Positions 1-45,740 of a stretch of DNA of 45,740 nucleotides are shown one piece after another. Numbering within the stretch: the first letter of the stretch is position 1; each line of letters starts with the position of its first letter. The DNA comes from an uncultured archaeon (GTDB lineage: Archaea > Asgardarchaeota > Lokiarchaeia > Sigyniarchaeales > SOKP01). The translations under genes and the position numbers were made by a program. The stretch lies in NCBI GenBank assembly GCA_964388035.1, contig CAYLZE010000034.1:1-45740 (forward strand), written 5' to 3'. The notes under the pieces were generated by a model that did not search any database, had not been told where the DNA came from, and was given only the letters and a program-made list of their open reading frames with translations.

Positions 1-2
1 TT

Positions 3-1568
3 TTTTCAAATAATTTAGATTTTCAAGAAAGAGGAAAATTCCTCAATGAACTTGAAGTCTATCCGAATATTAAATGCGCGGATTTTCTTATCAATAATAC
101 CTTAACTGAAAAGTTTAATTTGATCATTGGAAACCCTCCCTACGTTGAAAATAAAAAAATTACAAATAGAGATTATAAAAAGAGCTTATATAAACAATTT
201 GTTTCAGCCTTTAAATTATTTGATCTGTCTATCCTTTTTATTGAGCAATCTATAAAATTCCTTGATGAAACTGAGGGATATATCTCTTTTTTGATGCCTA
301 ATAAATTTTTATCTGCGGACTATGGGATAAAAATAAGAAATATCATTTTAAACAATGCGGAACTCAAGGAAATCCTTAATATCTCTTCTTTACCGCTTTT
401 CAATGGAATCTCAACTTATCCCATTATAATCACATTGAAAAAAGGCATCCCTAATCCCTCGAGTAATGTATTAATTAAGAAATATAGTACTATTCAAGAC
501 GTAAAAAAGTATAATCCTCCAAACCTTAAAATTCTCCCTCAATCGGCCATAAAAAATCTTCCTTCTCACGTAATCCCAATTGATGGAAACCTATCCTTAG
601 TACAATATCTCTACTCTCATTATCAGACTCTTGAAGATGCTTTTAAAAATTTAAGAATTGTTTATAGACCCTATTTATTTCTTAATTGGGATAAAATTTT
701 TGACAATATGGGGAATGCGGAGAACTTAGATAAAGAAAAGCTACATTTAATTGGTACTGGAAACGTGGGCCAATATTACTTTAATCTTAGCAAGCGCTTA
801 AAGATTGCAGGAAGAGATTTAGAATGTGCAATACCCTTCTATCACGGAAGTAATTATCACGAAGTTTGGAAGGAATTGCGTACCCAAAAATTGGTATTCC
901 GGGAAATTGCCAAAGACTTGACCTGCGCTTTTGATAATCATGGAATTTTTACTAATATTACCGGTTTGTATTTCATAATAATTCCCTCTTTCCAAGAACA
1001 ACAATATTATTGCTTGCAATCTCTCATGAATTCAAATTTAATGAATACCGTATTTAAAACGCTATTTGGCACGCTCCACATGTCAGGAGGCTTTTTAAGA
1101 TTCAATGGAAGCTTTCTAAAACGTTTAATTGTTCCTGATTCCTTTCCTACTATTTTGGCTAATCTCTCAAAGATCCTTCAGTTTCTCTCTCAACTGATTT
1201 ATTACATGAATAATCCAACCACAGGATTATCTCCTTTTTTGGAAAAAATGAAAACGGAAATAATTGCATGTTGCAACTCCTTTAAATTATTAAATAATGC
1301 TCTGATAAACTATCTTTTTCTAAAAGAAATACTAACCAATAAAGGACGGGATTTTTACCTCATTGAAGAATTTCTCAAAAGTGAGAATGCCTTCCCCAAA
1401 ATAAAGGAACTAAATCTTATTTTGCTCCTTTTGAACAATCAGGACATAAAAATTGGAGAGGATTTTAAAAATACCCTTTCCCTTATTCTCCAACATCATG
1501 AAGAGCTGAAAAGAATTAAAGAATTATGGCGACAATTAGCCATGATCAACGCTCAAATTTCCCTCTAA
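3..1568 (+). CDS. N6-adenine DNA methyltransferase (Eco57I/TaqI-like, gamma class) with C-terminal target-recognition domain; 5'-truncated by window edge
   Basis: The frame is open from base 3 (...NIKCADFL...KFNLIIGNPPY), so the TTG at 120 is not the true start. It has the NPPY catalytic motif, FLMPNKFLSADYG, and a TaqI_C-like region (KLVFREIAK...LMNS...GGFLRF). Confidence 0.85.
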   Translation, partial: FSNNLDFQERGKFLNELEVYPNIKCADFLINNTLTEKFNLIIGNPPYVENKKITNRDYKKSLYKQFVSAFKLFDLSILFIEQSIKFLDETEGYISFLMPNKFLSADYGIKIRNIILNNAELKEILNISSLPLFNGISTYPIIITLKKGIPNPSSNVLIKKYSTIQDVKKYNPPNLKILPQSAIKNLPSHVIPIDGNLSLVQYLYSHYQTLEDAFKNLRIVYRPYLFLNWDKIFDNMGNAENLDKEKLHLIGTGNVGQYYFNLSKRLKIAGRDLECAIPFYHGSNYHEVWKELRTQKLVFREIAKDLTCAFDNHGIFTNITGLYFIIIPSFQEQQYYCLQSLMNSNLMNTVFKTLFGTLHMSGGFLRFNGSFLKRLIVPDSFPTILANLSKILQFLSQLIYYMNNPTTGLSPFLEKMKTEIIACCNSFKLLNNALINYLFLKEILTNKGRDFYLIEEFLKSENAFPKIKELNLILLLLNNQDIKIGEDFKNTLSLILQHHEELKRIKELWRQLAMINAQISL

Positions 1569-1578
1569 TCTGGAAATC

Positions 1579-1594
1579 TGGTTTTTAAAAACCA
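1579..1594. promoter_or_regulatory. Perfect 16-bp palindrome TGGTTTTTAAAAACCA (operator or terminator hairpin)
   Basis: Read directly. It lies 10 nt after the MTase stop and upstream of the AbrB/PhoU gene; function is inferred. Confidence 0.4.
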
Positions 1595-1600
1595 TTATTA

Positions 1601-1649
1601 TAAAAAAATATATCAAGATAAAAAAATATATCAAGATAAAAAAATATAT
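1601..1649. repeat. 18-bp tandem repeat TAAAAAAATATATCAAGA x2.7
   Basis: Identical copies at 1601-1618 and 1619-1636, plus a 13-nt partial copy at 1637-1649. Confidence 0.85.
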
Positions 1650-1707
1650 AAAAATTGAAGAATTATATATTAATATAACTAACATTTTATTTCTAAACCG
1701 TGATATC

Positions 1708-2679
1708 ATGGATAAAGAAAAGGATTTAAAAAGTAAATATGTTAGAAGCGTTATAAAGCTTGGAAATTCAAGAGCAATAACATTTCCTCAAGAATGGACC
1801 ACCATTGCAAATTTAGAAGAGAAGAGCGAAGTTAATCTCTATCCTATCGATGAAAAATCGATTATTATAAGAGCGAAAGATGATGCTGAGGTTAAAACGG
1901 TATTAAAAGTCGATAGTACGAAATGGCCAATAAAGCTAATGCGACAAGCCTTAATTTCAGCGTTTAAGCTAAATGTGGATGAGATCTATATTAAGTATCC
2001 TAAAGAGGATGAGGAAAAGCTTTATGAATTGTTAATTGAATCCCGTAAAGAGATCATTGGGTTGGATTTCAAGACCCAAAATAATCAATTTTACGTGAAT
2101 TTCTTATTAGATACCAAAAAAACGGATTTTTCTGAAGTATTAATGGATCTCGCGAGTGTTTTTCAAACGATCATCTCCAATGTCATTAACGGTAAAGGAA
2201 ATAAGCATAATGAACTTCTATTAGCGGAAATCGACAGAAAATATTCCTTGGGAACGAGGATTCTCATTACGGGGCTGTCAGAATTTCCATTTTCCCGAGG
2301 ACATCACAACTTTCCTTTAATCCGATTTTTAGGAAATCGGGTCATTCTACTTTATATAAGGGATTTTATAAATGAGTCCTTAAACTTTCAAAAACTTCCG
2401 TTTGAAATTATCAAAAAATATTCGTCTCTCTTATCCAGAATACCAAACATGTTGATCGATATTATTAAGAATTACGACCAGATCACGCTAGAATCTATTT
2501 CTGAATTTCAAGATTATTTAAAAACACTTCACGAGAGATTTACAGCGATATCATTTAATGAAAATGAGGGAAATGAGCTCCAGATAAGGACCATGATAAG
2601 CTATTTTCTCAATATCTTCCATAACTTCTTTGATATTGGGATAACCCGCTTGATAGAAAGTGAAATCGGGATGGCTTAA
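1708..2679 (+). CDS. AbrB/MazE-type DNA-binding domain fused to a PhoU-like helical region (archaeal phosphate-uptake-regulator-like)
   Basis: N-terminal VRSVIKLGNSRAITFPQEW...EVNL swapped-hairpin signature, followed by LISAF..NVDEIYI and EIDRKY segments typical of archaeal AbrB-PhoU proteins. Confidence 0.7.
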   Translation: MDKEKDLKSKYVRSVIKLGNSRAITFPQEWTTIANLEEKSEVNLYPIDEKSIIIRAKDDAEVKTVLKVDSTKWPIKLMRQALISAFKLNVDEIYIKYPKEDEEKLYELLIESRKEIIGLDFKTQNNQFYVNFLLDTKKTDFSEVLMDLASVFQTIISNVINGKGNKHNELLLAEIDRKYSLGTRILITGLSEFPFSRGHHNFPLIRFLGNRVILLYIRDFINESLNFQKLPFEIIKKYSSLLSRIPNMLIDIIKNYDQITLESISEFQDYLKTLHERFTAISFNENEGNELQIRTMISYFLNIFHNFFDIGITRLIESEIGMA

Positions 2680-2704
2680 AATAATTTATGATTAGCTTAA
2701 ATGC

Positions 2705-3454
2705 TTAGTGAGGTAAAGAATCAAAAAACTTCAACATTTTCTTGCTTTCTGCATCGTATTTGGTGAGTTTTTCAATAGGAAAGAGGGAATGAAATAATAA
2801 ATAGGGTTTCTCAATAACATCCGACTCTTCATGATTTTTTTTGATTATTTCTCTGAGTTGTTCCTTGAATTGTTTAGTAATTTCCTCATATTCTTTGTAA
2901 GATTTTTCATCTAAAAAGCAAAGTTCATATTCAAATAAGTTATAAAAGAACAATTTCAGGTAATCATCAAATGACCCTTTTTCAATGGTAGAAGTTAGAG
3001 CATTAAAGTCTTGATAAAATTTACTTGCTCTTTCAAAAATTTGAGACATTGTTTTTAAGAACAAGGAATTTTTAACCATTAAATACTGGATTATTTGTTT
3101 TAAATCTTCTTCTTTAAGGTTTTTTAAGCGATTTGGATCTAACGCAGTATTCTGGAGAAAGTTTTTCTTTAAGCTAAAAATTTTTGAATCAATGGATCCT
3201 CTCGCATCTTTTTCCGTAACTTCAAGCAACTTATTCTTATCCAATTTTTTTAAATGATGAGTAATCGTAGACTTAACTTTTCCCACGAGTGAGCTCATCT
3301 TCGTAAGGCTTACTTCCGAAAAAATGAGAAGAAATAGTATGATACGGAGAGGGGTATCTCCGTTCATGAGTTCCAATATTTCTATATCCTCTTTTAATTG
3401 ATTGATGATTGCTTTTAATTCTTTATCATCCATCTCATCGTTTTTTTTCTGCAT
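2705..3454 (-). CDS. Winged-helix (ArsR/HTH_20-like) transcriptional regulator
   Basis: LRIILFLLIFSEVSLTKMSSLVGKVKSTITHHLKKLDKNKLLEV HTH plus wing, with a helical C-terminal domain. Confidence 0.75.
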   Translation of the reverse strand: MQKKNDEMDDKELKAIINQLKEDIEILELMNGDTPLRIILFLLIFSEVSLTKMSSLVGKVKSTITHHLKKLDKNKLLEVTEKDARGSIDSKIFSLKKNFLQNTALDPNRLKNLKEEDLKQIIQYLMVKNSLFLKTMSQIFERASKFYQDFNALTSTIEKGSFDDYLKLFFYNLFEYELCFLDEKSYKEYEEITKQFKEQLREIIKKNHEESDVIEKPYLLFHSLFPIEKLTKYDAESKKMLKFFDSLPH

Positions 3455-3983
3455 TATTAACCGTGGTAAATACCTAATTTTAACTTTAAAAGCTTAATCT
3501 ACAAATTTTCTTTTACGCTGATCAAATCACTTATTCAATTTTTTTCATTTACCTTTAGCATTTATTACATTTCATCCAAAAAGACCCAAATAAGATAAGG
3601 ATATACTCTTATTAATCTTTTTTTAGAAGGGGTCATATCTGCGAATTCATAATTTTAGTAATATCATGCATTATTTAGATTGGAAATTTTAAAATTGCTC
3701 AATTACTAATAATTTAATAAAACCTCATCCTCTTTTAAAAATCATGCTAGCGATCTTGCGGGATCACGCACACGCTTACAGATAAATACCTTTGAAAAAA
3801 TAACGCCATCTTTTGCTAACTTATAAATATAGGGTGAAATCATAAATTTTTGATAATAAATATCGCAAGCATCGTGCCCGTTGGTGATCACTAAAAATGA
3901 AATGGTATATTGGGTTTTTTGGGAATATTCATGGTTTTAGATTTTTTTTTTCCCTAATTTATTATTTATTAAACAATCCCTCG

Positions 3984-5192
3984 CTAAGTATGATCTTGAA
4001 TATATTTTTTGTCTTGATTGATACAATAATACCATAGATTTCTTGACATTAAACAATAATCTTCCCTCCCCATTTTTTCTAATATAACTATCCTCCATTT
4101 ACGAGCCTCTAAATTTTGAGGGTATGTCGCTATTAGTATATCTAAAATTTGGAGAGCTAATTGACTCTTTCCTTTATCATGTAGAAATCGTGATCTTTTT
4201 ATGATTTTGCTCGGCTCTCCTATGAGATCACATATTTCTTTCATCACTTCCTTTTCTGGTCTGGGTAGCAAATGAGCAGGATTTCCATCAAAATATCCGT
4301 GATACCACCGATACACGTTAAAAACGAAGAATTCTGGACGGGAATATCTTTGTTTAAGATAGGGACTTTTTTCTAACTGATTTGGAAGCTTAACTCGGTG
4401 AATCATTTCGGAAACCGGAATATCTTCATTTATCAAGTCAATAATTTGATTATGTAAGGCTCTAATCGCTTCGCTCGTTTGTTCGAGTGCTTTTAGTGCC
4501 CTTTTTCCTTTAAAAAAGTTTCCTCCGTAAAAAACATATTTTGGATTCTTTGCTCTAATGTTTTCCAAGGCTTTTACCCAGTCCAAAGCAAAACGGGCGG
4601 GCTTCCAAGGATTACCTACATTAGGAAAACTGCCTATTAATAAGTCCCCAACAAATGCAGTTGCAAGTTCAGGCACGTATACCCAGCAGGCATCATCAGT
4701 TTCTGCACGTTCAGAATATAACTCAAATGTTTTATCTCCCAATTTAAAACTCATCTCACCTAAAAAGGTCTTTGTTGGATAGAGATACACATTTTCATCC
4801 TGTACCTCTGGAATATTAAACTGTTGAGAAGCTATTCGCGCCTCATGGGAAGCTAACATTTTATATTTATCTAATCTTGTAACAAGATATTTATTCGCAA
4901 CAATTTCTGGTTTCTGAGACATAAAGACAGTTGAGCCACCGACATGATCTTTATGCCCATGTGTATAAATGATATATTTGAGAGTTCCCTTGATCTTTTC
5001 AAATACCTTCTTAGCAGCATCTCTTGTTAATAATGTATCTATTAAAACAACCCCTTCTGTTGTCTTAATCCACGTGCATCCCGAAATTATTTGATTAGCA
5101 GCATGTACATCCTTCAAAGGATTCGTAAATATGACTTCATTTTGATTTAAAACATTTACTGGATTCAAGGAATAACCGTTCTTGTCATTCAT
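3984..5192 (-). CDS. Metallo-beta-lactamase-fold alkylsulfatase-like hydrolase (SdsA/Pisa1/BDS1 family) with dimerisation domain
   Basis: THGHKDHVGG (HxHxDH), AETDD, VGDL, FPNVGNP, and YHGYFDGNPAHL (alkylsulfatase dimerisation motif). No C-terminal SCP2 domain. Confidence 0.8.
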   Translation of the reverse strand: MNDKNGYSLNPVNVLNQNEVIFTNPLKDVHAANQIISGCTWIKTTEGVVLIDTLLTRDAAKKVFEKIKGTLKYIIYTHGHKDHVGGSTVFMSQKPEIVANKYLVTRLDKYKMLASHEARIASQQFNIPEVQDENVYLYPTKTFLGEMSFKLGDKTFELYSERAETDDACWVYVPELATAFVGDLLIGSFPNVGNPWKPARFALDWVKALENIRAKNPKYVFYGGNFFKGKRALKALEQTSEAIRALHNQIIDLINEDIPVSEMIHRVKLPNQLEKSPYLKQRYSRPEFFVFNVYRWYHGYFDGNPAHLLPRPEKEVMKEICDLIGEPSKIIKRSRFLHDKGKSQLALQILDILIATYPQNLEARKWRIVILEKMGREDYCLMSRNLWYYCINQDKKYIQDHT

Positions 5193-5340
5193 TTTTTACC
5201 TCATTCTCATCTCTTTTATTCTTACTTTTTCTGCAAATTATAATGAAAATTTGTCATCGGGGGATAAATGGTAATGACCAGAAGAGCACCATTTCAATTG
5301 GTCGCGCATAAAATTAATAATTTACGATTTATTAATATAG

Positions 5341-5364
5341 TTGAACATTCGAGATATATAAATA
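5341..5364 (+). promoter_or_regulatory. Operator palindrome TTGAA-CA-TTCGA plus TATA box (TATAAATA, 5357-5364) of the corrinoid operon
   Basis: Same motif and same 4-nt spacing to TATA as at 9331, 16606 and 19035. Confidence 0.75.
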
Positions 5365-5490
5365 CTATTGAAATGTTTAAATAAAATAATTTCTTCTTTG
5401 AATTTAAATATTGTTAATTAATGAAATTTTGATCTATAAAAATTTGACATTCTCGTCAAATAATTAATTATGAAAATAATGGATATATAA

Positions 5491-6135
5491 ATGAAGTCGA
5501 ATTTAAAAAATAATTTAATACAGCTCGAGCAAGATAAAGTATTGGACGAAATTGAAAGTCGTCTTGAGGAGGGAGAAGATCCCCTTAGATTAATTGAAGA
5601 ATGCAATCAAGCTATGACCGAAATCGGAGAGAAATACAAAGCTAAGGATTATTTTCTTGCGGAACTGATGGCCTCTGGAGAAATCTTTAAAGAAGCAATG
5701 AAAATCATTGACCCTTACTTGGGTGGGAAAATTATTGGAGGTAAAAGCAAGGGAAAAATAATTTTAGCAACCATTCAAGGAGACATCCATGATTTAGGCA
5801 AGAATATCCTTGCAACTCTCTTAAAATTAGAAAGTTTTGAAGTATTTGATTTAGGCGTGGATGTCGCTCCTGAAGTAATCATTAACAAGGTAAAAGAAAT
5901 TAAGCCAGATATTTTAGGATTTTCGGCATTGCTTACCGTCACTTTTGATCCGATGAAACAAGTAATTGATAAATTAAAGGAAGACGGTTTGCAAGATCAA
6001 TTAAAAATAATGGTCGGTGGAGGAATTACAACCACATTGGTAAAAGAGTACGTAGGTGCCGATTTTCAAGCCATCGATGCACTAGAAGGAGTAAAATACT
6101 GTTTAGAACTAATAAACTCGCGAGGCGGAAAGTAA
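5491..6135 (+). CDS. Corrinoid (B12-binding) methyl-carrier protein, MtaC/MttC family
   Basis: N-terminal cap (MTEIGEKY...YFLAELMASGE), DIHDLG (DxHxxG), SAL and MVGGG B12-binding motifs. Confidence 0.92.
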   Translation: MKSNLKNNLIQLEQDKVLDEIESRLEEGEDPLRLIEECNQAMTEIGEKYKAKDYFLAELMASGEIFKEAMKIIDPYLGGKIIGGKSKGKIILATIQGDIHDLGKNILATLLKLESFEVFDLGVDVAPEVIINKVKEIKPDILGFSALLTVTFDPMKQVIDKLKEDGLQDQLKIMVGGGITTTLVKEYVGADFQAIDALEGVKYCLELINSRGGK

Positions 6136-6138
6136 ACT

Positions 6139-7269
6139 ATGAAAGAAGAATACATGACTCCAGAAGAAAGGGTATATGCTGCCATTAATCTCGAACAACC
6201 TGACCGTGTTCCGATCGTTCCTCTTGCTGGCATGGACTTAGCAGCACATTATTTTGGAATGAACACCGTAGAAATGCACAAAGATCCAAAAAAAGGGCTC
6301 GATATCATGCTCAAATTTTTTGATGAATTTGGAGGTTGGGATGCATATACGACCATCCCCCTTACAAAGGGCTCTTATACTATTGCGGGATATAAAGTGA
6401 AGGCGCCAGGAATGGAATTACCGGATGATTATTTTTTACAATTTGATGAAGGAGAATGGTTAAAAATAGAGGATTATAAAACTATTGCTGATGTTGGATG
6501 GGCAAAGTTTAATGCAACAGATTTTGTGTATCGAATCTCTAATTGGACACCTGAAGATGCTGAAAATGCTCGAGTAACTCAGCGGAAATTGATGGGATAT
6601 GCAATGTATCAATGGTCGAAGCGAAACGTGGGAATGAAGGTAGGATCTTCTTTTAATCATCCTTTCTTTACTCTCTCTTTAAATCGCTCCATGATAAAAT
6701 TCACGCAAGATCTTTATCAGCGACCAGAATTGGTAGAAGCAGCTCTTGATACGATGACTGACGAACTTATAAGGAGAATAATTAAACAATGTCAACTTTC
6801 ACGCGGGAATGTGGTCTTTATCCCCGAAGAAAGAGCCGAGGACGCGATATATCCCTTGAAAATTTTCGAACGATTCTGGTGGCCGTTTACGAAAAGAATG
6901 GTAGAAAAACTGCACGATAAAGGCATCATACCCTGGTTTCATCTAGATCAATGTTGGGATTTAAATATTCCCTACTTTAAAGAATTACCTAGAGCATCGT
7001 GCTTTTTGGATTTTGATGGCTTGACCGACATCTTCAAAGCAAAAGAAATCTTACATGATCATCTTTGTATCATGAGCGATGTAAGCGCATCTTTATTTTC
7101 AATAGGAACACCAGATCAGGTCGAAGATTATTGTAAGAAGCTCATTGATAAACTAGGTGTTGATGGAGGTCACATCTTGGGCTCGGGTTGTGAAATCCCC
7201 CCTACTTGTAAGCCAGAAAATTTTAAAAGATTCCTCCATGTAGGAAAAACCTATCAATTATCTAAATAA
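6139..7269 (+). CDS. UroD/MtaA-CmuA superfamily corrinoid methyltransferase
   Basis: TPEERVYAAINLEQPDRVPIVP N-terminus, FERFWWP, WFHLD, GTPDQVEDYCKKLI and GSGCEIP. Starts 3 nt after the corrinoid gene. Confidence 0.82.
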   Translation: MKEEYMTPEERVYAAINLEQPDRVPIVPLAGMDLAAHYFGMNTVEMHKDPKKGLDIMLKFFDEFGGWDAYTTIPLTKGSYTIAGYKVKAPGMELPDDYFLQFDEGEWLKIEDYKTIADVGWAKFNATDFVYRISNWTPEDAENARVTQRKLMGYAMYQWSKRNVGMKVGSSFNHPFFTLSLNRSMIKFTQDLYQRPELVEAALDTMTDELIRRIIKQCQLSRGNVVFIPEERAEDAIYPLKIFERFWWPFTKRMVEKLHDKGIIPWFHLDQCWDLNIPYFKELPRASCFLDFDGLTDIFKAKEILHDHLCIMSDVSASLFSIGTPDQVEDYCKKLIDKLGVDGGHILGSGCEIPPTCKPENFKRFLHVGKTYQLSK

Positions 7270-7324
7270 TTTTCTATAAAATTTGTAAAATTAAAACGAA
7301 AAATAAAATATTGGAAAATATACC

Positions 7325-9151
7325 ATGAGAGATTCAAAGGTCAAAGATCCAGATCTAATCGATAAAAAAGAATACAGGAAAAGAAGAATGGAATTATTCA
7401 AGAAGTACGGTCCGCTAATTCAAGAAATTCTGGACATGCCTTCCGAGAATAAATTATCGTGGGGAATGCTCGTAGAAGATAATGCAAATAAATATCCCGA
7501 TAACCCTGCAATTAAATTTGAGGATATCACTCTAACTTACAAACAATTTAATGATTCGGTCAATCAATATGCTCATTACTTCATTTTTTTGGGTTTGAAA
7601 AAAGGGGACGTCGTAGAGATAATGATGACAAATCGGATAGAATTATTGGTCATTTTTACTGCGATTGCCAAGCTCGGGGCAATTAGCTCGTTGATTAATA
7701 TTGATATGCGGGGAAACGGTCTGATATATTGTCTAAATAAAACCCCCGGAAAATTTCTGATAATTGGCTCGGAATTAATTGATGAATTCGTGGATGTCAA
7801 GCCTAACCTTAATTTATCACCAGATCAGATCCTTTTCTTTTCCCCTGATCGCGATTCTAAAGGTGTTCCGGAAGGATTTATTGACATTAGTCAAGAGGTA
7901 AAAAATTACCCTTTAGATAATCCTCCCACTACTAACACTGTTAAAACCAAGGACCCAGTCGCGTATTTATTCACATCTGGTACCACTGGCCTTCCCAAGG
8001 CGGCTATAATTATCCACTATAGATTTGTTGGGAGCGCTTATTATTTTGGTCTTTTGATGGCAGAAATTACTCCCAATGATACCGTATATGTACCCCTTCC
8101 CTTTTTTCATGGAACACCTTTAGCGGTTGGTTGGTCCATTGCTTTTTCGAGAGGAGCTGCTTTAGCATTTTGCCGAAAATTCAGCATATCCAGCTTCTGG
8201 GAAGATATACGTAAATTTAATGCAACTGTTTTCATTTATATCGGAGAATTATTAAGATATTTATTGAATCAAACGCCTTCTTCCGATGACAAAAATCATT
8301 CCATAAGAGCAGTTCTCGGTCCAGGACTGCGGCCAGAAATCTGGATGGATTTTAAAGAGCGCTTTGGGATTGATTATGTTGGAGAATTTTACGGAGCTAG
8401 CGAATGTGCCGCTATTTTTGCTAATATTTTAAATTTTGATCGTACTATGGGCACCTGTTCTTCTAATTTTGCGATAGTTAAATATGATTTAGAAGAAGAA
8501 ATTCCGATTAGAAACGATAGTGGGTTCATGGAAAAGGTAGATGAAGGTGGGATAGGATTATTGCTCTTTGAGAGCAAGGGTACCACCTCTTTTAGAGGAT
8601 ATACCGATAAGGAAGCCACCCAAGCGAAGTTGATTAATAATGTTTTTACTGAAGGCGATATATGGTTTAATTCTGGTGATTTAGTAAAAGATCAAGGGTG
8701 CGCGCATGCTCAATTTGTCGATCGTCTTGGAGATACGTTCCGATGGAAAGGACACAATATCTCTACTACTGAAGTAGAACAAGTGCTCAATTTATTCGAT
8801 AAGGTCTTGTTTTCAACGGTGTATGGTGTAGAATTACCCCATATAGATGGAAGAGCAGGGATGGCAGCCATCGTAACAAGCACTCCTATCGAAGATTTTA
8901 ATTTAAAAGGTCTCACAGCTATATTTGACAGAAACCTCGCGCCGTATGCTAAACCAATTATTCTGAGATTCAAATCAAGTTTATCCATCACGCCAACTTT
9001 TAAATTTAAAAAAATTAAATTGAAAAAAGAAGGCTTTGATCGTGATAAGATTAAAGATCCCTTGTTTATCTTGTTGCCCGGCGAGAAAGAATACGTGCCG
9101 TTAACAAAAGAAATCCATGAAAAAGTACACCATGGCCAATATAAATTCTAA
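7325..9151 (+). CDS. Long/very-long-chain acyl-CoA synthetase, FATP/SLC27 (FadD6-like) subfamily
   Basis: AMP-binding motifs FTSGTTGLPKAA and EFYGASE, plus the FATP signature FVDRLGDTFRWKGHNISTTEVE. Confidence 0.9.
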   Translation: MRDSKVKDPDLIDKKEYRKRRMELFKKYGPLIQEILDMPSENKLSWGMLVEDNANKYPDNPAIKFEDITLTYKQFNDSVNQYAHYFIFLGLKKGDVVEIMMTNRIELLVIFTAIAKLGAISSLINIDMRGNGLIYCLNKTPGKFLIIGSELIDEFVDVKPNLNLSPDQILFFSPDRDSKGVPEGFIDISQEVKNYPLDNPPTTNTVKTKDPVAYLFTSGTTGLPKAAIIIHYRFVGSAYYFGLLMAEITPNDTVYVPLPFFHGTPLAVGWSIAFSRGAALAFCRKFSISSFWEDIRKFNATVFIYIGELLRYLLNQTPSSDDKNHSIRAVLGPGLRPEIWMDFKERFGIDYVGEFYGASECAAIFANILNFDRTMGTCSSNFAIVKYDLEEEIPIRNDSGFMEKVDEGGIGLLLFESKGTTSFRGYTDKEATQAKLINNVFTEGDIWFNSGDLVKDQGCAHAQFVDRLGDTFRWKGHNISTTEVEQVLNLFDKVLFSTVYGVELPHIDGRAGMAAIVTSTPIEDFNLKGLTAIFDRNLAPYAKPIILRFKSSLSITPTFKFKKIKLKKEGFDRDKIKDPLFILLPGEKEYVPLTKEIHEKVHHGQYKF

Positions 9152-9330
9152 AAATATAAATCAATTTTTTATTCTTAAATTTAGCGCTTATGCTGATACA
9201 TTTATCAACAGAGTAAAGTAAATAAATTGTTTTTAATATGCATCTTACCAGATTTGCAAAAATCCTAATAATTGGTAAAATTCATGTTTAATTGGAGAAA
9301 GATTTAGTAATTTATCAATAAATAAAATAT

Positions 9331-9354
9331 TTGAACATTCAATTAATATATATA
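9331..9354 (+). promoter_or_regulatory. Perfect operator palindrome TTGAA-CA-TTCAA plus TATA box (TATATATA, 9347-9354) of the acx operon
   Basis: Read directly. Part of a 72-nt block homologous to 5341-5412. Confidence 0.78.
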
Positions 9355-9464
9355 ACATTGAAATGTTTAAATAGTATTATGACTTCTTTGAATTTAAATA
9401 TTAATTTTTAACAATTTGACATTCAGTAAAGCGAATTGTAGCTATAAAAAAAAATGATATAAAT

Positions 9465-11621
9465 ATGATTTTAAAAAATAATAAAAAAGAAGACTTCATA
9501 TTAAAGGCAATTTCTCTGGACACGGGTGGAACGATGACTGACTCGTTTATTATTGATAGCGAAGGATCTTTTACCATAGGGAAGGCACAGACAACACCAT
9601 ATAATGAAATCGAAGGAATAATCAATTCAATAAACGATGCCTTAAGTCTGTATAAAACGACTTTGGATGAAGCAGGTAAATCCGTAGAAGCACTTGTCTA
9701 TTCTGGGACTGCAATGTTAAATAGACTTTTAGAAAGGGAAGGGAATAGCAATATTGGAATCATCGTGAATGCTGGTTTTGAAGATCTTCTGCGATTAGGA
9801 CGAGCGTTGCAATGCTGGATGTGGTTAGATTATGGGGGTCGCTTGCATGCCAGAGAACACGAACATCCTAAACCGCTTATCCCAAGAGAGCAAATTAAAG
9901 GTGTAAGAGGTAGAATCAATTTTTTACGGGAAGAAATTGTTCCTCTTTATAAAAAGGAAGCAGAACGTGCTGTAGAAGAATTGCTTGATATGGGGGTAGA
10001 TAGCATCTGTGTATGTCTATTATACGCTTATTTGAATCCTCGTCATGAGAAAATGGTAGAAAGAATTGCTAAAAAAATTATGAAGAAAAAAGGCGTGGAG
10101 ATTCCCATTATATTATCATGCGAACACAATCCTGTCCGCGGAGAGACACCGAGATTAAATTCTCTCGTTATCGAGCAATATGCCGTAGAACCTTCGAGAA
10201 AACAATTAATAAATATCGCAAATGCGATTAAAGAAAAGGGAATACCTACACCTTTACGAGTTCTTACATCGTATGGTTCCACCATAAGCCCATTTCATAA
10301 AAGTCTCATTCCTACCATGGTATCTGGCCCTATTGGGGGATTAATCGGATGCAAATTTCTCGCAGAAAAGTTAGGAATAAAAAATCTCGTATCTTCGGAT
10401 GTGGGAGGTACGAGCTTCGATGTGGGTCTTTTAATGGAAAAATATGTGCCAACAAAATGGGAAAGTTCAATGGGACAATTTATTTTGAACGTTCCGATGA
10501 TTAGCCTAAATGCTATTGGAGCCGGAACCGGCATGTTTTTAAAATATAATGAGGTATCGGGACGACTGGAATTTGGACCCGAGAGTGCTGGTTACCGAAT
10601 AGGCGTGAGTAACGAAAAGTCAGGTGTAGAAAGGGTTACCATCACAGATTGCAGTTTGATCTTAGGTTATCTAAATCCCGATAATTTTCTTGGGGGTAGG
10701 ATTCCATTAAATAAATCGCGTGCGTTGAAATATATTGAAAAGCAAATTGCGAATCCCTTCAATGTTGATCCATTTGATGCTGCCAGAGGTGCGATTGACC
10801 TCGTAGAAATTAGCATGAGAAACCACTTGAATAGCATGATTCAAGGGTTAGGATTTAGGCCCGAAAATTATACATTAATTTCATTTGGAGGAGGAGGACC
10901 CTTACATGTTGCAGGATATAGCAGGGATATGAATTTTGAAAATGTGCTCATCCCCGAATGGGCGGCTGCGTTTTCAGCTTTCGGATGTAATTGCGCGGAT
11001 CATGGATATCGATACGAAAAGTCGGTAGACTTAGTAATAGCTCCTGATGGAAGTCTTAATAAGAGTGTTATAATGATGCTAAATGCAACTTGGTCCGATC
11101 TGAAAAAAGACATCATTAAGGAGTTTGAAAGGGAAGACCGGGACTCAGGAGATATAGAATTTAAACTTTCATTAAGAATTCAATATCTAGGAATGCTTGA
11201 CGATTTGGAAGTTGATTCGCCTTCCTCCAACATCAATGAGGATGATCTAAAGATGATAACAAAAAATTATAATGAGTTTTTTGAAAGGATCTTCCATAAA
11301 GGGACTTCAAGTCCAGAATTAGGATATCATATACCTAAGGCAATAGCTACCGGAATTGTTCCTCTACCTAAACCAAAATTGCCAGAATATAGTATTGGAA
11401 GCGACACACCGGATGAGAATGCTTTGAAAGAGCATAGGGAAATATATTGGGATAATTCTTGGCATGATGCCCGAATTTGGGAAATGGAATTATTAAAATC
11501 AGGGAATAAGATCAATGGTCCTGGGGTGATAGAAGCTCCTGCTACTACCTTGTTGGTACCACCTGGTTTTACTGTAGATTTGGATAAACATAGAATATTT
11601 CAAATGAAGCACGTGAGGTGA
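9465..11621 (+). CDS. acxA: Acetone carboxylase-like beta subunit (hydantoinase/oxoprolinase A family, ATP-binding)
   Basis: ASKHA motifs LDTGGTMTD and SDVGGTSFD, plus YSGTAMLNRL, SGPIGG, GPESAG and GGGGPLH. First gene of a beta-alpha-gamma cluster. Confidence 0.88.
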   Translation: MILKNNKKEDFILKAISLDTGGTMTDSFIIDSEGSFTIGKAQTTPYNEIEGIINSINDALSLYKTTLDEAGKSVEALVYSGTAMLNRLLEREGNSNIGIIVNAGFEDLLRLGRALQCWMWLDYGGRLHAREHEHPKPLIPREQIKGVRGRINFLREEIVPLYKKEAERAVEELLDMGVDSICVCLLYAYLNPRHEKMVERIAKKIMKKKGVEIPIILSCEHNPVRGETPRLNSLVIEQYAVEPSRKQLINIANAIKEKGIPTPLRVLTSYGSTISPFHKSLIPTMVSGPIGGLIGCKFLAEKLGIKNLVSSDVGGTSFDVGLLMEKYVPTKWESSMGQFILNVPMISLNAIGAGTGMFLKYNEVSGRLEFGPESAGYRIGVSNEKSGVERVTITDCSLILGYLNPDNFLGGRIPLNKSRALKYIEKQIANPFNVDPFDAARGAIDLVEISMRNHLNSMIQGLGFRPENYTLISFGGGGPLHVAGYSRDMNFENVLIPEWAAAFSAFGCNCADHGYRYEKSVDLVIAPDGSLNKSVIMMLNATWSDLKKDIIKEFEREDRDSGDIEFKLSLRIQYLGMLDDLEVDSPSSNINEDDLKMITKNYNEFFERIFHKGTSSPELGYHIPKAIATGIVPLPKPKLPEYSIGSDTPDENALKEHREIYWDNSWHDARIWEMELLKSGNKINGPGVIEAPATTLLVPPGFTVDLDKHRIFQMKHVR

Positions 11622-11627
11622 AAAAAG

Positions 11628-13841
11628 TTGAATAAAAATATTGGATGGAATAATAAAACCTTAAAGCAAATGTTAGAAGTGAGCGAAAACTTATTAGAAG
11701 AAACTAATACCTATTATGGGTTAAAAACTCTCGAATTAAAAAATAAAAATCCGTTTCGGTATGAACGTGCTTTTGCAAATCTAAGAGGTGGTTTAGTATC
11801 TGCCCGGGAAACTGCTCTACATGTTTCAGCATCCCCGATTGTGAGAGAAATCGGAGAATTGTGTTTCGGTCTATATACTCCAGAAGGAGATGCTATAGCC
11901 GTGTCTACCGGTATCATGATCCACGTACATACTATGAGCGAAGCTATTAAGTTTATGATAAGGAATAATTATGAAATGGATCCGGGCATTCAACTGGGCG
12001 ATATTTTTCTCAACAACGATCCTGATTGTGGTAATGTTCATACTACTGATGTTCAGACGCTAATTCCTATCTTCTGGGAAGACGAGCTAATTGGATGGGC
12101 GGGTGGTGTGACGCACGAATTAGACATTGGTGGCATTACTCCCGGTCATACGCTTGTTGCTGCCGTTCAAAGATTTGATGATGGCATTTATTATACTTGC
12201 AGAAAAATAGGGTCAAATGATAAAATCTGGAATGACCACCTCATAAATGCGATGAGAGGCACGAGAATGCCCTTATATTGGGAATTGGATGAAAAATGTA
12301 GATTAGCAGGAGATATGATGATAAGAGATGCCGTATTGGAATTTATAAAAAAAGAGGGAATTGATTACTACAAAGGATTCATTCGGGAAACCATAGAAGA
12401 AGGGAGGAATATATTTAAAAAGCGGGTGAAAGAACGGCTTATCCCGGGCAGATATAGAGCCGCTTCATTTATCGATGCTCCCATTAAAAAAGAAGCGTGG
12501 AGACCCATGGCTAAAATCGATAAAGTCGCAAATCAACCCATCGAAATCATTGTAAAAGATGATGGTACATTGCGGTTATCTTTTGATGGAGCGAATAAAG
12601 CAGACAATTCGCCATTTAATTGCGGGATAGGAGCGATGTCTGGCGGTCAATGGGTGTTACTCACTCAAGTGCTAATTTATAGAGATAAAGTCAATGATGG
12701 CGCTTATTATGCGATTGAAAAGGATTATCCTAAAGGTACGTGGGCGAATCCCGGAAATCCCTTGCTCTCTTATCAAAATCCTTGGGGGACTTTAATTCCA
12801 GCTTATACGGGGATGATGAAATGTCTCTCTTATGGATTTTTTTCCCGGGGATTTAGAGAAGAAGTAGTTCCAGGGTATGGAATGACAGGCGATAGTATTC
12901 AAGGCGGAGGTATGTTTTCTAAAGGTCTGGCAAAAGGAACCAGATGGTCATTATCCACCTTTGAAATCAGCGGACAGGGACTTGGTGCGAGTGCTGTCAA
13001 GGATGGCCTTGATTGGGGATATGCAATGTGGAATCCGGAAGCAGATCTTGGGGATGTTGAAACCTGGGAATTATTACAAGGGGGAATTCCTTATCTCGCA
13101 CGGCGAGTTAAACCTAATACTGCTGGTTATGGCAAGTATAGAGGTGGTGCGAATTATGAAGGAATTGCTTTTATTTATAATTCAGAAGATGTGGAATTTT
13201 TTGGTGCCCGAGAAGGCCTCTGCTTTCATGGCTGTGGAGGAATGCATGGCGGATATCCTCAATCCACCGGATACCGACTCTATGCTAAAAATACCAACTT
13301 AGAAGAAATATTCAAAAATCAGCAAGAATACCCTCTCGGAGACTCGAATCCAGAAGATGGAGAATTTGAAAAAATGATAAAGGGGGAAATCATAAGAAAG
13401 CCGTATTGTCTTCTTTATCCCATAAGCTTGGAAAACTATGACTTGATTCACTTTTCAATGAGTGGAGGACCAGGATATGGGGATCCTCTGGAAAGAAAAG
13501 AAGAAGCCCTTAAGGTGGACTTGAAGGAGGGCATATATACGGAGAAAATCGTCAATAATGTTTTTGGCATTGTTGCTGAATTTAATGAGGATAAAAAGGA
13601 ATGGATGATAAACGAGGAAGCAACTATGAAAAGACGAGAAGAACTTAGAATGGAGAGACAAGAACAATCCGTGTCTTTTGAAGAATATTGGAAAGAAGAG
13701 CGAGAACGAATCCTCAATGGAAGTTATCATGAAGCGGTTACACTCATGTATCATGAAAGCTTTGACTTATCGCAAAAGTTTGCTAAAGAATTTAGGAAAT
13801 TTTGGAATCTACCCGAAAATTTTAATTTTGAGGTGAAATAA
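11628..13841 (+). CDS. acxB: Acetone carboxylase-like alpha subunit (hydantoinase B family, metal-binding)
   Basis: SASPIVREIGELCFGLY, STGIMIHVHTM, GNVHTTD and GVTHELD metal-ligand motifs, WNPEADLGDVETWE, GYGKYRGG and GGPGYGDPLER. TTG start after a GAGGTGA Shine-Dalgarno. Confidence 0.9.
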   Translation: MNKNIGWNNKTLKQMLEVSENLLEETNTYYGLKTLELKNKNPFRYERAFANLRGGLVSARETALHVSASPIVREIGELCFGLYTPEGDAIAVSTGIMIHVHTMSEAIKFMIRNNYEMDPGIQLGDIFLNNDPDCGNVHTTDVQTLIPIFWEDELIGWAGGVTHELDIGGITPGHTLVAAVQRFDDGIYYTCRKIGSNDKIWNDHLINAMRGTRMPLYWELDEKCRLAGDMMIRDAVLEFIKKEGIDYYKGFIRETIEEGRNIFKKRVKERLIPGRYRAASFIDAPIKKEAWRPMAKIDKVANQPIEIIVKDDGTLRLSFDGANKADNSPFNCGIGAMSGGQWVLLTQVLIYRDKVNDGAYYAIEKDYPKGTWANPGNPLLSYQNPWGTLIPAYTGMMKCLSYGFFSRGFREEVVPGYGMTGDSIQGGGMFSKGLAKGTRWSLSTFEISGQGLGASAVKDGLDWGYAMWNPEADLGDVETWELLQGGIPYLARRVKPNTAGYGKYRGGANYEGIAFIYNSEDVEFFGAREGLCFHGCGGMHGGYPQSTGYRLYAKNTNLEEIFKNQQEYPLGDSNPEDGEFEKMIKGEIIRKPYCLLYPISLENYDLIHFSMSGGPGYGDPLERKEEALKVDLKEGIYTEKIVNNVFGIVAEFNEDKKEWMINEEATMKRREELRMERQEQSVSFEEYWKEERERILNGSYHEAVTLMYHESFDLSQKFAKEFRKFWNLPENFNFEVK

Positions 13842-14333
13842 ATGAGCAACCAAGATGAAACATTACTAGAAAAAATGTTGGATGGAGACTTATCTTGGAA
13901 TGAATTACTCCCTATCATTCAAGATGATAAAGATCCCCATCGTTTTGAAAAAATCCTTAAAATCTTACAAAATCGTGTCCCTTGGAAAGAAAAAATTCTT
14001 TTACCACTCCATGAGCATTTATACGTGGTAGAGAAAAACGGAGAGAGAATTGTCAAATGCGATTGCGGTCAGGAATTTGGGGATTATAGAAATAATTGGA
14101 AATTAAAATGCAAGGTTCGAATCAGAAACACCATCGAAGCAATCAATGAATTATATCCTAAATACATGGGTTCTGATCCCGAGTGGGAGATCTTGAGAGA
14201 ATATTTCTGCCCTCAATGTTTTACGCTACTTGATACGGAAGCGGTACCTCCGGGATATCCCCCGATTTTTAATTTCTTACCGGATATCGATGCATTTTAT
14301 GAGAAATGGATGAAAAATCCAGATAAAAAATGA
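13842..14333 (+). CDS. acxC: Acetone carboxylase-like gamma subunit (Zn-binding)
   Basis: KCDCGQEFGDYRNNWKL and REYFCPQC (CxC...CxxC), plus EAVPPGYP and FLPDIDAFY. Directly abuts the acxB stop. Confidence 0.9.
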   Translation: MSNQDETLLEKMLDGDLSWNELLPIIQDDKDPHRFEKILKILQNRVPWKEKILLPLHEHLYVVEKNGERIVKCDCGQEFGDYRNNWKLKCKVRIRNTIEAINELYPKYMGSDPEWEILREYFCPQCFTLLDTEAVPPGYPPIFNFLPDIDAFYEKWMKNPDKK

Positions 14334-14336
14334 AAC

Positions 14337-14345
14337 TTTTTTTTT
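14337..14345 (+). terminator. Oligo-T tract after acxC (possible archaeal terminator or attenuation point before the SDR)
   Basis: T9 run 3 nt after the stop codon. Confidence 0.4.
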
Positions 14346-14411
14346 AATATTATTATGTGTTTTGAATCAATAAATTATTAAATATGAGGATAACAAATAA
14401 ATTGATGCAAA

Positions 14412-15290
14412 ATGAACGATTTTAAAGATAAAATTGCGGTAATCACGGGTGGTGCAAGCGGAATCGGGAAAGGATTAGCAGAAAAATGTCTTAGTAAGGG
14501 AATGAAAGTCGTACTAGCAGATATTCAAAAAGGAGCTTTAAACACTGCAACCGAAGAATTACAATCCAAAGGAGGCACTGTCATAAGCGTTTTAACTGAT
14601 GTTTCTAACCCGGATCACGTGAAAAATTTAGCTCAAAAAACTTATAATGAATTTGGAAGGATTCATTTATTATTTAATAATGCAGGTGTTTATTTAACTA
14701 AACCCTTGTGGGATCTAAGTATTGCCGATTGGAAGTGGGTATTGGGAGTGAATTTGTGGAGCGTGATAAATAGTACTAATATATTCGTTCCATTGATGCT
14801 TAACCAAGAGGAAAACTCCCATATTATTAACACGGCTTCCTTAGCAGGAATGTTACCCGGAGGAGGTATATATGGAATGACTAAACACGCGATCATCTCC
14901 CTTACGGAATCATTATATTTTGAATTAGAACAAATTAAGGCGAAAATTAAAGTATCGGTTGTCTGTCCGTGGTATGTAAATACCTCCATTTCAAAAAGTG
15001 AGAATTATAGACCATCAGAGTTGAAGAATAATTTGTCCGTGGATGCGTCTACTACACCTCAGTCAGATAAGAAAGAAAAAGAACATTCAAGAATCATGAA
15101 GCGTTTTGAACGAAGTATCGCAAATGGAATATCGTGTGAGGAATTAGCGAATGCTATATTCGATGGAATTATCAAGGAATCCTTCTTTATAATACCTCAG
15201 CAGAGAACGTGGTGGCAAGATATCCTGAAGTCTGAATTGGATTGTATATTAGAAGGAAAAAATCCCGAACTAAGACCCACTGCTTTATGA
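14412..15290 (+). CDS. Classical short-chain dehydrogenase/reductase
   Basis: TGGASGIG, NNAG, catalytic Ser (TASLAG) and YGMTK (YxxxK). Confidence 0.92.
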   Translation: MNDFKDKIAVITGGASGIGKGLAEKCLSKGMKVVLADIQKGALNTATEELQSKGGTVISVLTDVSNPDHVKNLAQKTYNEFGRIHLLFNNAGVYLTKPLWDLSIADWKWVLGVNLWSVINSTNIFVPLMLNQEENSHIINTASLAGMLPGGGIYGMTKHAIISLTESLYFELEQIKAKIKVSVVCPWYVNTSISKSENYRPSELKNNLSVDASTTPQSDKKEKEHSRIMKRFERSIANGISCEELANAIFDGIIKESFFIIPQQRTWWQDILKSELDCILEGKNPELRPTAL

Positions 15291-15643
15291 AGATATTCAA
15301 ATTAAAGAAGTAAACACCTGATGAATCTATTTGATATCATCTATGAAAAAGCATTTAGTACCAAATGATCCATTCCATCTTAATTTTTTTTTATATCAAA
15401 TGTTTAGAGCAAAATAGGTATACATTTTTATTTTTCAGAAGTTATGTATGCAAATAATAGTATAAATTTAACGAGATTAATTGTAATGAGAAATTTAATA
15501 ACATACAATTATAATTCGTTTTTTATTAATCATGCTTAAGCTATTAAGATTGTGCAAATGATATAAAAAAATATTTAAATATGATAAATAAGAATTAATC
15601 ATTATAATTAGATTAAAAATTATTTTTAGGAGATTAGTAAATC

Positions 15644-16381
15644 ATGGCAATCAATCAAGTTGAGATGATACAATTCATCATTCTCTTAATAAATTCCCTT
15701 TTAAATATCCTATTATCAATTAGAATAATAATAAGATATTTCTCTACTAAAGTTAAAGAATTAATTTACGTGGGAGTAGCTTTTTTCTTATCTGGGATAT
15801 TATATGATGCTGCTCTTATTAATTTCTTCAAGGTTCTCTTAGTAGGAAGCCCAATCGATACTACATATATCATTGTCTGTTTAGTCTTATTTCCGTTTTT
15901 TCTATTCAGTTGGATCCTGGCTTTTACTGAATTAGTGTATAAGGGGAAGAAAATAGTAATATTGGCAACATTAATCTTCATAATAGTTTTTGAGATAATA
16001 GTAGCTGTAATATTATTAAACCCTGCTCAATCTTTAATACATTTGGATAATGATTTATTTTTCATTTGGACTCCCTTGGTCACCATATATATAACTGCTT
16101 TCTTCGTTGTGTTTGTCATTACGGCCATAATATTCAGTTTAAAAGCACGGCAGAGTGATAAGAAGCATATCAGATTAAAAGGGACCTTCATCCTTCTGGC
16201 GATTATTACTTCTATTTTCGGTTTTATAATTGAGACCGTTTTAATAGCTCTCGAGTTTTATATTATAGCAAGAGTCTTACACATTACCGCCATTTTCTTA
16301 TATTATTTTGGGTTCTTAATGCCAAAATGGGTTAGGAAGCTTTTTCACGTTGAAGCAGTAGAAGAAGTAGCTTCCACTTGA
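15644..16381 (+). CDS. Seven-transmembrane protein of unknown function
   Basis: Seven hydrophobic segments, C-terminal YYFGFLMPKW, AGGAG Shine-Dalgarno. Paralogous to the pseudogene at 27569-28300. Confidence 0.75.
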   Translation: MAINQVEMIQFIILLINSLLNILLSIRIIIRYFSTKVKELIYVGVAFFLSGILYDAALINFFKVLLVGSPIDTTYIIVCLVLFPFFLFSWILAFTELVYKGKKIVILATLIFIIVFEIIVAVILLNPAQSLIHLDNDLFFIWTPLVTIYITAFFVVFVITAIIFSLKARQSDKKHIRLKGTFILLAIITSIFGFIIETVLIALEFYIIARVLHITAIFLYYFGFLMPKWVRKLFHVEAVEEVAST

Positions 16382-16605
16382 AATTAAATTCTTTTTATTA
16401 TTATTTAATATTAAATTTTTAATTGTCTCTCCTCCATTCTTAGATGTAATTAGAATTCTTTTTTGTTAAATAAATAATTACTATCAATTTGACCTTATTT
16501 TAATAGATTAAACTCCAAAATATCTCTATGAATTCCTAAGGATTCTGAAAAAAAGAGTGCAATCAATTAAATATCTTTTAAACACTCAATTTGATTATAA
16601 TAACT

Positions 16606-16629
16606 TTGGACATCCAACCTATTTATAAA
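16606..16629 (+). promoter_or_regulatory. Perfect operator palindrome TTGGA-CA-TCCAA plus TATA box (TTTATAAA, 16622-16629)
   Basis: Read directly, with the same 4-nt spacing as the other three sites. Confidence 0.75.
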
Positions 16630-16751
16630 TATGTAAAACATTTTTAAACTGTTGGTGATATATATTAATTAGAACTTAATAGTTATCAAAAATAAAACGC
16701 AAGATTGTGCACTTTAATATAAATAAAATAAAAAAAATAATAGGAATTTTA

Positions 16752-18986
16752 ATGGCAACAAACCAAATTATGAATATAAGTAAAGATGGGGCTAAACTCA
16801 TCAAGCTTGTTATTGAACCTAATGGATGGCAAGGCTACGGAATATACGAACCCATTTTTTTCACAGTAGTACCCGTTTGGAATGATGGAATTTCTGACTT
16901 AGATTGTAGAAGAGCGGGAGATCTTCCTGAATGGACGGTAAGTGATTATGGTTATATTGAGGGAATTAGGATGGATGGTGCTATTGATTCCAACCTTGTA
17001 TCCTGTGGACCAAGAGATAAAAAAATCCAAGGAAGAGCAGAATCGAAAGAGGATAAAGGAAAAATCATACGCTATGGTAGTGTTTTAATAAAATTAGAAG
17101 AAACACGGGGGAGAACGATTTTATATCGTTCTGGTCATGGCGGAGGGATTGGCAAAGTAACCGTATCATATGGAGGACTTTCCACTTCTGTTGTAGTGAA
17201 GGGTTCGGAGGAAGTAGGTTCTACTCTACCTCAAGATTATCTTTATCTTGTTGATTTAGAAAAAGTATCCACTCATGAACAGAGCGATGAACAAGAAGTG
17301 GTTATAGATCTGAAGGAAGTAAATAATCAAGCAAAAAAATTCACGAATAACTTAAAGCACGAGAAAATCAGAAGAGAAGCGCATGCACTTTCAGAAAAGT
17401 TAGAAAAATATATTCGGGATTGGATGGATGGAAAAGTACCTGCCAGACTTCCTCGTGGTTTATTACCAGCGGGGATAGATAATTATAAATCAAAAGATTG
17501 GACTTTATGCAATATAGAGGAAATTACTCCCGAAGAACAATGGGGTATTAGACCCGCCCATAGTGTTGAAACGGATTATTCAAAGCTTTATTTTTTCTCT
17601 CCTGAACCAAATTGTACTTATTCTCTAATCATTTTCACGGCTCCTTTCGGTTCTAAGCTTGTTTTTGAGGGAGAATTTCCTCACTGTCGCTTTATGAGCA
17701 TTCAAGTTTCTCCTCCTTTCGATTCAAAATATCCTCTTACGGGAGGTATTGGGGCTGCCGAAGTTCCCATAGTGGATGTAGACATTGAGCCTTTACCGGG
17801 TAATGTTAACCCTTTTCGCCTAAATGCTGATAGGAAAGCAACAAAACGAAGTTATCAAGTAGAATTCGAGATGGGAGAGGGAAATGCAGTTGAACTCAAT
17901 CCAACTCTTATGGTCCCTCCCAATTATCGGGCGCCATCCAGCACGAGGCGGATAGCTGGCCCTTTTAACTTTTCAGGATTTATTGGGGATGGAAAATTTC
18001 TTCCTGCCATAGTATGGATGAGATATTATGCCCCAGATAATGGTTTTGGTCCTTTAGGGGGTGTTCGCTTACCTAAAGCTCATTTTGAGCTTTCTACCGG
18101 CGAAAAGTTTTGGCTTAAATGCGATTCTTCTCTTGGTTTTTTAAGAGCCAATACCGTTGTTCCTGGCTTTAGAACAGCTCCTTTAGAACCACCAAAAGCG
18201 TGGGGTCCTTCCTTAGGATGGTTGAAAATGTATGGGCTTCATCTTATTTATGTAGAAGGAATGGCTATCCAAGCGATTCCTGAAGATTCTTCCTCCTTGG
18301 TGCAGTCCGTTGCACGTAAACGCGTACGGAATTATGATAAATACATGTGGAATAGAGGTCCAGTGGCTCCTCCTCCGGGAAATTTTGAAAGTTCCTGCAC
18401 GTGTTGTCCATATATTAGTTATCTTACTAGGAGAGCCATGCTGGGACATGGAAAAGTATATGTCATGACGGGCAAACTTCCAAAAACACCTAAAACCCTT
18501 AATGGAAATCCAGTATTTACGGGCGGGGAAGCTCGGTACTGGTCCATATCTCGTTGTCACGAGTCACCTGATTATATCTTCCCTGCAATTAATTATGGGA
18601 CGTTAAACGATGAAGAGTTAATTTTAGACTCTGAAAATCACTATATAATTTGTTACTCAAGAAAAGAAGATCGTCCGAAGAATGCCAATGCAGAAAACGG
18701 GATAACATGGCAAGCATGGGGACCAGATGCCACAAACTATTTAACAATTCGATGGATGAGCGTCTCCCCAGATCATATTTTGCCCGAACATGTTCCAAAT
18801 GAGATTAACGTACCTTGGAAAGTGGGTGCTTGGTCTCAAAAAGAATTTGATAAGACAATTCTTAGTCAAAATCAGCCCGGATTACTAGGACCCTATCATC
18901 CCATACTACATTACATGATAAAGGAGGAATTTGAAGCACTTGGAAATGAAATAACCCCTAAAAAGTTCCCAAAATGGACAGTGTAA
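16752..18986 (+). CDS. Large hypothetical protein; possible N-terminal Ig-like domain and DUF1254/DUF1214-like core
   Basis: Long ORF (the track starts at GTG 16707; ATG 16752 is more likely). Motifs PEPNCTY, GEFPHCRFMSIQ and EARYWSI; N-terminal FTVVPVWNDG...WTVSD...VTVSYGGLSTSVVV is Big_2-like. The family call is tentative. Confidence 0.6.
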   Translation: MATNQIMNISKDGAKLIKLVIEPNGWQGYGIYEPIFFTVVPVWNDGISDLDCRRAGDLPEWTVSDYGYIEGIRMDGAIDSNLVSCGPRDKKIQGRAESKEDKGKIIRYGSVLIKLEETRGRTILYRSGHGGGIGKVTVSYGGLSTSVVVKGSEEVGSTLPQDYLYLVDLEKVSTHEQSDEQEVVIDLKEVNNQAKKFTNNLKHEKIRREAHALSEKLEKYIRDWMDGKVPARLPRGLLPAGIDNYKSKDWTLCNIEEITPEEQWGIRPAHSVETDYSKLYFFSPEPNCTYSLIIFTAPFGSKLVFEGEFPHCRFMSIQVSPPFDSKYPLTGGIGAAEVPIVDVDIEPLPGNVNPFRLNADRKATKRSYQVEFEMGEGNAVELNPTLMVPPNYRAPSSTRRIAGPFNFSGFIGDGKFLPAIVWMRYYAPDNGFGPLGGVRLPKAHFELSTGEKFWLKCDSSLGFLRANTVVPGFRTAPLEPPKAWGPSLGWLKMYGLHLIYVEGMAIQAIPEDSSSLVQSVARKRVRNYDKYMWNRGPVAPPPGNFESSCTCCPYISYLTRRAMLGHGKVYVMTGKLPKTPKTLNGNPVFTGGEARYWSISRCHESPDYIFPAINYGTLNDEELILDSENHYIICYSRKEDRPKNANAENGITWQAWGPDATNYLTIRWMSVSPDHILPEHVPNEINVPWKVGAWSQKEFDKTILSQNQPGLLGPYHPILHYMIKEEFEALGNEITPKKFPKWTV

Positions 18987-19034
18987 TAAATAAATTAATT
19001 TTTTTTATTTTCATTTTAATGATATAAATAATTA

Positions 19035-19058
19035 TTGGACTTCCAAAATATTTATATA
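19035..19058 (+). promoter_or_regulatory. Perfect operator palindrome TTGGA-CT-TCCAA plus TATA box (TTTATATA, 19051-19058)
   Basis: Read directly, with the same 4-nt spacing as the other three sites. Confidence 0.75.
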
Positions 19059-19137
19059 GGATTGAATCGTTAAATATACCAATAATAATCGTTTTTAGAG
19101 ATTCTTAAAAATTAAAAAATCAAAGGTTTAATTAAAA

Positions 19138-20559
19138 ATGAATCAAGAAAAAGGATTGCAAATGTCTTTTCTAGAGCCTTTACCACTCAGAAATAAATTA
19201 GGCGTGAGCTTATTTCAAATTGGTAGTACTCTTTTACGTCAAATGTTCCTGGTGGGCTTACTAATTTTTTATCGTGAACAATTATTATTATCCGAAGTGT
19301 ATATCATATATGCCTTCGCTTTATATGCCTTATGGAATGCTATTAATGATCCTTTATTTGGAATTCTATCTGATAAAACTAAGACGAAATGGGGACGCAG
19401 ACGCCCTTATCTGTGGATATTTACCCCTATTCAAGCCTTGGCATTTCTCTTATTATGGATATCTCCATCAACAGCAGAAATAGGCCAAGTCGGTGTTTTT
19501 ATATGGTTATTGGTAGGGTTATTACTTTTCGACACCGCTTTAACAGCTACAACTATCGTATGGTCTGCAGTATTACCTGAATTAACAATGATTCCTAAAG
19601 ATCGAGCAGAACTTGCATTTTACGCAACTATTTTCGCGATGATTGCTGCCATTGTTGTAATGTTCATTCCCGATGTATTTCTGAATGCCGGAACTGAAGG
19701 ACGATTTACTATAATCCTTATATTAATTATAATTCAATTAGTGACCATGGGAATTAGTAGTTACTTTGCAAAGGAGCGCTTAGTGTTCCAAGAAGATGAA
19801 TCCTTGGGAGTGGTTGATGCAATAAAGTATACGATAAAGAATAAATCTTTTTTGGTCACGACTTCCATGTGCTTTTTGACCACTTTTAATAATACCGTGT
19901 TTTACGGGGTAATATTTTTCTATTTATACTATGTACACCCAGGAACGGATCTTGGTCCATTGATGATTTTTGTCATTTTAGAGGTAGTAATAGGATTGAT
20001 TATTGGTACTATCTACGCAATTTATAATATTAAGAAAAAAGGGTTAAAACCCGCAATATTAAGAGGGCTCCTTTTTTATGCGGCAGGGTTTTTTATGATT
20101 GGTCTTTTACCGGGTATATTTGGTCTTTTAGGATTCGTTGTTGTAGGATTAGGAGTTTTTAGTTCTCAGTCCTTGGTGGGTACTGCGTTAGCCGATGTAT
20201 CTGATGAAGATGAAGTGATTACGGGTCGTCGTCGAGAAGCCGCGATTTATGGTACCAATGCATTATTCACAAAACCTGCAGAATCTGTTGGAACCTCGTT
20301 TATTGCATTCATGCTCCTTGCCTTTCATTATCAAGAACCTATAGGAGGCGTTCAGCAAGTTCAATCTTCCTTAGCTATTCTTGGTCTTTTAATAACTTTA
20401 GGGATAATACCGGGAATTGTAGCAGTGTTAGCATTTCTCGTCTTTAGACTATTTCCATTGAAAGGTGAATATTTAAAGGAAATTAAAACTAAAATGAATG
20501 AAATGCATGAAGAGAAATTAAAGCAATTCATCAAAAAAAGAACGGAACAAAAGGGTTAA
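19138..20559 (+). CDS. MFS transporter, glycoside-pentoside-hexuronide (MelB/MFS_2) family
   Basis: NAINDPLFGILSDKTKTKWGRRRPY and ADVSDEDEVITGRRREA motifs; about 12 TM helices. Confidence 0.9.
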   Translation: MNQEKGLQMSFLEPLPLRNKLGVSLFQIGSTLLRQMFLVGLLIFYREQLLLSEVYIIYAFALYALWNAINDPLFGILSDKTKTKWGRRRPYLWIFTPIQALAFLLLWISPSTAEIGQVGVFIWLLVGLLLFDTALTATTIVWSAVLPELTMIPKDRAELAFYATIFAMIAAIVVMFIPDVFLNAGTEGRFTIILILIIIQLVTMGISSYFAKERLVFQEDESLGVVDAIKYTIKNKSFLVTTSMCFLTTFNNTVFYGVIFFYLYYVHPGTDLGPLMIFVILEVVIGLIIGTIYAIYNIKKKGLKPAILRGLLFYAAGFFMIGLLPGIFGLLGFVVVGLGVFSSQSLVGTALADVSDEDEVITGRRREAAIYGTNALFTKPAESVGTSFIAFMLLAFHYQEPIGGVQQVQSSLAILGLLITLGIIPGIVAVLAFLVFRLFPLKGEYLKEIKTKMNEMHEEKLKQFIKKRTEQKG

Positions 20560-20632
20560 CTCATTTTTTTTTTAATTTTATCTATTCTTTATTGTATCAA
20601 TTTAATAGAATTTTCTCAAGAAAACTTAAAAA

Positions 20633-21127
20633 ATGAACGATATAAAAAAGAATGCTAATTTTATAATTGACTATTTAACGGGAAGAAAAATTCCAACCCA
20701 ATATAAAATACGGATTAAAGAGAGAAATTTAGGAAGCTTTAGGCAAATTTATTCAGATCCTGGCTTAATGGAAGAACCTTCTCAAATTAATAGCTTAAAA
20801 GCAAATCATTTTTATTCCGTTGTATTTGTTAATGCCTTGTTTTATAAATTAATTCCAAGCATCACTTTTGAATTCGAAGGAAAAATGAGAAATCTGATTT
20901 TAAACCATGATAAAATCGGTCATCAGGGGAGTGTTTTTAATTGGGAAGGATGTGTTGCTATTAAAGCGAATGATAAAATTACAGAAGAAGCAACATGCAC
21001 GGAAGCATGGTTTGATGAGGAAAGAGCATTGTTATTTCTTAAATTCCTAATAATAGTTAACAATCAAGAAAAAGCCATGGTGTGTAAGATAACTTCCACT
21101 GTAACTATGGAAGAGGGAAGTTTTTAA
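20633..21127 (+). CDS. Hot-dog fold protein (MaoC_dehydrat_N/HadA-like dehydratase subunit)
   Basis: Pattern IGHQGSVFNW...IKANDKITEEATCTEAW...LFLKFLIIVNNQEKAMVC resembles the HGEQ.F....I..GD.L....NQ.GE.V hot-dog consensus. Confidence 0.55.
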   Translation: MNDIKKNANFIIDYLTGRKIPTQYKIRIKERNLGSFRQIYSDPGLMEEPSQINSLKANHFYSVVFVNALFYKLIPSITFEFEGKMRNLILNHDKIGHQGSVFNWEGCVAIKANDKITEEATCTEAWFDEERALLFLKFLIIVNNQEKAMVCKITSTVTMEEGSF

Positions 21128-21246
21128 AAATGGAATAAATCCTTAATATTGGTAAAAGATTCATTAACCTAAAATTTAAATCTCCTTCTCTGGGATTGTG
21201 AAAATTTTTTATTTCAAAGCTTTAATAAAAATTAATTTGTTACTTT

Positions 21247-24200
21247 TCAAGGAGTTTCTTCAACCTTCCTTTTAGGAATTGTAAAATAAAATGTAGAACC
21301 TTTCCCTGGTTCGGATTTTACCCAGATTTTTCCTCCGTGGCGTTGGACTATTTTCTTGCAAACTGCTAGTCCAATCCCAGTTCCGCCATATTCATCCTTT
21401 TTATGTAAGCGTTGGAAAATAATAAAAAGACGATCAAAAAATTGATGATCGATTCCAATTCCATTATCTCGCACAAAAAAAACCCATTCTTCTTCTTTTA
21501 CTTCTGCAGAAATATGAATCTCCGGATTTATATCTTTTCGATGAAATTTTATTGCGTTAGAGATTAAATTTTGAAATAATTGCATCATTTGGGATTCATC
21601 GGCAATTATTACAGGTAAAGGATCCCATATAATTGTTGCATTAGTTTCTTCTATTGTTGTTTGCAAATTAATAAGCACGTTATTCAAAACTATATTAGTA
21701 TCAGTAGAGATAAAAGGTTGCCCACGCGTTCCTACTCGAGAAAAGGTTAATAAATCAATTATTAATTTTTGCATTCTTGTTGCTCCATCTACAGCGAATT
21801 GAATAAAATCTTTAGCATCTTGATCTAATTTATCCTGATATCGCCTTGCTAAAAGTTGAGTAAAGCTAGCTACCATCCGTAATGGTTCTTGAAGATCATG
21901 TGAGGCAACATATGCAAATTGTTCAAGTTCAGTATTTGACCTCTTTAAATCTTCTAAAGTCATTTTCAGTTCCTCTTCAGCAATTTTACGTTTGCTTTCT
22001 TGAAAATCTCTCTGTAATCTAGTGTTTAAAATAGGGGCTATTTGATTAATGATATTTTTTAATTTCTCAATATCACTCCCATCATAATTTGTCTCTTTAT
22101 TAGCAACTTGAAAAAGACCTATTACATTTCCTTGAAACATTATTGGGGCGCTAATATTTCTCTCTATCTTAATGTGCCCTTTCGGAGTAAGATCGGAAGG
22201 TTCGTTTGAATAGAGGATTTTTTTTTGTCCAATGGCGCGTGGCCAAATGCTATTACCCCATTTTTCTTTAGGAAATATAAATGTTTTCTCAGGAACTTCA
22301 CATTGATCCCAGATGTATCTTGTCATTGAAGGTACAACAAGGGCTCCATTTTCATCGATATAACCAAACACTCCATATTTGCTTTTCATTTCATTCAAAA
22401 CTATTTCTAGAATTTCATTAAAAATCTCATTATCGGGAATAGTAAGAAAAACATTAGAAATTTGGTTTTGAAGTTTCAATTCTTGTTCAAGGAGATACTT
22501 CTTTGTCCTATCAATAAACGTACCTTCAATTCTCATTGGTGCCCCGTTATTATCATAAATTATATGGGAATTAGTAGTGATAGCAATTTTTTCTCCATTT
22601 TTCTTTTTTGCTTTAATTTCATAATTCTTTATGAATCCCTTTTTGATTAATTCTTGCTTATAGGGCTCTCTCTCTGCGGAATCTTGCCAAAAGTCTGGTA
22701 GTGGAAGACCTTTTAAATTCTCAGATGGATCAAAACCGAGTATTTCGTTAAACTTTTTATTATGATCTAATAAAATACCTTGGAGTGTGACGTTATAAAA
22801 ACCCTCATCTAAATTTGAAATCATTGTTCGATATTTTTCTTCGGAGGTTTTTAGTTGTTCTAATGAATTTGTAAGAGCTTTTGTTTTTTCTTCCACTTTT
22901 TCTTCCAATTGTTCATTCATTTTTTTGATCATATTTTCGGCTTCAATTCTGGAAGTAATGTCCAAAGAAACGCCAATAATGCTTTTAACGTTGTTATTCT
23001 CATCAACATAGGGGATTTTACTCGTGTTCACCCATGCTTTCTCCTTTTCAGTTTCCCAGGGTTCAACGATATTTAATTTCGGTACATTACTATTAATCAC
23101 CTCTAAATCGTCATCCAGATATTTTTGTGCTAGATCTTTTGGATATAAATCAAAACAATTTTTTCCTTCCATTTCCTTTTTGGATAACTTATGCGCATCG
23201 GCAAAATATTTATTCACTCGAATTAAATTATTTTTATCATCCTTATAGAATACCAACCCAGGAATGGCGTCAATAATGAGTTCCAACTCTTTTGATATTT
23301 GCTTATAGTTCATCTCCGATTCCTTTAACTCTTCCTTCAATTTCCGTCTGTCTGTAATGTCACGCATTACTTCTATGGTCGCTCGTTTACCGCCATAATT
23401 TTTGATTTGAGTAGAAATAATATCAAAATATCTCGTGTCTTCGATAGTTGGAGTTGAGATGCATTGTTCAAATCTTACTTGGCATACTTTTTTTTTAGAA
23501 AAGGTCATACTAGGGCATTTATCACAAGGTTGGTTAAGATTTTTAATTACCTTATAACATTTTTTTCCAACAAGATCAGTTCCAAATAATTCATGAGCAA
23601 CATTATTTTTAAACATGATATCGAAATTGTCTGAAATGACAAAAATAGTATCTTTCATGTTAGAAAAAATCGAATTAAATTGTTCTTGGATAACCTTTGA
23701 CTGTTTTTCCTTAGCTTCTGCCTGAACTCGTTTTTCAGTCTCTTGTTCAATTAATTCATACCTTTCATTAAGATAATCTTTCATAAATTGCATATTAAGA
23801 GTAACTTCATTAAGCATTTGTTGTAGTTGCCCGATTTCTCCTGTTGCATTAATATCTATCATATCATCAAGATTCCCCCCCGAAACCTTAGCCGTATGTG
23901 AAAGTAATCTTGAAATTTCTTCTTTAATATCTCCCTCTAATTGAAAATCCATTAATTCCCTATCTTTATCTCTATAACTATTAAAGGGAAGTTCCTCCAG
24001 ATATTCCTTAGGTTCTTTAATAGAAAATGACTCAATTCCACAAAAACTGGGAGTTTTGATTGATTTAAATCCTAAAGCTTCTGCTAATTCAATAGTTTCA
24101 TCGGTATTAAAGACAGATTCTATAATCGCATTATAATTTACTTTTCCCGGTAATTGAGACCATCTCTGCATTTGAGTTAACATCCATACTCCATAATCCT

Positions 24201-25071
24201 TCCATGGATGAGGGATAAAATCAATTCTATTTGGAATTTGGAAATTTTGACCCAACCCATTTGGAAATTCACCTGATAATGCTTGAGCTACGGGAATATA
24301 ATCTTTTTGGTTTAAATGACGTGGTCCTGAAATCTCCTTACCAATTTCCCATCTTTCTTCTATAGTTGCATTATGAAGTATTAATTGTGCTTCTAATATA
24401 CTTTTAAGCATAATTGAATAAGTATTTGGATTTTTCTCAATAAATCGCTGTGAAGTCGTAAAGCTACAGCATGGGTGTCCAGACCATATATCATTGGATA
24501 AAATCTGTATAAAACCCGATCCTTGATATACAGCGATTTGATTGTAAGGTTCTGCTGTAAAATATCCATCAAGACTTCCTTTCCTCAAATGATAGGGCAT
24601 TATTGGTGGCGCTACTTCTTTTATTTCAACATCTTTGAGTGGGTTTATTCCATTTGCTGCTAAATAATAACATAATAGATAATAATGCATAGAAAATTTA
24701 TATGGTATTCCAAATGTAAACCCCTTCATCTCTGATACGTCTTTTATTCCAACATGCCTTTTTGATAAAGTTAATGCTTGTCCATTTATATTTTGAATCA
24801 TGCTTAAACAAATTTCTGCCTTTTTTCCATCTAAACCTAAATTACATGCGATAGGCATAGGTGAAAGCATGTGAGCGGCATCAATATGATCATAAACAAG
24901 AAGATCTTTAATCCCACTCCATCCACTGGGCTTTACTAATTCTACATTTAGTCCATTCTTTTCAAAAATCTTATGACTATGAGCATAAATAAGAGGAGCT
25001 GCACATATTATAGGTATATACCCTATTTTCAGATCTGGCTTTTCAATTTTAATTTTTTTATTTATGATCAA
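21247..25071 (-). CDS. Soluble sensor histidine kinase: NrtA/CmpA/CynA-type binding domain - HAMP - PAS x3 - GAF - HisKA - HATPase
   Basis: Binding domain LKIGYIPIICAAPL...NINGQALTL...SMH...HPCC; HAMP ISRLLSHTAKVSGGNL...GEIGQL; H-box ASHDLQEPLRMV; N-box QNLISNAIKF; G boxes DNGIG, GTGIGL, GKGSTF. No TM segment. Confidence 0.9.
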   Translation of the reverse strand: MIINKKIKIEKPDLKIGYIPIICAAPLIYAHSHKIFEKNGLNVELVKPSGWSGIKDLLVYDHIDAAHMLSPMPIACNLGLDGKKAEICLSMIQNINGQALTLSKRHVGIKDVSEMKGFTFGIPYKFSMHYYLLCYYLAANGINPLKDVEIKEVAPPIMPYHLRKGSLDGYFTAEPYNQIAVYQGSGFIQILSNDIWSGHPCCSFTTSQRFIEKNPNTYSIMLKSILEAQLILHNATIEERWEIGKEISGPRHLNQKDYIPVAQALSGEFPNGLGQNFQIPNRIDFIPHPWKDYGVWMLTQMQRWSQLPGKVNYNAIIESVFNTDETIELAEALGFKSIKTPSFCGIESFSIKEPKEYLEELPFNSYRDKDRELMDFQLEGDIKEEISRLLSHTAKVSGGNLDDMIDINATGEIGQLQQMLNEVTLNMQFMKDYLNERYELIEQETEKRVQAEAKEKQSKVIQEQFNSIFSNMKDTIFVISDNFDIMFKNNVAHELFGTDLVGKKCYKVIKNLNQPCDKCPSMTFSKKKVCQVRFEQCISTPTIEDTRYFDIISTQIKNYGGKRATIEVMRDITDRRKLKEELKESEMNYKQISKELELIIDAIPGLVFYKDDKNNLIRVNKYFADAHKLSKKEMEGKNCFDLYPKDLAQKYLDDDLEVINSNVPKLNIVEPWETEKEKAWVNTSKIPYVDENNNVKSIIGVSLDITSRIEAENMIKKMNEQLEEKVEEKTKALTNSLEQLKTSEEKYRTMISNLDEGFYNVTLQGILLDHNKKFNEILGFDPSENLKGLPLPDFWQDSAEREPYKQELIKKGFIKNYEIKAKKKNGEKIAITTNSHIIYDNNGAPMRIEGTFIDRTKKYLLEQELKLQNQISNVFLTIPDNEIFNEILEIVLNEMKSKYGVFGYIDENGALVVPSMTRYIWDQCEVPEKTFIFPKEKWGNSIWPRAIGQKKILYSNEPSDLTPKGHIKIERNISAPIMFQGNVIGLFQVANKETNYDGSDIEKLKNIINQIAPILNTRLQRDFQESKRKIAEEELKMTLEDLKRSNTELEQFAYVASHDLQEPLRMVASFTQLLARRYQDKLDQDAKDFIQFAVDGATRMQKLIIDLLTFSRVGTRGQPFISTDTNIVLNNVLINLQTTIEETNATIIWDPLPVIIADESQMMQLFQNLISNAIKFHRKDINPEIHISAEVKEEEWVFFVRDNGIGIDHQFFDRLFIIFQRLHKKDEYGGTGIGLAVCKKIVQRHGGKIWVKSEPGKGSTFYFTIPKRKVEETP

Positions 25072-25303
25072 TTAAACCACTTTTTTTTTCTAATAAAATA
25101 TTTATAAGTTTTTCAACTAGAGGGGTAAGGATTAAACAAGTTGGAACTCCGACTGCTAATGCTAATAGATGATTTCTTAACCATGTATCTATAAAGGTTG
25201 TATTCCATCCAATTGAAACTGTTGTAATTGTAAAAGTGACTACTTGAGTCATGAAAAATGCAACAACTACTCTACCAAGTATCTTAGCGTTAGTTTCCTT
25301 CAT
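25058..25303 (-). CDS. Small two-TM membrane protein, DUF2798-like
   Basis: FFMTQVVTFTITTVSIGW...FIDTWLRNHLLALAVGVPTCLILTPLVEKL. Overlaps the kinase start by 14 nt; AGGAG Shine-Dalgarno upstream. Confidence 0.65.
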   Translation of the reverse strand: MKETNAKILGRVVVAFFMTQVVTFTITTVSIGWNTTFIDTWLRNHLLALAVGVPTCLILTPLVEKLINILLEKKSGLIDHK

Positions 25304-25594
25304 TTTCTTAAAATCTTCTCCTTAAAATTAATTCACATTTACTATCTAACCAAATTAAATTAAATATACTGTATTTTATTTGAATCTCAGCTAGTTTTTT
25401 CCCGAGTATATTTACTACATAAAAGAAGTAATTCATAAAATTATGTCTAAATTCTAATATTAAGTTTCATAATATAAAGATTCTTTCAGTAATAATTTAA
25501 GCGATTTCAACGAGAGGTTAAATTCTCTTTCTCTTGGATTATAATAAATTCAATAAATGTAAATTTTTTTATTATTGTAAGTTTATACTGAATT

Positions 25595-26890
25595 ATGGAA
25601 ATTATGGAAAGAAAGGAGCCTACTTTATTTAAAAAATATCCCAACCTAAAGGGAAAAGTCCCCTTTGTCCCTATGTTAACGGGTGTTCCCACTCCCGTTG
25701 ATAGGTTAACCAATCTAGAAGCGCACCTTAATCTTAAAAACGCGCAAATTTACATCAAGCGGGATGACATTGACCATCACATTTATGGTGGCAATAAATT
25801 GCGTAAGTTTGAATTCTTGTTCGGGAAAATGGTGAAAAGTAAGAAGAAAGCGGTAATTACGATGGGTGGAACGGGAACTAACCAAGGCTTGGCTTGTGCG
25901 ATAGTGGCACAACAGCTAGGCATGAAATGCCACCTTTTCCTCGCTCCTCAACCCCTCACTTGGCACGTGCAACGTTCCTTATTGCTGTATGATCATTTTG
26001 GTGCAAAACTTCACTTAGCAAAGACTAATGAACGAGGATTAGTTAAAAGTTTGTTCTTTCGTTTATTTCACCCTCACTATTTCTTGATGCCTTTTGGAGG
26101 TACCCCTATATTTGGAATCGGCTCTTCATTAGGCACAGTGGGTTTTATCGATGCGATGTTAGAATTAAAAGAACAAATTGACCAAGGGTTAATGCCTGAA
26201 CCGGATATCATCTTTGTTGCAGGAGGTTCAATAGGAACTGCCTCAGGATTAGCTGCTGGATGCAAACTTTTAGGATTAAAAGCCAAAATCCACGTGGTAA
26301 AAGTCTCAGAAGATCTCGTCATCAATGAATCAAATTTTCTTAAAGTTTCAAATAAAGCTTTAAAGTACTTGCATGCAAAGGATCCTTCTGTACCCCTCTT
26401 GGAAATTAATGAAGAAGATTTTAAAATTGTGGAGGGATTCCGTGGCTCTCAATATGGTATCATTACAGACAAAAGTCAGGAAGCGGTAGATATCCTTTAT
26501 GAATTAGAGGGAAAACAGAAAGGATATAAATTGGAAACCACATATACGGGAAAAACAATGGCTGCACTTATGGACTATATTACCCAAGAAGAAAACAAGA
26601 ATCAAGTCGTTTTATTCTGGAATACCTATAATTCCAATAATTTGGATGCATATTTGAGAGAAACTAACTTTGATTATAAAAAATTACCCCCGAAATTTCA
26701 AAAATATTACGAAGAACGATTTCAATGCTGGCAAATCCTTGATTGTCCCCCCGAGATTAGGCAAGATTGTCCCGCTTACATGAATCAAGAATATAGGTTC
26801 TGGAAGGTCGCGGAATGTGCATTAGGATCGGAAAATAGCGAAATAGCAAGAAAAAAGTTGGAAGAAGTCATTAAATTAGAAAATAATTGA
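25595..26890 (+). CDS. PLP enzyme of the D-cysteine desulfhydrase/ACC deaminase family with a C-terminal Cys/Trp extension
   Basis: PTPV, IKRDD, YGGNKLRKFEF (PLP Lys), GSIGT and ETTYTGK. The Thr matches D-cysteine desulfhydrase DPVYTGK rather than ACC deaminase DPVYEGK. Confidence 0.85.
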   Translation: MEIMERKEPTLFKKYPNLKGKVPFVPMLTGVPTPVDRLTNLEAHLNLKNAQIYIKRDDIDHHIYGGNKLRKFEFLFGKMVKSKKKAVITMGGTGTNQGLACAIVAQQLGMKCHLFLAPQPLTWHVQRSLLLYDHFGAKLHLAKTNERGLVKSLFFRLFHPHYFLMPFGGTPIFGIGSSLGTVGFIDAMLELKEQIDQGLMPEPDIIFVAGGSIGTASGLAAGCKLLGLKAKIHVVKVSEDLVINESNFLKVSNKALKYLHAKDPSVPLLEINEEDFKIVEGFRGSQYGIITDKSQEAVDILYELEGKQKGYKLETTYTGKTMAALMDYITQEENKNQVVLFWNTYNSNNLDAYLRETNFDYKKLPPKFQKYYEERFQCWQILDCPPEIRQDCPAYMNQEYRFWKVAECALGSENSEIARKKLEEVIKLENN

Positions 26891-27080
26891 GATTATTGAA
26901 GGACTTCATTGGGTGGAGTAGTAATAGAATGGATTTAAAAAAACGACGTTGAAGAAACCATGATTTTTTATCCTATTTTTATAAAGTTTTAGATAGTATT
27001 TTCTCACCAAAAAAGCTAAATTTTATATTTCGTTTTCATTCAATATTAAAAAAATTAAAATTTCATGAAAGAGGTTTATC

Positions 27081-27404
27081 ATGGCGAAAAAAAAGAAAAG
27101 TAAGCCCCTAAGTGAAGAAGTTGATGATGTACCCGATGGCAAAAAAGATGAGGATGGGGATGATATTTTAGATCTCTACGACGAGGAGGATAATCTTGAA
27201 GAGGATTTGGATTATGATTTAAGCGAAATACAAGATGAAATGTTGTCCGATGAAAGTGAGGAGGAAGAATTTGGCACGGATATCAGTGATGTAGAGAAGA
27301 TGCTGCGTAACATTAAATGTGAACCTTGTCCGGGTAGTTCGAGTAAGTCAGTATGTAAAGTAAGGGATGATTTTGGCTGTCCTCCTGATAAAGCGAAAAA
27401 ATAA
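27081..27404 (+). CDS. Small highly acidic protein with basic N-terminus and C-terminal four-Cys motif
   Basis: GAGGT Shine-Dalgarno; MAKKKKSK; D/E-rich middle; C-x2-C-x8-C-x7-CP. Confidence 0.75.
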   Translation: MAKKKKSKPLSEEVDDVPDGKKDEDGDDILDLYDEEDNLEEDLDYDLSEIQDEMLSDESEEEEFGTDISDVEKMLRNIKCEPCPGSSSKSVCKVRDDFGCPPDKAKK

Positions 27405-27568
27405 CGTTCATGGAGTTATTGCGGGGACTTTATTATATCTATTAATTTAGATCTTTCTTTCTATTTTTTAATATTAATGTAGATTTTTGCTTTTTTCTTT
27501 TAATAATAATGATTCCAACTTGTTTTAAATCATAAAAAAGGAAAAAATATTGAATAGTTCAGTAATTC

Positions 27569-28300
27569 TTACTCTGTAATTAATCTATTGGCTATTTGTT
27601 TGGGAAGGAAAAACCCGAAATAATAAAAAATTGAACTCAAAATCAATAAGGATCGTATTATTGAGATAATTAGTAGTTCTTCCCAGCTAAACGAATCTAA
27701 AGCGGCTGCAATTGTAAAAAATAAAAACGCTATTAGTAAAAATCGCCCCTTCCATCTAACATTAACATCTTTTGAATTCATGCTTACTTTTGCAAAAATG
27801 ACCCCCGTAGAAAATGCCACAATAATCGCAAATAGAGCAAAAATTAACGTCAATGAACTCCTTTGTCCAATATCTGGATTTACTTCTACGCCAATTAGAT
27901 CCGGATTAACAAATAGAAAGGCAATCAAAAGGATTTCATATGGTTCGCAAATTATTAAAAAAGTGGTCATTAGCCTGACTTTCCATTAGGGGTAAACCAA
28001 GCTAGTAAAAGAATAAATCCCGCAAACGATTGCTAAGGGAACAAATATGTTCGCAAAAATCAAAAACAAGAACGTGCTCAATCCTTGATTAAAAAGCATT
28101 TTAGAAAGAAAATTATATGCAGACCAGAACAAAGACATGCTTAGAAAAAGCCAACTCAATCCCACAGTTAGGAATTCTTTTTGGCGATTAGAGAAGTAAT
28201 TTAATAAAATTCTTATTCCAATTATTCAGGAAATTACAATGAAAATTAAACTAAACAAACCGCGAATGAATTCCACTTGGGATGCTATTTGGAAAATCAT
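27569..28300 (-). pseudogene. 7TM membrane protein pseudogene (two in-frame stops)
   Basis: Manual translation from ATG 28300 stays in frame for 244 codons: MIFQIASQVEFIRGLFSLIFIVIS*IIGIRILLNYFSNRQKEFLTVG...SFTSLVYP*WKVRLMTTF...YYFGFFLPK. TGA at 28226-28228 and TAA at 27986-27988. Collinear with 15644-16381. Confidence 0.85.
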
Positions 28301-28469
28301 AAGATCAGTTTTTTTATTTGTAGTTTTCTAAATTTAATTAATAATTAGTTTATCTTTTTAAAAACATTATTCTCGTATTTTTCTTTATTTGAAATAATTT
28401 ATTCAACAATTTGCTTTCTGAAAGGATTTTTTAATTATATACATTTAGAAAGGTTGAATCATTTTATTA

Positions 28470-29480
28470 ATGGGAAGAAATAGGTGCTTTGTCTTGTTAT
28501 CAAGAAAAAATAAAAGACTTCTAGTAATAATGGCTGATTTACTATTTAGTGCTTTTATCTGGTATCTCAATTGGTCTTGGGGAAATTTCTTCATGACATG
28601 TCTAATTTTATCCCTCACCACGTTTTTAATTATATATACTCCCTTCGAGATTTACTGGAGTATTAGAGATCTCTGGTTTGATAGATGGGAAATGAAGAAG
28701 GTAAAGGGGTTAGAATCTTCAAGAATCGAGATCCCTGTGAATAAGGGTCACTTAATTGGTGAAATAATAAAAAGCAAAGATCTTATCAAAAGAAAGTCTA
28801 AGAACACCATCATTGTCATAAATCATGGGTTTTCAGATACGAAAGAAAAGCTTCGATATCTTTCTTATCCTTTAGCTTTACATGGACATGTCATATTAAC
28901 TTATGATGCGAGAGGAATTGGTGAATCTAGCAAAACAGGAAAGCGGACTCAATTTTTAGAAAGAATACAAGATTTCGAGCATATCCTCAATTGGATCCAA
29001 AACAATCAAGAGCTAAAAAATTTAACTATTTATTGTATTGGAGCCAGCATTGGAACAGTTCCAACCTTAATCACGGCATTTCCAAATGAAACTATTAAAA
29101 AAATTGTAGTGATTTCAGCCATTTCGAATTTTAGAGAAATTATTGAACAATTTAATTTTATTGTTAAACTAAATTATTTTCTTCAAGGTGTGAATTTGAA
29201 TCCCTCTAAAAAGTTAAATCAAGATATATCCCCCAATCTTGTTTTAAAAGCTTGTAAAAAAGAAATAAACCCTACAACATGGAAATCATTAGCAAAAAGG
29301 ACCTTCATAATTCATGCAAAAGATGATCGAATTATAAAATTTCCTAACTTTAAGGAAAACGTAGATGTAATGGAAATCCCTGAGTCAAACCAATTAGTTT
29401 TAGAAACGGGTGGGCATACTCAAAAAAGAAATGAATTAATCATTATGGCGGCTATATTAAGATTTTTCAATGCGAACTAA
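28470..29480 (+). CDS. Membrane-anchored alpha/beta hydrolase (serine aminopeptidase S33/Hydrolase_4-like)
   Basis: HGFSD, YDARGIGES, GASIG nucleophile elbow, HAKDD and GGH. Hydrophobic N-terminus; the true start may be ATG 28530. Confidence 0.85.
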   Translation: MGRNRCFVLLSRKNKRLLVIMADLLFSAFIWYLNWSWGNFFMTCLILSLTTFLIIYTPFEIYWSIRDLWFDRWEMKKVKGLESSRIEIPVNKGHLIGEIIKSKDLIKRKSKNTIIVINHGFSDTKEKLRYLSYPLALHGHVILTYDARGIGESSKTGKRTQFLERIQDFEHILNWIQNNQELKNLTIYCIGASIGTVPTLITAFPNETIKKIVVISAISNFREIIEQFNFIVKLNYFLQGVNLNPSKKLNQDISPNLVLKACKKEINPTTWKSLAKRTFIIHAKDDRIIKFPNFKENVDVMEIPESNQLVLETGGHTQKRNELIIMAAILRFFNAN

Positions 29481-29565
29481 TTCAATTTTCCTCAAGCTGG
29501 GGATAGATCTCAGTATGACATAAAGAATAATATTAGGTGTTTTTTTATTTTTTTGGTCATGATAA

Positions 29566-30729
29566 TCACCTTATATGGAGCAACGCAACTTGCTGAATAA
29601 CCTCACGCGCCAGTTCGACCCCTTGATTCAATTTGACTAATTTTTCTGAGAAATAATGTGGAACGTTAGTTGATTGTTCGATTTCACTGAATAAATTAAA
29701 AAATTGTTTTTCTGACTCTAATTCTATCGCAAAAAGGTTCTTTCGTGAGCTATTATCATTCATCTTAATAAAACAGCCATGATCTTCAGAATCATGATCA
29801 AAAGTAAAAAATGGAGTATTCCATAATTTAGCACGTAATCTATGGTAAACATTATTGGCTACATTAATGCAGAAATCTTTACTCGTCTTGCTATAACGGA
29901 AGAAGAAGTTTAATTTACCTTCATTTTCCTTCAGACAAATTCTTAACCTATTTTTAATTTGTTCAATCTCTTCCTCGGATAGATTCATGTATTTCTGGTT
30001 TGTCTCATTTTGAGATCGAGAAATAAAAAGGGTTTCTAGTTCGAAAGGAAGGCTATAAAAAACTATTATATTCTTTATAATTTCTTCCTTTAACCAATGA
30101 TCGATTACATAATCAATAGATAAATTAGAGCACAAATCAATTGGAAATCTCGTGAGCAAAGACGTTTCATGAAAATCAATGAAAAATATATGAAGTTGAC
30201 TATCATCCCAATAAGGCTTTAAGATTTCTTTAAAAAGAGTGACATGGGATGGAAGGGGAAATTGAGCATTATCGCTAGAATTTCCTTTAAAATCAAGAAT
30301 AAATGCACGCCGCCAATATCTATTTAAGTTTGTTCCATTTTGAAGATAATATCCGGATTTGTTATCCTCTCTTGGATATAAAAACCCATGGGGATTCATT
30401 AATGGAAAAAACAATAAATCCTGCTTTTTTAGTAATCCCTCTCGAATCTGGTAATCGTTGGTACAAATACTTCTTAAAAATTCTAAAATCCCAAATAAAC
30501 CATTGTACTCGTTATGTTGGGCTCCAATAAATACTTTTAATGAGAGGATGTTCTCTTTTTGGGAAGTATCACTCATCTTTATCAAGGGAATTTTTCCCTC
30601 GGGAGTGATTAAATCCCGATAAAGGAGATATTTAGATTTACATAATTCACGGAACTCCTGTAAAATATTCTCATGGAGGAGTTTTCTTTCATTGGGATTC
30701 AATAATTGTTGTAAAGTTAAGAGATCCAC
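29566..30729 (-). CDS. M14-family zinc carboxypeptidase/deacylase-like protein
   Basis: GAQHNE, PLMNPHG, NLNRYW, IDFHE and FAIELE. Likely GTG start at 30729 overlapping the upstream TAG (TAGTG) after a GGAGG Shine-Dalgarno. Confidence 0.72.
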   Translation of the reverse strand: MDLLTLQQLLNPNERKLLHENILQEFRELCKSKYLLYRDLITPEGKIPLIKMSDTSQKENILSLKVFIGAQHNEYNGLFGILEFLRSICTNDYQIREGLLKKQDLLFFPLMNPHGFLYPREDNKSGYYLQNGTNLNRYWRRAFILDFKGNSSDNAQFPLPSHVTLFKEILKPYWDDSQLHIFFIDFHETSLLTRFPIDLCSNLSIDYVIDHWLKEEIIKNIIVFYSLPFELETLFISRSQNETNQKYMNLSEEEIEQIKNRLRICLKENEGKLNFFFRYSKTSKDFCINVANNVYHRLRAKLWNTPFFTFDHDSEDHGCFIKMNDNSSRKNLFAIELESEKQFFNLFSEIEQSTNVPHYFSEKLVKLNQGVELAREVIQQVALLHIR

Positions 30730-32204
30730 TATTCCTCCCCGATAACTGTTTCCCAATTCGCAAAATTTAGGATTTTTTCATAATTCTTCGCCATAGTTGC
30801 AAATAAAGCGCACCCTATTGCAAAACAATTGATAAAATCTTCTTTGGTCAAGTTTAGAAGCTTACTGTTCTCTCTTGATATTCCCAATCCTCGTTCCACC
30901 TCGATTTGAGCTTCATTATACCCCGATAAATTTACTACAAATTCTTGTTTATTTAGAGTTCCTTCATAAGCTCCTCTTGCAATCCTAGCCAACCCTCCAA
31001 TTGGGATGACTTGCTTATCTTTTTGAGCTAGATATAATCTCAAATCAAAAGTATGTTTGGCATTTTTCCAATCAATTAGAGAAAACTTAGCCATTTCCTG
31101 AATAGTGTAGGGAAATGGAGTACGATTTTTCATGAATTTCTGATAAAATTCTGCTTTACTTTGCTCAATTAAATCGTGAATACTTTTCTTATCCAAAGAT
31201 CCTACATGCCTTCCCAAGGGGATTACACCAGCTCCTCCCGATCCCCCATTGGGCTTAATAATGAAGGGTCTTTTATATTTTTTAATCACCTCTCTTATTT
31301 TCTCTATCAGATCTTCCTGATTCCATGCTTTTGTAAATAAGAGGTATTTTAGTTTAAAGTTTTCAAGAATATCTTTGGCCAAATAACTAGCTAAATAGGT
31401 CAAAGATTTATCATCTGTTATCCTAAAAATGGGATTAATAATTAGGGATTGGATTTTCCGGAAATCAGTTCTTATAAGGGTCGAAAACAGGTCGTCTTGA
31501 AGGCGACGAGCGATCCCATCCCCAATTAATACGCTAACCTTACTTTTATTGACACGAACCCAATTATTTGTAAAGGATAAGCAATTTGCTAACTGTTTGT
31601 AATCAGCAATTAACAATGCAACATCATCAGGGAAATTTTCATCAAAATTATCAATATCATAAATTCCTACCAATTTTTCAAGATTTACGAGCTTGTTCCG
31701 AATGTAATCAAGCATGATGATTTTTTCATGGATCAAGCCGTCTTCGATGGGAATACCCACTAAAACCAATACCTTATTATCTCCTCTTCTATTTAACCTA
31801 ATCGCTTGAGAAATCGCTTCAAAATAGCCATCAAACATCAAAGCTTGTTGTTTCGCAGTTAAAATAGAAAGTCCTCGATTCGAGCCCCCATTCGTTTCTA
31901 ATAAAAAATATTTCTTCTCATTCGATTCATCACAAACCATGAAGTCTATGCTTCCTGCATAAAATACATCATTTTGGGGTAGTATATTTTGATGATTCAG
32001 TTTTTTAATGCACTCCTCACGAATTTCATCCATGAAATCATCTTCTTGGGATGACTTCAATTTCTCATAACCAACTAAATCAAGGTTCAAGAATCGTCCT
32101 AACTGAATTAAATTCAAATCTGTCTCGGAGAGATCCTCATTCTCCAACAACTCTATTACTTTGGATATTCGATCAATGTTCATTATTACATAATTTGATG
32201 TCAA
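30729..32204 (-). CDS. Circularly permuted ATP-grasp peptide/amide ligase (YheC/D/TTL-like motifs)
   Basis: IIKPNGGSGGAGV, TIQE, FDLRLYL, ARIA and VVNLSG. The normally C-terminal D...ExN motif (SIDFMV...FLLETNGG) lies near the N-terminus. Confidence 0.75.
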   Translation of the reverse strand: MTSNYVIMNIDRISKVIELLENEDLSETDLNLIQLGRFLNLDLVGYEKLKSSQEDDFMDEIREECIKKLNHQNILPQNDVFYAGSIDFMVCDESNEKKYFLLETNGGSNRGLSILTAKQQALMFDGYFEAISQAIRLNRRGDNKVLVLVGIPIEDGLIHEKIIMLDYIRNKLVNLEKLVGIYDIDNFDENFPDDVALLIADYKQLANCLSFTNNWVRVNKSKVSVLIGDGIARRLQDDLFSTLIRTDFRKIQSLIINPIFRITDDKSLTYLASYLAKDILENFKLKYLLFTKAWNQEDLIEKIREVIKKYKRPFIIKPNGGSGGAGVIPLGRHVGSLDKKSIHDLIEQSKAEFYQKFMKNRTPFPYTIQEMAKFSLIDWKNAKHTFDLRLYLAQKDKQVIPIGGLARIARGAYEGTLNKQEFVVNLSGYNEAQIEVERGLGISRENSKLLNLTKEDFINCFAIGCALFATMAKNYEKILNFANWETVIGEE

Positions 32205-32296
32205 TAAGGGATAAATTATTATGGATAAAGAATAATAATGGAGAATCCATTTTTACTGATTCAAAAAAAGAAAGAGGAAATAGAAAGGGAATTTCA

Positions 32297-33544
32297 TTAT
32301 AGATACAAGTATCCTTGATGATTTCCTTTGGTGCTAAGACGCAGAGAACCGATAAGAATTTTTTTAATTTTAGTTTGCTGTTTGTAAGTTAAATCGCTAA
32401 ACAATAAGATATAGGACTTCTCTTCTTCCATATTGATATTAAACAATAATGCAATATTAATTAATTCGGAGTTTTCTGTTAATAATGCTGTAATGACATA
32501 ATGATAAGGTAATTTTACCAATTCTCCCCGATTTAGTTCGACTTCAACTATTTGATCACTTTCCTTATCATAATCCCTTTTAATGAATTTGACATTATCT
32601 AAAGGTATCGTGATTTTTCGAAAAGAATCAAAATGCTTTGAGAATAATGATTGTCTTAAAAATCGTCTTTCTTCCTTACTTTTTTCAAAATAGTATTTAT
32701 TCATTTCCTTAATTTGGTAGATTTTTCTTGTCTTTTTTTGATGGGCTAATTCTAAGATCTTTACAAGTTCTTCTACAGTCTCATCATAAAATACGATTAA
32801 CACATCAGGATCTACAGTTTTTATAAAGAAGCTCTTATATAAGATCCCATTTTCTGTTTTTATCCATCCATCAGTATCGATCAGTATGAAATCTGCATTT
32901 TCATGACGTCCTTTATATTTATCAATAAGATTTTTACTTTCTTTGGGTAATATAAATTTAAAATTCCCTTTTGGAAACGTGGCTCCAATAAAAATGGTTT
33001 CTTCCGATCTAATCCGCTCATTCGTCATTATTGGGGCTTCTATATTTCCTATATTAATCGTAGTAGGAATATAAATTATTTGTTGCCCAAGATCGGAATC
33101 TAAATACCCTCCCTTGAGATTCTCTCTAAGAAAATTATTGGCAAGGTATTTAATTAACGTCGTTTTACCACTACTTATACCCAAAACCATTATCTTTATT
33201 GGTTTTTTCTCACTTTTCTTAATTAAATCTATTAATTCGTCCTTAATGTTAATCCATTCATCGCTTATCGTATTTTCTTCAATGTTTATAACATTTTCAG
33301 CGACATTTGAAGAATAGATCTCGACTTTGCTGTGTTCCACACCATACATCGGGTATGAAGTCCCGCTAGGAATAATCAATATTCCTTCTTCTTCTTGAAA
33401 ATTGGCCGCTTCTTCCTCCTTGGAACCTATCTGAGAGAAAGGGGTGATTAATTTGCCAAAAATTTCCAGCTTGCCTTCTAGTAAAGTTATCCTGGTAGGA
33501 CCTTTTACCAATAAGGTATTACCTTTTTCAATTTCTCTTATCAT
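32297..33544 (-). CDS. clp1: Clp1/Nol9/Grc3-family polynucleotide 5'-hydroxyl kinase
   Basis: N-terminal LLVKGPTRITLLEGKLEIFG, Walker A SSGKTT, DSDLGQ, IDTDGW and lid RRFLR. Confidence 0.88.
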   Translation of the reverse strand: MIREIEKGNTLLVKGPTRITLLEGKLEIFGKLITPFSQIGSKEEEAANFQEEEGILIIPSGTSYPMYGVEHSKVEIYSSNVAENVINIEENTISDEWINIKDELIDLIKKSEKKPIKIMVLGISSGKTTLIKYLANNFLRENLKGGYLDSDLGQQIIYIPTTINIGNIEAPIMTNERIRSEETIFIGATFPKGNFKFILPKESKNLIDKYKGRHENADFILIDTDGWIKTENGILYKSFFIKTVDPDVLIVFYDETVEELVKILELAHQKKTRKIYQIKEMNKYYFEKSKEERRFLRQSLFSKHFDSFRKITIPLDNVKFIKRDYDKESDQIVEVELNRGELVKLPYHYVITALLTENSELINIALLFNINMEEEKSYILLFSDLTYKQQTKIKKILIGSLRLSTKGNHQGYLYL

Positions 33545-33613
33545 GACTCATCTTATTGAATTTTATTCCAAAATTAATGTTAATAGGTTTAGTATTTTCA
33601 TATGTCAGGTTAG

Positions 33614-34060
33614 TCAGATCTTTAATTCATATAATCTTGCAATCTCTTGAAATCCTAACTTTTTAAAAATAATTCTTGCTGATTCATTCAAATTAGAATC
33701 AATTACTAACCTGATAGATTGCACGTGGTTTGATTTGAAATGATCTATCATGAATCTCAGGATTTTTTCACCTATTCCCGTTCTACGTTTTTCTTCCTTG
33801 ACAATTAGGTCCGAGATGTAGCCAAAAGGGACACCATTGTCCGTTGTACTTTTTATGCAACAATGTCCCATTCCAATGATCTGAGATTCATTATCATCAA
33901 ATGCTACAATTACTTCCGAATTAGCATCTTCCTTCATGCTTTTCTCCAGACTTGTCCTCCAAGCGTTTTCATCAAATACTTGTCCTTTCAACTTGCATAA
34001 ATTTCTCATTAATATTGTTATTTCTTCAATATCGCTTTCAAAAAATTCACGTATCAGCAT
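33614..34060 (-). CDS. GNAT-family N-acetyltransferase
   Basis: GYISDLIVKEEKRRTGIG (motif A) and FKKLGF. Confidence 0.88.
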   Translation of the reverse strand: MLIREFFESDIEEITILMRNLCKLKGQVFDENAWRTSLEKSMKEDANSEVIVAFDDNESQIIGMGHCCIKSTTDNGVPFGYISDLIVKEEKRRTGIGEKILRFMIDHFKSNHVQSIRLVIDSNLNESARIIFKKLGFQEIARLYELKI

Positions 34061-34199
34061 TCTAAGGTGTAATCATAGCAACATTTTTTTTTTGAAAAAT
34101 AGGGTGATTGTAATATTATAAAAACATTGATGATATTAAATTTTTTTGATAAAAAGTTATTAAAAGTTGATAAATGAGCATGATGAGCTCTCGTTTAGA

Positions 34200-35141
34200 T
34201 TAAATAGGTTCAAAGGCATCCATTTGCTGCAAAAACTTTAAGAGCTTTATATATCTCTCATCCCTTTTTCTTAGGATCTCTTCTTCCGTGCGAACTCCAT
34301 AATCATAAAGCCCTTTTGAACTTTTAGCTCCTAAATGTCCCGCATCTAATTTCTCCTTTATGAAGCCGAGTTCTGTTCCTTGATTTTTTGCGATATCATA
34401 CACGAGATCCAATCCCGTGAAATCCAATGTTTGTGCCACTCCAACTATTGGAAGCCTCACTCCCAAACTATGCTTAATAGCGTTATCAATATCGGCAGGG
34501 GTTGCTATTTTCATTAAGATTAATTGGAACACGATAGTACTTATCGCATTTTGAATTTTATTGACGATAAAGTAATCCGTAAATTTGCGCAATACCACGG
34601 GCGTTTTTCCTAAATGTTTTAATAAATTCACCGAAAACTGTATGACATCATCGGAAGTCTTTCGACTGGGAACAACCTCCACTAATGGTATGATGTGAGG
34701 TGGTGCAAACCAATGGTGGATTATAAATCTTTGGGGATTTTTTATTCTTGCAAGTTTAAAGACATTTAGACCTGAAGTATTACTGACAATGATTGTATCT
34801 TCGCGGCAATATTCATTTAACTCGGAGTATATAGCTTGCTTTATCTCTTCTCTTTCAAATACAACTTCAATAATTAACTCTGATTTCTCTGCTGCACTCT
34901 TAAGATCTGTCGTGGGATGGATAAAATCCAAAATCTCTGAGATTTCCCATTTTCCCGTCATGTTAAATTTTTTTAAAGTTTGCAAGTTAGCTTGAATTTT
35001 ATTTATTGCATTGTCTAATGTTTTTTGATTTAAATCCACCAAGCTAACTTGATATCCCGACTGAGCATAAACTTGTGCAATGGAATGGCCCATTGTTCCC
35101 GCTCCAACCACTGCTACCTTCTTTAGATCTTTCAGATTCAC
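34200..35141 (-). CDS. 3-hydroxyacyl-CoA dehydrogenase family protein
   Basis: VGAGTMG, EVVFE, SNTSG, HWFAPPHIIPLVEV, FIVNKIQ and DFTGLD. Confidence 0.92.
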   Translation of the reverse strand: MNLKDLKKVAVVGAGTMGHSIAQVYAQSGYQVSLVDLNQKTLDNAINKIQANLQTLKKFNMTGKWEISEILDFIHPTTDLKSAAEKSELIIEVVFEREEIKQAIYSELNEYCREDTIIVSNTSGLNVFKLARIKNPQRFIIHHWFAPPHIIPLVEVVPSRKTSDDVIQFSVNLLKHLGKTPVVLRKFTDYFIVNKIQNAISTIVFQLILMKIATPADIDNAIKHSLGVRLPIVGVAQTLDFTGLDLVYDIAKNQGTELGFIKEKLDAGHLGAKSSKGLYDYGVRTEEEILRKRDERYIKLLKFLQQMDAFEPI

Positions 35142-35263
35142 GATTATTCAAATCATTTTATTATGTTACTTGATCAATACATATTAAGAACTTTAAAGTT
35201 ATTTAAAATAATTAATTAAGATAGAACTAAAGAGAGGATTTCTTATAATAAGCTTCTTCAATT

Positions 35264-36037
35264 TTATTTCATTTTCTGGGAGAAGGTTTTTAGAAATTCA
35301 TTTATATTCTTGACTATTAAGTCTTGATCGGGACTCTCTAGTATGGGATGGTCATTATTCTCCAGCCAGATTTTTTTCCTATATTGAGAGCCAATCTTGT
35401 TATAAATGAAATCCATGCTATTTTTATCAATGACAGAATCTTGTCGTCCTTGCATCAATAACACGGGTACTGTAATGCCTGGTAAAGCTTTTTTCATTTC
35501 TTTTTTTAACTTCTTCAGCTTCCCAACAATATTAATCGGGATTTTCTCGTACCCCACCCATTTTCCCCCGCTTTCTTTTTTTAATTTCTCAAATTCTACG
35601 GAATGATATTTTATGAATAAATTTAAAATGGGAGCAAAATAAGTTATAATTTTGCTTCCAAAATCGATGGGTGTGCTTATCAGAAAAATCCCGTCCAATT
35701 CTTTTTCTCTAGCAGTGATTAAGGTTAATAAACCTCCCATGGAATGTCCTCCCATGAATAGTTTATCACATTTCTGCTTTAATCGAGCATACTCTTGTTC
35801 AATTTTATTTTTCCATTCTGCAACAGTCGTCGTTCTTAATATTTCGGGACTGGTTCCATATCCGGGTAATAATGGAACACTCATGGTATATCCTCCCAGT
35901 TTATGCAAAGCCTCTGCTAATGGTTTTAAATCAGCACAAGTACCTCCTCCCCCACCATGAATCATTAAGATCCCAATATTATTTCCCTCAAAAAAAAATG
36001 GCCCCGCACCAGGAAGGATAGATTCTGATTTACTCAT
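35264..36037 (-). CDS. Carboxylesterase/monoacylglycerol lipase (Est30/YvaK-like alpha/beta hydrolase)
   Basis: PFFFEG..IGILMIHG, LPGYGT, GHSMGG, QGRQD and catalytic His (NDHP). Confidence 0.88.
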   Translation of the reverse strand: MSKSESILPGAGPFFFEGNNIGILMIHGGGGGTCADLKPLAEALHKLGGYTMSVPLLPGYGTSPEILRTTTVAEWKNKIEQEYARLKQKCDKLFMGGHSMGGLLTLITAREKELDGIFLISTPIDFGSKIITYFAPILNLFIKYHSVEFEKLKKESGGKWVGYEKIPINIVGKLKKLKKEMKKALPGITVPVLLMQGRQDSVIDKNSMDFIYNKIGSQYRKKIWLENNDHPILESPDQDLIVKNINEFLKTFSQKMK

Positions 36038-36041
36038 GATA

Positions 36042-36572
36042 TTACTCCTTTTTTAATTGTTCATAACAGGGAATGCATAGCTTCTTATTCTTATAATTAA
36101 TGATTCGAGTACTCATTGTTGGCTCTCCACAATTTTCGCAGATAATGGATTCTCTGATTTGTGCTCTTTCTGGGGGCTTAAATTCCACGGGTTTGATTTC
36201 AAATACGTCTTCTGGATTTGAATTTAACAATTGTTGTATGCGTTCTTCCCGTGATAACTCACGATCTCCAAAACTCCTCGGCTTTGCAGAAAGTTTTACA
36301 GCTTTCTTTCGATCCCGATTGAAAATGGTATAATTATTTTTTCCATAATCCTTAAAGATCAAATTTCCCTTACCAAAAGTTGTCCCTAGAAGCGATTGTA
36401 GGGCGTCCACGGAACAGTTATCATTTTCTACGACTGCTACAAGCTCTTCATCTATAGAAAATTCATTATCATGATCTAAAATATACTTCGCAACCAAGAC
36501 TCCCGTGGCCACACCAGGGCAACTGTGTCCATGGAATTTCACTGCTTTTTCCATCAATTGTTTTGTTTCCAT
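36042..36572 (-). CDS. fmdE: FmdE-family protein with C-terminal zinc finger
   Basis: FHGHSCPG, ENDNCSVDALQ, TFGKGNL and CENCGE...CIPC. Confidence 0.9.
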   Translation of the reverse strand: METKQLMEKAVKFHGHSCPGVATGVLVAKYILDHDNEFSIDEELVAVVENDNCSVDALQSLLGTTFGKGNLIFKDYGKNNYTIFNRDRKKAVKLSAKPRSFGDRELSREERIQQLLNSNPEDVFEIKPVEFKPPERAQIRESIICENCGEPTMSTRIINYKNKKLCIPCYEQLKKE

Positions 36573-36661
36573 TTAATTATTCTCCCTTTCATTTTTATTC
36601 AATGTAAGGAATCCAAAGAATTTATATTATCGTTTTAAGATTTTTAATATGAGAATCATCT

Positions 36662-37156
36662 ATGAAATTTTTAGTAGATGCAATGCTTGGAAGGCTTACT
36701 CGGTTTTTGAGAATTTTTGGATACGATACCGTGTATGCCAATGATGTGGAGAAACAATTGGGAATTGAATCTATTTCAGATACAAAGCTATTTGAATATG
36801 CATTAAAAGAAGGGAGACTTATAATCACCAGAGACTATCCCTTTTATAAAAAAGCGGGAAATAATTCCATTTATCTTAAGGGTGAGGGAATTTATAATTA
36901 CTTGAGCCAATTAAAAAAGAAATTACGCTTAGAATATGTGTTTTCAATGGATAAAGCCAGATGTTCTGTTTGTAATTCTCCATTACTAAAAGTAGAAGAT
37001 AAGGAGCAAATTAGAGATCAAGTAGAAGAATCCACGTTTCAATATCAAGATGAATTTTTTCAGTGTAAAAATCCTACTTGTCAAAAATTATTTTGGAATG
37101 GAAAACACATACAAAAGATACTTCAAGGATTAAAAGATGCAGGCTTGAGTTCTTAA
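36662..37156 (+). CDS. Mut7-C (PIN-like) RNase domain protein with zinc ribbon
   Basis: FLVDAMLGRLTRFLRIFGYDT, ITRD, RCSVCN and C...CQKLFWNGKH. Confidence 0.9.
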   Translation: MKFLVDAMLGRLTRFLRIFGYDTVYANDVEKQLGIESISDTKLFEYALKEGRLIITRDYPFYKKAGNNSIYLKGEGIYNYLSQLKKKLRLEYVFSMDKARCSVCNSPLLKVEDKEQIRDQVEESTFQYQDEFFQCKNPTCQKLFWNGKHIQKILQGLKDAGLSS

Positions 37157-37300
37157 TATGGGAATTCTGCGCGAGAATTACACGATTTTAATTCAAATTA
37201 TTTTCTTTAGATAATTATGAAAGATAACTTTAAAGTAATTATGATAAATAACAATGATCAGAGATAATTAAAAAGAGAAGATTAGATTGAAATTAAAGCA

Positions 37301-37525
37301 TCATTCCTTTTTCTTGAAATAATTTTCTTTTATCTCATTAAATCTATTTTTAGTTGTTTCCGCTTCTTCTTTAGCTCCTGCTTTCACGTACATGCCATAA
37401 GCTTGATTTAGTAACTCTAACGCTTTTTTATATTCTTTATTTTTAAAATGATTTTGGGATAATTCTGCTAAATTGTCTCCTTTTTTTTTATAAAATGCTA
37501 AAAATTGATCTGAAGTGTCTGTCAT
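37301..37525 (-). CDS. Small helical TPR-like protein
   Basis: FKNKEYKKALELLNQAYGMYVKAG resembles one TPR helix pair. Confidence 0.6.
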   Translation of the reverse strand: MTDTSDQFLAFYKKKGDNLAELSQNHFKNKEYKKALELLNQAYGMYVKAGAKEEAETTKNRFNEIKENYFKKKE

Positions 37526-37607
37526 TTTTTTTAAGCTACCATTTCATGTATTATATTATTCATTTAATGAATCTAGATTATTTTAAAGTTAATTACTTTC
37601 TCTTTGA

Positions 37608-39032
37608 TCAATAATGATCCGCTTTGTTTCTATATTCTGACATGTCTACAATCTTATGATTTAAACGAGATTGTTCGGCAGCAAATGCCATCAGATGGCT
37701 TTCTAAAGACTCACGGGCATTAGTTAGGGGCTGCTTGCTATCATTATTTTGGAGAGTTCGAAGGAATTCATCAATTAAAGCATAATCTCCTCCACCATGA
37801 CTACTTTCTTCCATGGTGAGCGATGCTTTGTATATTATTTTTTTGTCTCCAGTTAAATGATCATATAATTTTATCTTTTCACCTGAAGTAAAGAAATTCC
37901 CAATCAATGTGCCTCGTGTTCCATCAATTCGAAGGGTTCTTCCCTCCCTTTCACTAAAACCGTGAAATATTAGATTTGCTGTGACTCCATTTTCAAAAAG
38001 AATATCAACGGTTTGGTGATCGGGAACATTATTATCACAATAATAGACGCATCTTCCATAAGGACTTTTTTGAAGTATCCTTAGTTTTGCCTCATCGGAA
38101 TAATCCTCAGGGTCATTAACATATAAATGATCTACAGGCCAATGTCTCCAATAGCGCAGTTCTTTTAAGGATTTAATTCCAAATGATAGGATTTCTAACA
38201 TTTTCGGATGCTTTTTTCGAAGAAAAGCTAAGAATTGGTAACCTCGCTTTCCACTTTTCCTCATTATCTGAATAATAGGTTCAATATCCACATAAATTCT
38301 TTGAGCATTATAAATACAATCTTTTTCACGAGGACATCCTTCCACGCAATAATTTGGTGCCCCGATGGGAGCATTTTCTTTTGTAAAATGTGATAGTTCT
38401 CCAAAAGAACTTATCTTTCTTGGTAATGAACCAATCATCCAATAAAGTAGGTCTAAATCGTGGCAACACTTAGCCAATATAATTGGAGACGATTGTTCCT
38501 TATTTCTCCAGTTTCCTCGCACGAATGAATGCGCCATGTGATACCATGCGACATTTTCACGCTGGGTTATATTGATCACTTTCCCCAATTTGCCGCTTAA
38601 AATTACTTCATGGATGGTTTTAAAAAAATTAGTATATCTCAAGACATGGGCTACCATTAATCGCTTTTTGGTTTGCTCCACTTTTTTCAAAATATCCACG
38701 CACCCCTTTAAATCATGTGCTATGGGTTTTTCAAGTAGCACATCATATCCCAATTCAAGAGCTCTTAAGGTGGGTGCTACATGCAATCTATCAGTGGTAC
38801 AAATAAAAGCGGCATCTGCCATCCTATCATTTGTTAAAAGCTGTTCTCCGGTTTCAAAGCAATTTGAAGGAGAGATATGATGGAGCGCTGCAAACTTCCT
38901 CCTTCTGCTCTCAATGGGTTCTGCTATTGCTACAAATTTAAGCTTGGAGGGATGTTTTAAGGCATAATTTCCATATACCACCATCCCCCGATTGCCCGCT
39001 CCTAACAATACCGCTGTTCTTGGATTCTCCAA
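37608..39032 (-). CDS. Gfo/Idh/MocA-family oxidoreductase
   Basis: LGAGNRG, LLEKPI, HVLRY, HSFVRGNW, KCCHDLD and HGGGD. Confidence 0.92.
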   Translation of the reverse strand: MENPRTAVLLGAGNRGMVVYGNYALKHPSKLKFVAIAEPIESRRRKFAALHHISPSNCFETGEQLLTNDRMADAAFICTTDRLHVAPTLRALELGYDVLLEKPIAHDLKGCVDILKKVEQTKKRLMVAHVLRYTNFFKTIHEVILSGKLGKVINITQRENVAWYHMAHSFVRGNWRNKEQSSPIILAKCCHDLDLLYWMIGSLPRKISSFGELSHFTKENAPIGAPNYCVEGCPREKDCIYNAQRIYVDIEPIIQIMRKSGKRGYQFLAFLRKKHPKMLEILSFGIKSLKELRYWRHWPVDHLYVNDPEDYSDEAKLRILQKSPYGRCVYYCDNNVPDHQTVDILFENGVTANLIFHGFSEREGRTLRIDGTRGTLIGNFFTSGEKIKLYDHLTGDKKIIYKASLTMEESSHGGGDYALIDEFLRTLQNNDSKQPLTNARESLESHLMAFAAEQSRLNHKIVDMSEYRNKADHY

Positions 39033-39038
39033 CTTGAA

Positions 39039-40151
39039 TCACCTCCCTTTCAAGATTAATGGAATTTTCCCTTCCATGAGCATTTGATCCATTAATACTA
39101 ATGCTGCCATGGCTTCAATTACCACCACCACCCTCGGAACAATACAAGGGTCATGACGTCCTGAAAATTCTACCTCCACTTCTTTCATTTTCGCCGTATC
39201 CACCGTTTTTTGTGGAATCCCGATCGTAGCGGTGGGTTTAATCGCAATAGAAAATTCAATGGGCATTCCCGTAGAAATTCCACCTATTATCCCACCCGCA
39301 TCATTTTTTGAGGTTACTATCTTTCCCTTTCGGATAATCCAAGGATCATTATGTTGAGACCCACGCATGGTGGCGGCTTTAAAGCCCGCACCAAATTCCA
39401 CTCCTTTTACAGCCGGAATGGAAAACATTGCTTTGCTGATATTAGATTCAAGACTATTGAAGACAGGACCTCCTATTCCGGGAGGTATATTGTTGATCAT
39501 GCATTTTATAACACCCCCGATAGAATCCTTCTCTTTTTGAACTTGTAGGATTAACTCTACCATCATTTTGGATTTGGATGGGTCAAGAGTTCTCACTGGA
39601 GATAGTTCCCGCTTTTCAATCATTTCTATTAAATTGGTGATTTGATATGAAGCTTCATCGTTCACATTCCCAATACACTTCGTATAGGCAAAAAAAGTGA
39701 TTCCCAATTTTTCTAAGACTTGTTTAGCAAGAGCCCCCGCCATTACGAATCCTGCAGTAGTTCTGCCAGAAAACCTCCCCGATCCTCTATAATCTGCATA
39801 GCCTCCATATCTTTTCCAAGCAGTAAAATCCACTTGAGAAGGACGCAATTGCGTTTTAAATTGTTCATACGCGGACGAATCTTTATCCTTGTTTTTGATG
39901 ATGAGACAGATGGGAGCTCCCGTAGTTATACCGTTAAAGGTACCAGAAAGCAGGAGGGGCTCGTCAAGTTCAGACCTGGCAGTCACCAATTGAGATTGAC
40001 CCGGTCTTCTGTATTTGAGCTCCTTACGTATGTGCTCCATATCAATTTTTAATCCGGCGGGCATCCCATCAATGACTATTCCTATTACGTCGCCGTGACT
40101 TTCTCCAAACGAAGTTATTTTTAACACATTTCCAATAACATTATTCCCCAA
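39039..40151 (-). CDS. aroC: Chorismate synthase
   Basis: FGESHG, RRPGQ, SGRFSGR, IPAVKGVEFG, GGISTG, KPT and GRHDPC. Confidence 0.96.
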   Translation of the reverse strand: MGNNVIGNVLKITSFGESHGDVIGIVIDGMPAGLKIDMEHIRKELKYRRPGQSQLVTARSELDEPLLLSGTFNGITTGAPICLIIKNKDKDSSAYEQFKTQLRPSQVDFTAWKRYGGYADYRGSGRFSGRTTAGFVMAGALAKQVLEKLGITFFAYTKCIGNVNDEASYQITNLIEMIEKRELSPVRTLDPSKSKMMVELILQVQKEKDSIGGVIKCMINNIPPGIGGPVFNSLESNISKAMFSIPAVKGVEFGAGFKAATMRGSQHNDPWIIRKGKIVTSKNDAGGIIGGISTGMPIEFSIAIKPTATIGIPQKTVDTAKMKEVEVEFSGRHDPCIVPRVVVVIEAMAALVLMDQMLMEGKIPLILKGR

Positions 40152-40271
40152 TTCAAATCACGCATCCTCTATTCTTTATCTTTACTGTAATGTGGTCTTC
40201 ATGATTAATATTTTATTGCTTACAATCTATAAATTATTTAATCTCATATATTCTTTCATGATCAATATTCC

Positions 40272-41594
40272 ATGAACCTAAAAATTGATGGGGGGGTTCA
40301 ATCACTAAGTGGTGAGGTGAGTGCCCCCAGCTCTAAAAGTTATTCTCATCGGGCATTTATTCTTGCCAGCCTTGCTGAAGGACCTTCAAAAATTCATAAT
40401 CCTTTAACTACGGGGGATGTGCAGGTAACCCTCAATATATTAACAGATTTGGGAGTCAACATTTTAAGAATTTCAGAAGATACATATTCTGTAAATAAAC
40501 GCGAGAAATTTCTCAAACAAAGGAGTAATATCTTGGATTGCAAAAATTCGGGTACCTCAATAAGAATTTTCACTGCTTTAAGCTTATTGGTGGAGGGGGG
40601 ATTGACGTTTACGGGGACTTTTCTTTCAAAAAAGCGTCCAATTCTTCCTCTCCTTAATGCTTTAGACGCCTTGGGAGCAGAATATACGCTGAAAGAAAAT
40701 TTCTTACGAATCGCCAGAAAAAAGAAATTGTGTGAACCGATTTCCATTCCTGGAGATATTAGTTCACAATTCATCACGGCTTTATTAATCACTTGTCCCC
40801 TTATCAGTTGTAGAGAATCAGATAATATCACGATAAGGGTAACAACCCCGCTGACATCTTTCCCCTATATAAAAATAACCGAGGAGGTGTTGAATTCCTT
40901 CGGAGGAAGATTTAAAATGGAATTAGAAAAGAACATGACCGGTACTTTTCACATTCCTTTGCAACAAAAACTGAAAGGGCAACAATATTTCGTTCCAGGA
41001 GATTTTTCTTCCGCCGCCTTTTTGATTTGTGCAGCTGTATTGAGCTCTAAAAATGATGTAGTAATTAACAATCTAAACATGAATAGTCCCCAGGGAGATA
41101 AAAAGATAATAGAAATTTTGGTGCAAATGGGAGCAAAAATTAAAATAGAATATCATGAGAATCAAGTTATTATTCAAGGAAATATTGAAAATTATCCCTT
41201 GGAAGGGATCGAAATTGATTGCAAGGACATACCCGATTTATTTCCCATTTTATCCGTTATGGGTGCTTGTGCAAAAGGTACTACTACATTATATAACGCA
41301 TCCAGCTTAAGATTGAAAGAATCAGATAGAATTGCTGTCATGGCTAGAGAATTAAAAAAGATGGGAGTGAATTTAGAAGAAAAGGTAGATAAAATGATTA
41401 TTCATCATTGTCCCCAATTGAAAGGGGCTAATTTTGAACACGAAAACGATCATCGCATCGCAATGGCTTGCATCATTGCTGCATTACATGCCACTTCCAG
41501 CTCGATGATTCAAGATATAGAAATAATTATTGATTCATATCCTTCTTTTATAGAAGATTTAAAAAAATTAAATGCAAAAATAGAAATGGTTTGA
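40272..41594 (+). CDS. aroA: 3-phosphoshikimate 1-carboxyvinyltransferase (EPSP synthase)
   Basis: PSSKSYSHRA, NSGTSIR, SSQFITALL, PGDFSSA, PDLFP, LRLKESDR, DHRIAM and SYPSF. Confidence 0.96.
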   Translation: MNLKIDGGVQSLSGEVSAPSSKSYSHRAFILASLAEGPSKIHNPLTTGDVQVTLNILTDLGVNILRISEDTYSVNKREKFLKQRSNILDCKNSGTSIRIFTALSLLVEGGLTFTGTFLSKKRPILPLLNALDALGAEYTLKENFLRIARKKKLCEPISIPGDISSQFITALLITCPLISCRESDNITIRVTTPLTSFPYIKITEEVLNSFGGRFKMELEKNMTGTFHIPLQQKLKGQQYFVPGDFSSAAFLICAAVLSSKNDVVINNLNMNSPQGDKKIIEILVQMGAKIKIEYHENQVIIQGNIENYPLEGIEIDCKDIPDLFPILSVMGACAKGTTTLYNASSLRLKESDRIAVMARELKKMGVNLEEKVDKMIIHHCPQLKGANFEHENDHRIAMACIIAALHATSSSMIQDIEIIIDSYPSFIEDLKKLNAKIEMV

Positions 41595-41618
41595 CAGATT
41601 TTCCTTCTGCTACGAATC

Positions 41619-42035
41619 TCACCGAAATGACTTTTGTCTTCGTGCGCGCGCTTTCCTGCCTCCGAACTTTTTCGGCTCGGTTCTCCTACTATCCCCCGAT
41701 AAGAGAGTATCTTGATATTCTCTGAATGCATTTTCTATTGCTTTGGTTCCAATGAATTTATTAATAATTCGTGCTAAAGCGATTCTAACAGCATCCGTTT
41801 GCCCCATTCTGCCGCCTCCTTGCACCTCAATGAAAATATCACATTTTTCCAATTTAGGATGAGCCGCAACTTCTAAGACTTCTTGAATTCTCAAACGTGC
41901 TATTTCAGGTTCATAAAGAGTAAGCGGGACATTATTGATCTTGATTTGTCCCCGTGCGGGATGAGTCAATGTAGCTCTTGCTATAGCTGACTTTCGTTTT
42001 CCCGAACTTTGAATCGTTTTTATTTTTTCAGACAT
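41619..42035 (-). CDS. rps9: 30S ribosomal protein S9 (uS9)
   Basis: SGKRKSAIARA, GGGRMGQ and DSRRTEPKKFGGRKARARRQKSFR. Confidence 0.97.
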   Translation of the reverse strand: MSEKIKTIQSSGKRKSAIARATLTHPARGQIKINNVPLTLYEPEIARLRIQEVLEVAAHPKLEKCDIFIEVQGGGRMGQTDAVRIALARIINKFIGTKAIENAFREYQDTLLSGDSRRTEPKKFGGRKARARRQKSFR

Positions 42036-42040
42036 GGATT

Positions 42041-42511
42041 TTAAGCCTCACTTTTTCCTTTATTCCAACCAATTCTTAAACATAAATCCTCTAAAGTGAT
42101 AAATTTATTATAGTAAGATAACCGTTCTTTTCCAGCGTTTGGCAATTCTATGGGAGTTAACTTATCATATCTATTCTTGAATCTCTGGGGGATTTCTCCT
42201 ATATATACGTGCACCCGAGTAAGGGCTTCTTTCCCCCTTAATTTCTTGCGCGGCATCATTTGTTTAATTATCCTTCGCATCAGTGTATCGGGACGCCTTT
42301 TATGAAAGGGGCCTCTTCTAGGATTGGTTGCTGTTCTCACATTCAAACGCGCTAAATAACTCTCATGAATGTTTCTTTTGTTCCCGCTGATGATCGCGTC
42401 TTTAGCGTTAATTACAACTACATGGTAACCAAGCAATGCTTTTTTTGCGACTTGAGTGCACAATCGTCCTAAAATTTTGTTTGTTCCATCTATTACCAGA
42501 TATTCAGGCAT
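42041..42511 (-). CDS. rpl13: 50S ribosomal protein L13 (uL13)
   Basis: IDGTNKILGRL, NPRRGPFH.RRPD and MMPRKKLRG. Confidence 0.97.
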   Translation of the reverse strand: MPEYLVIDGTNKILGRLCTQVAKKALLGYHVVVINAKDAIISGNKRNIHESYLARLNVRTATNPRRGPFHKRRPDTLMRRIIKQMMPRKKLRGKEALTRVHVYIGEIPQRFKNRYDKLTPIELPNAGKERLSYYNKFITLEDLCLRIGWNKGKSEA

Positions 42512-42535
42512 TATATTTCTCCTTTAGACACTTTA

Positions 42536-42892
42536 TCAATAAAATAATTTAACATTACTTCCAGTGGGATTTTGTTCCAATAATTCCTCTATTGAAAGAA
42601 GTTTACTTCCCGAATTATCAATCTTTCTCTTTGCAGAAGCCGAACACGATAAACAAGCAACCGTGATTGGATGATCTAATTCGCCGACTCCTAAAACCTT
42701 GCCAGGAATGACGAGTATGTCACCTTTTGAAGTTTTTTGATTGATCCTATAAAGGTTGGCTTCTATAAAGTTTCTTCTTGGACCACTGAGTTTCTTTGAT
42801 ACGGTTCTCCAAATTCTCCTTCTTGTCTTCCACAAATTACGGATTAATTTTCGAACGTAATAATTTGAAGGACCCGTGATTCGATGGCTCAT
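42536..42892 (-). CDS. rpl18e: 50S ribosomal protein L18e (eL18)
   Basis: GPRRN...NLYRIN, VIPGKVLGVG, SASAKRKI and NPTGSNV. Confidence 0.95.
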   Translation of the reverse strand: MSHRITGPSNYYVRKLIRNLWKTRRRIWRTVSKKLSGPRRNFIEANLYRINQKTSKGDILVIPGKVLGVGELDHPITVACLSCSASAKRKIDNSGSKLLSIEELLEQNPTGSNVKLFY

Positions 42893-42958
42893 TTCACTTT
42901 AACTGCTAGTTATTTATTTTGATCTCTAATATTGGATAAGTTAATAATTTTTTGTTGC

Positions 42959-43804
42959 CTAGGTTTCAATTTGGAGAGTCATTAACTTAGTTTCAAATTC
43001 AGCAATTTTTTCATTAAAAATCTCGAAAGTCTTCTTCAGAAGAACATCAAATGGTAAAACTCCATCACTTTCGATTGAAAAAATATAAGAATTTTCCTTC
43101 CAATTTACCGTTATTGCTTCCTCCGGGCAGTTATCTTTACAAGCGTTGCACAAATTACAAGCCTTCCAATAATCTTTAATTAATTTAGGATTATTTTTCT
43201 CATCAAATTCATACAATTTTTGCGGGCACATTTTTCCTGCTTCACATTTAGTCTGGCATTTTGCACATTTTTTATCATCGATCGTAACCTCGGGCAGAAA
43301 TCTATAAAATATATTCGAGACGGCTTGCCATTTCACGTGATCCTTCGCAGTCCCTAAAATCGCATATGCTTCGAAAATTATGCTATCATTTTTATCTATT
43401 TTAACGATGGGAATGTTGGGGTTAACTGGTACTATTTTTTCATCATTTGATTTTAAATCCCTTGAATATATGACCACGGGACTATTAGTAGTATTAGTAA
43501 ATTCACAAGTCAAAGATACTTGGCAAAGGGGGCATCCATAACCTTCACATTCACATTCATGAGGAAGATTGTATGCTTCCAAGTCCGTGGTTAAAGGCAA
43601 TAATCCTAAACGATGAGCAACAATCTCATCATAAAGAGGCGAATCATTTCGTAAAATAATGACCTCATCAATTGCCATCACCGGGATCTCCGATAAAATA
43701 ATTCTTCTAATGGCATTTGCCATTTCTATCGAAATTCCTTCAACCAGAAAGGTCAAAGTCTGCTGATCTTTTTCTAGAACCTTAATGTTCATGTTCTTAA
43801 CCAT
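42959..43804 (-). CDS. rpoD: DNA-directed RNA polymerase subunit D (Rpo3)
   Basis: ANAIRRIILSEIPVMAID, NDSPLYDEIVAHRLGLLPL, HVKWQ and FSIESDG; Cys-rich Zn and Fe-S motifs. Confidence 0.96.
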   Translation of the reverse strand: MVKNMNIKVLEKDQQTLTFLVEGISIEMANAIRRIILSEIPVMAIDEVIILRNDSPLYDEIVAHRLGLLPLTTDLEAYNLPHECECEGYGCPLCQVSLTCEFTNTTNSPVVIYSRDLKSNDEKIVPVNPNIPIVKIDKNDSIIFEAYAILGTAKDHVKWQAVSNIFYRFLPEVTIDDKKCAKCQTKCEAGKMCPQKLYEFDEKNNPKLIKDYWKACNLCNACKDNCPEEAITVNWKENSYIFSIESDGVLPFDVLLKKTFEIFNEKIAEFETKLMTLQIET

Positions 43805-43898
43805 GTAAAAAGTAAGGAAAGTATTACACTAATAAGGTCTAAAATACTTGATTTTAGAAAAATTTTACCATTCTTCTCTTGAAAGGAAAGAAAAAAAT

Positions 43899-45230
43899 TT
43901 AATAGAATTTTAAATATTCGTAAGCTTTTCCACTGGATGGTTGGAAACAATATTTGACAGATTGAAAGTCCTTTCGAAATTCCGCGACCTCTTTTTTTAC
44001 TTCCAAGGGATTTTTTTTATCAATTATTAATGCTTTGAAGAAGTCTGCAATTTGTTCCATCTCGCTTTTCCCCATACCTAAACGTGTCACTTCACTGGTT
44101 CCGAGTCTAAGCCCACCAGGATTCATGTAATGGCGACCTTCCCGAATATCCCAGGGCAAAAGATTGCGGTTAATGATGATATTAGCTTGTTCGAGCAACT
44201 TTTCTATATCGCCCCCCAGACCAATCGATTTTTGGAAATTGGATACGTCTACTACTATTTGGTGCGATTTAGTAAACCCGAGCTGTTCGCATAATACTTT
44301 AAATCCTCGCTCGCTTAAAGCTTGTCCAAATACTTGGGCATTTTCAATTACATTTTTATGATATTCTTTTCCAAATTCCTGCATTTCTAATAACGCAACC
44401 GCCAATCCTGCAACATTATGAAGATGATGATTAGACATGAGGGCGGGAAATACTGCATTTTTTAAATCTTCAATTAAATCTTCCCGATCAGAGAGTAAAG
44501 CTCCGTGTTGAGGACCGGGCAAAGTCTTATGGGTACTGATCGTCATGGCATCTGCACCTTCTCTCAAAGGATCTTGAAAATATCCCGATCCAATAAGCCC
44601 TGCCACGTGCGCCCCGTCATAACCAATACTCGCCCCAACTTCCTTGGCTACTTCTTTCAATTCCTTAACAGGATGAGGAAAAAGGAACACCGATCCTCCA
44701 AATAAAATGAGCTCAGGTTTAAATTCCCGGATCACCTTAATAGAACCATCTACATCAATATTCATGTTTTCTTCATCAAATGCCAGATACTGTACATCCA
44801 AACCTCTTGCCGTGCCTGCCGTGCCATATATAGCTCGCCCTGATTTAGCAAACTTAGGTGCGTGAGAAATATGACCTCCCTTTGGAATGGGCATGGCACA
44901 CATCCTTCCTCCATTTGCTGAAGTGAATGCATTAAATAAGGCTAAATTCGCTACGACTCCCGATACCGGCCGAACATCCGCATGGATACAATTGAAATAC
45001 TCCTTTGCCAAGTCAATACAAATTTGCTCTACCTCATCAATTTGCTTGCATCCCGCATATACTCTCTGTCCTACCCATCCTTCCGCATATCGATGAGAGA
45101 AATCGCAATTACATGCTTCCCTTACTGCAAGACTCGTGATATTCTCAGATGCGATTAATGGAATGCCATTTTTGAAAGTCTCATGGTGAGCCATTAAACT
45201 GGAGCGTATCTCTTCTAATTTTTTACTCAA
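43899..45230 (-). CDS. glyA: Serine hydroxymethyltransferase (archaeal type)
   Basis: LIASEN, RYAEG, GGHISH, YDGAHV, STHKTLPGPQ (PLP Lys) and GLRLGT. Confidence 0.96.
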   Translation of the reverse strand: MSKKLEEIRSSLMAHHETFKNGIPLIASENITSLAVREACNCDFSHRYAEGWVGQRVYAGCKQIDEVEQICIDLAKEYFNCIHADVRPVSGVVANLALFNAFTSANGGRMCAMPIPKGGHISHAPKFAKSGRAIYGTAGTARGLDVQYLAFDEENMNIDVDGSIKVIREFKPELILFGGSVFLFPHPVKELKEVAKEVGASIGYDGAHVAGLIGSGYFQDPLREGADAMTISTHKTLPGPQHGALLSDREDLIEDLKNAVFPALMSNHHLHNVAGLAVALLEMQEFGKEYHKNVIENAQVFGQALSERGFKVLCEQLGFTKSHQIVVDVSNFQKSIGLGGDIEKLLEQANIIINRNLLPWDIREGRHYMNPGGLRLGTSEVTRLGMGKSEMEQIADFFKALIIDKKNPLEVKKEVAEFRKDFQSVKYCFQPSSGKAYEYLKFY

Positions 45231-45550
45231 TTTAAATCCTTTTACAAATAATTCTTTATGGAATTAGATAAGAAAAATTGACATTAAAATTTAATTTATT
45301 TTATAAGATGAAGGATAATTTTACTTATCATATTATTCTTAAAATTTGAAAATTAGCTAAATGTCTTTTTTGAAATTGTATCGGACTTTTTACTTATTCT
45401 AGAAATCTTTCCCACGTTCGCAACGAATCCAAGGTGCATTATTAATTTCTTCAACTTTTTAAAATTTTGCTAAAATACTTATACGTTTAATCTGTAACCA
45501 ATAAGGGATTCCGACTCCTTTTTGATTTGAACAAAGAGATGCAGAGTTAT

Positions 45551-45739
45551 TTATCCTGCATTTTTTTGGATGAAATCCCAAATGATATCGTTAATTTTAC
45601 TAGCAGCTTCAACATTAAGGCCATGACCTACCCCTTCTATTTTTATTAGTTTTGAATTTGGTATGTGAACATTTAGAAATTCGGAATTTGAAAGAGGGAT
45701 GATTTTATCTTTTGTTCCACAAATAATTAAAGTTGGTTG
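45551..45739 (-). CDS. C-terminal part of an alpha/beta hydrolase (gene starts beyond the window)
   Basis: Manual translation: QPTLIICGTKDKIIP...IPNSKLIKIEGVGHGLNVEAASKINDIIWDFIQKNAG* (catalytic Asp and His motifs). Not in the ORF track. Confidence 0.8.
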   Translation of the reverse strand, partial: QPTLIICGTKDKIIPLSNSEFLNVHIPNSKLIKIEGVGHGLNVEAASKINDIIWDFIQKNAG

Positions 45740-45740
45740 A

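Follow-up and report, generated by a model that had tools for sequence, protein, structure and literature searches.

A lineage-specific block of breakdown genes in a salt-marsh Asgard archaeon has one DNA switch in common and encodes an acetone-carboxylase-like complex

Do the breakdown genes that lie together in a salt-marsh Asgard archaeon form a single reaction line, or do they serve several parallel tasks? The window, the whole stretch of 45,740 nucleotides that was analysed, holds a block of such genes of about 23 kb with one DNA switch common to its units. A sequence-only reading had placed a co-regulated island at 3984-21127 and proposed a linear route from a sulfate ester or methyl ether through a secondary alcohol, a long-chain ketone and a beta-keto acid to a CoA ester. 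While the island, its genes and the shared operator were borne out, the linear route was not, as its genes do not co-occur in relatives.

Extent and gene content of the insertion

The island is an insertion (Table 1), with an empty site in two relatives (G001 and G010), where both flanking genes are directly adjacent. All the genes named in the sequence-only reading are present, intact and full length, but the true extent is larger, 2680-25594, and also includes the ArsR-type gene, the membrane protein and the kinase. Most insertion genes are extra paralogues of genes found elsewhere in the same genome, and the tetranucleotide use of the contig is ordinary (75th percentile). Window DNA was found at >99% identity in three salt-marsh metagenomes, one run of which may be the source sample, with 30 of 30 bins covered. 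Furthermore, metagenome contigs span several gene junctions of the window, three weak junctions with sides of 22-23 nt in AT-rich DNA having been set aside.

Table 1. Features of the insertion and its surroundings, in window coordinates
Feature	Position	Strand	Remarks
Lineage-specific insertion	2680..25594		Flanked by MazE/AbrB-domain gene and D-cysteine-desulfhydrase-like PLP enzyme
ArsR-type winged-helix regulator	2705..3454	-	Weak HTH_5 match; likely cognate regulator of operator
MBL hydrolase with alkylsulfatase dimerisation domain	3984..5192	-	Divergent from 5341 operator; 402 aa
Promoter/leader module copy 1	5314..5421	+	Operator 5341-5352, TATA from 5357
Corrinoid protein	5491..6135	+	PF02310 and PF02607
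UroD-superfamily methyltransferase I (substrate-to-corrinoid)	6139..7269	+	H-L-D replaces H-x-C
FATP/SLC27-type long-chain acyl-CoA synthetase	7325..9151	+	PRK08279 / NF006134, 677 bits (cut-off 625)
Promoter/leader module copy 2	9304..9411	+	Operator 9331-9342, TATA from 9347
Acx-like beta (ATP-binding) subunit	9465..11621	+	655 bits vs Xanthobacter Acx beta, 351 vs ApcC
Acx-like alpha (metal) subunit	11628..13841	+	614 bits vs Acx alpha, 142 vs ApcD, 34-62 vs lactamases
Acx gamma subunit	13842..14333	+	PF08882, E 1.5e-40; cysteine pairs C73/C75 and C123/C126
SDR	14412..15290	+	Intact YxxxK, acidic residue typical of NAD use; PRK06194-like
Multi-pass Asgard membrane protein	15644..16381	+	Family often adjoins same ArsR subfamily; operator-free front
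Operator copy 3	16606..16617	+	TATA 4 nt downstream
Large protein	16707..18986	+	N-terminal Ig-like domain, DUF1254/DUF1214-like double beta-sandwich
Operator copy 4	19035..19046	+	TATA 4 nt downstream
GPH/MFS_2 symporter	19138..20559	+	
Hot-dog protein	20633..21127	+	Extra copy, one half of widespread MaoC/FAS1-like hot-dog pair
Histidine kinase with NrtA/CmpC-like anion-binding domain	21247..25071	-	Within insertion

The operator and its predicted regulator

The operator TTGRACWTYCRA is a 12-bp palindrome that ends exactly 4 nt before the TATA box at four promoters, and its fixed position before four transcription units supports co-regulation. Matches in the window numbered 4 against 0.34 expected, and none of 100 shuffles reached 4. 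The 5.5-Mb genome has six intergenic copies, four of them in the window, and in a post-hoc control the window's contig ranked second among 1878 sets of 8 neighbouring intergenic regions. A TATA box at +4 was present at 4 of 5 window sites, 7 of 20 sites at ArsR loci and 4 of 136 sites elsewhere in the genome. The two 108-nt promoter modules, which are 78% identical and occur nowhere else in the genome, precede two unrelated operons. The sites at 16606 and 19035 have only the operator and TATA box in common, and the difference of their flanks points to selection on the operator site.

The ArsR-type protein is likely to be the regulator of this palindrome. Its orthologues in 12 other genomes have the same recognition helix and wing, with the same DNA word nearby. 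The top de-novo motif at 16 ArsR loci of other genomes, AACATT.GA, is again the word of the operator, with 14 sites in 10 of these loci (window excluded) versus 3 in 70 control loci. When a matrix was derived from nothing but the four window sites, its enrichment at ArsR loci was weak (p 0.025-0.07), so the assignment rests on the de-novo motif and the spacing tests. With a palindromic site that lies in its promoters and is common to orthologous regulators, the block appears to be an ArsR-controlled regulon. No operator was found upstream of the kinase or, in other genomes, of orthologous acx, corrinoid, GPH or MBL genes, and a search upstream of 49 Asgard acx operons gave no conserved operator in common.

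Archaeal one-component catabolic regulators include FadR of Sulfolobus and the TFB-recruiting PF1088. The predicted regulator is like these in being local, with a palindromic site adjoining the TATA box of a catabolic cluster, but differs in belonging to an Asgard-specific ArsR subfamily with a 12-bp site, a fixed 4-nt spacing and varied catabolic loci. We did not find a regulator of this type described. That the site keeps a constant phase over a weak BRE position speaks slightly for activation, and an imported organic inducer would switch the units on.

The acetone-carboxylase-like complex

The complex has the subunits and metal site of an acetone carboxylase (Acx). Genes for beta, alpha and gamma stand in one operon without epsilon, in the same order as in Xanthobacter autotrophicus (PDB 5SVB, 5SVC, 5M45) and Cupriavidus metallidurans CH34. 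Based on published residue assignments (PMC5543143), the alpha subunit keeps all Mn ligands (E77, H138, D141 and H163 for Glu89, His150, Asp153 and His175) and also H99. The His111 equivalent, the adenine-capping Phe (beta F408) and the gamma cysteines are likewise kept, while the gating pair alpha-E85/beta-N578 is replaced by R73/D579, plausibly a compensating change. Identity to canonical Acx is about 40-44%, and in trees (FastTree and LG+G4, midpoint root, Apc outgroup left out) the window copy falls outside the clade of characterised Acx, in a sister subfamily that fully supported branches set apart from the Cupriavidus, Ancylobacter and Cereibacter sequences. The proposed Acx type, as opposed to a lactamase, is supported. 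The subfamily has motifs HVHT, HTTD, TH(Q/E) and PGH(D/T) in place of HVGT, HPCD, THV and PGSM, and its pocket substitutions run towards polar residues. Unlike canonical loci, this one adjoins neither a CoA-transferase nor a sigma-54 regulator, and it belongs to an anaerobic archaeon. Two enzymes for longer or aromatic ketones, Acr of Rhodococcus aetherivorans and Apc of Aromatoleum aromaticum, belong to the superfamily of the window Acx and would have its predicted chemistry in common, the carboxylation of a ketone coupled to later acid activation. However, both consist of five subunits, among them epsilon and a duplicated large subunit, whereas the window has three, with one beta gene, and scores of 369, 147 and 36 against the NCBIfam Apc cut-offs of 1500, 1500 and 250.

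Of 134 genomes of the family, 68 encode a member of the subfamily, which also extends across Asgard lineages, including genomes labelled Thor-, Hod-, Hermod-, Jord- and Freyarchaeota; outside Asgard, members come from Dehalococcoidia, Sulfobacillus, Actinomycetota, halophiles and Archaeoglobus. The window acx is a second, divergent and long-branched paralogue, while the other acxABC of the genome is syntenic with the congener's copy and its sister in the tree. Contamination as the origin of the second acx was rejected, since the ribosomal and RNA-polymerase genes of the contig are single copy and syntenic with the congener and its tetranucleotide use is, as stated, ordinary. Purifying selection (dN about 0.22, dS above 2.3) likewise ruled out pseudogenisation. 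The window Acx departs most from Asgard-conserved columns (alpha 23, beta 40, median 4), so its substrate may differ from that of its relatives. In the window alpha, smaller residues align with Xanthobacter W438 and H402/F403. In two loci of Sulfobacillus and one of Thermoproteota the gene next to acxC encodes acetoacetate-CoA ligase, and the host has such a ligase outside the window, on contig C157; AMP-forming ligases often flank non-Asgard subfamily members. Literature searches, mostly outside subscription journals, turned up no description of an acetone or acetophenone carboxylase from Asgard archaea, from Lokiarchaeota or from archaea in general.

The other enzymes of the regulon

The MBL hydrolase has the HxHxDH-bearing MBL domain and the dimerisation domain of Pisa1, SdsA1 and YjcS (match E 1e-20). 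E164, D183 and an N...K..R stretch are present in its sequence. Those enzymes are about 650 aa long, whereas the shorter window protein lacks the SCP2 domain of class III alkylsulfatases (Pisa1/SdsA1). It also appears to lack two later histidines of characterised alkylsulfatases, which seem replaced in all aligned relatives. Relatives occur in 55 of 134 genomes, and in three genomes relatives lie within thiolase/3-hydroxyacyl-CoA-dehydrogenase clusters.

Methyltransferase orthologues with 70-74% identity are present in 17 genomes, and of the 14 loci that were read, 13 have the corrinoid gene paired with it. The nearest solved relative is CdmB (E 1e-15), close kin of the O-demethylases MtoB/MtvB/OdmB/VdmB. 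While CdmBC, MtoBC and MtvB also couple a corrinoid protein to a UroD-fold methyltransferase, they are distant, and the insertion has no second methyltransferase or activase. The ligase is FATP-type as proposed, by its family-model score and by FATP2 as the nearest solved structure (E 1e-110). The SDR is probably co-transcribed with acx, and its nearest named structures, at a distance (E 1e-30), are lignin C-alpha dehydrogenases, which oxidise bulky secondary alcohols; part of the sequence-only proposal thereby survives.

The large protein was predicted with a pLDDT of 91, and its model is closest to 6ans (E 2e-13, Z 13.7), followed by VPA0735/VPA0106. An Atlas search with it gave scores under 0.8, and the literature on DUF1214/DUF1254 gives no function. 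The hot-dog protein had zero Pfam matches and is FAS1/MaoC-like by Atlas features (0.94), a lead only.

One reaction line or parallel jobs

We somewhat favour a species-specific regulon, assembled from spare copies of common Lokiarchaeia-type catabolic genes, that would do parallel jobs on fragments of one food source. The ArsR-type protein would bind before four units, namely corrinoid-methyltransferase-ligase with the divergent MBL, acxABC-SDR, the large protein and GPH-hot-dog. Using ATP and bicarbonate, the Acx would carboxylate a short methyl ketone (about C3-C6), perhaps a polar one, and the acetoacetate-CoA ligase found elsewhere in the genome could activate the resulting 3-oxoacid. A ketone may be provided or regenerated by the SDR. 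The methyltransferase would move a methyl group onto the corrinoid and the MBL would cleave an ester, and a separate acyl chain would be the task of the FATP ligase and the hot-dog protein. Against this, the placement of ligase and SDR in one regulon hints at some substrate in common. A related partial module in genome G015, with a large-protein relative, the hot-dog pair, UroD, sulfatases, GPH and ArsR but without acx, also counts against it.

The linear route on long-chain secondary-alkyl sulfates, ethers or steroid side chains, with Acx acting on a C8-C16 or steroid ketone and FATP activating the product, seems quite improbable. It could draw on the common operator, the FATP-type ligase, the thiolase-cluster setting of three MBL relatives, the ligases flanking non-Asgard Acx and the divergence of the window Acx. 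However, at about 54 Asgard acx loci, orthologues of the MBL, corrinoid/methyltransferase, ligase and large-protein genes were nowhere near acx. None of the other genomes searched was found to carry the full set, which leaves the long-chain ketone pathway unsupported, or weakly supported as an arrangement of a single species. Acx matches occurred in 3 of 17 methyltransferase-orthologue genomes (14 gave none) and 14 of 34 genomes with close FATP ligases, versus 68 of 134 overall, counts in which kin are not independent and genomes are incomplete. Acetone and butanone are the only substrates of most characterised three-subunit Acx, and activity on ketones up to C6 has been shown for the five-subunit type (PMC13677872); it is proposed that a 40-angstrom internal channel sets the size limit of the three-subunit enzymes (PMC5543143, PMC13677872). 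Together with the acetoacetate-CoA ligase beside sister members, this argues against a long-chain or steroid ketone, as do the polar pocket and the missing SCP2 against the route. Degradation of lignin-derived methoxylated aryl-alkyl alcohols or ketones (guaiacylacetone, zingerone or apocynol type), by O-demethylation, SDR oxidation, methyl ketone carboxylation and CoA ligation as in the Aromatoleum acetophenone route, is unlikely. While the nearest relatives of methyltransferase and SDR, the smaller alpha residues, the salt-marsh habitat and mto homologues reported in Lokiarchaeota (PMC8359953) fit it, those similarities are distant, the three-subunit complex has an alpha far closer to Acx than to ApcD, ring-reduction genes are absent from the insertion, and the genes are unlinked in relatives.

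The duplicated promoter, the differing neighbours of each gene elsewhere and the operator-free orthologues would also fit unrelated genes captured at an insertion hot spot by one regulator, with no common substrate. We consider this quite improbable, as selection on the sites at 16606 and 19035 and the intactness of all genes speak against it. That the complex is an ATP-dependent lactamase of the hydantoinase/oxoprolinase type (CapAB included) is highly improbable. Its His-Asp-His metal site also occurs in lactamases and is not diagnostic alone (PMC8453981), and the polar pocket and the position outside characterised Acx would suit them, but the Zn-type gamma subunit is said to be specific to Acx/Apc and absent from lactamases (PMC13677872), which are two-subunit or fused enzymes, Glu rather than Asp stands at the Glu89 position, and the alpha bit scores and acetoacetate-CoA ligase neighbours agree with a carboxylase.

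Implications

Re-tuning of the window acx to a bulkier ketone (methoxy-aryl or medium-chain methyl), made by the co-regulated demethylase, hydrolase and SDR, is unlikely; if true, it would be an undescribed archaeal anaerobic pathway with the first three-subunit ketone carboxylase for such a substrate. The operator and regulator result and the distribution of the Acx subfamily stand irrespective of the substrate. A regulator, operator and promoter geometry can now be proposed for a subfamily of Asgard ArsR proteins that serves as a marker of catabolic loci, and this opens inducer screening. Furthermore, an intact ketone-carboxylase-like complex that would fix CO2 at the cost of ATP is predicted in about half of the genomes of this Asgard family. 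We found no paper on the subfamily to which it belongs, and the complex likely represents a carbon-fixing or ketone-scavenging reaction in sediment archaea.

A species-specific insertion in the host genome

The block is a real species-specific catabolic regulon, probably under ArsR control, that holds a divergent member of an unstudied subfamily of acetone carboxylase (Acx)-like enzymes. All of the genes listed in the sequence-only reading were found, none of them interrupted, and the island that they were said to form proved to extend further than claimed. In the congener G001 and the related genome G010, the orthologues of window genes 1708-2679 and 25595-26890 are directly adjacent; therefore, 2680-25594 is an insertion. 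An 18-nt AT-rich unit is repeated in 3-4 copies at 1599-1663, upstream of the gene at 1708.

Additional features of the insertion
Feature	Position	Location
ArsR-type gene	2705-3454	within insertion
Membrane protein	15644-16381	within insertion
Histidine kinase, N-terminus like the NrtA/CmpC anion-binding domain	21247-25071	within insertion

The kinase shares the insertion with a putative bicarbonate-using enzyme. The host genome is 5.47 Mb with 33% GC, and its relatives carry the label Promethearchaeota/Lokiarchaeia. The composition of the window contig is ordinary and its housekeeping genes are single copy. Salt-marsh metagenomes contain the window DNA at >99% identity (three runs cover 30 of 30 bins), and their contigs span the left junction as well as the methyltransferase-ligase, ligase-acx, acxC-SDR and unknown protein-GPH-hot-dog connections.

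The operator and its putative regulator

The palindromic operator TTGRACWTYCRA is located at 5341, 9331, 16606 and 19035 (4 matches against 0.34 expected), and the window contains four of the six intergenic copies in the whole genome. Since the pattern was derived from the window sites themselves, the identical best-palindrome search was applied as a control to 1878 sets of eight neighbouring intergenic regions, where the window contig ranked second. Sites 5341 and 9331 lie within a duplicated promoter (108 nt, 78% identity), and sites 16606 and 19035 have nothing in common except the site and TATA. An operator-like word lacking the TATA spacing is also present at 25141-25152, in an 81-aa ORF upstream of the kinase. 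Rank 1 in the control belonged to a second clear palindrome, TTGTCAT-N4-ATGACAA, at 49550, 53107 and 59433 of host contig C1, before GPH-like transporter, sulfatase and crotonase-like genes.

The ArsR gene has orthologues in 12 other genomes, and the recognition helix and wing are conserved among them. When the intergenic DNA of these loci was analyzed with the window left out, the top de-novo motif was AACATT.GA, with 14 sites in 10 of the 16 ArsR loci versus 3 in 70 controls (p 1e-7, uncorrected for ~4e5 patterns). The matrix of the four window sites by itself was only weakly enriched at ArsR loci. The distance from the site to the start of TATA was exactly 4 nt at 4/5 sites in the window and 7/20 at the ArsR loci, as against 4/136 in the rest of the host genome. 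The site counts, the de-novo motif and this fixed spacing support the proposed co-regulation through a shared operator, and we infer that the ArsR protein is its regulator. Other ArsR loci contain apparent glycyl-radical enzymes, aldehyde oxidoreductase/Fe-ADH, GPH transporters or UroD methyltransferases, mostly judged from sequence, and because these catabolic genes are so varied, the ArsR protein appears to be a general catabolic switch. No copy of the operator was detected ahead of the orthologous acx, corrinoid, GPH or MBL genes: the wiring is local.

The large unknown protein was found in only 2 of 135 genomes. In the related genome G015, it adjoins a hot-dog pair, two UroD methyltransferases and three formylglycine-type sulfatases, along with GPH transporters, two membrane proteins and an ArsR orthologue; the operator lies 4 nt ahead of its TATA box, and acx is absent. 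As such, this locus is one partial parallel to the window block. The predicted fold of the protein combines Ig-like and DUF1254/DUF1214-like parts, which is uninformative on function. A long-form homologue (L236, 8001-10742) has a GH2/glycyl-radical cluster on one side and a UroD gene on the other, a second UroD link for this protein.

Distribution and neighbourhoods of the Acx subfamily

In midpoint-rooted trees, the window Acx belongs to a distinct subfamily with full support, whose members come from Asgard archaea, Dehalococcoidia, Sulfobacillus, Actinomycetota, Archaeoglobus and some halophile sequences. Alpha matches were present in 68 of 134 family genomes, almost always as one copy. The host carries two: that on contig C41, which is sister to and syntenic with the G001 copy, and that in the window, which sits on a long branch (0.28-0.30) and departs most often from the columns conserved in Asgard sequences (23 times in alpha and 40 in beta; median 4). 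The window copy retains nearly all subfamily-invariant positions, and its dN is far below dS. Alpha genes of L103, L107 and L114, at the usual locus, form a separate divergent Asgard subclade and have E164 and S338 in common with the window copy. Another Asgard contig (L043, 3075-11042) has an additional alpha gene ahead of a complete beta-alpha-gamma operon, and Archaeoglobus-type and Thermoproteota members (L042, L059, L119, L127, L129) show alpha-beta-gamma rather than beta-alpha-gamma order.

The sequence-only reading had placed these genes in a linear pathway, whose conservation was not borne out: among 90 subfamily loci (~54 Asgard; up to 10 kb per side, many ending at contig ends), homologues of the MBL, corrinoid, methyltransferase, unknown and hot-dog proteins were found at none. 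Ligase matches were all non-Asgard, at 21-28% identity, and the most frequent Asgard neighbours were housekeeping genes and an ADP-forming acyl-CoA ligase. An acetoacetate-CoA ligase adjoins acxC at two Sulfobacillus loci and one Thermoproteota locus, halophile and actinobacterial members are flanked by other AMP-forming ligases, and the host encodes an acetoacetate-CoA ligase on contig C157. Immediately upstream of a Dehalococcoidia member (L051, 5022-7126) lies a pair of genes for a B12 acyl-CoA mutase.

Orthologues of the corrinoid/methyltransferase pair (70-74%) were identified in 17 genomes, often adjacent to HdrA-like genes, and an Acx match was obtained in just 3 of these genomes. Of the 34 genomes that carry a close FATP ligase, 14 also had Acx. 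These counts are descriptions only, because kin are non-independent and genomes incomplete. Relatives of the MBL, SDR, GPH and hot-dog proteins are found in other contexts or family-wide. On host contig C43 and in G001, an MBL paralogue has a corrinoid-methyltransferase pair from a different subfamily nearby.

Identity and substrate of the complex

The Acx-like identity assigned to acxABC was upheld by bit scores, metal-site residues and the gamma subunit. The beta subunit scored 655 bits against Xanthobacter Acx and 351 or lower against others. In alpha, E77, H138, D141, H163 and H99 correspond to Glu89, His150, Asp153, His175 and His111 of Acx (PMC5543143). The metal histidines and aspartate are common to lactamases too (PMC8453981), which would allow the complex to be a lactamase; we consider this highly improbable, as alpha scored 614 bits against Xanthobacter Acx, 142 against the acetophenone carboxylase subunit ApcD and 34-62 against lactamases, and the gamma subunit, the diagnostic part of Acx-type enzymes (PMC13677872), is present. 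The window proteins share just 39-44% identity with canonical plasmid-borne Acx; by architecture and residues, the complex would function as an acetone carboxylase does, though it lies outside the characterised clade.

Compared with canonical Acx, the subfamily replaces G113 with His, V176 with Gln/Glu and S186-M187 with His-Asp/Thr, the last position aligning with the pocket residue Tyr136 of the lactamase subunit CapB. These polar substitutions do not seem suited to a long alkyl chain, which argues against the long-chain or steroid substrate of the sequence-only reading; the window ligase is a true FATP type, yet we regard that substrate as quite improbable. The MBL is only distantly related to Pisa1/SdsA1 (E 1e-20), is without SCP2 and appears to differ in the later metal ligands; it may have sulfatase activity. 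Elsewhere, short-MBL pairs (L231-L233) border genes that, as judged from sequence, resemble those for 3-hydroxyacyl-CoA dehydrogenase, FMN oxidoreductase and ketopantoate reductase, close to a thiolase, which hints at a role in acyl metabolism. Six FATP-type ligase genes lie within a stretch of ~16 kb on contig C6 in G024 (L303-L304). Among solved structures the methyltransferase has a single relative, the chloromethane enzyme CdmB, whose family also contains O-demethylases, and the SDR is closest to uncharacterised SDRs and lignin C-alpha dehydrogenases, a similarity that is compatible with secondary-alcohol oxidation. A methoxy-aryl ketone as substrate is unlikely, and that the regulon genes share no substrate at all has, in our estimate, a slim chance, slightly below that of the long-chain line. 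Taken all together, we predict with moderate confidence that the regulon reading is correct as a whole, with a short ketone as the most likely substrate. What makes the block of interest is the carboxylase subfamily found across Asgard archaea, together with the pairing of regulator and operator, more than the proposed pathway.

What the first reader, a model, noticed from the sequence alone, without database searches (positions are those of the whole stretch)
5341..19058. Candidate new operator TTGRA-CW-TYCAA at a fixed 4 nt upstream of the TATA box in four promoters
Seen: TTGAACATTCGA-gata-TATAAATA (5341), TTGAACATTCAA-ttaa-TATATATA (9331), TTGGACATCCAA-ccta-TTTATAAA (16606) and TTGGACTTCCAA-aata-TTTATATA (19035). 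Three of the four are perfect 5-2-5 palindromes, and the A/G change in one arm is matched by T/C in the other. Known: the archaeal BRE lies just upstream of TATA, so a dimer bound here would block or recruit TFB. Inference: one regulon covers the corrinoid/ligase, acx/SDR, unknown-protein and transporter units. It thereby ties two otherwise unassigned transcription units to the pathway.
Basis: partly seen in the sequence, partly recalled or inferred. Interest (0 to 1): 0.82.

Follow-up and report, generated by a model that had tools for sequence, protein, structure and literature searches.

The report
Shared palindromic operator in four Lokiarchaeal promoters
Four neighbouring gene units in an uncultured Lokiarchaeon each carry the same 12-base palindrome four bases before their TATA box, far beyond chance, so they are probably switched together by one DNA-binding protein, though no experiment has tested this.

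Summary
TTGAACATTCGA (5341), TTGAACATTCAA (9331), TTGGACATCCAA (16606) and TTGGACTTCCAA (19035) each lie 4 nt upstream of a TATA-like octamer, on the coding strand, before four co-directional units.

It is not chance. The window has 4 matches against 0.02 expected. In the 5.47-Mb genome only these sites combine an exact motif with N4+TATA. None of 134 related genomes has an exact hit.

A relative (G015) has TCTAACATTAGA-N4-TTTATATA before the ortholog of the 759-aa gene, and TCTAA recurs just after that TATA. The layout is the same but the half-site differs.

The best candidate regulator is a PH1932/Phr-like ArsR-type winged-helix protein (2705-3454, minus strand) or a paralog. Homologs elsewhere carry related palindromes in their own promoters.

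Caveats:
- Sites 1 and 2 belong to one duplicated promoter/leader module.
- acx promoters in relatives lack the motif.
- There are no transcription-start or binding data.
- The two half-site variants could mean two regulators.

The closest analogue is Pyrococcus TFB-RF1. I class this as a new member of a known kind, of moderate interest.

The parts
5341..5352 (+). O1 site 1, TTGAACATTCGA (one mismatch to the palindrome), before the corrinoid / URO-D methyltransferase / acyl-CoA ligase unit
   Evidence: gene families
5357..5364 (+). TATA-like box of site 1 (TATAAATA), 134 nt before ATG 5491
   Evidence: conserved against site 2, whereas TATA-like boxes nearer the ATG are not
5367..5383 (+). O2 of site 1, ATTGAAATGTTTAAATA, 2 nt after the TATA box
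5393..5412 (+). Leader block CTTCTTTGAATTTAAATATT, identical in sites 1 and 2 (predicted early transcribed region)
5441..5452 (+). Leader block AATTTGACATTC shared with site 2 (9413-9424); resembles O1 with one A deleted
9331..9342 (+). O1 site 2, TTGAACATTCAA (perfect palindrome), before the acetone/acetophenone-carboxylase-like genes plus SDR
   Evidence: gene families
9347..9354 (+). TATA-like box of site 2 (TATATATA), 118 nt before ATG 9465
9357..9373 (+). O2 of site 2, ATTGAAATGTTTAAATA
16606..16617 (+). O1 site 3, TTGGACATCCAA (perfect palindrome), before the 759-aa (747 aa from ATG 16743) unknown protein; a weaker TTAAACACTCAA lies at 16578
16622..16629 (+). TATA-like box of site 3 (TTTATAAA); no clear O2 follows
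19035..19046 (+). O1 site 4, TTGGACTTCCAA (perfect palindrome), before the MFS_2/GPH-family transporter; preceded by a T-run after the stop of the 759-aa gene
19051..19058 (+). TATA-like box of site 4 (TTTATATA), 87 nt before ATG 19138
19061..19077 (+). O2 of site 4, ATTGAATCGTTAAATAT
2705..3454 (-). Candidate regulator: 249-aa ArsR-type winged-helix protein with a long helical C-terminal domain (PH1932/Phr-like)
   Evidence: ortholog in the G015 cluster

Best explanation
O1 (TTGRA-CW-TYCAA) is the operator of a dimeric transcription factor that co-regulates four adjacent transcription units: corrinoid protein/methyltransferase/acyl-CoA ligase; acetone-carboxylase-like genes plus SDR; a 759-aa unknown protein; and a GPH-type transporter. 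A DUF2961 gene on another contig may also belong.

The palindrome ends 4 bp before the TATA box, so its right half abuts or overlaps the BRE position. In three promoters a second element (O2) begins with the same TTGAA half-site. O2 sits 2 bp after the TATA box, between TATA and the expected start site.

My preferred mechanism is inferred, not shown. In the absence of substrate the factor occupies O1 and O2 and brackets the TATA box, which excludes TFB/TBP or RNA polymerase. A pathway substrate releases it.

The most likely factor is the PH1932/Phr-like ArsR-type winged-helix protein encoded at the edge of the island (2705-3454, minus strand) or its paralog on contig C5.

Shown: the motif, its register, its uniqueness in the genome, and the parallel layout in a relative. 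Inferred: protein binding, the identity of the factor, and the sign of regulation.
For: Statistics: (see observation check).

The sites share elements in a mosaic, not as whole copies. Site 4 has the O1 variant of site 3 but the O2 of sites 1 and 2. Sites 1 and 2 align as perfectly conserved blocks (O1, TATA, O2 and two leader blocks) separated by diverged spacers.

No RNA explanation fits. There is no Rfam hit, and the leaders fold no better than shuffles.

Relative G015. The ortholog of the 759-aa gene (51% identity) is preceded by TCTAACATTAGA-AGCA-TTTATATA-TA-ATTCTAA. That is the same 5-CA-5 + N4 + TATA layout with a different half-site, and that half-site recurs after the TATA box. This is the only exact copy of that palindrome in G015 that has a TATA box at N4. 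TCTAA and TCGAA are enriched 2-3 fold in that cluster's intergenic DNA.

Regulator. A profile of its family matches PDB 1ULY (PH1932) at E 1.6e-15 over nearly the full length, and Phr (2P4W). The AF2 model has pLDDT 91 and shows a winged helix followed by long helices. Three clusters (this window, G000:C51 and G015:C375) share this regulator family together with an MFS_2 transporter, a URO-D methyltransferase and a 245-aa membrane protein family.

Link between regulator family and motif. TTGGA-N(1-3)-TCCAA occurs only 4 times in 1.02 Mb of intergenic DNA: sites 3 and 4, C39:1064 (not followed up), and TTGGAcTCCAA 14 nt before the start codon of the C5 paralog. Homologs in G272 and G221 carry ATGAACATTCGA-AAAT-TATAATTA plus two further ATGTTCGA copies in their own promoter region.

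Fifth site. TTGAACATTCAT-TACG-AAATATATA lies before a DUF2961 gene. That family neighbours the 743-aa ortholog in G015 and a corrinoid gene on G000:C2.

Positional rule for archaeal regulators: PMC5937170, PMC4706686.
Against: There are no transcription-start, expression or binding data.

Sites 1 and 2 are copies of one module, so similarity by descent explains part of the signal.

Orthologous acx promoters in G001, G003 and G022, and the ligase promoter in G001, lack the motif.

Other corrinoid, URO-D and DUF2961 clusters in the same genome lack it.

The regulator's own promoter has no O1 site.

Other loci holding homologs of the regulator show no repeated palindrome in this register.

TATA-to-ATG distances of 85-134 nt lie at the long end of this genome's broad distribution.

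No BRE consensus could be derived for this genome, so BRE strength cannot be judged.

The C7 site sits so close to a Shine-Dalgarno-like GAGGA and the ATG that its TATA may not be the real promoter.
Confidence: 0.62

Rival explanations
1. O1 is an activator site of the TFB-RF1 type. A dimer bound immediately upstream of the BRE recruits TFB (or TBP) to promoters that are otherwise weak, and the substrate turns the units on through the activator.
For: O1 lies wholly upstream of the TATA box and at most 2 bp into the BRE position. That is the place where archaeal activators bind (PMC5937170; PMC4706686). TFB-RF1 uses a palindrome, TCTGAANTTCAGA, with a similar inner core at a conserved distance upstream of a weak BRE/TATA. 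Site 3 has a pyrimidine-rich spacer (CCTA) and no O2.
Against: The TATA boxes are near-consensus. Three of the four promoters, and the G015 promoter, carry a copy of the half-site between TATA and the expected start, which is a position associated with repression. BRE strength could not be assessed.
Confidence: 0.25
2. There are two related regulons rather than one. TTGAA-CA-TTCAA (sites 1 and 2, perhaps C7) and TTGGA-CW-TCCAA (sites 3 and 4) are read by two paralogous factors. The 'compensatory change' then marks two specificities.
For: The variants sort cleanly into pairs. The C5 paralog of the regulator has TTGGAcTCCAA in its own promoter, and that half-site is otherwise almost absent from intergenic DNA. 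G272/G221 homologs carry the GAACATTCGA type. The genome encodes at least six members of the family.
Against: Site 4 (TTGGA class) shares O2 with sites 1 and 2 (TTGAA class). A single R/Y-tolerant position is common in operators. The C5 palindrome has a 1-nt rather than a 2-nt spacer.
Confidence: 0.2
3. The promoters are copies by descent with no dedicated factor. The island was assembled by re-using one promoter cassette, and the palindrome is a passenger.
For: Sites 1 and 2 align over about 150 nt (a 46-nt stretch at 89% identity, E 2e-7, unique in the genome). The island is not syntenic in relatives, so it was assembled recently.
Against: Sites 3 and 4 share only O1 and the TATA box with each other and with sites 1 and 2. 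The GC-rich palindrome is the best-conserved part of otherwise 80% A+T DNA, and dyad symmetry is kept through a two-sided change. An unrelated half-site occupies the same register in G015.
Confidence: 0.1
4. O1 is an extended core-promoter element read by an alternative TFB/TBP paralog rather than by a classical regulator.
For: It has a fixed register next to the BRE/TATA.
Against: The site has dyad symmetry, whereas TFB reads the BRE asymmetrically. The half-site recurs downstream of TATA. The element is confined to one locus. I did not test this directly.
Confidence: 0.03

Closest known systems
TFB-RF1 (PF1088) and its binding motif TRBM in Pyrococcus/Thermococcus (PMC5937170)
   Same: Both are short palindromes with an inner TGAA..TTCA core (TCTGAANTTCAGA against TTGAACATTCAA). 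Both sit at a conserved distance just upstream of the BRE/TATA in a handful of promoters that form a small, local regulon including a transporter.
   Different: The TRBM has a 1-nt centre and 6-nt arms, whereas here the centre is 2 nt and the arms 5 nt. TFB-RF1 is a protein of about 100 aa (gene span), unlike the 249-aa PH1932-like candidate. TFB-RF1 promoters have no reported second site after TATA. Activation is demonstrated there; nothing is demonstrated here.
Phr (PF1790) and PH1932: ArsR-type winged-helix proteins with a C-terminal helical dimerisation domain
   Same: The candidate regulator's family profile matches PH1932 (1ULY, E 1.6e-15, nearly full length) and Phr (2P4W). Both are also the top Foldseek rows. 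Phr is a repressor whose site lies between TATA and the start site, like O2 here.
   Different: Phr's 29-bp site (TTTA, TGGTAA, AAAA) is unrelated in sequence and has no partner site upstream of the BRE. Foldseek TM-scores are low (0.26-0.35) because the long helices pack differently. Binding of the Lokiarchaeal protein to O1/O2 is untested.
TrmB/TrmBL1 and the TGM motif in Thermococcales (PMC4706686)
   Same: A palindromic site whose position relative to the BRE/TATA decides activation or repression, controlling sugar uptake and catabolic operons.
   Different: It is a different protein family and motif, and a global rather than a one-locus regulon.

Membership tests
Archaeal regulator operator adjoining a BRE/TATA core promoter | Dyad-symmetric site in fixed register with a TATA box, upstream of a gene on the same strand | tested here: met
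   Four sites at N4 from TATA-like octamers, all on the + strand and all intergenic, 85-134 nt before start codons.
Archaeal regulator operator adjoining a BRE/TATA core promoter | Occurrence beyond chance and not genome-wide | tested here: met
   Window: 4 observed against 0.02 expected. Genome: only this locus. No exact hit in 134 relatives.
Archaeal regulator operator adjoining a BRE/TATA core promoter | The TATA box is the functional promoter (start site about 25 nt downstream) | not testable with these tools
   No transcript data. Indirect support only: this TATA is conserved between sites 1 and 2, while TATA-like boxes nearer the ATG are not.
Archaeal regulator operator adjoining a BRE/TATA core promoter | Sequence-specific binding by a protein | not testable with these tools
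   Needs EMSA, DAP-seq or footprinting.
TFB-RF1 / TRBM system | 13-nt palindrome TCTGAANTTCAGA | tested here: not met
   O1 is 12 nt with a 2-nt centre. Only the inner TGAA/TTCA is shared.
TFB-RF1 / TRBM system | Regulator homologous to PF1088 (about 100 aa) encoded in the regulon | not tested
   No PF1088 sequence was available by reference. The local candidate is a 249-aa PH1932-like protein. PF1088 spans 303 bp.
TFB-RF1 / TRBM system | Weak BRE that makes the promoter activator-dependent | tested here: inconclusive
   No BRE signal could be extracted from 499 putative promoters of this genome.
PH1932/Phr-like ArsR-type regulators (for the protein at 2705-3454) | N-terminal ArsR-type winged helix | tested here: met
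   HTH_5 hits in 44 of 50 family members. The window protein itself scores only weakly (NCBIfam ArsR E 3e-4), but the family profile matches many ArsR/SmtB chains.
PH1932/Phr-like ArsR-type regulators (for the protein at 2705-3454) | C-terminal helical extension homologous to PH1932 over the full length | tested here: met
   Profile against 1ULY: E 1.6e-15, query 15-194 aligned to chain 4-186. The AF2 model has long helices at 115-148 and 183-210.
Methanosarcina Msr / MsvR regulators | Family-level match (DUF1724/FilR1 domain or the MsvR equivalog) | tested here: not met
   No such Pfam family appears among the 50 members. The NCBIfam MsvR score is 27.6 bits against a cut-off of 220.

The most novel reading that the evidence does not exclude
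Lokiarchaeia hold a diversifying family of PH1932/Phr-like winged-helix regulators. Each would be paired with its own 5-2-5 palindrome of the form xxxAA-CA-TTxxx. The palindrome sits in a fixed frame around the TATA box: a full site ending 4 bp upstream, and a half-site starting 2-4 bp downstream. Half-sites would change together with the regulator (TTGRA in this genome, TCTAA/TCGAA in G015, GAACATTCGA in G272/G221). That would be a first readable cis-regulatory code for substrate-specific catabolic islands, including corrinoid methyltransferase clusters, in Asgard archaea.
Probability: 0.3. Interest if true: 0.62.

Novelty: new member of a known kind. Interest (0 to 1): 0.45.

Why it matters
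Almost nothing is known about gene-specific transcription control in Asgard archaea, and most of them cannot be cultured. If this element is real, it gives three things.

First, it is a concrete, testable operator-regulator pair that can be studied with recombinant proteins alone.

Second, it is guilt-by-association evidence that a 759-aa protein of unknown function (DUF1254/DUF1214-like fold), a GPH-type transporter and perhaps a DUF2961 (a Pfam domain of unknown function) protein work with a corrinoid methyltransferase and an acetone-carboxylase-like enzyme.

Third, it is an example of an operator half-site changing while the promoter layout is kept between two genera.

It does not change what is known about how archaeal regulators work.

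Tried and rejected
RNA-level explanation: no Rfam hit at E up to 1 over 1-26000, and the four leaders fold no better than shuffles.

Extended dyad symmetry that would include TATA-like boxes on both sides of O1: flank pairing is 8-12 of 20, as expected for AT-rich DNA.

A repeated or mobile promoter cassette: the site 1/site 2 similarity is unique in the genome.

A conserved regulon across relatives: near-matches in 134 family genomes are mostly inside ORFs or before unrelated genes. acx and ligase orthologs lack the motif.

A general tendency for palindromes at N4 from TATA boxes in this genome: none.

Motif copies at other corrinoid, URO-D, DUF2961 or MFS_2 clusters of this genome: none within 2 mismatches in a sensible register.

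Repeated palindromes near 20 regulator homologs in relatives: no general pattern apart from G272/G221 and the G015 cluster.

BRE consensus for this genome: no signal.

Autoregulation of the window's regulator through O1: no site.

Tools that gave nothing:
- The word-indexed homolog search found only the query for the regulator.
- The protein atlas gave no usable lead for the 759-aa protein.
Full report
**Setting**

The window is contig C34 of a 5.47-Mb, 33% G+C assembly in 211 contigs. Its relatives include a MAG labelled Candidatus Lokiarchaeota (P0002), and it carries an archaeal Clp1-type kinase.

Between 3984 and 21127 the genes are as follows:
- 3984-5192 (minus strand): a metallo-beta-lactamase/alkyl-sulfatase-like gene.
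- 5491 onward: corrinoid protein, then a URO-D-type methyltransferase (6139) and an acyl-CoA ligase (7325).
- 9465-14333: hydantoinase A, hydantoinase B and acetone-carboxylase gamma, followed by an SDR (14412).
- 15644: a 245-aa membrane protein.
- 16707/16743-18986: a 759-aa protein with no Pfam family.
- 19138: an MFS_2/GPH transporter.
- 20633: a 164-aa unknown protein.

T-runs follow the stops of the ligase, SDR, membrane-protein and 759-aa genes. This fits separate transcription units.

**The observation**

Three are perfect 5-2-5 palindromes, and the position-4 A/G change is mirrored by T/C at position 9.

Chance is excluded on several counts:
- The window has 4 matches against 0.02 expected.
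- Genome-wide, the degenerate 12-mer occurs 20 times, about what composition predicts. Only the three copies in this locus have a TATA box at N4. With one mismatch allowed there are nine hits, four of them here.
- About 2000 intergenic TATA-like boxes were examined. Perfect 5-2-5 palindromes at any given offset from them number 1-5 in the whole genome. At offset 4, three of the five are these sites.
- Among 134 genomes of the same family, none has an exact match. One-mismatch hits (about 0.65 per genome) barely exceed the reversed-pattern control and mostly fall inside ORFs.

Intergenic DNA here is about 80% A+T. The G+C-containing palindromes therefore stand out.

First, sites 1 and 2 are not independent. 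They align over about 150 nt as blocks of identity separated by diverged spacers and an 18-nt indel. The blocks are O1, the TATA box, ATTGAAATGTTTAAATA, CTTCTTTGAATTTAAATA, AATTTGACATTC and the start region. This module occurs nowhere else in the genome.

Second, a further element, O2 (ATTGAAnnGTT(T)AAATA), starts 2 nt after the TATA box in sites 1, 2 and 4. It begins with the O1 half-site TTGAA and lies between the TATA box and the expected start site. Site 4 thus combines the O1 variant of site 3 with the O2 of sites 1 and 2. Simple duplication does not predict that mosaic; selection on separate elements does.

The leaders give no Rfam hit and no unusual folding. The signal is therefore at the DNA level.

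**Comparative evidence**

The island as a whole is not conserved. acx orthologs (68-70% nucleotide identity) in G001, G003 and G022, and the ligase ortholog in G001, have unrelated upstream regions. The 759-aa protein was found in only one other of 400 genomes of the phylum, G015.

That one case is informative. In G015 the 743-aa ortholog sits in a cluster with two URO-D methyltransferases, an MFS_2 transporter, two copies of the 245-aa membrane protein family, DUF2961, and an ArsR-type protein 33% identical to the window's 2705-3454 product.

Its promoter reads TCTAACATTAGA-AGCA-TTTATATA-TA-ATTCTAA. This is a perfect 5-CA-5 palindrome at N4 from a TATA box, and its half-site is repeated just after the TATA box. 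The layout is that of O1/O2, but the half-site differs. From the background rate, a perfect palindrome at that one offset has a chance of about 0.0015 before requiring the CA centre.

The other three exact copies of that 12-mer in G015 have no TATA box at N4. TCTAA and TCGAA are 2-3 fold enriched in that cluster's intergenic DNA compared with other G015 loci. That count was made post hoc.

**The candidate factor**

The 249-aa protein at the island's edge has only weak direct hits. A profile search found 230 representatives at E below 1e-10. HTH_5 (ArsR) is found in 44 of 50 members. The family profile matches PH1932 (1ULY) at E 1.6e-15 over nearly its whole length, and Phr (2P4W). The AF2 model (pLDDT 91) shows a winged helix followed by long helices, and Foldseek ranks the same two entries near the top. 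Proteins of this kind are dimers that read dyad sites.

Three observations tie the family to the motif:
- The window, G000:C51 and G015:C375 all combine the regulator with MFS_2, URO-D and the membrane-protein family.
- In all 1.02 Mb of intergenic DNA of this genome, TTGGA-N(1-3)-TCCAA occurs four times: sites 3 and 4, C39:1064 (not followed up), and TTGGAcTCCAA 14 nt before the start codon of the C5 paralog.
- Homologs in G272 and G221, divergent from a glycyl-radical enzyme gene, carry ATGAACATTCGA-AAAT-TATAATTA plus two more ATGTTCGA copies in one 228-nt intergenic region. The two regions are about 90% identical, so they count as one case.

The C51 paralog's own TATA box is flanked by AATGGTAC repeats, again a site-TATA-site layout.

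None of this shows which paralog binds O1. The window's regulator has no O1 in its own promoter.

**Extent of the regulon**

The only other intergenic, correctly oriented hit with up to 1 mismatch and a good core is on contig C7: TTGAACATTCAT-TACG-AAATATATA before a DUF2961 gene. That family is a neighbour of the 743-aa ortholog in G015 and of a corrinoid gene on G000:C2. The hit is functionally coherent but weak, because there are six DUF2961 paralogs and its TATA box is oddly close to the ATG.

Other corrinoid, URO-D and DUF2961 clusters lack the motif. The membrane-protein gene at 15644 has no site.

**Mechanism**

Archaeal regulators bound within or downstream of the BRE/TATA repress. Those bound upstream of the BRE usually activate by recruiting TBP or TFB (PMC5937170; PMC4706686).

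O1 ends 4 bp before the TATA box. It therefore abuts the BRE, much as the TFB-RF1 motif does. A half-site also sits after the TATA box in three of the four promoters and in G015, and the TATA boxes are near-consensus. For these reasons I favour repression by bracketing the TATA box, relieved by a substrate. An activator of the TFB-RF1 kind remains a serious rival.

The clean split between the TTGAA class (sites 1 and 2) and the TTGGA class (sites 3 and 4), together with the C5 observation, leaves open two paralogous factors rather than one.

**Comparison and verdict**

The closest described system is TFB-RF1 with its palindrome TCTGAANTTCAGA at a conserved distance upstream of a weak BRE/TATA. 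That is a resemblance in working. It is not membership, because the motif geometry differs and TFB-RF1 is a protein of about 100 aa. The candidate protein belongs with PH1932/Phr.

This is a well-supported computational prediction of an ordinary kind of element in an organism group where none has been described. It is a new member of a known kind, of moderate interest.

Noticed in passing
window 15644-16381 and 27599-28282 (minus strand); about 35 further loci in G000: The 245-aa multi-pass membrane protein with no Pfam family belongs to a family with about 37 tblastn hits in this genome. Several sit next to corrinoid or URO-D genes (C51, C63, C22, C1). G015 has two copies in the orthologous cluster.
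   Followed up: partly
G000:C5:77570-77580: TTGGAcTCCAA is a perfect 5-1-5 palindrome with the site 3/4 half-sites. It lies 14 nt before the start codon of a paralog of the candidate regulator. About 90 nt upstream lies TATATATTTA-TTGGATCATTCG...TCGTTAAAT, which shares TCGTTAAAT with the O2 of site 4.
   Followed up: partly
L080 7758-7985 (G272:C122) and L079 (G221:C4): A regulator homolog is divergent from a glycyl-radical enzyme (PFL-like plus Gly_radical) gene. The shared intergenic region holds three copies of ATGTTCGA/ACATTCGA. One of them is ATGAACATTCGA at N4 from TATAATTA.
   Followed up: partly
L060 6926-6990 (G000:C51): The promoter of another regulator paralog has AATGGTAC(C/T) on both sides of its TATA-like box, about 25 nt before the ATG. 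The cluster also holds an M28 peptidase, MFS_2, URO-D, a HAD hydrolase and a copy of the membrane-protein family.
   Followed up: partly
window 16743-18986: The 759-aa protein has about 180 homologs in bacteria and archaea, some fused to F5/8-type-C or secretion-sorting domains. The AF2 model (pLDDT 87) best matches uncharacterised structures 6ANS, 3U07 and 2P3Y/3VB9; that these are DUF1254/DUF1214-like is my recollection, not a tool result.
   Followed up: partly
G000 contigs C7, C60, C2 (two copies), C8, C68: There are six DUF2961 paralogs. The one at C2:138016 lies 0.6 kb before a corrinoid protein gene. A fragment similar to the regulator's C-terminal domain lies beside the one at C2:117864-118928.
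   Followed up: no
window 1600-1655: Tandem copies of AAAAAAATATATCAAGAT lie just upstream of the 323-aa SpoVT/AbrB-domain protein gene at 1708.
   Followed up: no
window 21247-25071 (minus strand): A 1274-aa histidine kinase has an N-terminal NMT1_2 periplasmic-binding-like domain, PAS and GAF domains. No response regulator was seen next to it.
   Followed up: no
L065 7888 (G280:C36) and L081 11905 (G015:C68): The palindrome AATCTTTAGATT recurs next to TATA-like boxes in two loci that hold regulator homologs. In G280 it lies about 110 nt before the regulator gene, and a similar ATCTTTTAGAT is present in G003:C41.
   Followed up: no
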